Below are positions 1 to 34,793 of a stretch of 34,793 nt of DNA, in pieces (positions within the stretch are counted from its first letter, which is position 1; each line of letters opens with the position of its first letter). Source of the stretch: Kipferlia bialata. Taxonomy: Eukaryota. The stretch covers positions 1 to 34,793 of the forward strand of contig BDIP01000064.1 in the NCBI GenBank assembly GCA_003568945.1. The letters are read 5' to 3'. The translations under genes and the position numbers were made by a program. A model generated the notes under the pieces. It did not search any database. It was given only the letters and a program-made list of their open reading frames with translations, and was not told the DNA's origin.

Positions 1-49
<49 letters not shown>
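1..49. repeat. Poly-G tract (poly-C on the transcribed minus strand, intronic)
   Basis: 49 consecutive G at the window start. Confidence 0.95.
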
Positions 50-50
<1 letters not shown>

Positions 51-111
51 TATACGTATTGGGCATAACCTATACACACATACATATATATATATCGACA
101 ACACTCCCCAC

Positions 112-3100
112 CTTGAGCTCTGTGGCGTCACTCGACTGTACATTGAGTCTCTCCTGTGCGTCCTTCAGAGCAAGGATCTCCTGGGGTCAGACAGGGAGCA
201 GAGGCATTGATCAGTGTGTATCTACCCGTATACACACACCGCCATATCATAACGCCTTAGTCGTGCAACTGCATGGTATATATAAAGTATATCCAAGTAT
301 ACGGTGTGCAGTCATGAAACACAAACATACCTAGAATGGCAGACCTTGGTGCCTGTCTCAATATACATTGTATTATACACAGAATATACAAGCATGTATA
401 GATGCGTCCGAGACATGCCAAACTCACATTCACATAACCAGTAGATACATGGTAATGTATAGCCACCCCCTCTCTGACCGAGTGTCTCTACAGTATGAGT
501 ATCAGTACATACACGTATCCACACACACTGCACCTGTCTGACCGTGTCTCTCTGCTGCTGCGCCTTGGCCAGCGCCTCCTTGGATGCCTGGGCCTCCCGG
601 TCAATCTCCTCGAGGGCCCTCTTGTGGCTCTCCTCCGTGTCCACCATGGCCTCCTCTCTCTGCTTCAGACGGCGCTGGGGGTGAGGTTCATGAGAGACTG
701 TGAGAGGCATAGGTACCGATAACACTGATGTGATTCAGTTGAACACAATACCCCCATTCTTCCCCCCCCTCCCCCCTACACTACACATCCCCCACCTCTC
801 TGTTTGCTATACTGTGCTTCAGCTCCTCTGTCTCGTCTATCAGGGTACGGAGCTCGGCCTGAACATCAACTGAGTCTCATGTTACATGAACACGAACACG
901 AGACACAATATGAACTCTGACACACAGTCACAGACGCATACACACACAGAGAGAAGAGTACATAATGCAACCCCGAATAGCTAGTACACAGCAGACCCCT
1001 CACCTCTCTCCTGCCAACCCCAGAGGCTGCATTCTTGGACAGCTGAATAGAGCGCACAAGATCCTCCTGGGGGTGAGGCCGAGGGGGGGGGGGGGTGAAG
1101 AACATGTATCAATAAGGTTGTCTGTGGGATTGATATCACTCGTCTGCAAATACACATATATTAATACCTGCAGAGTGTGACTGGCCCCAATTCTGGCATT
1201 GAGGTCTCCCTCTCTCCTAGGGTGAGAGAGAGATAACCCGACAGTGACACACCAGGCAGATGCATACAACAGTAGTGACATGAACACAATCTCCAATCAG
1301 TCTAAACTCAATAGTGGTTATGATACTGATACTGATACTGACTCAGAGGACACATGAATATATATATATATCTGTGAATGTATATATATGTATGATGTTC
1401 CATCATAAATGCATACAACACGGTAGTACCTGCTGAGGTTCGCCAGCCGTGTAGAGAGGTCCCGCTGGTTCCCGGCCACCGTCATCTCTCTCTCTCTGGC
1501 CCTCTCACACATGTACTCCAGCTTGAGCTTCTCATTCTCCGCAGCCTGCAGAGTGAGTGGGTATCCGCGGGAGAGTAGGTATATGGAGTGGGGTAAATTG
1601 AAAATTACAACCTGTTGAGTCGGATCAATCTTGTAAGCAATGTATATGTATTGAAACACGTACAGTGCGCATCCACTACACAGCGCTATACCTTGAGATC
1701 GTTCTTGAGCTTGGCGGACTCCTTCCTGGCGTCCTGTGCGTGCCTGATCTCCTCCTCCTTCTCGGCCTTGAGTCTGGACACCAGGTGCCGCAGGGAGTCG
1801 CACTCGGCCTGGCACGTCAGACAGCCAAGACGGGAACGGAAAGAGAGAGAAATAACATGTACTACACCATAGGGGGTCAAGGCTGAAGTCCTGTATCATT
1901 AAACGTCCACGGGTGGGTGGGATATATATACACACAAATTGTATATCTATGGTGCTGATGTGGCTGCACCTGCATGCGTGTCTGCTCCTCCCTGGCATGC
2001 ACCACCTCGGCATGGGCAGAGTGGTGCCGGGCATGCATCTACGGTGGGTGGGGGATACAATGATAGGTGGGTATACCTATACATCAACACCCTCTGTAAC
2101 TCCACTGGAGTATGTGCCCATGTGCACATAATACATATATGTGAATGCACCTGTTCCTTCTCGTCAGTGAGACGCCTTAACCGGTCGGTCAGAGCAGCCA
2201 CTGGAATCAGTCTGACTGAATAGTAATGAAGAGGAACTTGAACACCTCGCTCCAGCTATACACACTCAATTAATCTCAAACCTATTCTTGGGTGCCCTTC
2301 TCTCCCTTCCAGCCACCCATACACACGTATATGTATATAGAAACCCCCACCTGTGCCCCTGTGCTCTGTGAGGCGCTGCTGGATGTCGCTCCAGGTCTCG
2401 TCTGTCTGACACCCCACCTGGGGCCCCTCCTTGCCCTGCCTGAGGGCATCGGCCAGGGAGGTGGCCCTGGACACATGAGACAGGGGGAGGGGGGGAGGAA
2501 GAGAGAGAGACGTGTTTTAGAACAATGGCACACTCGATACTGCTATGGAGCTCGTCTCTACACTCATGTGTATACATGTATACATAGATCTAGACAGACA
2601 CATATACACCCATGATTATACACACCTTGTGGTCAGAGTCTGTAGCTCCTGTCGGCTGGTTCTGGACACAACTGTCAGTTCCTGGGTCAGAGATACATCC
2701 AAAAGACAGATATATCACACATCTCCATTGACACGGGAGCACTCAGGCCAAACACCCATCATGCACAAGTATGTGTGTAATTGTAACCGTAATGCACTAG
2801 CCCCCACCTGTCTGGCCCTGGCGCTGTCCCTCTCGGCATCGTTCAGCTGGAGACGCAGAGCTGCAACGTGTTGACGCATCTCCAGTGCAGCTGCCTCCAG
2901 CTGCTCCTGGTGTCAGAGAGAGAGAGAGAGAGAGAGGGAGGGAGGGAGAGAGACCAAGAGATAGAGAGAGGGAGAGGCAAGAGTCCAAAGAGGGGTCAGA
3001 GTCTCAGAAGGGGACTTGGGCAGACCAATCACAACCAATAGACTATCGGTGCACACCACCATATACATATACATATGAATGAATGTATAGTCCCAGCCCC

Positions 3101-3187
3101 CGTGCCTGGTCTCTGAGCTGATCCTCCAGCTCATTCATACTGGCCATCAGTTCAGACACCCTGGTCTGGGCAACAGCGGCAGCCAGC
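112..3187 (-). CDS. Multi-exon coiled-coil protein, partial at both ends (13 exons, 363 codons visible)
   Basis: Exons in transcript order: 3106-3187, 2808-2906, 2626-2681, 2351-2466, 2151-2200, 1970-2038, 1692-1808, 1430-1545, 1168-1216, 1004-1066, 796-858, 534-674, 112-180. All splice phases match with no stop. Translation is E/R/Q/L/A-rich and heptad-like (LAAAVAQTRVSELMASMNELEDQLRDQ...AECDSLRHLVSRLKAEKEEEIRHAQDARKESAKLKNDLK...EILALKDAQERLNVQSSDATELK). Family not recognised. Confidence 0.88.
2907..3105 (-). other. GC-AG intron in the coiled-coil gene
   Basis: Minus strand GAC CAG|gcacgg ... ctgacaccag|GAG CAG. This donor gives the phase-0 join. Reading on runs into ATAC-type intronic sequence and a stop. 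Confidence 0.7.
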
Positions 3188-3205
3188 CTGGGGTCAGTAG
3201 GGAGA

Positions 3206-3247
3206 GGGGGGGGGGGGGGGGGGGGGGGGGGGGAGGGGGGGGGGGGG
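3206..3247. repeat. Poly-G tract between the two genes
   Basis: About 40 G with a single A interruption, just upstream (minus strand) of the branch/acceptor at 3188-3198. Confidence 0.95.
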
Positions 3248-3295
3248 CAGGGTCTCAGTCTAGAATGTATGTTAGTCTGTGTATTTATTGTATAG

Positions 3296-3330
3296 GAGCG
3301 ACGCCTCATGTCTAATCTCCCAATCCCTGG
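3296..3330 (+). CDS. Tentative upstream exon of the BLTP1-like gene (SDASCLISQSLG)
   Basis: tatag|G AGC GAC GCC TCA TGT CTA ATC TCC CAA TCC CTG G|gtattg. The phase-1 donor matches the phase-1 acceptor at 3980, giving LISQSLGRGLSILLN. The branch motif is weak. Confidence 0.5.
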
Positions 3331-3439
3331 GTATTGTCCATGTATGTATTTATATACAACCCCCACACTCTACTGAGTCCAAACTAGGATAATACGTCTC
3401 TCACACTTATTATCTCTCCCCGTCAGGCCTATCACCTCC

Positions 3440-3924
3440 CTCTCTCACCCCCTAGGCAGATACCCCATCTATTAGTTGGAACACCCTCTCTCAGAGAGTC
3501 CACCCTACTCCACATACTCCCTCCCCCCCCTCTCCCTCACCTCTCTTAGTCTCTCATCTATATCACCTCTCTCACCCACTAGGCAGGTGTCTGTCCATTA
3601 TGTTTAACATCCCTTCTCTCTCTTCCCCATCTCCCTTGCCTCTCTATTATCTCTCTCATCTATATCATCTCTTACCCTCTAGGCCGGGGTATGTCCATCC
3701 TGTTGAACATCATCTCTCTCTCTCTCACACACACACACACACCTCTCTCTCTCCTGTCTTTCTCTCATGTATCTCTCACCCCCTAGGCAGGGGTCTGTCC
3801 ATTCTGTTAAACAGCATACTCTCTCTCTCTCTCTCTATAAGTATATATTTCCCTCTCTCTTTCACTTATCTCTCACCCCCTATGCCGGGGCCTGTCCATT
3901 CTGTTGAACAGCATGTCCAAGGGA
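3440..3924 (+). repeat. Five tandem ~100-bp copies of acceptor + 5' part of exon 3980-4066
   Basis: Exon-start copies at 3456, 3583, 3683, 3787 and 3884, each after a ctcaccc/cttaccc..tag-like motif and separated by (CT)n tracts. Confidence 0.9.
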
Positions 3925-3979
3925 TACTCTCTCTCTCTCTCTCTATGTATATATATCTCATATATATCTAACCTTCTAG

Positions 3980-6900
3980 GCAGAGGTCTGTCCATTCTGT
4001 TGAACAGCATGTCCAAGGGAGATGCCCTGTTCAGAATTGGATATTGCAACGTATCACCTTTGACAGGTATATATATATATATATATATATAGTATATGTA
4101 TAAATAAATATTTGTATTGTATTCAAGGGACATGCCCTGTTCAGGATAGGGTACTGCAATGTGTCACCCCTGACACGTATGTATCTATCTGTCTATATAT
4201 TTATATTAGTTTACGTAATAGTAACAAGTATATTTATGTAGTAGTACGTGGGTGTACATTTACACTCAGGACGTGTCATGGTTAGGCAGTTTGAGTACAC
4301 CACGGCCTCTGCCAATATCCACATGTCCACACTGAGACTGGAGTTCAAGTACTGGGCACCCAGTGCTACGCAACAGGTATGTATACATATAGATGTGTTA
4401 TTATATTAGATATTTTATGTTGTGTATTTATATGTACCATCGGCATATATATATATATATATCTAATCCTCAGGCCATCTCAGCCCACATTGCCAAGACC
4501 AGTGGGCCACACGGGTTCAGGTACTCTTTTGTACAGTATATTGGTACTATTGTGAATGAGTGTGTTCACCCTTGTCACCCCTCTCACACCCTGCATGTTT
4601 CTGTCTAAGCTCCACCTGCAGAATCTGTGTATATATACATTGATATTCATTACATACAATGTAATATACGCATTGTTAATGCATAGTGCATACTATGCAT
4701 TCTATACTCACCCCAGCATGTTTCTGTCCAAGCTCCACCTGCAGATTGTGGGCCTGGACGTCCATTGTTACAACAACAAGAGTGCATACGAGTACCTAGG
4801 TAATTATCCATCATATCCCCACTTCTGTGCGCACACTGCTGCAACTGAATATACATCGTTGCCATATTATATATATTATTATATGTTTACTATTGTATTC
4901 ATAATACATTCCATTGTTACAACAACAAGAGCGCATACGAGTATCTAGGTAACCACTCCTTTCACATCTCTCTCTAGTATGTGTAACTGTTATAATGCAT
5001 AGACCCCCCCCCCTCCTTCCTCCTCTATCTTCCAACCCTCAGAGACTACCATAATATCTCTTATATCAGTGTCAATTAATTTCAATATCTCCTATTTATG
5101 ATACTGACTCACCCTCAGAGACATTGCAGTGCCACATCACAGACCAGGAGGCACCCACAACTAAGGTAGAGTGTAATATAGAAGAATACAATAGTATAAG
5201 TAGAGTATATATATATATATATTATAGTATGTACCTCTACATATATCACAGCCCAGGAGGCACCCACAACTAAGGTACATGCATTGTCACCTGATGAGCT
5301 CTGCCAAGTCGACTACACCTAATGTGTCCTCTCTTTTGAGATCTCGATGTGATGAATATTATCAGCGTGCATACTATTCATATCTCTCCAACCCCAGGTC
5401 CCTCCCCCTGTCATCAAGGGAGAGATGCCATCCCTCCTGTCACTCCTGGGCAGTGTCTCTTTCGATATCGCTAGGTGTGTAAGTATGTGTATACAATTCA
5501 CACATGTACATATATATGCATTCTCTATCCCTTTCCCCTCCCTGCTAACGGCCTTTAGTACTATCCAGTATACCGTATATGCCTAACCCCCCTCCCCCCC
5601 ACCCGCCCCGTGTGTTCCAACTCCTCTCTGCTAGTATCCTTCAGCACTATCCAGTAGTATATACCCCCCCCCCCTCTGCTAACCCCCTCAGTATCCGCAT
5701 GGTGTGTTCCAACCCCTCTCTCCTAGTAGCACTGAGGATAACAGCCCAGACCATGAAGGGACACCACATATTCACAGAGGACACTAGGAGTCATGATGAC
5801 GTGTACAGGTATTGATATCTATTCATATTAGTTGTAGTATACGCTATGATGTAGTATATACCACATACTAACAGAGGACACACGGAGTCACGATGTTGTG
5901 TACAGGTGTGGTTATCTACATTAACGATGTATAGTATTCTGTATCCGATGCAGACTCAGCGCTGTCCAGATATAGAGATACTACTCTCTTGTGTATAGTA
6001 TATTTGCCATGCTAACACCAGTAATGTATCAGACCTCATGCTGACCGAGTGCTGTGCTGATATGATGGAGAACTGCTACCACGACCCCTTGTTCAAGGGC
6101 AGAGTGATGCAGAAGAAGAGAAGCAAGGTATGCATTATTGTATATAGTCTATACCATGTATATATATGATATATGTATGTATGTATATATACACATATTA
6201 CCTCTGTTCAAGGGAAGAGTGATGCAGAAGAAGAGGAGTAAGGTGTGTACTGGATTGTCAGAGTTACGAGTTGTTGCCTCTCTCCCCCCCCCCCTCGTCC
6301 CTTCTTCCTCTTCTACCCCTACCTCTGACACTCTCCTTTTGTTCAGCACAATTTCTACTGCGTAGTATACAACGCATAGTATTGTTTCCTTCTCTCCTTT
6401 GATAATCTATGCTGTACATTGTATGTGTCTCACTCCAGCGCTCTGCCTTTGTTCAGCCCACACACTATATATTACACTACTTATAGTGGATACTATATAT
6501 ATTCTATGCTGTACATTGTAAGTGTCTCACTCCAGCGCTCTGCCTTTGTCCAGCCCAACTACTGTACTATGTTTCCACATATATATGTCATGAGATTATG
6601 TGAATGCGATACAACTCTCACTCCAGCGCTCTGCCTTTGTCCAGCCCAATGTGCCAATCAGGGCAATGTCGGCATCCAATATGCAGGTATGGGTGGAATG
6701 TATACAACTATATATAGTATCAGTATATTGAATTTGTACTTAGATATCAATCTTATTACATATCAATTGTAATATATGACTATAAGTTCAAGCATCTATT
6801 ACTCACCCTCTATACTCTTCAATTGTACTTACCCCCTTGGGCCAAAGACATGGGAGTATATGTTGCAGTATCTCTCTATATATATCTCTCTTTCTCTATA

Positions 6901-8922
6901 TATATAGATGTTACTGACCCAAGGCCAGGGGCAAGGGTGTCTCCAGGAGGCAGAGAGGGGGCAGGGCAGACAGAGACGTGCTACTGCCACCCACCAGAAG
7001 GTACTTAAGTATTGTATGTATACATATATATATATATGTGTGTGTGCATAACATATGTACACATATGCACTATGTATACATACCGTAACCCCAGGGGCTC
7101 TGTGACCAGGCTGGGTACCACCTATATATATACTATTTGTATGTGGAATATACAGTGTATATCCATTCACCCCAGGGGCTCTGTGACCAGGCTGGGCCCC
7201 CAGTCCAAGCACAAGTCCAGGAGGAGAAGTGGCATCAGATTCGATCAGGTGAGGAACAGATGTATGTATTTCTATCTTAGTTTCTAATCTATAACCCACG
7301 GACCATGAACCACATGTTCCAACAGATTCTTGTGGAATCATGGTATATGTTTGTTGTATTAGTTCTCTTTGGTTCTACCTACTGATGAGTATTGTATTCC
7401 TTACCCCCTAGGCCATGAACCACCGTCTGCAACATATGTCTGTTGTGTATGTGTTATATATTGCATTCCTTACCCCTTAGGCCATGAACCACCGTCTATT
7501 TCTTGAATCCATAATTTGTTAAGTATAAGTGTTTATTATTGGTCTCTTATTCCAAGATGAAGGTAGAATGTATAGCCCTTACCCCTTAGGCCATGAACCA
7601 CCGTCTGCAACAGGCCCTGAATGAGGCAGAGGAGGAAGACCACGCTGACATACTGGGTCTGGAGTGCGATGCACAGGTATTGATTGAAATGATGAATACT
7701 ATTATACTAGTATATTATTGTATATATACCATTACTGTTCATAATGTATGTGGGTGCTCTGGAGTGTGATGCACAGGTACTGGGTATATACGAGAAGGGC
7801 CCCGTGCATTAGTATACAACCATCTATCTATCTATATTCATCTCACCCCAGGCCGAGAAGGGCCCTGCCACAGTGTCTGAGATACCCTACGACCTACTGG
7901 TCAATGGAAGTCAGAGGCCAGCGAGGTATGTGTGCTATATACCCCCCCCTCCCCCCCTTACCATATATATGGGTTCCTAGTATATCCTGTATGTACCCTC
8001 CTCACCCTAGGATCCGTCTGGCCTATGCACCAGCTCTGAGGATCAAGCACATCAAGGACAGCCCAGGTATTCTAATCCATACACTAATTGTATTATTGAT
8101 GATGATATTCATCATACGTATACATATGTATATACTCCCCGGAGGATCAAACATATCAAGGAGAGCCCTGGTATGAGTATGTGAATGACATATTATAATA
8201 CGTATATATACACATACATACCCCCCACACCAGGCATATGCCCCCAGTCTCCCTCCCTCCCTCTTTCTTCGTCTCCCTATATATATCCATTCTCCACTCT
8301 ATACCCGTATCATAGCCTATTATCCTTAGGGATGTGCCTTTGTCCCCCCCCCCTCTCAATCTATATGTATTTCTCATTCTTAGGCATGTGCCCCCGGTCT
8401 AACCCATCTTTCTATCTTTCTCTCTTTCCATTATAATACTATCTCTATCTATCTCTATGTATTTCTCATCCTTAGGCATGTGCCCCCGGTCTGCCCCCAC
8501 CAAGCCAGGCCAGGGGAATAGCCCATCCGTTAAGGTATTTCATGACTGAGCCCTCCACAATATCCCTCTCTCCATATCCCCCACTCTGTCTCCCTATGTT
8601 TATATTCTTACACTATTACTCCACCCGTGGCATGGCCGAGCCCTCCACCATATCCTCCTTTATATATCATCNNNNNNNNNNNNNNNNNNNNNNNNNNNNN
8701 NNNNNNNNNNNNNNNNNNNNNNNNNNNNNNNNNNNNNNNNNNNNNNNNNNNNNNNNNNCTTACCCAAGTACTCCACACGTGTCATGGCCGAGCCCTCCAC
8801 CATATCCTCCTTTGCCGACCTCACTCTCTCTCTCTATATATATGTCCTTATATGCATATACTCACCATTAGTACTCTTCTAGGGGCATGGCCGAACCTTC
8901 AACCATATCCTCCTTTGCCGAC

Positions 8923-8954
<32 letters not shown>

Positions 8955-9286
8955 GTCCTTATATTCATATTCTCACCCTCAGTATTCTTCCAGAGGCATG
9001 GCCGAGCCCTCCACTATATATCATCTCTCTCTCTCCCTATATATACACTAACCCTCAGTATTCTTCCAGAGGCATGGCCGAACCTTCTACTATATCCTCC
9101 TTTGCCGAGAGGGATGTCAATGTCCCAGTGGCAGCTGATGGCATCAACCCCCCAGACTACAACGATGACAATAGGTGGGTATTGGTTTTGAATATTGCCA
9201 GTCCACATCTGACTGTATATGCACATTATTCTATTTCAACCTCATATTCTGTTACCTGCAGCCCCCTGTGGCCGTGTGACATGACC

Positions 9287-9326
<40 letters not shown>

Positions 9327-11199
9327 CACTATTCTTATCCCTCAGGCCCCTGTGGCTGTGTGACATAGTTATTCTCTCGCTGTCTGTCTCTCTCTAGCAC
9401 TGTTAACCCCAGCCCCCTCTGGCTGTGTGACATGGTCTTCTTCGACTCCCACCTGTGGTACTCACCCACGCACGACAAGGTATACAGAGTAAATATATAT
9501 ATGTTCATAGTAATACCTATATATATATACATATGAAATGTATCAGTCTCTGCCCATAGAGTGCTAGGCTAGGCACTCTCTACTTGTGTTAAGTCATCTA
9601 TCTGACACTCTAGGAGAGAGGCCGCATCCAGCGCTTCTTCTACCCCCCTACCTACCAGCCCAAGGAGATATACGAGCCCACCGACTGTGTCAGAAGGCCA
9701 ACCTGCATGACTACAGGTGGGGATGGCTCTCTCTCTCTCTCTCTCTATCTCTCTGTCTTACAAGCATTCGCTTTGTTTGTTTTTCGCTATTGCCCTTCGT
9801 TCAACGCTGCTTAATTCTCACCCCCCAGTTATGCACTTTGAGAATCTCAAGCCCTACCTCTACCCTGCACCCAAGATGGTTGAGAACCCACTCTCCAAGT
9901 CGGTACGCTATATATATTCTAGGCCATTAAAATGTGTGTTATCAGTATGCTATGCATACAAGATGGTTGAGAACTCACTGTCCAAGTCGGTATGATTTCC
10001 AGTGATATATCAATGAACTCTTCTTTCGAAGGAAGGGTAGTTATAGACATTGATATATATTGCTTGATGTTTTGGGTTCTATTATTATCCCGGTCTACAT
10101 CTCACCACCTAGCAGGCCAAGCCGACTTCCCCTGCCTGCCGCATCACATACTCCTTCCGCAACACAGACCTCGACCTCGATCTACTCAGGGACCACCCTG
10201 TACTCAAGTGGAGGATTAATCACGGGGCAGGTATTACACATATGCATATGCATACACATACAGTATGGTGTTTCATTTGACCTGTGTCTGCATCGTCCTA
10301 AAGTGGAGGATCAACCACGGGGCAGGTATCCTGTATTCATATACCATATGCGTTTCTTTTGACAAACAGTCAAAGAGTATCTCCCTTTCCCTCTCTAACC
10401 CTTAGATGGTGCCCATCTGGACATCCCCCAGTATCAGTATCATTACATATATACCCACTTATTCATTTAGACCCATATCGCTGTGTATCCCTTCATCTAT
10501 CTAACATTCTAGATGGTGCCCATCTGGACATCACCCCAGAGGGAGTGGACCTGGACCCAGCATCAGTCCTCAAGGTATAGTATCATTTCGCTTCTGTCTT
10601 CAGTGTCCAGCTTTTCAATTTCATTGTAATCCCTTTCTTCAGTGTTTTCTTCCTCTCTTACCAGCATCAGTGCTCAAGTTATGTATAGACTGTGTAGTTC
10701 AGTATTGTCGTGGTCAGGACTATCGCATAAGGGCTTCTATTATTGTTGTGGATCTCTTACTCTTAGGAGCTCATCACCAATCCGTTTGGCGAGTTCATGC
10801 AGGACAAGGGGCCCAGGGTGCAGGTAGGGGGTCACGGATCGAATACCACTATGAACGACGGCCAATAGTGTTTAGTGTACAATGACATTAGTTGGGTTTT
10901 CTGACGCTAATTTGATGTGAGTTCAATTACATTCATATAAACTGTCTAACCTTCCAGGAGCCCACTGGTCCTCAACACTATGTATCCGAGGCCCCCTCCT
11001 CCCACATACCCTCTCTCTCTATATATAAGTAGAAACATATATATATATTGTATGTATGACTTATTTGACCTTAGGAACCTACGGGTCCCCAGCACTATGT
11101 CTCCGAGGCCCCCTCCTCCCACATTCCATCCAACGCAGACAGGATGAGGAGGCAGCACAGCCTGATACTGACCATGAGGGTATGTCATATATAGATATG

Positions 11200-11230
<31 letters not shown>

Positions 11231-14200
11231 ATATTCCATCCAACGCAGACAGGATGAGGAGACAGCACAGTCTGATACTGACTATGCGGGTGGGTTTACA
11301 CATATACATTCAAATACTATCATCTATTATTCTTTGGGTATATGCGTATATGGTGATGATACACGGAGCATCCTCAATATCAGTCTTACACCCAGGCCGG
11401 CAGTGAGGTCTCCATGCGTATTCCCATGGCTGTTGTGGCTCTGGCCCCATCGCACGGACAGGGCTACACAGTGGGGGGGAGGTAGGACATTTACATATTA
11501 CGTAGTGATTACCACATCACTGTGTGGTATATGTGTATGTATAATTCATTTTCTTATGTTCAGGGACGAGACCTCCTACTCCAACAGGACCGCTGAGGCC
11601 GCCGGACCTGACCCAGGCCAGCTGGTCAACCACGTGTCTGTCACAACAATCAAGGTGGGTTGTGCATACATATGTTTTTCGTAAACTTTCAATAATAGGT
11701 TCAAGCGTTTTGCGGTTATTGAGATGGAATAGACTTCTTGTTCTTCCTTGTTGTGTCCTGACCCCATAGGCCTCTGGTCTCTCTGTGACCTCTCTAATCA
11801 CTTATCATATCGACATTCACAACAAACATGATAGTATGAATGATCCTCCTTACCCCCCAGGCCTCTGGTCTCTCTGTGACCTCCTCTCTGACCAACCATG
11901 AGTTCATGGTGGCAGAGGACTTTGGGATGTCCTTTAAGTAAGTGGCATACTCTATATACTATACCAGTGCTCAGAATATATATATATGTAATCATATTGG
12001 ATCCTTGATGGTAATATTTAATAGTTATTATTCATGAGCTCGTGGTGGCTGAGGAATTTGGCATGTCGTTCAAGTGAGTACTTCGTATAATTTACCTCTG
12101 GTACTATATATATATATATATGAATATATATATGTTCTTGAAGTTATTGGTAAATATGAGTCCTTCTATTTATCCCTCACCATCAGGATGAAGAGTGGCC
12201 TTGAGGTGGATGGTGCCCAGGAGTGGACAGGGGACATCAACCTAGGGGATACTAGACTGGTGCTCACAGCAGACTACATCGCAGAACTCACAAGGTATGG
12301 ATATATACACACACACACACATATATATATATCCGTTCTCGAAGAATAAGTACCTAGAAGAATTGTAGTAGACTACAATCGCAGAGCTCACTAGGTAAGA
12401 CATATAGATGTATACGTATAGTCTTCTATACACTAAATCAAATATTTATATATACATAAGTATTGATATATAGCAGACTACATCGCAGAGCTCACAAGGT
12501 AAGACATATATTGGTATATCACAAATAGATGACTTATCGTCTTCTTCTCTTGTTTTGCGTTGTACTGTTCCTTTCTCACCCCCAGGCTCTTTGCCGACAT
12601 GGGCTCCCCCGACCCCTTTGAGATCCACAAGGAGGGGGTGTCCCCTATCCTCATGTTTGCACCAAGGTATAAACATCAATACATTCCTCCATTGGTCGAT
12701 TCTCTTGTCATCCAGTAATTTGTCGCAGTTTCTCTATGTATATGTTGTTTCTGCTGTATCTTACCCTAGGATCCAGGAGTACAACATCAATCTGACCAAC
12801 TTTGAGATCATTGTCAACGTCAATGAGAACAACGTGACGGAGAGACTCACCAACGTGTCGAGGTGGGTGATTGTAAGATTTTGATTTGAATGAATACAAG
12901 TGTTATTAGGATTGCCAATTACTGTCATCTACATCCCTATATGTTGTTTCTGCCTGCTTGAGGTGGTAAGATGTTTTCCTCACCTCAGGATGGCCAGTGC
13001 CTGTCCCGGTCTGTTCCCCAGGGCAGTGCCCATCACAGAGGACACTGACCCTAACACTAAGGTGGTGATATTCATAGTATATGCATACAGTAAGGACACA
13101 CTATATGTCTTGTCTTAGAGGACACATACCTACTTGTGACCGACAATCCTTATATATGTCTTGATTGTTCCACTCACCCTTCAGCTTGAGCTTGGCTTAT
13201 TCACAATGTGTACATATACATATCTATATGGTATATATATCACTCTCTCACCCCAGCTTGTGCTGCATGGCCCAGAGTGCCAGGTCAGCATGACCATACC
13301 AAGGTCAGTGGCATGTAGTCACACATATATATAGATATACACCTTCCATCACATATCCCTAAATAATTACTATTCCCTTCTAACCCCAAGGAGTCTAAGT
13401 ATACGGATGTTATTCTTTGATATTTCCCTAACCCCCAGGGAGTTCTACAAGGGCGACGCCCCTGTCTCTGAGACTGGCCACCAGATGGGGTCAGTCCCTG
13501 AGCCAGTCACAGACTTCACAATGGAGGTATATATATGTATATATCACAATGGAGGTATCGGCAGTACTATGGCGCGGAATATTCTAAACATGTGAAATTT
13601 GTTCCCAAATCTGTGTCTCACCCTAGGTTGTGCTCCAGTCTGTCTCCGGTACCCTCTGCTATGGTAGACACGTCGAGGCCACGCAGTACATCCCAAGCAG
13701 GTACTTGGTCATCTATGAAGACACCATGTAACTTCATTACTAAACACCTCTCTATATTGTAATTCCATATGTAACATATCGTCTCACCCCTTAGGGCTGT
13801 CCAGCTGCTGGATGTCCACAGACTCAACATCGGGGGGTCATACCTTACGAAGAGGTATGTGCATACATGGGTATTCCAACTGTATTCTGTGAATCTATTG
13901 TACTATTTTATTATTGTATTATATGTTAGGCATATCATCCTTACCCCCAGCAAGGACTGGGCCGGTCCCAAGCCAGAGAACAACGTGTTCTCCCTTGACA
14001 TTGCATGCTTCAAGCCAACTGTCTCTGTGTCAGGTATCAACATTGGATCTAGACTGTTGTCAATAGAGTGTCTAACTCTTCGCTGAATGGAGTTGGACAT
14101 TCCCTCTTCTCAACCCTAGGATATGCCATTATGTACTACTGGAGACTGGTCGACAACCTGTTTGGATCCACCAAGCTCTTGATGAGTCCACAGGTGTGTA

Positions 14201-16130
14201 TTGCAGTATATACTATGATTCCTTGCAGACATGAGTGTGGCGTATTGTGATAATTGTTTGTACCCAATTCCTCACCTCCAGGAGTATATGCTCCTCAACT
14301 GTGTCAACGACAGAGCTGCTGCATACGAGACAAAGGTAAACCCAAACACTCTAATGTCTCCACCATATTTCTACCTGCATATTCCAAAGATTCAACTCAC
14401 TATTCAATGACTTTACCCCTCCTATACGCATGATTACCCACGTTATCTTATTGTTTGTTCTCCTTCATTCCACTGACCAATAGGCCAAGCAGGGCACCTG
14501 TGATACTGACAACCTCGGGTTCCAGATGGAGCTGACTGTGAGGGCCCATGACCTGCTGGGTCTGTTCCCGGTGGTGCAGCTGCACTCAGTCACAGATAGG
14601 TTAGCATGTATATCGATCAATACTATAATAATAGGTAAATATTGCCTCTTGTGCAGCTGCACTCAGTCACGGATAGGTATATTAGCATAATGATTTCATA
14701 CATTACTCTCCATTAGAATATTATTGATATGATACATGATGGGTCTGTTCCCAGTGGTGCAGCTGCNNNNNNNTATTATTGATATGATACATGATGGGTC
14801 TGTTCCCAGTGGTGCAGCTGCACTCAGTTACAGATAGGTATATTAGCATTATTATATCATATATTACTCTCAATTAGAATAATATTGATATATTTGCATA
14901 TTCGTGCCTCACCCCAGGTCCAATCTGTTTGGCATCAGGGCCACCAATGCCAAGTGTGACCTGAGTATGAGACCGGAGTGCATGGACTTGATAGTCAGCT
15001 CTAACCACATCAGGTAACTCATATGTTTGTAGTATCCTATCCTCCTCTGCTTGTAGTTTGTTGAGACCCTTTTGATCCCTAATGTGTTAATGTTTTCTTC
15101 TCACCCCTCAGAGTGCACTCCTCCCTTGATGAGACCCTCCTTGAGTCCTCCTGTGGCAGCATCTCCTTCCTCAACTACCAGTTCCTGACAATGCGGAATG
15201 GCCCAATCAACCATAGGTATGTCAAGGAATCAAAGCATCATCAATGGTAGAACCAACATATTATACATCAATCGAAATGTTTAGTAACCCTATTGGTATC
15301 TCACCCTAGGGTAAAGCACGATGCTTGCCTGGGTACCGTCAAGCTGGACTTCACAGGGAGACAGCTCGGTGCACTGGCCAAGGGTGAGACTTAGCTAGTC
15401 ATATATCATTTAGATACTATTCTGTGACTTCGGGTCCTGCCCTGACTGCCCTCCACTAGCTATCTATTGATACATTAGGATACTGCATGTTTCATTCATT
15501 TACTCACAGGCATCTCCCATCTGATCTCCTCCATGAACCACCCACCCTTCGATGTCCCCCACCATGGGGCAGACAGTGACAGCTACGCAGCCATTCTGTT
15601 TGGAGCAGCTGAGGTATATACACCCGAGATGAATAGTCTCTAATCTTATCAACTCTACATCTGGTATACATTTCATTGTGGAATACATACGATCCTTCTG
15701 ACCCCCAGGCCGTGTCCACCTATGTCTCTAAGGAGGCAGCCAAGGCAGCAGCCAGGGGTGGAAAGGATGGGAACACGGCAGAGGGAGAGGGAGAGGGAGA
15801 GGGAGAGGGAGAGGGAGAGGGAGATGTGCATGTCGATGTGGAACTCCATCCTGAGGAGGACTCAGTGCTGGCAGCATCAGAGCCAGAGCCCCCTAGGTAT
15901 ATTCTAACTCTCACATTAGATGTTCTTATTTGTTATGTTCTCACTCCCAGGCCATTTGTGTCCCTGTACTTCAGATCTGGCCCCGTTTCATGTACGTTCC
16001 TGACCAGCCAACAGCTGCAGGGGTCCATTGCGACACAGCTCGCCATCACGACAGGTATCATGTCCAGTCACTCCTGATATACTCTACACGCATCTCTCTC
16101 TCAATCTCTCTCATACTCAATCTGTATATA

Positions 16131-16162
<32 letters not shown>

Positions 16163-19100
16163 ATCCCTCTCTCTTTTACATCCAGGCTCCCATATGTTTG
16201 TACTCCACATTACATATATATATATATCTAACCCTAAGGCCCCCACCTGTCTGTCCATGCCAGACGAGGCATCAGTCTCCTGGCAGATAACGTGGTCAGG
16301 CCTAGAGAGGTGAGAGGATCTGTCACCTGTCATCATATTTCTGTGCAACAGCGTCCTAGACATGTGTGTATGTATATGTATATGTGTGTACATTCTCACT
16401 CCCAGGGCACTGCATCCCAGCTGAAGGGAGAGGTCCCAGTTGTTGAGGTGCTTGTCCTGGAGCCCGGTGAGAGGATGGGGGTCTTTGCCAGGTATCATAG
16501 TGTCGATATCATTGTGTATGTATATGTACTGTTTATGAACATGTACTATATATGTGTGTATGTGTATTTGTTAATCCCCTCACCCCTTAGGGAGACTGCC
16601 CGTGTCAAGACCTCCATCTCCCTATCCATGACCAGTACCCTAGGGAGGAAGGCCCTCCTCGCCATGTACAAGGTACTACTGATATACATATATGTATTCA
16701 TACATATATCCAAATATCGAAGAATGTATATTCATCGTTTACATTGAGTGTATTTTGTACTCTTCTTCCTGACCCCCAGGAGCAGCGTGACCTTCTGACA
16801 GCCAATAGTGGACCCCTCCCATGGGAGTACACAGTGCCTAGGTGATATATATAGACATATATATTTATATATATAAATTTCGTTAGTGTTTCGTACTTGT
16901 TTCACTTTGTGTATGTGAATGTTTGTGACGACATTGTATCATTTGCCCTCTGACCACCAGGATAGAGGTTAACGCTACCGGCTCTCAGTCTGAGATTGAC
17001 CCTGCTCTGCTGAGGTGAGTTGCCCCCCTCCCCCTATCACGCCCATTGCATCGTCTATCATCAGTGGACTATGGATTTTTCCACTACATCAGTGTAGTAC
17101 TCACAACCAGGTCCCCCTCCTTCTCTAGCATGATGTCGCAGAGTGACACGGAGGACAGCGTCAGGATGCTGCAGTACAAGAGGTACATATACACACACAT
17201 ACAGTATCGTGTAGATTGTGTAATCGCGTGGGGTAACCCCAGGGGCTCCAGTGAGGGCCGTGCTGTGTCTAGCCATGACGACTGGTCCACCAGTGGAGAT
17301 GAACCCATGAGACCGCACTTGATCGGACAGAGGTATACACTGAACACGTATTGAGAATATCTCCCAGGGGTTTGTAAGAGAGAGTCTATTACTCTAATTA
17401 TTAGAATATTCAGTCCCGTGTTCTTATATACCAGGTCTCTATGTATATCTAGAGGTATATTGATCTTACACACCAGGTCTGAGACTGAGGACATGGCCTC
17501 TCCCATTGGCACTTTGAATGTGTCACCCTCATTCAGATCCCACATGGGGTCTCTAGAAGTCCCGCCACCTCCAAACATGTCTCACAGGTGATATCTCATA
17601 CATTCATCTACATAGCCACTTGATCCTATATAATATGTGTATGTCTATACTACTACTATACAATGATCTTACTCACTCCAGCCGTGGCAGGAGTGGCCGC
17701 AGCAGCCGCAGCTCCCGCACCCCAGCCTCCTCTACCATGGACGACGCATACGATGGAGATGAGTTTGTGACGGCATCTGACCTATCATCTATGGGACACT
17801 CGGCAGGTCAGTATGTGTTAGTATCATAGCATGTCGATTACTAGTACTTACGCTCGTACGCCTATGCTGATACCCAGACAGTGCTGACGAGTCTGTTATG
17901 AACATGCCCGTGTCTGGTCAGGGTCTGGCCACCAGTGGACTGCCTCTCTGGATGAACATGGCTAGGTATTATTAATATCTTGAATACCAATTATCATCGG
18001 TCCTATATCAGTACATACATTATCTCCAACCCCCTCAGGATGTGTGCCTCATTCAATATCACCTGTATCAGTATCATTATATGTATATATATGATACCAC
18101 ATATACTATACTATCTCTAACCCCCTCAGGATGGGTGCCGATCTCCCCTTTGACGCCCATGACATGGAGGGGGAGGCAGACGTGGCAGACAGGACGCCAA
18201 GGTATGCTGGCCAGACACCCACTCTTCTTCAATTTCCGTTGTATTTTTGTAGAAATGGTTTTAGTATTAATTAAATTTTCACTTTCAAGTACTATAATTC
18301 AAATTCCTTTGACCTTTAACCCTCCAGGGCCGGTGACAGGCGCAGCAGTGGAGTCGGCATCAGGGAGAGAGAGAGGGACGGCCGGGTGGCTGAGTCTGAT
18401 ATTGCATTCCTGAGACCTGTCTGCTATGCAGTCGGGGCCACAATGTATCTGCTCAACCAGGTAACTCACTTCAGTATATAACATCAGTGCAATAGTGTTA
18501 TAAGAATGATTGTGATATTTCGTAATATGACTCTTGGCTCTCTCACTTCTAGGACAAGTACCCCCTCACCGAGGTGTTCCCAGACATCAAGGAAGAGGAC
18601 CTCGAGGAGGGTGAGGGGGAGGCAGAGGAGAGGCGCATTGTCAAGATTGACTTCCCAAAGCTCATCAGCCTCGACTTTGTACCTGCAGCAGTGTCAGATA
18701 TCGTGGCAATTCTCTCAGGTTAGCGATGTTCTAACCAACCATCCGTTCATACCATTTGTGTCTTTCTGACCATCACCCCTAAAGATGTCCAAGCATTTAT
18801 CCCTGTTGTATCTATTTAACCCTCACCCCTAGAGATGCTCCACGCTGCTCCATCCTCCCTTGAGATGTGCTACGAGATCATCAAGAGTAGCTACCACAGG
18901 TACTTACCGTGTATACTGATATTCCATATTAGAGTGTTTCAAATACATATCAATTGGGTTACTATTCTCTTCTCACCACTAGAACCGATGCCAAGAAGAG
19001 CATAGACCGCAGGGTATCTAGCCTCAGAGCAGCAGAGAGAGCTGCGAGGGCTCTGGTTAGGTTCGTGTTCACTCATAAATGGTACTCGTGTACAACCTTA

Positions 19101-20037
19101 CTACTTGATACTGATACCCATACATATATTAATATCCCCAACACCAGATACCGTGGCGCTACTGTGGACGCTGAGTCTATGGACACACTCAGAAAGATCA
19201 AGGAGTCTAAGGTGATTATTATGGTATTTCTATATATGTATGAAGTTAATATATATATATATTGACATCCTATCCAACCTCCAGATGTGTCTGTCTGTCA
19301 CTCTGGTCGGTGCTGTCCTCTCTGCCCACTCAGAGCACTACAACTCTGGTGGTCTATCTTCTTGTGACTCTGGTTCACAGGCTAGACCTGCCCATTCTGA
19401 GCCCCCTCTCTTCTCAGTCTATCTGGCAAGGGTATCTGCCACCCTCAACATGGCCACCAAGCACAGAAGCACAAAGTGAGCGCCTATAGCATTCATTTAC
19501 TACACACATACTCATCGCGTAGTTACTTACTTACCTCCAGGTACACTGTGCTGCGTAACTTTGCAGTCTCCGACCCCCGTCTTGGTCTGCCCTCCCTACC
19601 CAAGCTGGAGAGCGAGACATACCAGATCGGGGTGGACCTCTCAGGTCAGTGGTTACATATATGTACATATATGTATGTATATACATGTGTGTGTGTTCAC
19701 AGTCATGCTGGTTTTCTCCCTTGTTTTTAGACGGTATTCTCTAACCCCCAGTTGGGCACCTTATCGTGTCCACCCCTGTGTATGAGTCCCTGACTGGATG
19801 TGTGGCACTCCCGGTGGAGTTCATCGGAGAGCGTGTTCTCTGCTACCCTGACAGACTGCCCCAGGTACATTCTTACACGATACTATATAAGAGTGTAAAG
19901 AGCCATACTTACCGCCAGGCCCCATCCGTGGTTGGCGCCATATCCGACGCATCTCTCTCCTATGCCTATAACAAGGGCGAGGAGGGTGGGACAGAGCTCC
20001 AGCACAGTGGTCTTCTCACTGCCAACCGGTGCGAACA

Positions 20038-20070
<33 letters not shown>

Positions 20071-23000
20071 CGTGTAGCTGCATTAAGTGTGAGTGGATAT
20101 GTTCTTACTGTAGGGTGTTTGGCGCCATGGGTAGCCGTGGTCTCTTCACTGTCCTGCGTGCCAGTCGGAAGCTAGCCACAGAGATTGACACTGCTGTCAA
20201 GATGGTGCAGGTGAGGATTGGTTTCAATATACATCATTGTCATTGTATGGTGCAGGTGAGGATTCCCAAGATATGCACCATTGAGTGCTATTGTATTTAC
20301 TTTGTATTAGTTGTGGTTTCTTGAGAATTGTTCTTTGACCCCCAGGGCGCCCAGGCTCTGCGCTCCTGCTACGTGGACGCCTTTGAGTACGTGCTGACAT
20401 TCAGCCATGACAGGCGGATATCAATGGCAATGACGCAGAGAAACAGGTTCGAATACCTTCTTATTCCTTCTCATCCTGGATGTGTTTCTACTATTCTAAT
20501 TCTCAGGCCTGTTCAGCTTAGCAGAGTGCTTCAGAACATGTACTCGGCACCCTCTAGAGTCAAGAGAGAGGACTTCTCGAGGTGAGTTCGGAAAATTACA
20601 TGTTGATGATCACATCTTTGATGGCGCATCTCTCTTCTTGTATATATTCGGATAATAGTGTTCTGAATACTCTCTCATTCTAGGGTTGTCAAGCATGCCC
20701 AGAGGCTGTACTCCCAGAGAGAGGAGCTGGGGAGGTCGAGGTCCCGGAGTGAGGTACGTATACATATACCTCAATGATGGATATTAGTCCTATTTGATTG
20801 CATTGTGTGATGACTTTACCCTCAGGCTGACACTTGCATCGGGTCCTACATTGATGAGAACCAGGCAACCGTGGGAAACAGCCTCAACCTGAACCTGTTC
20901 ATTGACAGGTAACTGATATGGGTATCCTATTGCCTCTTAGAATTTACATCTCTGTTCTGACCACAGTACTCTTCGTATCCTTGGACGTGACGCCGAGACA
21001 GACAATGTGTTTGCCGAGGCCATTCCGGCCACTATCAAGTACCCGTCCAAGGTAATGTGCCACCATTATTATATATCTCCCTTATCCAGTATTCATGTCA
21101 CTCTGGGATCTTGCAGCCAATATCCCTTACCAACAGGCGTGCTCCGCTCTGAGTGCCGCTCTGGCCAATGGCCGTGTACGCTTCTCCCTGTCCACCACCC
21201 AGCTGGAGCTGTACATGATGAGCACATACCAGGTTGGATTTCAATATAGTCTCTATCTCCATTTATAAAATCTAGTACTCATTTCAATTGGTATTGTGTG
21301 TGTCCTCATACCAGGCTGAGTTGGATGGCCGTGAGACCACCATTCCCCTGTGCATGGTGTCCATGAACAGGTACAGATAATGAGAGGAGAACACATGTGG
21401 ATTACATATGTACTGATAATGAAGTATATACTCTTGATACTTGCCCCCTGTTCATGGTATCCATGAACATGATGTAGATAACCAAGACCTACTATTTTTG
21501 CATACAGGTATGTACTTTACTTTATGCCGATATGTATTGACATCTATTCTCACCCCTAGACCCTTTGTGCATGTCCAGGGCCACATACCAGATGCCTCTG
21601 CAGACACTAGTGCAGAGGCAGAGGCTGAAGCGGAGGGAGATGAGGGAGTGTCTCCCACTGAGGCTGACAATCCACCTGACTCCATGCCACCTGCCACACC
21701 CCTCAAGGTACATATACCCACTCTACACGATAGTAAATTCTTCCCGGTTGTGTCTGGTTGCCTTTATACCAGGTTCAGTATGGGACTGAGCCCAACTCAG
21801 AGGAGAGGCACCCCTGGGATAGTCCTGATGCACAGAGGGTGTCAGAGCCACTGCCCCTTGACAGATACCCAGTTGTCACTCTTGTGGCACAGGTAGGATC
21901 AGACATAGTTATCTGTACGAGTATTTTGCATAGTATCCACTCTCTAATACCCTCAGGTGTCCGACCCTCTATTTGTCTTCAGCGCTCATGCCATACCTGA
22001 GCTGGCCCAGATCACCAACGACCTCTCTGCGGCTGAGAAGATACTGGGTGGCCATGGTGATTCCTCGCCCTCTCTGGATGGTGTCCCCTCCCCCATGTCC
22101 CCTGCACCCCTCGGAGGCCTCACAGACACAGGCACCATGGACCGCATGCACAGAGAGGACAGTGACATCGACCTCGACCCACCCACACCCTCACCCACAC
22201 AGGGGCAGCACATACCCACACCCCCTCTCTCCCTTACACTATGGGACGCCATGGGTGGGATAGAGGGCATCAACGCATCTGTATGTCTCCGTACACACGA
22301 CCTTGTGTTCTCAGTGCCCTCCAACGGGGCCAGTGTGGTTGGTACCCTTGCCAGCTCCAGTATCCTGGTATCCCAGGACTACTCGAAGGTATAGAGAGTA
22401 GATATGTATCCTGATTGTGGATATCATTATTCCAGTGACCTCGTTCTAACGTCCAGGTGTCTGCACCTGCCTCGAAGCCATCCACTGTTAGAGAGGCCGC
22501 TAGCCCTCGGCCCTCTGTCTCTAAGAGAGAGGGAGAGAGAGGCAGTGAGCGTGGCAGAGACATAGCTGTCCGTATGTCTAGCAGCATCCGTATCACACCT
22601 GCTGAGCCCAGTCTCTCATCTGACCAGGACTCAGTGCATACGGAGGAGGTTGATATGGAGGGGGACGTTAGCAGCGACACACACACTCCGTCACAGGTGA
22701 GTGTATGTGTAAATCCATTCATATATGTACATTCTTTGTGAATATGTCAGTAATTATCCATTGAAGACAAGGCCTAGAGCTGACCTTCTAGGAGCCAAGT
22801 CGTGACTCTAGTGATCTACACGACGAGTCCAACCCCTCCCACTGTGCCTACACCCCACCCACGCGCAACCCCCTCGCCCCCATCAGAAACGTTGCAGCTG
22901 TGGTCGTTGGGGCCAGCATGTGTCTGATCGATGTCCCTAATGCCACAGCCAATGACGTCATTGAGAGCAGAGAGTGGGTCAGGCTCGACACGAAGCTGGA

Positions 23001-26000
23001 GAGGTACACTGTAGTATCTACTTGTGTCCTTCTCCTCTTTTCAATGAGTGTATTCTTTTCTGACCCCCAGGATGACCTTCTCCGTTGGTCTTGTTCCCAC
23101 TCTTGACAGTGGAAGTGTCCGCTATGTACCTGGTCCAATGTCACCAGGTAGCACACAGTACACAGTGGATACAATATTGATAGTTCTTTTTGTGCTACTT
23201 CCTGTCTCACCCCCAGCTGTCCTATCCCCCAGCACTGTCCCTGTTGTCCCCCCTCCACCTGTGGCTGGGATACCACCCCACACCACAGCAGTGCTCGCAC
23301 TGTCAGGTATAGGCATTGTCATTTAACTATAATCAGATCACCTCATATTGTGATAAGCCACCTTATCAGTACTGGAAAGTACTTCTCTAGTCTCATAACC
23401 AGGCCTGCACGCCAGGGTGACTGAGATCTTCGAGGGCGTCCACCTTATTCAGGAGCTGATCGGTCTCTTCACAGCTGGACTCAAGCCCAAGACTGAACCC
23501 ACGTACGTATTGTAGTATGCCGCTACACCAAACAACTATATGCGCTATTTCTCACACCAGCCGCCGGAGCATTGCAAGAGAGAACACCCTGGCTTCCCTG
23601 ACCCCTCCCCCGAAGCCATCTGATGGTCTCTTCTCTCTGTTGGGGTCACCCACCAAGCTAGTAGTCACACTGGAGGTGAGTATATTCAGTGTTCTATTTT
23701 CATACTTTTGTCTCTAGTATTCATTAACAACGGTGTCTCTAAAGGGTTGTTTTCTTACATTAGGACATGGGCGTAGAGATTGAGTTCCGTGACATCATTG
23801 AACTGGCACTCACTGCTCCAAAGCTATCAGGTATGTATAGCCAACTCATACCGTTTTGTCTTGAATGCATCCCTGTAACATTTCTCTTGGTCTCTGTACA
23901 ATCTACTTGTGATTATTCATCTTACTTGGGTATCCGTATACTGCACTATCTCACCCCAGGCCTCATGGTTGTGCCTGGTGTGTGTGGGGATGAGACTGGA
24001 CCCACAGACGACAGGGGCACACTCAGACAGGTGGGTTATATACACAGACATATATATATTGATAATGGGGTATATATGGAGACGACAGGGGCACACTCAG
24101 ACAGGTTGGTTACATATATATTGATATATCCAAGTGTATTCATTGCACGAATACTTTAGGAAGTAGTATTGCGCAAGCTACGATATTTGAATACTAAATT
24201 ATTTCTCTTCCGAGTCTCACTATTCAGGCCCAGTTCCTGGCCAGGATGGACGGGGTTGCATTCACCGGTGCATCAGACATATTCAAGCAGCAGGTATGTG
24301 TTGTCAAGAGCTATATTTCACCCTCCTCCTCCTATCCTCCTCCTATATATATCTGAGCAAACCTCATGACAGCTGGTATATTTGCGGCTGACTGTCTCTT
24401 TCACTTACCCTTAGGACACCAAGGCCGACCGAGGACAGGCTGGTATCAGACTGCCTGCAGTGTATGTGTCCAGTACCGTGTCAGTATGGGAGGTGGGTAC
24501 ATATATTTAACACGGATATGTATCATATCCTGTGAGATATTCTTTACTCTCAGGCTCAATCGACCCCTGTCTGTGAGCTCTCTGTGGCCCTAGATGAGAT
24601 GTACGCTGAGGTGTCACTAGATGCCATATCCAAGTTACAGGAGGTGCAGGTCTCACAGGCCATGTACATGCAGAACAAGGTAAATGTACACTCCAAGTGT
24701 CGTGGAGTTTGTACTCTGACAGTGTCCGCTCACCCCTCTATGTAATTGACCCAATGCTCCAAGTCAGTAGTTATGAGTATATGATAGTAGAGGTTGTAGA
24801 TTATGTGTGTAGACATGCTAAGCTCTTCTCTCACCCCTCAAGGTCATTGGCCCCATGCTCCAGATGCTGGAGCAGAGACCAACCACTCCAAACACAAAGT
24901 GAGTATAAAGTGATACTCAACGCATAACCATGTCTCGGTTGTAGGCATCTGATGTCAAGACCTATACACCCATATATGTAGGAAGTGATATATAGCTCAC
25001 TATATCTCTGTGGTTTACTTCTCTTCTAGTCCGCTGTGCGTCTGGCGTCAAGTGTCAGTGTCAATATATTACTGAATACTAACCCCCTAGGCTGTATGCG
25101 TCTGGTGTCAAGCCAGATGCCCCTGCCCCTGGGGACGTAGTCAAGGGTGTCTCCCTCCTATACGATGTGCATGTACTGGTACCTAGTGCCATTGTCCACA
25201 TCCTGAGTCCAGAGGCAGACATTGTACTCTCCACAGGTTAGTGCAATCTTGCCTATCTTCATCACAATTTCATCTCTATTTGAGGTAATATTTCTTTGGA
25301 TATTACCTGAATATATTCATCTCACTGTCAGGAAGTGTTGAGTCTGAGGTGTCCAACCTGCCTCCCCAGCTACAGGGCAGGCGGGACTCCCTGGCTGGTC
25401 TCCCCCTGCTGGACACGGAGGTACTCATATATATACATTGGTACATATTTCAAGAGTCAATACCGAATATTACTGGTACAGTGTCATTTCTATTGTCTCA
25501 GAATAGTAATTTATATTATGGGGATTAGTAGTTCATTATTCATCCAATGCTCACCGTCAGGCGCCCCTGTCGTTCAGAGTCAACCTCGACCAGACACGCA
25601 TAGGTACATTTTCATATTGAGTCATAGATACATATTAGTTAGTAATATGTGATTGTGGTATGAATAGTAGTTCTATGTACAGTGAGTTACCTCACCCCAG
25701 GCATCTTCAAGCATGCTGACGGCGTCACTGTGTCTGAGGTTGTGAAGAGGCTGTTCAACTCATCCAACACCGTACAGACATACCAGACGGGTCAGGGAGA
25801 GATTGTCTCACAGCAGTGCGAGGGCTTCATCATCAGGTATCATACTAGTTATGCATACACATACACCATATATGGTACTGACTCTCCTCTCAGCAGTGTC
25901 TCACTCCAGGTCGGACCAGGCCTGGCGCTCCAAGTGCTCATTCTACAGCACGCTGTCATTCTCAGTGTCAAACAGGTGTGTAGAGTGACGTATGCATAGT

Positions 26001-29000
26001 AACACTTATTGTATTTCACACTATGAGATTAGGTCACTTGCCCGTGTTTGTCTGTCTGTTCTTAATTTGTCTGTGTATTTGTCTGCGTTCTCACCCTCAG
26101 GGTCCCAGCCAACCGTGGCCTGACCCCCACTTCGTCCCACTCTGGCCTGCCTACCCCAGACTCCAAGTCACTCGTCCTGGACGTCGATGTTAGACAGGTA
26201 CGCATTCCTTTGTAGAAATATGTAATAGTATTGTTTGACCTGTATCATAGTTCCTTGTGCTGTATGCTGTCGTGTAGTTACCCTATACTCATCTCACCCA
26301 GGCATTGGTCGTCACCCACCCTTCCCTGATCACCACTGCAGTCGCCACACTCAACTTCTACTCGACAGCTGTGGAGTCACTCAAGGACAACCAGCGGAAC
26401 ATCGCTAAGGTACTCCTGATACATTTGTCTCAGTGTAATTGTCAATTGTGGGATGCATTCTTTATTTTATATTGTTCATGTCTCACCCCTAGGTCCTCAA
26501 GCAGCAGGAGACCGAGAAGGTGTTGGGGATGGCTAGCAGAGGACTCAACAAGGCGCAGGTATGGGAAGAAGAAGAATTGAAGGAACATGATTTGCACTTA
26601 CTATCTCCTCTATTCATACAATAGTGCGACATGTCTTATTCCCTCACCCCCCAGGAGCAGATGATTGACATGCTGCAGGACAACCTGACCGACCTCGTCT
26701 TCAGCCTGTACATATCAAACATCAACATATCACTGCTCTCGGACAGAATCTACAGGTGAGAGACTACTTTGACGTAGTACACTCCATATTAATGATGTTC
26801 TGGTTCTTAGAATCTGACTCTAGGGCCACTCTTGGATGTGACAACCTTAGTTTCTTTGGCCAGTACACCAAGTCAGTCTCTGCCAACATGGCCAGATCCC
26901 TGATGCAGCTGACTGGTCAGCTCACTAGCGACGCTTTCCAGGTATTTGTAGTTGTATTTATTCAGTATTGCTCTCTATATTCCTTTTCATGGTTGCCTCG
27001 TTGTTCAGTATTTCTCTCTACCTTCATCTAATTCATTTCTCACCTCAGATTGGCATTGCCTCTGCCTGTCTCGATGACCCTCTCCCCAGTGATACCTCGG
27101 TGGATCTGTTTGATGATCCCAGAGAGACCCTGGACTCTGTGAGGACATACACCAGGGTCACAAACATCGCTAACAGGTGCGATATGTATATTGTTTATAA
27201 CCTCTCTTTGTGTTACATATCTTACCCCCAGGGCCCGTGTCTCTGTGTCCTCCACCTGCCACTTCACGTCCACAAACACATCACTCAGGGGGGCACTCCA
27301 GGTGCGTATAGTATGTACTGTCTAACCCGTTAATCCTCTCTGTGTATGGTCAGTTTGATCCGCCACATTTGGATGCACTCTAGGTGCTTTTAGGCGTGGC
27401 ATTCTCTGTGTCCATGTCTGTATATATATATTAGCATGCCTCTCACTCTAGATGCACCTCATGGAGATGTCAGCGAGTGTCGACCCCGGTGTCCTGTCCC
27501 AGACCATGCACATCCTGACATCCGTGGCATCGTACCTCGCACAGGTACATATTTCTCTTGCATATTGTTTTCTACACGATTATTTTCTTACCGTGTAGGC
27601 TGGCAAGGGGGAGGCCGTGCCTGACAAGTCACCTTCTTCTCCTGTGGATGATAACGATGGGTTCGAGTCGGCCTCTGAGGACGACACTATACTCCTGAGG
27701 TATCATACTGATATATCACTGTAGTCCATGTATACATGGTATGTTATTTACCCATCAGGAGTGTACTAGGTGACACCCCTCGGGGTAGGGCCGAGGAGAA
27801 GGAGAAGGAGAGAGAGGCTGAGGCAAAGGCCGCCAGGGAGAGAGAGAAGGAGAAGGCGAGAGAGGCCGAGGCTGCCAAGGCTGCATCCCAGGCCAAGAAG
27901 ACTGTCTCAATCTCTGCCAGGTATAGTCATGTAGAGTATCACTGAAATCTCAAGCTATGATTCAGTCTTCTTTATACTAAACCCCTCACCCTCCCAGGTT
28001 CAAGACCGCTGAGGCCTCAATCCACATCCACGAGAGGATCAGATCACTCAACACAAGGTGAGTTTAGTAGGTGGTATTCTGGTACTATTAATCGAAATTA
28101 TGTAGTTTTCTGATAGTTAGGGAGCAGGAGGCTGCCTGTGTACTTTCTCTATCACACCTTATATCCACTATATAGTATTTTATCCCTATCCATCTGCCAC
28201 TTCCTTACTACTCAGAGAGCAGGAGGCTGCCTGTATTTATCAACGTGTTCTCTACATCCTCTCTATCACTCTATATACTGACCCTTAGGGAGCAGGAGGC
28301 TGCCTGTGTCCTTAGGTTCCCCTCTGTTATGGCCCATTGTCACCACCACTCAAAGACTAGTAGGACAAAGGCTACATCAGGCACCAAGGTACCTGTGTTT
28401 ATCTACGCGATGCAGTATATATATATATATACATATATATATATTCACTGACCCCAGGTCACTGTCGATGTTGACAAGATGCGCCTTGTCCTCCCCTCCG
28501 AGATATTCATCTTCATGAGTGCCCTACCCTCTGAGTGGGAGGCCTACCAGCAGTCGTGGGCTGAGCCCGACTACGACCTCCAAGGTGACCATTCCTAATT
28601 GATTTATCTTTAGAGTTGGTTTCAATGTTTCAGTGATAGCTTATTATTCATACTTTGAGTTGATTCACTGTTTCAGTGACAGTGAATGTCTAGTTTGAAA
28701 CCAATCTCACCCCTCAGATAGTGAGGACGATAGCACTGACGAGATGAACGTGTCTGACAGAGAGAGAAACAGACTCAGGTGGGGAAATAGTGTTAGCTAA
28801 GCTGTTGACGATACTTTCAGCATTCGTTTCTGATTTTCTTACTCTAGGAACCAGTCCAACAACATGTGGGGCGAGATCACTGCTGAACTCAGGTATGGTC
28901 ACCTACCTCAAGATTGTTTGGTAATTCATATTCACCCGGAGGTCTCGATTTATTGTGTCATTGATGTATTCCAACTACCTAATATGTTGTTACTATCCAC

Positions 29001-32000
29001 TTACCCCCAGGACCATCCAGCACAAGAGGGAGAAGGACCAGGCCAGGGAGGAGCAGAAGGTGACAGATTCATGTATATATAGGGTGTTTCTACCTTCAAG
29101 ATGTGGTATACTGAACATTCCATGATTGTTGTCTATTGATATATCCTCTAACTGATCAGGCCAGTGGTCACAAGCACAGGGATGATGGTACCCTAGTCAG
29201 AGGAACCTCCGGACACCAGCTGTCCGTGATGCTGAGGTATGTACACTCACCTATTACTCTTTGTACTACACGATATGGGTAGGCCAGTACTTACCCTCCA
29301 GGATCCGCCCTGTGGATGCTTCTGTCGCCAGTAGAGTTGGTAGCGATGGATCACTATCCAGTGTCAGTACCAACTCCATGACAGAGGTACTGCTACCACA
29401 CACACACACAAATATATATATATATATATATGAGGTCCATCGTACTGCTGCTCTTGTTCTTACATTGAGGTTGTGGCGAAGGTTGCCCTACCCATTGGCG
29501 CTGTTCTGTGTCTGACAGCCAACCCAACACGGGCAGGAAAGACATCATCGGTGCTGGTCAGAGTGCCCTCTGTTGCTGCTAGGTAATATGCATCATTCAT
29601 TTATATAGGTGTGTTAGTCATCTTAGGTACCAGACTCATTCTTTCACTAACGGTGTGGTACACCTCCTAACCCGTAGGATATCGGTCAATGCCGGTACCC
29701 AGTCTGGCGACTCCCTTGCACTCAACATCGACAACACCGTAATCACAACGTCCTCCTTGACCCTGGGCGCCTCCTCTCTCCCCTCCGTCACTGTGTCTCC
29801 ATCTGCCCCCATTCCAGTGTGCTTCCAGAACACGAAGCTGCTTGTCGGTAGCATAGGACTCAGGTGCGCATTCTATATTTGTAATCATAAATTGGAATTT
29901 ATCCAGTACTATACACTTTTCCATATCTCACATGAATATGTATAATACATATCATATACTTGGTATGTATGATACCTCACCCCAGGGCCTCCCTTCGCAC
30001 CCTGGAGCACATCTCTTTCCTCACTTCCACTGTCACTCAACACCTGGCCCAGTTCCCATTTGCAGCAGAGACACTCCCGCCCCAGGTATGTTAATATATC
30101 TGTAATGGTATATATTAGTATTTGTAGTATATCTATAAGTATCTGGCACAGTTCCCATTTGCAGCAGAGACACTGCCACCTCAGGTATATAGGTTATATT
30201 TTGAAATCTACCGCATCGGGCATATTCTGTGTCTATATAGTTTAACATATTCCCTAACTTAGTATATTGTCTCTAACCTCAGGGTCCCGTTTCTGTGTCC
30301 AGTGGTACCCATACCTACACCCAGGTATGTAGGGAGTATATACGTTAGTACTGTTGTATGTGTCAGTATCACTACTTGGGTCACCCTCTCTTCAGCGTGG
30401 AGTGTGTGCTATAATATGACGACATACTCTTCCACATGTATATCCCAACTGTGTCTACCTCTCTTCCCCTCACCCCCAGGGCACCTCCTCCCTCAGAAAC
30501 ACATCGGTGTCTGGGGCATCCGCAGGTATCTAGTGTCTTATATCTATGAAATTACATATGTATTTGTATATTGTGTCAGGGGCATCAGCAAGTTATTATT
30601 GGAAGTGTCACATATACATGGGTATACATGGATACATTGTCAGTTCTGTATCAATGTCTTGGTAGTTAGGAATAGTATTCTATCTTTACAACCTTTCAGC
30701 GATATGATGCTCACCCCCCAGGTGGCAGGACCCACGGTGCCTCCAACCAACTCAGACGCAAGGGGAAGCTCCTGCTGGTCTCTGTGGCATCAACATCTCT
30801 ACAGGTACATATTCAGTGTGCGTGTGTATATATCATACTTCTCATAAGTACTCACCCTCCAGGCCGACCTAGGCGGAGTGCGTGAGATTGGCATAGTCTC
30901 TCTACAGACAGACAACCCTCAGAGCGGACAGACAAACCCAATCAGGTATACATATTGTCAGTAGTGATATCGAGTAGATTGTTTGGTATGTCTCTAACCG
31001 CGTAGGTTCCTGCACCGTGCTGCTCCGGGTCCCAGGAGAGTGTTTGACTCCGTGCCCAGTACAGTGATGCTCGCAGTGCCTAACGTGAGTTGTGCATGTG
31101 TCTCTATATATATCTCAGTCTCATTTTGATTTGCAGAACATGGTATATTACTCACCCCAGCTGAATCAGTCCATAGTAGTTATGATGTATACATTGTATA
31201 TCTCACCCCAGCTGAGTCTCGAGTTCTCTGGCAAGCGCTCCTCTGCTCTCAAGAGCAGGATGATGCTGTCTGCCACTGTTGCCGTGGCCAGGAGACTGCA
31301 GTTCCAGACATCAAAGACGAGGAACAGGTGCGTATACCTATACATATTGTTTGGCTAGTCACCCTTATAATGTGATGACTGAACGCAGAACCAGTACGTA
31401 TTCTTTTTCGCTAGAGTATGGTGTCTGTATAGCTGTATGGAAACACTGAACTCACCCCCTAGGCTTGTGCAGCTGCCCTCCGATGTGTGGACATATGCAT
31501 CGGTCCCCATCCTCAGATTCAAGGTTAGGGAACTTGGATTATCTCATTGTGGTAGACCTTTGGATAACTGTTCCAAATTTTGATAGAGATTTGTCTATAT
31601 CATTGTTAGTACTGGTATTTGTCGCAATTGGTTGATTGCCTCACTGACCACCAGCTCTATGACGAGCTTGAGCTGTGCACCGTGACTGCCAAGGACGTCA
31701 AGTTCATGTCTGTCGGAAACACAGTCAGAATCAGATCGGTCAAGGACCTGCACAGGTTGGTTAGTAAGTATATACATATATCTATGTATTGTATATAACT
31801 GGTGTTATCTTGCGCGATAATCTAACCCCCTAGGACCCGTGACTCTTCAGCTGCCACCCTGGATGCCAGACACCTGGAGGCTAGGGCGGGCTGCAGGTAC
31901 TGATGTATATGCATGTAGTGACAAGTGACAGTATTGCTAGATATCGCTCAGGTATCTTTCTAATCCGCAGGACTGTGTCTGTGCTTGGTGGTCTCATCGA

Positions 32001-34738
32001 CGGTGTCATTGACAATGTCAAGGCATCCCTGAGAGCAGGTGTGTTGATTCCATCATTTTCTATGAAGATCCAATATCTCTATCATTTCCCAGTTATGTTT
32101 CATTATATACATCTTCTCACCCAGGTACCAAGTTGGGTCAGAGGGGTCAGAAGGCCCGCCGTGCCCTGCCTAGAACTGCATCCATGGCGGGGATCAGCAG
32201 CTTGAGTCAGAGGTATAGTGTATATAGATATATATATATTGGACCGGTATGATCTGACTATACCTTACTCATTATATATTTGTTACTGTATATGTGATAC
32301 ATGCATATTTAGCTCGCTTTGATCCACCAACTACATCATGCACTTGGTAGTGTCACTCACCCTTCAGGGACGAGAGACTCAGGGCCAGAGGCGGTATCAT
32401 GCTGGCTGGACTGGGACAGGTGTGGATATAGTATATGTGCACTCTAACATACCAAGTCTCTCTAGTTAGATTAGAGTCTAACCCAGGCTTCTGAGTCCAT
32501 CAGATCAGGCCCCCTCTCACTCAAGAGCATGTCTGCCACCACATCAGCCAACAAGGGTAGAGGGCCCGGGCAGGTACACATCGCGTAACTATAACCGTGT
32601 AGTTTCACACTCCTCTGACCCCAGGTCACCCTGCACACCCTGATGCCTGAGATGTGTGAGCAGAAGGACCTGGACGCTGTCACTCTGTTGAAGAGGTTCC
32701 TGCTGCCTAGCAAGGGACCTATTGCATTCAGGTGTGTTTGTGCCATTTGGCCCTGCTCTCTCTCTATACAAATACACTGTATGTTGTATGGTATCTGACC
32801 CCTAGAATCAGCACCCTCGAGGTCTCTCTGGCCAGTGACACTCTGGCAGACCCACTCTGGACACAGGTTCATACACACACAGACTCACACATATTCATAC
32901 ATTCATCTACTTGTGAGTCTCGAGTTCAATTGCATCCCCCGTCCCATCACCATCCTAGGCCCACGCATGTGTGCCAGACTTCCATTTCCAGTATATCATA
33001 TACATATGTATATTAATGTACTCCAAACTCCTGGGCTATCCCTTGCCTCATCCCAGGCCCACATGTCCGAGCTCCAGTTCCAGTACTATATGTATATATG
33101 TATATATGTGTGTGTGTGTGTGTACTCCAACCTACTCATAGACTATCCCTTGCCTCATCCTAGGCCCACATGTCCGAGCTCCAGTTCCAGTACATCCAGA
33201 CATCTGGGAGTGAGTCACTCAAGGGGACCAACGACATGAACCTGAGGCCTGTCGCAAGACTGCTCTCAAACTATACGGTTAGTAATGCTCCTCCCATCTC
33301 TCAGCATGTTTACTATTGCTCACTCTCAGGTTGGATCTACCCTTGGAGAGCTCTCCAAGGACATATCTCTGTCGTGCAGGGCCCTCTGCCTGGACGTTTG
33401 TCGTACGGGTCTAGGTATGACCTTTCGTAGTCATATGTAGAGGAAGTATTGCATTATATTCTTCTTATCCATTAGGCAAGGACGCCATCCAGAAACTCAA
33501 GTCCAACGAGACCTACGGCCCAGCCGACCATGAGCACGTGTACTTCAGTGTCCAGATGCAGCATGCTAAGGTACATGGAGTGTATACGTATGTATCTCTT
33601 GGTTAGTATGGTTTGGAGCATGATACTGACCCTTCAGAAGACCAATGTGGCTCAGATCGCCAGTCCCATCAAGTGGCAGCTCAGCTCTCTGGAGACACTC
33701 GTGTTTGCCAGGAGCCAGATGAAGGTAGAGACTCATTGACTCTATGTACTATATAATATATATATCCATTTCTTATATAGTTTAGTATTTATACTCTCGT
33801 TGTGTCGTACTTATTAAATTGGTAGTTTCCGACACCCAGGATGGTATGCTGCGCCCTGTCCTGCACCAGAATGTGGAGGGGTCTCTGACTGTGCATACGG
33901 ATGCCTTCCTGCAGCACACTAGGACCATGAGGCCCTTTGAGACACTCACACACGTCATATCAGACCTCATTGCGGGTTAGTTTTACAATATTCATTCCCC
34001 AATGTATTCAATACAAGTGTAGTAGTATCTGGAATTTTTACCTATCAATCTCTCGATTCATTCTCACCCTAGCCTTCAAGTCCCTGTCCTCCGATGGTGC
34101 TGACCCCTCCTACATGCAGATGGGGTCACAACAGACACAGCCATCCAAGGGAGACACGGACTTTGCATTCTGGGGTCCCGAGGAAGAGGAGGTACGGGGA
34201 CCAATACTCACTGCACTTGCATCTGATATTAGTGTCAATGAAATATATATATCAATGAAATATATATACATATATATGTATGCATCTGACCCCAGGAGCA
34301 GGAGGATGTGGCACCCAAGGACGAGGGAGAGGAGGCTAAGGTAAAGAGACATTTTTTCCAATTTTTCTACATTCTATGGCAATTCTCTCTGGATACTGTA
34401 TTTATCATTATTCATTAATCGTCATTTGAGGTATTCTTACCCACTAGGAGAAGGCCTCTCTGGATGAGTACCGCGAGATAGTGCACAAGGACAAGGTGGA
34501 CTTTGTCCACTTCCTGCAGACCAAGGTATACACACAATACACGCACCACCTTACTATATCATAAGTTCATCAACAATCCTTGTGAATGTAACCATTCTAT
34601 TGCTAACAACCCAGGTCAGAAAGGCTGACATTCTGCCCCAGTTGGCCAGTCTTGGCAAGGGCTCAGACCTGGTTGCTCCCATCTTCAGAAAGATCAGCAG
34701 CAATCCCACACTCTGGCAGGGCATCCATGGCAACACGG
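3980..34738 (+). CDS. BLTP1: Bridge-like lipid transfer protein, BLTP1/KIAA1109/Tweek/LPD-3/Csf1 family; 137 exons, about 4,000 aa, runs off the right edge
   Basis: Spliced motifs resembling the Csf1/BLTP1 N-terminal region as I recall it, in the expected order: GRGLSILLN..VSPLTGRVMVRQFEY..EFKYW; LHLQIVGLDVHCYNNKSAYEYL; HIKDSPGMCP; LWYSPTHDKERGRIQRFFYPPTYQ; FAPRIQEYNINLTNFEIIVNVNENNV; GYAIMYYWRLVDNLFG. Hand-chained in-frame GT-AG exons: 3980-4066,4270-4376,4474-4520,4717-4799,5119-5165,5398-5474,5692-5808,6022-6127,6627-6686,6924-7000,7176-7248,7590-7676,7852-7925,8011-8066,8476-8534,9059-9174,9413-9479,9614-9716,9829-9902,10116-10230,10513-10574,10767-10823,11075-11179,11396-11481,11564-11654,11861-11937,12187-12294,12586-12666,12770-12862,12989-13061,13257-13303,13439-13526,13627-13700,13795-13854,13951-14033,14120-14193,14282-14335,14484-14599,14918-15013,15112-15216,15310-15383,15510-15613,15709-15896,15951-16054,16239-16309,16406-16491,16591-16672,16780-16841,16961-17014,17111-17182,17243-17332,17477-17587,17682-17806,17878-17965,18130-18201,18328-18460,18553-18718,18833-18899,18983-19060,19148-19211,19285-19475,19541-19644,19752-19864,19919-20028,20114-20210,20346-20446,20507-20581,20684-20753,20826-20908,20967-21051,21137-21232,21315-21370,21560-21707,21773-21892,21957-22388,22457-22696,22792-23003,23071-23147,23217-23306,23403-23502,23561-23675,23764-23830,23960-24030,24228-24293,24415-24492,24554-24679,24843-24898,25091-25236,25332-25420,25561-25603,25701-25836,25910-25975,26101-26197,26302-26409,26493-26558,26655-26755,26824-26941,27049-27176,27232-27301,27452-27544,27599-27699,27759-27920,27998-28057,28289-28388,28458-28584,28718-28778,28848-28892,29011-29059,29160-29236,29302-29386,29470-29582,29678-29863,29986-30085,30283-30324,30480-30525,30722-30804,30863-30945,31006-31084,31212-31327,31463-31523,31655-31755,31834-31896,31971-32038,32125-32212,32368-32419,32487-32573,32625-32731,32806-32866,33164-33277,33330-33414,33476-33570,33638-33724,33840-33975,34073-34191,34296-34340,34448-34525,34615-34738. 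No database search was run. Confidence 0.85.
4124..4182 (+). repeat. Intronic copy of 3' half of exon 3980-4066 with donor
   Basis: KGHALFRIGYCNVSPLT|gtatgt vs KGDALFRIGYCNVSPLT|gtatat. Confidence 0.9.
4594..5280 (+). repeat. Intronic half-exon copies around exons 4717-4799 and 5119-5165
   Basis: 5' copy 4594-4623 (acceptor AG changed to TG); 3' copies with donor at 4911-4948 and 5245-5274. Confidence 0.88.
5871..6565 (+). repeat. Intronic half-exon copies around exons 5692-5808, 6022-6127 and 6627-6686
   Basis: 3' copies 5871-5905 and 6201-6242 with GT donors; 5' copies ctcactccag|cgctctgcctttgt near 6439 and 6536. Confidence 0.88.
7087..7500 (+). repeat. Duplicate acceptors + exon starts upstream of exons 7176 and 7590
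   Basis: ccccag|gggctctgtgaccaggctggg near 7095; ccttacccc.tag|gccatgaaccaccgtct at 7412 and 7481, degraded copy at 7302. Confidence 0.9.
8143..9020 (+). repeat. Cluster of half-exon copies: one 3' copy, three gcatgtgccccc starts, five MAEPSTI-type starts
   Basis: 8143-8170; starts near 8234, 8330, 8384; and 8542, 8617, 8769, 8872, 8983 upstream of the functional exon at 9059. Confidence 0.88.
8672..8758. other. Assembly gap (N run)
   Basis: 87 N inside the tandem half-exon array. Confidence 0.99.
9255..10680 (+). repeat. Half-exon copies around exons 9413, 9829, 10116 and 10513
   Basis: 5' copies near 9262, 9346 and 10406; 3' copies 9960-9989, 10295-10325 and ~10661-10678. Confidence 0.85.
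10958..11295 (+). repeat. Exon 11075-11179 sandwiched by recoded 5' half (10958-11008) and 3' half (11233-11289)
   Basis: Both halves encode the same peptide as the exon and keep the outer acceptor and donor. Confidence 0.92.
11760..12504 (+). repeat. Half-exon copies around exons 11861-11937 and 12187-12294
   Basis: 5' copy near 11770; 3' copies 12033-12073, ~12368-12394 and ~12472-12498. Confidence 0.87.
14651..14890 (+). repeat. Tandem copies of 3' end of exon 14484-14599 plus following intron, with a 7-N gap at 14767-14773
   Basis: gtgcagctgcactcagt.ac.gatag|gtatattagcat repeated at 14651 and ~14812. Confidence 0.85.
15781..15822 (+). repeat. Coding (GAGGGA)7 hexanucleotide repeat encoding EGEGEG...
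   Basis: Direct reading inside exon 15709-15896. Confidence 0.9.
28115..28240 (+). repeat. Two intronic copies of the start of exon 28289
   Basis: ag|.gagcaggaggctgcctgt near 28121 and 28217. Confidence 0.87.
30143..30190 (+). repeat. Synonymously recoded 3' copy of exon 29986-30085 with donor
   Basis: LAQFPFAAETLPPQ|gt in both copies. Confidence 0.9.
32950..33085 (+). repeat. Two upstream copies of acceptor + start of exon 33164
   Basis: ctatcccttgcctcatcc.ag|gcccacatgtccgagctccagttccagtac at 33057 (near-identical); degraded copy near 32959. Confidence 0.88.
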
Positions 34739-34742
34739 GTAT

Positions 34743-34743
34743 G

Positions 34744-34793
<50 letters not shown>
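34743..34793. repeat. (TA)n(TG)n microsatellite, intronic, at the window end
   Basis: Direct reading; follows the donor at 34739. Confidence 0.95.

Follow-up and report, generated by a model that had tools for sequence, protein, structure and literature searches.

Introns of one long gene of Kipferlia bialata contain partial copies of the exons beside them, and these copies differ from the exons mostly at silent positions. How did coding sequence come to lie in introns and still diverge in this manner? We analyzed the window (the whole stretch of 34,793 nt, contig BDIP01000064.1), in which a first-pass annotation had described direct, adjacent half-copies of exons in dozens of introns. A de novo splice model predicted a host gene of 137 exons and 4293 open codons. 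Pfam searches with 10 single exons of the gene gave nothing at the cut-off, a 144-aa exon had no match among longer proteins of 253-2000 aa, and a 38-aa exon had none among 1.84 billion representatives.

Half-exon copies in the introns of the host gene

Each of the 137 modelled exons was aligned to both flanking introns, and the chance level was taken from non-adjacent exon-intron pairs. With a score of at least 24, 57 exon-intron matches were detected (2.2 expected), and with a score of at least 30, 46 were detected (0.14 expected). Forty-four of the latter start from the expected splice site and form the scored set. The copy at 8769 was dropped from the scored rows and re-entered by hand in some later analyses; the second row removed was the N-gap duplicate at 14719-14766. 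All 44 scored copies are adjacent to the source exon and in direct orientation, as the annotation had described. Their polarity is strict, since the upstream copies are exon 5' ends (25/25) and the downstream copies are 3' ends (19/19). AG is intact in 20 of the upstream and GT in 17 of the downstream copies, and these signals often score as high as the real ones. The features are listed in Table 1.

Table 1. Position of the host gene and of the half-exon copies in the window
Feature	Position	Strand	Remarks
Host gene	3980..34738	+	De novo splice model; putative first exon upstream of 3980; 3' part beyond window end
Acceptor + exon 1 5' half, array	3440..3924	+	Scored 3583, 3683, 3787, 3884; 3455 decayed
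Exon 1 3' half + donor	4124..4182	+	8 silent / 2 changing codons
Exon 4 copies	4594..4954	+	5' half 4594-4622; 3' half + donor 4910-4948
Exon 5 3' half + donor	5245..5280	+	Sole downstream copy with strong acceptor (5257)
Exon 7 copies	5600..5911	+	5' half 5600-5636; 3' half + donor 5860-5905
Intron 8	6205..6558	+	Exon 8 3' half 6205-6242, then exon 9 5' halves 6439, 6536; weak 6331
Acceptor + exon 11 5' half	7083..7115	+	21/21 identical; branch motif differs
Exon 12 copies	7400..7782	+	5' halves 7412, 7481 (weak 7303); 3' half + donor 7758-7776
Intron 14	8142..8400	+	Exon 14 3' half + donor; 63-nt old intron, intact at 8171-8233; exon 15 5' halves 8234, 8384
Intron 15	8535..9058	+	Exon 16 5' halves 8617, 8769, 8872, 8983; 8541 decayed; N gap inside
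Exon 17 5' halves	9250..9369	+	9262, 9346
Exon 19 3' half + donor	9953..9995	+	
Intron 20	10295..10431	+	Exon 20 3' half + donor (4 silent / 0); 80-nt old intron, intact at 10326-10405; exon 21 5' half
Exon 21 3' half, donor lost	10661..10678	+	
Exon 23 copies	10946..11295	+	5' half 10958-11013 (8 silent / 0); 3' half + donor 11233-11289 (4 silent / 0)
Exon 26 copies	11758..12079	+	5' half 11770-11792; 3' half + donor 12033-12073
Exon 27 3' half + donor, two copies	12367..12504	+	
Exon 38 3' half + donor, two copies	14651..14843	+	14651, 14789 real; intervening scaffolding overlap at 14719-14766, not a copy
Exon 72 3' half, donor lost	21445..21470	+	
Exon 83 3' half + donor	24080..24110	+	
Exon 88 5' halves	24938..25052	+	24938 scored, 25037 weak
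Exon 104 5' halves	28109..28234	+	28121, 28216
Exon 113 3' half + donor	30143..30190	+	4 silent / 0
Exon 129 5' halves	32947..33086	+	33057 identical, spacer alignable; 32959 decayed

The distribution of the copies is uneven: 25 of the 54 exon ends are affected in exons 1-27 and 7 of the 219 in exons 28-137, and a neighbouring gene of 14 exons has no copies. When the layers were removed, the core introns had a median of 96 nt, and the 108 introns free of copies had one of 95 nt (p 0.29). In the 28 affected introns, added layers account for 59% of the total length. Where one intron holds both kinds, the order is the 3' copy and then the 5' copy (3/3).

Silent bias and divergence of the spacers

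The codon-position spectrum of the 44 scored copies has an excess at the third position: copy and exon differ at 25/457, 11/455 and 92/452 sites of positions 1, 2 and 3. Eighty-five differing codons were silent and 35 changed the amino acid. The silent share is thus 71%, whereas a dead copy next to a live exon should give 42%. The hand count of the first-pass annotation was 48 silent and 9 changing codons over 13 entries; on recounting we obtained 47 and 13, so that the silent excess stood but the share of 84% was somewhat favourable.

For the ratio test, the nearest copy of each exon end was used (n = 32). Differences were found at 33/155 four-fold sites (21%) and 20/641 zero-fold sites (3%), and the ratio of 6.8 exceeds the 2:1 that a cis duplicate could reach at most (p 9e-6). 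Simulations of dead duplicates with the same trimming (4 x 300) gave mean ratios of 1.9-2.1 and a maximum of 6.25. Comparison of copies with neighbouring copies (13 pairs) gave a ratio of 6.1 (four-fold 14/57, zero-fold 8/200, p 0.008). Within arrays, zero-fold differences numbered 0/125 in the nearest copies and 9/241 in the farther ones. The silent differences were even in direction (33 AT>GC, 30 GC>AT), and among the amino-acid-changing differences the copy more often carried AT (20 against 10). No silent difference was present in 9 of the 32 nearest copies (heterogeneity p 0.04), and the 20 pairs bridged by a single sequencing contig (see below) showed a weaker bias than the full set (31 silent and 16 changing codons).

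Several other causes of the bias were rejected. CpG was touched by 22/139 differences, and the ratio held or rose when 4-8 nt were trimmed from ragged alignment ends. A higher mutation rate in exons than in introns was rejected because the spacers had diverged more than the copies. By reasoning, conversion between copy and exon alone could not raise the ratio past about 2. We therefore uphold the proposal of the annotation that copy and exon diverged while selection acted on the protein sequence of each.

In 34 of the 44 copies, the spacer beyond the splice motif matched no more closely than a randomly chosen intron, and some copies have an identical exon part with an unalignable spacer. Therefore, these spacers diverged before the copy died. 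The spacer was alignable in the other 10 copies, and in three arrays (exons 9, 16 and 38) the units have 82-90% identity over their intron and exon parts. The branch motifs of copy and exon are unlike, yet they mostly fit the consensus. In the exon 1 array, an Arg codon switches between CGG and AGG from copy to copy. The exon 16 copies in intron 15 each carry a different silent version and form a mosaic, in which all four combinations occur at 4 of 21 informative site pairs, as in recombinants.

Origin of the copies

We lean towards the reading that copy and exon stem from two long-diverged working alleles, which were brought together by one-sided recombination with its anchor inside the exon. 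This is supported by the polarity, the silent bias, the unalignable spacers, the cis arrangement, the normal length of the core intron and the one mosaic series. Among the origins suggested by the first-pass annotation, capture from very divergent alleles fits best. One-sided invasion, or SDSA, leaves one homologous and one non-homologous junction and a short copied tract, and is known from engineered breaks and gene targeting. The joins observed here have homology on one side and an abrupt non-homologous other side, as after one-sided invasion, although cis duplication predicts the same. Dinucleotide runs of 6 or more were found at 15 of the 44 joins (p 0.008-0.045), with no significance at thresholds of 5 and 8.

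The process would start with a break inside an exon, in a cell carrying a very divergent allele (about 25% silent difference, introns mostly unalignable). One broken end would enter the exon of the other allele and copy past the splice site and some 40-130 nt of the donor intron, and the released strand would then join the other broken end without homology. The incoming splice site and exon half would become the working ones, and the old half would stay with its old splice site in the lengthened intron. Repetition, together with unequal crossing between a copy and the exon of another allele, could produce five or six layers with the oldest innermost, and the stranded copies would afterwards decay neutrally. 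The spliceosome is predicted to pair sites across the exon and to pass over the stranded sites. Long copies should be purged; the longest one observed covers at most 64% of its exon. The crowding into exons 1-27 and the absence from the neighbouring gene are unexplained by this two-allele model. No donor allele appeared among the listed pieces of public run X1, and a search of metagenome contigs gave no relative; 1 of 190 candidates matched (E 2e-4), lacked the intron motif and was judged a chance match.

A less probable course, to which we still give some weight, is that the exon-intron boundary was duplicated in tandem in cis, as in the amphioxus 'mirage' repeats, and that the duplicate soon underwent unequal crossing-over or conversion with divergent alleles. 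The 10 alignable spacers, the whole-unit identity in the three arrays and the mosaic exon 16 series agree with this, and the structure itself is already known. However, an alignable spacer is missing from most single copies, even from some whose exon part is identical. Almost every cis duplicate would therefore have to undergo a further event within about 100 nt, and before decay, given the absence of zero-fold differences in the nearest copies of arrays. This course presupposes the allele pool of the two-allele origin, very diverse and recombining, and differs in the first step only; the first step of the two-allele origin is indistinguishable from a cis duplication that later recombined with another allele.

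It is improbable that the copies are used now, as alternative micro-exons or by non-canonical joining, with their protein sequence kept by selection. The mostly intact splice signals would suit such use, as would the copy spacing of 67-153 nt, which resembles an intron length, and the first run of the splice model took in four copies as frame-neutral exons. In addition, 5257-5274 in the exon 5 copy is bounded by an acceptor and a donor and is a possible 18-nt in-frame micro-exon. Nevertheless, 20 of 21 intact decoy acceptors would produce a stop or a frameshift if used, and a strong donor ahead of the real acceptor is missing in 18 of the 21 intact upstream decoys and present in 3. An acceptor scoring 8 or more was found in 1 of the 19 downstream copies. 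The outer copies decay with an AT lean, and the set did not qualify as mutually exclusive duplicated exons, which would carry acceptor and donor on the copy. Thus, the suggestion that the copies serve as templates or are joined non-canonically found little support. The acceptor of the exon 11 copy would, if used, add 27 codons in frame.

We also doubt strongly that a homeolog or paralog, since lost, supplied the second version, or that whole exons were duplicated, functioned side by side over a long period and were then shortened by deletions. Such a history would produce a silent bias and spacers that have diverged. On the other hand, the exon 16 series contains more than two silent versions, no paralog letters at 80% likeness were seen among the listed pieces of public run X1, and deletion of whole duplicates gives no cause for strict polarity at 32/32 exon ends.

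Interleaving of two haplotypes by the assembler, also raised by the annotation, is very improbable. Copy and exon lie on one contig in at least 20 of 37 pairs among the contigs listed from run X1, which may itself be the source data; the remaining 17 have no bridge among them, and none of the listed contigs spans 3400-4200 or 8500-9200. The bridging contigs (615-2438 nt) run through both copy and exon at uniform depth and with 0-2 deviating letters; the depth of the listed long pieces is 354-459. Neither a second haplotype nor variant letters in exons appeared among the pieces listed, and two haplotypes could not supply the four to five distinct versions present in some arrays. Therefore, an interleaved assembly was rejected, with the exception of one N-gap duplicate. 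This duplicate is an identical 48-nt overlap around 7 Ns at 14719-14766 (artefact region 14719-14821); of the annotated copies there, those at 14651 and 14789 are genuine. Public run X2 yielded short low-depth pieces only, one of which crosses intron sequence, and these speak neither for nor against expression.

Relation to known boundary repeats and to splice-site choice

The half-copies are a variant of the amphioxus mirage splice-junction repeats, but an unhomogenised one. Mirages are described in Adh3, the globins BflGb6 and BflGb9, TnC and PGBD5; in the portions of the reports available, splicing is reportedly undisturbed and unequal crossing-over is the proposed origin (PMC3087553, PMC3902484). 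The view of the annotation that nothing of this kind had been described was therefore too strong. As far as those portions go, both systems are direct tandem duplications over the exon-intron boundary, on either side, with AG or GT kept, and the unit sizes are alike (150-160 bp in mirages, 67-153 nt in this gene). Copy number in mirages varies between haplotypes or cells; one sample was covered here. Mirage units, however, are 81-100% identical and evolve in concert, whereas most spacers here are unalignable and such identity over intron and exon parts is reached in some arrays only. The copies here are also distinguished by exon parts about 7 times more different at silent sites, by their density in one gene region and by the many single copies. 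The accessible text of PMC3087553 lacks the word 'synonymous', and that of the two mirage accounts does not mention silent bias with unalignable spacers. A literature search, mostly outside subscription journals, found no paper on boundary repeats with silent bias or allelic origin.

In intron 7 of human F7, a 37-bp VNTR repeats the exon end and donor, and the most upstream donor alone is used (PMC1557585). According to the part of this source available, its monomers are identical, occur on the donor side of one intron and have no described allelic divergence, in contrast to the copies here. Internal gene duplication as a source of new introns (Rogers 1989; Gao and Lynch 2009), as cited in the accessible part of PMC3087553, likewise involves short intragenic duplications with splice signals; it creates a new intron position, whereas the copies here only lengthen existing introns. 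One-sided invasion or SDSA with a non-homologous second end is named in the available text of PMC9299229 and in a reference of PMC4888836. In contrast to engineered breaks, it would here act repeatedly in nature, with introns growing through exchange between alleles.

We suggest tentatively, with rather less than even confidence, that introns in this lineage grow by stacked half-exons from other alleles, that a single haplotype preserves, in legible form, the past variation of a hyperdiverse pool of recombining alleles (silent divergence about 25%) and hence evidence of outcrossing, and that the spliceosome of a short-intron protist picks sites across the exon despite dozens of intact decoys. 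If this is right, one genome would record past allele diversity and recombination, which normally need population sampling, and this would help with microbial eukaryotes in which sex has not been observed. It would also show concretely how introns can lengthen, by a measurable increment of about 100 nt with each layer while the core intron stays unchanged. For short introns, the available text of PMC9225289 reports pairing across the intron as the rule; such pairing would select decoys here and break the gene. The locus would then be a natural splice-site competition experiment, with about 37 intact decoys in introns of 175-524 nt.

Gene models and half-exon copies

The window holds two intron-rich genes (see the table). 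After training on the window's own sequence, a splice model predicted 141 exons in the giant plus-strand gene. Four of them, each with a length that is a multiple of 3, are themselves copies of neighbouring exons and were taken out by hand; the remaining 137 exons give 4293 stop-free codons. The introns are GT-AG, with a median length of 95 nt where copy-free. The branch motif adjoins the AG, and this fusion of branch point and acceptor is similar to the diplomonad arrangement described in the accessible part of PMC6679479. An intron-rich fornicate such as Kipferlia would be a candidate host on the basis of this intron type. Single exons of the protein (>4293 residues) were searched and none had a family match. 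Judged by size, it may be a bridge-like lipid transfer protein. For the minus-strand gene, the upstream end was looked for past the poly-G run at 3208-3247 and was not found.

Each exon was aligned to its flanking introns. At a score of at least 30, 46 matches were detected vs 0.14 expected, and 44 of the 46 are anchored on a splice site. All 25 upstream copies are 5' halves (AG kept in 20), and all 19 downstream copies are 3' halves (GT kept in 17). They cover on average 36% of the exon (maximum, 64%) and lie 67-153 nt from it. The copies are real and well above chance. They are present in one gene of the window; half-exon copies were sought in the neighbouring gene and none were found. Copies were borne by 25 of 54 exon ends in exons 1-27, against 7 of 219 in later exons, and copy density per exon end is about 14-fold higher there than in the rest of the gene. 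Introns in the region of exons 1-27 have a median length of about 215 nt, vs 84-107 nt further on, and third-position GC shows no shift matching the copy-rich region. Since very short relics fall under the score threshold, the true number of copies exceeds 44 and extends to the middle of the gene.

Features of the window and their positions
Position	Feature	Observation
1-49, 3208-3247	Long poly-G runs	Possible assembly weak points
112-3187	Minus-strand gene, 14 exons	Product probably coiled-coil; intron signals as in the giant gene
3308-3341	Possible first coding exon of the giant gene	ATG 3308, donor 3342; phase fits exon 1 (by eye)
3980-34738	Giant plus-strand gene	Runs off the window end
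3980-12500	Exons 1-27	Copy-rich region
5043, 13185, 13548, 16186, 18039, 20261, 31161, 32959	Very short relics	Splice site plus ~4-15 nt of neighbouring exon
5257-5274	Candidate micro-exon	Copy with good acceptor and GT donor; 18 nt in frame, repeating six residues
7095	Decoy acceptor	Use would add 27 in-frame codons
8171-8233, 10326-10405	Intact GT-AG introns (63 and 80 nt) nested in longer introns between two half-copies	Might be excised ahead of the longer intron, which would eliminate both decoys
14719-14821	Identical 48-nt stretches flanking 7 Ns (14767-14773)	Rejected as a genuine copy; scaffolding-overlap artefact

Cis arrangement and silent bias

Run X1, a public DNA run that was independently assembled and may be the source data of the window, covers 3300-14741 in long contig pieces with 0-2 other letters at a depth of 354-459. 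No variant letters were found in exons among the matches listed at 80% and 90% likeness. When the 8 longest pieces per query were considered, at least 20 of the 37 copy-exon pairs of this region were on one piece, including the copy at 10958 (8 silent and 0 amino-acid-changing differences). Among the matches listed, no piece bridged the exon 1 array or the exon 16 array. The contigs show that copy and exon are in cis; a single haplotype is only suggested, since contigs can drop rare variants.

The first-pass annotation had counted 48 silent and 9 amino-acid-changing codons. The silent excess holds in the full set (85 and 35), where it is less marked than in that selection. Differences at codon positions 1, 2 and 3 were 25, 11 and 92. 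If a live exon has a dead duplicate next to it in cis, the four-fold rate of difference should be at most about twice the zero-fold rate. When each exon end was represented by a single copy, 33/155 four-fold and 20/641 zero-fold sites differed, a ratio of 6.8 (p = 9e-6). In comparison, simulations with identical end-trimming gave mean ratios of 1.9-2.1, and 6.8 was reached in 0 of 1200 runs; removal of ragged alignment ends did not lower the ratio. The bias also appeared when copies were compared with each other (14/57 four-fold vs 8/200 zero-fold, p = 0.008). Thus, the bias cannot stem solely from changes in the live exon. Among silent differences, the two GC directions are in balance, and amino-acid-changing ones lean AT in the copy, as expected if the former predate the death of the copy and the latter came after.

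Intron layers and the origin of the copies

The spacer, the intron stretch beyond the splice motif of the copy, was no closer than random intron in 34 of 44 copies. In a cis duplicate with only 3% decay, the co-duplicated intron piece should still align. The branch motif beside the copies differs from the real one and mostly still fits the consensus. Common to copy and exon is what selection keeps in working genes, namely amino acids and splice signals.

Without the added layers, which make up 59% of the length of the 28 affected introns, the core intron is 96 nt vs 95 nt in copy-free introns (p = 0.29). All three introns that carry copies of both types have the 3' copy first, and in two of them the copies enclose an intact GT-AG intron (63 and 80 nt). 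The series at exon 16 contains five codon versions of one peptide start, and all four combinations occur at 4 of 21 informative site pairs; therefore, recombination or conversion is needed.

We infer that copy and exon derive from two alleles with a silent-site divergence of about 25% (0.25-0.30 after correction). Since the introns are unalignable, homologous pairing could begin only in exons. After a break inside an exon, one broken end would invade the exon of the other allele, synthesis would proceed through the splice site and on into the donor intron for ~70 nt (the spacers have a median of 68 nt and a range of 39-131 nt), and a non-homologous join to the other broken end would follow. 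This would produce precisely the arrangement seen, in which downstream copies are 3' halves and upstream copies are 5' halves. Arrays may grow by unequal crossing between a copy and the exon of another allele. The main rival, cis duplication followed by allelic recombination, would reach an identical end state, and both it and one-sided invasion need a highly diverse recombining population. In the available text of PMC8516963, fornicates have lost NHEJ and Rad51A and possess Dmc1 as two paralogs. Joints containing mismatched triplets are stabilised by Dmc1 (PMC6719624, in the part available). If the host is a fornicate, these properties would suit exon pairing of divergent alleles.

The copies belong to the same structural class, splice-junction repeats, as amphioxus mirages (direct tandem repeats spanning the exon-intron boundary), whereas the unit identity described for mirages in the accessible parts of PMC3087553 and PMC3902484 fails here. 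Thus, they are a variant of mirage-type repeats that does not match mirage unit identity. In a literature search short of most subscription journals, no description of half-exons with a silent bias and an allelic origin was found, and 'duplicat' is absent from the main text, as available, of the Kipferlia genome paper (PMC5874029).

Decoy splice sites

Splice scores of the decoy sites are often equal to those of the real ones. Use of 20 of the 21 intact decoy acceptors would give a stop or a frameshift, the exception being that at 7095. Thus, the gene must largely ignore the decoys. Judging from the accessible part of PMC9225289, cross-exon pairing would bypass them and cross-intron pairing would not. 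In the F7 repeat of mammals, the first donor is used (PMC1557585, in the portion available). The length ceiling on the copies may reflect a selection filter. The duplicated-site experiments of Reed and Maniatis reportedly point in the same direction.

Follow-up and report, generated by a model that had tools for sequence, protein, structure and literature searches.

Tandem duplications that arise while a break is repaired from a homologous template have been described in several systems. In yeast gene conversion, slip-back of the new strand gives microhomology-bounded tandem duplications with a mean length of 23 bp; where templates are 11% diverged, switching between them requires about 100 bp of pairing (PMC12891019). 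In C. elegans helq-1 mutants, failed SDSA and polymerase theta end joining together lead to tandem duplications (PMC8654963), and at mouse meiotic hotspots both joins between homologues and inserts of 15-349 bp with short microhomology have been reported (10.1101/2020.06.23.168138). Short intragenic duplications that change intron content and leave the protein unchanged are known from work on intron gain by segmental or tandem duplication (PMC3265369). Metamonads lack NHEJ, fornicates carry two Dmc1 and no Rad51A, and sex in metamonads has so far had no direct observation (PMC8516963); splice-site consensus in related groups is covered elsewhere (PMC6679479). The published account of the Kipferlia genome makes no mention of duplication, heterozygosity or ploidy in its main text (PMC5874029), and the openly accessible literature, searched at the level of titles and abstracts, yielded no earlier description of exon-flanking half-copies of the kind reported here.

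The locus presented in this paper resembles each of these systems in part. The yeast repair duplications are alike in that a strand leaves its template and re-primes behind itself, with chimeras formed on diverged templates, but they are rare and average 23 bp, whereas here the units are about 100 nt, affect 25 of 137 exons and bring together two different coding versions (PMC12891019). The helq-1 duplications likewise begin with copying from a homologous template and end in a non-homologous join, and form tandem copies from about 100 bp upwards; unlike the present copies they come from a sister template, are identical, have a median of about 1 kb and require a repair mutant (PMC8654963). An insertion of the kind seen at mouse hotspots would split one uniformly diverged allele, whereas here the centre matches the inner exon (10.1101/2020.06.23.168138). 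In contrast to intron gain by duplication, no intron is gained and an existing one is lengthened by a dead half-exon; moreover, the stretch that is duplicated extends across a splice site already present, and its copies differ as alleles do (PMC3265369).

Results

The host gene

The window, that is, the whole 34,793-nt stretch of Kipferlia bialata DNA analysed here (contig BDIP01000064.1), contains a plus-strand gene that was modelled by dynamic programming and hand curation, with splicing predicted. The gene spans 3980-34738 and runs off the end of the window, with at least 137 exons and at least 4293 codons. The modelled frame contains no stop, the median intron is 100 nt and the median exon 86 nt, and for 121 of the 131 exons scored the branch motif and the AG are separated by 5-7 nt. 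Introns of this style are reminiscent of intron-rich fornicates such as Kipferlia. The automatic model held 160 predicted exons, 23 of which were taken out by hand, many being half-copies mistaken for exons. A search of positions 3260-3980 gave no convincing first coding exon or start codon in the right phase.

The protein may resemble the BLTP1/Csf1/Tweek lipid-bridge proteins. Pfam returned nothing relevant for 18 single exons (one weak CH_2 match, E 0.089), homologue searches with exon queries were empty, Atlas matches fell below 0.9 and were uninformative, and three exon queries against the PDB gave one chance match and none of relevance; as the queries were single exons, mostly of 27-45 aa (two of 70 and 144 aa), these searches constitute a weak test. 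On the minus strand, a probable GC donor at 3104-3105 (CAG followed by GCACGG) closes an exon of a coiled-coil protein gene, whose frame goes on into the next exon.

Half-copies flanking exon 3980-4066

The features around the first modelled exon of the 137-exon, 4293-codon open frame are as follows.

3583..3609, plus strand: oldest clear upstream copy, exon nt 1-27; 1 silent and 3 non-silent differences
3683..3709, plus strand: older upstream copy, exon nt 1-27; 3 silent and 1 non-silent differences
3787..3817, plus strand: older upstream copy, exon nt 1-31; 2 silent differences, AG kept
3884..3924, plus strand: upstream half-copy, exon nt 1-41; 38/41 identical, ending in TCCAAGGGA
3918..3924, plus strand: CAAGGGA at the end of the upstream half; recurs at 4014-4020 in the exon and at 4124-4130 in the downstream half
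3925..3979, plus strand: spacer, 3' end of the intron; rich in (CT)n/(TA)n, CTAAC branch motif at 3968-3972, AG at 3978-3979
3980..4066, plus strand: predicted working exon, 87 nt, phase 1, AG...GT, inferred splicing; RGLSILLNSMSKGDALFRIGYCNVSPLT
4067..4123, plus strand: spacer, 5' part of the intron; GT donor, (TA)n
4124..4176, plus strand: downstream half-copy, exon nt 35-87; 42/53 identical, starting with CAAGGGA, GT at 4177
4270..4376, plus strand: next exon, in frame with 3980-4066

The half-copies flanking exon 3980-4066 are a real feature. Together they tile the whole exon with CAAGGGA (7 nt) as their overlap, and this tiling, the overlap and the coordinates given for them in an initial annotation of the sequence all proved correct when re-derived. 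The upstream half carries three silent differences, at nt 3-8, and follows the exon letter for letter over nt 9-41; the downstream half carries eight silent and two non-silent nucleotide differences, all except one of them at nt 56-87, and its GT follows a C where the exon has a G. A recount of codons gave the same figures as before, with 10 synonymous (11 nt) and two non-synonymous, the latter being GAT to CAT at the base directly 3' of the overlap and G to C at the last exon base, which turns the split codon GGA into CGA. The silent pattern is seen in one frame only, that of the exon, and remains significant even against a 2:1 model (P 0.001), in agreement with the earlier proposal that the halves represent a differently coded, once-working version of the exon. 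The two halves differ from the exon at 3/41 and 11/53 positions (upstream and downstream, respectively), which is not a significant difference in divergence (P 0.085). The suggested shift of the outer version towards G/C is present at this exon, where 9 of the 11 silent changes counted by hand go towards G/C, one away and one is neutral, but it fails gene-wide (47 vs 29, P 0.05; unique changes 31 vs 29, P 0.90) and is therefore a local bias.

The AG at 3978-3979 is the predicted working acceptor of the exon. In front of the upstream half, AT (3882-3883) stands in place of AG, so that the loss of acceptor use already noted for this half is predicted from sequence. Reading of the sequence found no in-frame GT...AG pair that would remove the focal spacer. 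Intron gain by tandem duplication, as usually described, requires AGGT. The upstream half runs into TACTCTC, without a GT, so that no new GT...AG intron is predicted over the duplicated stretch. This half is the last in an array with a spacing of about 100 nt (3583, 3683, 3787 and 3884, with a faint fifth member at 3456). The junction of the copy at 3787-3817 resembles that of 3884, although it is 10 nt shorter, and the two spacers are alike over about 30 nt. The differences at 3583-3609 make what appears to be neutral decay visible in the oldest clear copy.

Partial exon copies across the gene

Each exon was aligned to its two flanking introns with a cut-off score of 24, the null for this detector having a 99.5th percentile of 24 and a maximum of 30 (n=1304). 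There were 57 automatic matches at a score of at least 24, of which curation kept 44 and set aside 13 that were weak, contained gaps or adjoined an N gap; among the latter, 11956-11973, whose score of 24 equals the null threshold, would count as a wrong-side fragment. The statistics all derive from a single gene in the window, and the copies are not independent of one another. The 44 partial copies belong to 25 of the 137 exons and crowd at the 5' end of the gene, affecting 18 of the first 27 exons versus 7 of the other 110. By region, 3400-12500 is copy-rich compared with 12500-34793, and the 13 exons examined in the head-to-head minus-strand gene gave one weak match. Both N gaps in the window (8672-8758 and 14767-14773) fall within exon-copy arrays, where copy numbers may consequently be under-counted.

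The geometry of the copies is regular. Upstream copies consist of an acceptor and an exon start and downstream copies of an exon end and a donor, a rule that 43 of 44 follow, the remaining one being internal; the unit measures 67-149 nt (about 100 nt) in 31 of the 32 nearest copies, and no complete exon duplicate occurs among the 44. Copies are confined to adjacent introns, since 18,358 pairs of exon and non-adjacent intron gave no match at a score of at least 32 and one inverted match at 28. The splice sites are mostly kept (AG in 21/25 upstream copies, GT in 16/18 downstream copies), and for 28 of the 32 nearest copies, splicing at the copy's own site would put the reading out of frame or bring in a stop. 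Eighteen of the 25 affected exons have copies on one side only and seven have both halves, including a second tiling sandwich:

10958..11289, plus strand: copy 10958-11007 (nt 1-50), exon 11075-11179, copy 11233-11289 (nt 49-105); 10 silent and 0 non-silent differences, overlap 2 nt

Several individual arrays deserve mention. Five upstream copies precede exon 9059-9174 within 8541-9174, and in this exon and its copies two silent sites (GAA/GAG and ACT/ACC) occur in all four combinations, which suggests exchange among alleles or copies. Three upstream copies (3884, 4594 and 7095) would add an in-frame, stop-free stretch if used, and two of these three have lost their AG (AT, TG); anecdotally, this may be a sign of selection in cases in which degradation of faulty mRNA offers no remedy. 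Four upstream copies (7095-7120, 28121-28145, 28217-28240 and 33057-33090) end at a donor-like GTAC or GTAT and look like micro-exons of 17-27 nt between two whole introns, inclusion of which would repeat the start of the following exon.

Silent bias of the copies

The silent-site signature extends across dozens of intronic half-exons and is well beyond chance. Compared with their exons, the 44 copies show 91 synonymous and 23 non-synonymous differences (pS 0.29, pN 0.023, pN/pS 0.077), which against a 2:1 expectation gives P 5e-20; the nearest copies alone give 59 vs 13 (P 6e-15), and third positions hold 89 of the 114 differences. The signature does not depend on curation, as untrimmed matches have a pN/pS of 0.11-0.19, and all 57 automatic ones together a ratio of 0.19 (P 1e-10). 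Simulated neutral decay passed through the same detector yields 0.47-0.54. Such a low pN/pS implies that both versions diverged while coding, and the copies probably come from diverged, working alleles.

Two other histories were considered and rejected. Neutral decay of a same-allele duplicate predicts a pN/pS of about 0.5 together with flanks as alike as the exon, whereas the observed ratio is 0.077 and the flanks stand at 0.55 against a null of 0.51. Mutual gene conversion between copy and exon alone would, by reasoning, still give a pN/pS of 0.5.

Intron flanks and the divergence gradient

Outside the exon part, the copies are close to random, with a median flank identity of 0.55 (null 0.51). 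Fourteen of 43 copy flanks lie above the null (P<0.05) and 29 do not; the former include both focal flanks, which are detectably related to those of the exon (upstream P 0.04, downstream P 0.002). The exon part is identical in 11 of 43 copies, most of which also have near-random flanks. A fresh same-allele duplicate would have identical flanks, and the near-random ones therefore speak against such an origin; the simplest source for the copies would be another allele whose introns had diverged beyond alignment.

Within the copies, differences lean towards the splice end (P 0.001-0.017 once 5-8 nt have been trimmed off), in a test that is somewhat biased because the copy ends were set by eye. 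Gene-wide and in both tiling sandwiches, the junction ends match the working exon and the outer ends do not. The focal outer version has nine third-position differences, at nt 5-8 and 56-80, and its 14 degenerate positions in nt 9-55 are clean (P 0.0016); the second tiling sandwich has the same clean centre (P 0.013). The combination of diverged ends and a clean centre indicates that the outer version is a chimera and not an intact older exon, and it places CAAGGGA within sequence that matches the inner exon.

The halves in the assembly graph

The presence of both halves in the DNA was assessed from the assembly graph of one DNA read run, which is possibly this assembly's own source and thus provides no independent check. 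A 33-nt unitig common to the upstream half and the exon has a depth of 867, and its four neighbours have depths of 386, 395, 408 and 431. On the path of the upstream half, the neighbour leading into the shared unitig has a depth of 431 and the one leading out of it, into TACTCTC, a depth of 408; the spacer 3925-3979 has a depth of 386, and the downstream half lies on one 730-nt contig of depth 417 that runs on into the next exons. Unique contigs nearby have depths of 354-430. A second run matched in one 66-nt piece and nowhere at the focal feature, a result with no bearing on expression. No variant letters are listed over 5.4 kb of the run, the run holds no paralogue or second allele at 85-90% likeness, and the graph contains no single record spanning the microsatellites to fix the order of the pieces. 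Both halves are therefore present at single-copy depth, on every chromosome copy, and do not result from haplotype misassembly. An artefact in which two haplotypes or strains were written in tandem would find some encouragement in the short-read-style gaps inside two copy arrays (8672-8758 and 14767-14773) and in a run that may have produced this very sequence. However, separate haplotypes would each show half depth, and the single-copy depths and lack of variant letters largely refute this reading, for which we retain only a vanishing probability. DNA-level pop-out between the 33-nt repeats was likewise rejected as a common event, since depths in and out agree within a few per cent and no joints are listed; contigs drop rare forms, so this check addresses frequent pop-out only.

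Tiling and target-site duplication

Seven exons allow the fit between halves to be compared. Their overlaps are 7, 2, -13, -15, -24, -45 and -51 nt, so that five of the seven sandwiches leave gaps of 13-51 nt; there is no fixed repeat length, and the maximum overlap is 7 nt. Exact tiling in two of seven is within chance under four nulls (P 0.11-0.40), and in the first 27 exons the seven sandwiches compare with 5.8 expected from independent halves (Fisher P 0.45). On the question raised by the initial annotation, namely whether halves abut or overlap more often than random breakpoints would, this one gene thus gives a divided answer: tiling is not in excess, yet the lengths of the upstream and downstream halves correlate (r 0.87, permutation P 0.006; r 0.86 with exon length partialled out; r 0.84, P 0.019, with the longest upstream copy), a post hoc result with n=7 and hand-set ends. 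The exact focal tiling may be a coincidence.

Insertion of a transposon or Introner leaves a short direct repeat flanking the inner segment. A direct repeat does lie on both sides of the insert here (CAAGGGA at 3918-3924 and 4124-4130), and the flanks rejoin into an open frame, but as sequence of mixed origin in which the differences cluster towards the ends. Furthermore, the insert is the locus's own exon, found nowhere else in the gene; the repeat is 7 nt in one case and 2 nt in the other; and there is no shared element or dispersed family (0 matches of at least 32 in the 18,358 non-adjacent pairs, window only).

Discussion

The half-exons described here are best approached through their silent-site signature rather than their tiling; it is the signature that we regard as the finding worth following. 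To account for it, we propose that the half-copies are stranded ends of a diverged allele, left when the working exon was copied in from another allele during recombination repair and synthesis slipped back by about 100 nt, a model to which, on the sequence evidence, we give an even chance. In this scheme, two alleles with a silent-site divergence of about 27% and largely unalignable introns would have met in one nucleus. A broken end would have invaded the other allele within an exon, the only good homology, after which the new strand would have run on, come off and either re-primed or been end-joined about 100 nt back. A slip-back into the upstream intron would produce an upstream half, and one from the downstream intron back into the exon a downstream half. 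Each half would thus be a chimera, with the old allele outside and the template allele at the junction, beside a whole template exon. CAAGGGA would then be the overlap of two re-copied stretches and not the footprint of an integrase, and the intron flank of the donor allele would have been lost from this chromosome.

Survivors would be expected only where one whole exon stays between the nearest acceptor and donor, rendering the halves inert. Because the copies' own splice sites, if used, would in 28 of 32 cases disrupt the frame or lead into a stop, we predict that survival depends on pairing of the nearest acceptor and donor. For the focal halves, we lean slightly towards two separate events, while a single repair event having made both is a serious possibility just short of even. 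The related focal flanks and the junction that recurs in an older copy suggest later unequal exchange as well. Counting against the model, the donor allele does not appear in the DNA run, in keeping with the absence of variant letters over 5.4 kb, and two metagenome scans for relatives using in-frame stretches gave 167 and 591 pattern matches, none confirmed. There is also a mismatch in size with yeast, in that the units here are about 100 nt and the exons have a median of 86 nt.

The main rival to slip-back repair between alleles proceeds in two steps, a same-allele tandem duplication over a splice junction followed by replacement of its outer part and flank through crossover or conversion with a diverged allele or, in a variant of the model, with a since-lost paralogue or homeologue. 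This route predicts the silent bias and the gradient equally well and is consistent with arrays of up to five copies sharing a junction, the four combinations of silent sites at exon 9059 and the identical exon part in 11 of 43 copies. However, it needs an exchange within a window of 20-50 nt soon after most duplications, it has to reconcile almost undecayed junction ends with 29 of 43 flanks not above the null, and a paralogue at 85-90% likeness is absent from the DNA run. It also needs the same diverged alleles. We consider it rather unlikely as the general origin of the copies, and a probable contributor, because an older copy shows the focal upstream junction again.

Two further readings carry much less weight with us. 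Insertion of a 199-nt piece of another allele (intron end, exon and intron start) into a staggered break with duplication of CAAGGGA, as the likeness to a target-site duplication in the initial annotation implied, could for example occur if a double-cut fragment of the homologue were end-joined into a break at the same hotspot. Such fragment insertion and joins between homologues are known from mouse meiosis (10.1101/2020.06.23.168138), and in its favour are the overlaps of 7 and 2 nt in the two tiling cases, insert sizes of 199-287 nt throughout the seven sandwiches and the correlated half lengths. The proposed likeness is nevertheless not supported by the outer version, which is unevenly diverged with a clean centre (P 0.0016 and 0.013), nor by the gaps in five of seven sandwiches; in addition, tiling lies within chance, sandwiches are not in excess, 18 of 25 affected exons are one-sided, the focal upstream junction recurs in the copy at 3787, and the mouse study saw no small duplication of the kind expected of non-homologous insertion into a homologue (10.1101/2020.06.23.168138). 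We therefore think this model improbable. We hold an equally low opinion of the reading in which the copies are or were translated, as alternative half-exons or as mutually exclusive whole exons later truncated, and were kept by selection on the protein. It would account directly for the silent bias and for the AG or GT intact in most copies, but there is no full-length duplicate, 43 of 44 copies consist of a splice end lying where its side of the exon predicts, splicing at the copy's site would break the frame or run into a stop for 28 of the 32 nearest copies, and at the focal exon the acceptor reads AT and the spacer has no in-frame GT...AG pair.

If slip-back repair between alleles is the correct explanation, roughly one exon in five carries a fragment of an allele about 27% diverged at silent sites, produced by a systematic slip of about 100 nt, and the half-copies would be a source of intron lengthening. 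The slips would mark the exonic start and end points of recombination tracts, exons being all the homology that remains between haplotypes, and sandwiches such as that at exon 3980-4066 would be conversion tracts of a single exon. Exon definition by the nearest pair of sites would be what renders the scars harmless. With around 40 intact decoy splice sites per gene, exon and intron definition can be tested against each other directly from RNA-seq; the same decoys mislead gene prediction, as the 23 of 160 predicted exons removed by hand illustrate. The copies would also represent a naturally occurring and frequent trace of break repair in a lineage that has neither NHEJ nor Rad51A.

More broadly, one homozygous genome would show where recombination broke and rejoined alleles in the past and would contain samples of alleles since lost, and outcrossing between very divergent haplotypes would be recorded in the single genome of what is likely a metamonad. 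It is plausible, if still on the doubtful side, that the introns of this protist hold a readable fossil record of sex.

Follow-up and report, generated by a model that had tools for sequence, protein, structure and literature searches.

In a stretch of Kipferlia bialata DNA (contig BDIP01000064.1, 34,793 nucleotides, hereafter the window), exon 5 of a large gene is flanked, inside its two introns, by copies of its own two ends. The version at 11075-11179 is the one that is spliced, and the pieces at 10958-11008 and 11233-11289 are unused end copies which, on balance, we attribute to two separate local duplications of an exon-intron boundary, of the kind known as "mirage" repeats. A preliminary description of this DNA had read the two pieces as the halves of a complete second, recoded exon; the simplest account of this rebuilt exon is that two boundary copies, formed independently, meet by chance.

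Exon 5, its partial copies and its splicing

The locus is organised as follows:

10946-10957, + strand: outer (decoy) acceptor ctaaccttccag, which contains a CTAAC motif resembling a branch site; bypassed by the RNA joint 10821->11073
10958-11008, + strand: L1, unused copy of exon codons 1-17, within the upstream intron; 44/51 identical
11017-11074, + strand: spacer x: simple repeats of (CT)n, (TA)n and TG-rich type, followed by the working acceptor region
11075-11179, + strand: working exon (exon 5), 105 nt, 35 codons EPTGPQHYVSEAPSSHIPSNADRMRRQHSLILTMR; spliced in the RNA contig
11180-11232, + strand: spacer y: a (TATG)n(TA)n microsatellite behind the working donor gtatgt
11233-11289, + strand: R1, unused copy of the exon's last 19 codons, within the downstream intron; 53/57 identical
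11290-11295, + strand: outer (decoy) donor gtgggt, unused in the RNA contig

L1 and R1 are direct (head-to-tail) copies, each made of a splice site and the adjoining exon end. The working exon follows the acceptor ..gaccttag (atttgaccttag) and precedes the donor gtatgt; the hexamer of the decoy donor, gtgggt, serves as a genuine donor at 11655 and 12863. Several points of the preliminary description hold on recounting: the left half stands behind an intact acceptor and the right half before an intact donor, their inner ends carry microsatellites in place of GT/AG, and together they encode the same 35 amino acids with 11 synonymous and 0 non-synonymous differences (codon by codon, seven silent differences in codons 1-17 and four in codons 17-35, with 0 replacements). 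The likeness of L1 and R1 to the exon is far above chance: local alignment of the exon with its flanking introns scored 78 and 98, against maxima of 22 and 19 over 100 shuffles. A repeat finder returned the same two pairs, i.e., 10956-11013 with 11073-11130 (family D4, 86% identity, spacing 117) and 11123-11181 with 11233-11291 (family D3, 93% identity, spacing 110); the inverted repeats that it found there were TA-type simple sequence only. R1 is preceded by a TA-type microsatellite (11187-11234, period 2, 24 copies), and L1 passes into (CT)n/(TA)n. Judged from the letters, L1 may extend to 19 codons, ending at 11014/11016 (ATA CCC TCT, also Ile-Pro-Ser), and this longer form would overlap R1 by 9 nt with three mismatches, all of them silent; the extension could be due to chance (roughly 1 in 20), the (CT)n tract beginning at that point, and only AT is common with certainty to both sides of the break.

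Two sets of contigs bear on this arrangement: X1, from DNA, and X2, taken as RNA solely because its contig holds GT..AG joints. An X1 contig of 1492 nt (depth 454.5) spans 9800-11183, L1 included, with 0 mismatches, and another of 893 nt (depth 452.2) spans 11246-12096. The (TA)n tract between them (11184-11245) is crossed by no single X1 contig, and a 56-nt contig (depth 414.6) appears to match the junction from (TA)n to R1. The nested order L1-exon-R1 is present in DNA, mismatch-free on its left side and inferred by us on its right. The X1 contigs may come from the sample behind the assembly itself, and this agreement therefore rules out a scaffolding error but is not independent DNA. We saw no second haplotype in the X1 contigs and, in neither the X1 nor the X2 contigs, a joint from 11008 to 11233 uniting the outer halves; the two simple alleles, each with one intact exon, that would have undone the nested reading did not appear.

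The X2 joints are all of the GT..AG type (7/7, including 10821->11073). The RNA contig splices at 11075 and 11179, passes over 10958 and 11289, carries the pieces 11073-11178 and 11395-11479 contiguously, and keeps a reading frame open across 11 spliced exons. This splicing is seen in one assembled RNA contig, and contigs drop rare forms, so that rare use of the decoys could escape. Among joints taken from reads over 3400-23399, 15 of 57 were inspected, and all were simple-repeat noise. We rejected the idea that canonical splicing lets the outer halves be translated: no GT follows L1, no AG precedes R1, and splicing at the outer acceptor or donor would introduce an in-frame TAG stop from x or y, respectively. 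Hence, the copies would be tolerated decoys rather than coding parts. For annotation, decoy splice sites and exon echoes of this type can mislead gene finders and short-read assemblers, and the "recoded second exon" should not be entered as an alternative exon.

As to the gene itself, its 144-codon exon 21954-22385 found no homologues among proteins of 253-2000 residues, and nothing rose above any Pfam cut-off in 43 plus-strand frames. A protein atlas pointed only weakly to bridge-like lipid-transfer proteins (Csf1/BLTP1, VPS13, Hobbit; scores 0.89-0.93, low recognition).

Boundary copies along the gene

Exon 5 is one case among many. In the RNA-confirmed stretch 9826-12862, 6/11 exons have boundary copies (10 copies, scoring 34-98 against shuffle maxima of 19-27); three of these exons are flanked on both sides, and the exons ending at 9902, 10230 and 12294 have one-sided copies. 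Further boundary copies, one-sided ones among them, occur elsewhere in the window, which contains 49 local direct-repeat pairs less than 1500 nt apart and, after masking of simple repeats, no repeats at least 400 nt apart. Besides exon 5, the following exons have copies on both sides:

10403-10682, + strand: second two-sided case; exon 10513-10574, acceptor-side copy 10403-10431, donor-side copy 10661-10682 (GT now TT)
11758-12079, + strand: third two-sided case; exon 11861-11937, copies 11758-11792 and 12033-12079; RNA joints 11652->11859 and 11937->12187
3583-4177, + strand: predicted exon 3980-4066; stack of four acceptor-side copies, period about 100, with a donor-side copy 4124-4177; boundaries predicted, not RNA-confirmed

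Since one-sided copies are numerous in the gene, each elementary event would have duplicated a single boundary between exon and intron, and an occasional exon should then carry copies on both sides. Indeed, the fraction of the exon covered by its two copies, in five two-sided cases, is 1.08, 0.82-0.94, 0.73, 1.03-1.10 and 0.83, so that a meeting in mid-exon requires no special event. In each such event, some 90-140 nt across one boundary would be copied beside the original, with a simple-sequence tract at the far junction. Splicing would keep picking the site contiguous with the exon body, and the copy would thereby be absorbed in a longer intron and leave the protein unaltered. The splice choices observed follow this pattern: the first donor is used in 6/6 cases and the last acceptor in 3/3, and the used copy is always the one still joined to the remainder of the exon. 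The intronic portions of the putative units at exon 5 do not resemble one another (p 0.41, 0.74, 0.36; the first two values compare spacer x with the 66 nt upstream of L1). A tandem origin is therefore argued from younger neighbours whose copies still share intron sequence (33017/33121, 6402/6499, 12367/12472) rather than from exon 5.

A single event could instead have produced the whole arrangement, i.e., an intact outer exon broken at its Ile codon by a 224-nt piece carrying a second exon version flanked at either end by some 60 nt of its own intron, e.g., through templated insertion in break repair or a two-step template switch. We consider this rather unlikely. It would explain more directly why the outer halves meet within 0-9 nt, L1 ending and R1 starting in one and the same codon and sharing 0-2 nt (AT), why simple repeats stand at both ends of the insert, and why both halves differ only silently from the inner exon; the outer introns would then measure an ordinary 134 and 106 nt. 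At exon 3980-4066, the end of the nearest left copy and the start of the right copy are the same 7 letters, which resembles a target duplication. However, a single insertion leaves the common one-sided copies unexplained, as well as the 13 and 17 nt left uncovered in two other two-sided exons and the divergence of L1, about twice that of R1 (7/51 against 4/57). Moreover, if L1 reaches 11016, its overlap with R1, differences included, is unlike a target duplication made at one moment. A mobile element inserted with a target-site duplication would be expected to leave an identical short direct repeat at either end and to have element-specific termini; the letters show the certain AT, the 9-nt candidate overlap with its three differences, and inverted repeats of TA-type simple sequence alone. 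The preliminary description had proposed precisely that one exon version was split by insertion of another: the nested order in X1 DNA and the splicing of the inner version stand, whereas the insertion step is not supported in the form proposed, given the many one-sided copies.

Silent divergence and the origin of the copies

The two boundary duplications that we favour belong to a known class, and the one unusual trait of the class here is that its members differ almost only silently. Over 17 copies and 204 codons, we counted 52 silent (Sd) and 11 replacement (Nd) differences (pS 0.364, pN 0.023; dN/dS about 0.05), a silent excess far above the expectation for decaying fossils (P <=7e-10). 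At third positions, 4-fold codons show 11 transitions and 11 transversions, and 2-fold codons 17 and 1 (Fisher p 0.004); this contrast rules out a third-position mutational bias as the cause. Exon parts are identical at 566/625 positions, against 180/510 for the adjoining 30 nt of intron. From their sequence, the outer pieces look like something shaped as coding. The intronic copies thus still look guarded for protein sense, with their low dN/dS, their missing 2-fold transversions and their scrambled intron flanks, and a simple decaying-fossil model does not predict that pattern. Frequent gene conversion between copy and exon was rejected on reasoning, as the silent differences would vanish too. 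The differences are also unevenly placed. At exon 5, there are 0 in the 16 central codons by the breakpoints and 10 over 13 silent sites in the 19 outer codons (p 0.00015); among 20 copies pooled, 44 lie in the half towards the splice site and 21 in that towards the breakpoint (p 0.006), a contrast that is partly an alignment-trimming bias.

Because the differences are almost only silent and the intron flanks cannot be aligned, the template of the copies was probably a diverged working version of the gene, carried by the homologous chromosome, and not the same strand; this is the weakest step of the explanation. A broken end would invade the homologue within a block of identity, some 100 nt would then be copied up to a simple repeat, and the final joining to the other end would take place without annealing. 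The full proposal, that the boundary copies are break-repair scars templated by a strongly diverged homologue and that copy and exon end preserve two working alleles, we judge unlikely. It requires alleles that differ at about one third of their silent sites, which, to our knowledge, far exceeds the usual diversity of any species. If it were true, the gene would be a fossil record of alleles differing at roughly a third of their silent sites, the exon-5 "sandwich" would result from two breaks in the sole long identity block between such alleles, the organism would be hyperdiverse or its haplotypes very long-lived, and "mirage" repeats would have a birth mechanism so far undescribed. A paralogue in the same genome was rejected as template: the 224-nt inner piece would occur twice, and the X1 contig runs unbroken over the L1/x junction at what appears to be single depth.

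Alternatively, the copies could be kept as spare parts, selection maintaining their coding ability because collapse of the array, through somatic or germ-line recombination of a copy with the exon, regularly brings a copy into the expressed exon. We hold this to be very unlikely. The low dN/dS at so high a pS is in line with it, and the private changes of near copies are of the silent type (3889-3924, 3787-3817, 14651-14676, 14789-14837, 6434-6460), while two distant copies (3688-3716, 3583-3609) have three replacements each, as if constraint had been lifted; mirage clusters are also reported to be unstable in length, with somatic instability at amphioxus Adh3 (PMC3087553). On the other hand, the collapsed form is absent from the DNA and RNA contigs, though rare forms would be dropped from them; near copies 10403-10431 and 12367-12397 contain frame-breaking 1-nt indels; a decoy donor has lost its GT (TT at 10679); and collapse in the germ line alone should exert no selection on the uncollapsed lineage. 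Should either diverged-homologue repair or selection through array collapse prove true, these repeats would become a tool for studying the birth and the lifetime of such duplications.

Finally, it is highly improbable that an assembler interleaved a pair of diverged haplotypes or the reads from a defective library, so that no molecule is nested: the window is indeed a gapped scaffold (N at 8672-8758 and 14767-14773) with a perfect 48-nt duplicate around its 7-N gap (14719-14766 = 14774-14821), and one amphioxus mirage was wrongly assembled in a draft genome, according to the part of PMC3087553 consulted, but the X1 contigs, built from 31-letter words, cross L1, the L1/x junction and the inner exon mismatch-free, the depth by segment agrees (454.5 with neighbours at 452.2 and 458.6), the longest identical run between L1 and the inner exon is 23 letters, which excludes stitching from two loci, and a contig joining L1 to R1 is absent.

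Comparison with known systems

Two exon versions lying close together in one gene recall the tandemly duplicated mutually exclusive exons. Unlike these, the outer version at exon 5 is divided into two parts (L1 without a donor, R1 without an acceptor), encodes the same peptide, and is touched by no joint in the RNA contig.

Internal gene duplication, in which introns are created by duplication of AG|GT (the Rogers model and a six-genome survey, as presented in the relevant part of PMC3087553), shares with our case short intragenic tandem duplications that overlap splice signals. In that model, the new intron would extend from the GT of the first copy to the AG of the second, its ends mirroring those of the neighbouring exons. 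On the contrary, existing introns are lengthened here and none is created; each copy reproduces one end of its own exon together with the splice site already there, and the copy borders are not AG|GT.

In intron 7 of human F7, a 37-bp minisatellite has its first unit across the exon 7 boundary (PMC1557585, in the portion available). As there, potentially functional donors follow the authentic one and the most upstream alone is used, which applies to every donor-side case here. However, the F7 units are short, identical and arranged in a perfect array, whereas ours occur singly, diverged and some 100 nt away, and copies are present here on the acceptor side too.

The closest likeness is to the "mirage" minisatellites of amphioxus, described in Adh3, the globins BflGb6 and BflGb9, troponin C and PGBD5 (PMC3087553, PMC3902484; the statements that follow apply to the parts of these articles covered). 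In both, copies span a 5' or a 3' boundary, often with the AG or GT kept, in units of tens to about 160 bp (10-160 bp), with normal splicing undisturbed, the copies being tandem in amphioxus and probably of tandem origin here; the exon 5 copies likewise repeat a splice site and an exon end at a short period (117 and 110), and their extra sites are silent in the one RNA contig. In the literature searched, there was no account of conservation by codon position in such copies, nor of an exon rebuilt from copies on its two sides. Three differences set our case apart: both boundaries of one exon are copied, the two copies jointly spelling it in full; the intronic portions of the units can no longer be aligned; and, whereas the amphioxus units are given as 81-100% identical with codon positions going unmentioned in those parts, the differences here are almost only silent.

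Exon 5 and its two flanking copies

Read over 10500-11800, the sequence matches letter for letter the layout given in the preliminary description, in which a working exon lies between copies of its own two ends:

10958-11008, plus strand: left copy (L1), 51 nt, codons 1-17 of the working exon, with an intact acceptor, ctaaccttccag, directly before it
11075-11179, plus strand: working exon 5, 105 nt, 35 codons
11233-11289, plus strand: right copy (R1), 57 nt, the final 19 codons, with gtgggt directly after it

At its inner end L1 gives way to (CT)n/(TA)n, and a TA-type microsatellite precedes R1. The repeat finder paired 10956-11013 with 11073-11130 (86%) and 11123-11181 with 11233-11291 (93%), and local alignment scored L1 at 78 and R1 at 98, where shuffled sequence reached at most 22 and 19, respectively. 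The reported 11 synonymous and 0 non-synonymous differences were borne out within the limits first given to the copies (7 + 4 silent). The 16 codons beside the breakpoints carry 0 differences, and the 19 outer codons carry 10 over 13 silent sites (p 0.00015). The TA-rich spacer parts 11023-11048 and 11209-11234, on either side of the working exon, form a 77% complementary inverted repeat; their pairing in the pre-mRNA could loop out this exon, and the complementarity is probably just simple-sequence chance.

We compared 9800-12900 with the contigs of two runs from one sample, X1 (DNA) and X2 (taken as RNA from its GT..AG joints). Three X1 contigs were relevant. The first (1492 nt, depth 454.5) covers 9800-11183 with 0 other letters and spans L1, the L1/spacer junction and the inner exon; the second (893 nt, depth 452.2) covers 11246-12096; the third (56 nt, depth 414.6) matches the R segment over its last 35 letters with one difference, overlaps the second by 30 letters when placed on R1, and would correspond to the (TA)n-to-R1 junction. 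The tract 11184-11245 is bridged by no X1 contig. Since the longest identical run common to L1 and the inner exon is 23 letters, a path of 31-letter words cannot be stitched from the two loci. The X1 contigs through L1 and the inner exon thus exclude a scaffolding error, X1 being possibly the scaffold's own source sample and hence not independent DNA. The joint 11008->11233, which would unite the outer halves, was found in no contig of X1 or X2 over 9800-12900. X2 gave one contig of 3802 nt with seven joints, all GT..AG (7/7), one of them 10821->11073, and in its record the pieces 11073-11178 and 11395-11479 adjoin; splicing thus takes the inner exon and leaves the two outer halves within introns. 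The 11 exons united by coordinates give a single open frame, and splicing at the outer acceptor or at the outer donor would, on reading the sequence, bring stops in the spacers. No function is needed for the copies.

Boundary copies along the gene

Self-comparison of the window gave 49 pairs of direct repeats at spacings below 1500 nt, and no pair at least 400 nt apart after masking of simple repeats. In the RNA-confirmed stretch (9826-12862), 6 of the 11 exons have copies, i.e., unused pieces of an exon end that lie, together with the splice site, in the intron next to it. There are 10 such copies, three acceptor-side and seven donor-side; three exons are two-sided (starting at 10513, 11075 and 11861), and the adjoining introns of the other five hold no boundary copies. 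The first donor is used in 6/6 cases and the last acceptor in 3/3. One X1 contig follows the window as far as 11795, where the left copy of exon 11861-11937 ends, and beyond that point its sequence is unrelated and G+C-rich.

Further copy cases on the plus strand (exon borders predicted)
3583-4177
4594-4948
5245
5860
6202
6434/6531
8591-9108, stack of acceptor and exon-start copies (gcatggccga...), broken by an 87-N gap
14651-14837
18021
24080
28117/28217
30143
33056

Copy and exon are mostly 87-137 nt apart, and the introns minus the copy units measure 81-134 nt from coordinates. Younger pairs (33017/33121, 6402/6499, 12367/12472) still have intron sequence in common, which shows that a boundary-spanning unit was duplicated in tandem. 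Along the plus strand (3400-34793), copies are dense at 3500-12500, where exons are short, and sparse from 17679 on, where exons are long (125-433 nt).

The scaffold gaps are the N runs 8672-8758 and 14767-14773. The flanks of the former (8607-8661 and 8759-8813) are 91% alike. On both sides of the latter stands the same 48-nt sequence, a perfect duplicate (14719-14821), within three to four stacked donor-end copies of an exon predicted to end at 14599; X1 contigs end at 14741 and start again at 14799, and the duplicate is probably an unmerged contig overlap within a real repeat. The run of about 49 G at 1-49 (self-match 1-25/25-49) may be a sequencing-chemistry artefact of the scaffold end.

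In nearly all acceptors at 10090-12770, whether real or decoy, a CTNAC-like motif (CTAAC, CTTAC, CTCAC or CTGAC) lies only 5-10 nt before the AG, an unusually short branch site-to-acceptor distance. The gene product may be a bridge-like lipid-transfer protein, a weak protein atlas lead being the only pointer; Pfam gave no match above any cut-off on 43 plus-strand frames, nor did a homologue search with the 144-codon exon 21954-22385 among proteins of 253-2000 residues. On the minus strand, the coiled-coil-like, Glu/Gln/Arg-rich open frames at 312-3369 suggest a second gene upstream of the large one; self-comparison revealed no boundary copies there.

Silent differences and the origin of the copies

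We compared 17 clean ungapped copies with the used exon over 204 codons, leaving out the indel copies 10403-10431 and 12367-12397, one copy at an N gap, all seven frame-ambiguous copies (5 silent, 1 replacement) and two old distal copies, 3688-3716 and 3583-3609, with 1 silent and 3 replacement differences apiece. The 17 copies show 52 silent and 11 replacement differences (pS 0.364, pN 0.023, dN/dS ~0.05). For an exon drifting at silent sites only and a copy decaying freely, the expected silent share is 0.37-0.45, against 52/63 observed (P 2e-13 to 7e-10). The silent excess in this window goes well past what copies that merely keep older exon versions should show. The RNA-confirmed subset alone gives 25 silent among 31 codon differences, and restoring the two old distal copies gives 54 silent and 17 replacement. 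Third-position changes comprise 11 transitions and 11 transversions in 4-fold codons, as against 17 and 1 in 2-fold codons (p 0.004), a contrast indicating selection on the amino acid, not positional mutation bias. Identity is 566/625 in exon parts and 180/510 in the next 30 nt of intron. In 20 pooled copies, the half towards the splice site carries 44 differences and the half towards the breakpoint 21 (p 0.006, partly a trimming bias).

The preliminary description had one exon version split by insertion of another. The nested order and the splicing of the inner exon stand; as to the event, we lean slightly towards two separate duplications. A single insertion, which we consider doubtful, would agree with the near-exact abutment of the outer halves and with the 7-letter overlap between the copies of predicted exon 3980-4066. 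However, one-sided copies are the usual form, and the two copies together cover 1.08, 0.82-0.94, 0.73, 1.03-1.10 and 0.83 of the exon in the five two-sided cases, so that a meeting mid-exon is within the spread. Moreover, L1 divergence is twice that of R1, and L1 may extend three codons, overlapping R1 with three silent differences, although the (CT)n tract begins there. The exon 5 intron parts (p 0.41, 0.74, 0.36) favor neither one event nor two.

Copy and exon resemble two working versions of the gene, long separated. Our preferred model, itself rather improbable, takes the homologous chromosome as template. The exon would suffer a break; one broken end would invade the homologue where an identity block permits; about 100 nt would be copied across the splice site into the intron, up to a simple repeat; and the two ends would finally be joined with no annealing. 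This would yield a one-sided copy with silent differences from birth, foreign intron flanks, identity beside the breakpoint and, in exon 5, near-coincident breakpoints of two events in its one identity block. The weak point of the homologue template is the size of the divergence required. The alternative, less probable still, is selection acting on the copies through array collapse; Ebner et al. 2010 (PMC3087553) mention somatic instability of such an arrangement, a "mirage". Since the inner 224 nt are present a single time, a paralogue in the same genome is an unlikely source of the other version.

Comparison with known mirages

The exon 5 copies belong to the known class of mirages, with one quantitative feature unexplained. 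In amphioxus, according to PMC3087553, AG or GT is present in many mirage copies, yet splicing goes on undisturbed. In lancelet PGBD5, repeats of 60 and 108 bp extend over splice sites (PMC3902484), and in the human F7 intron 7 repeat only the most upstream of the repeated donors is used (PMC1557585).
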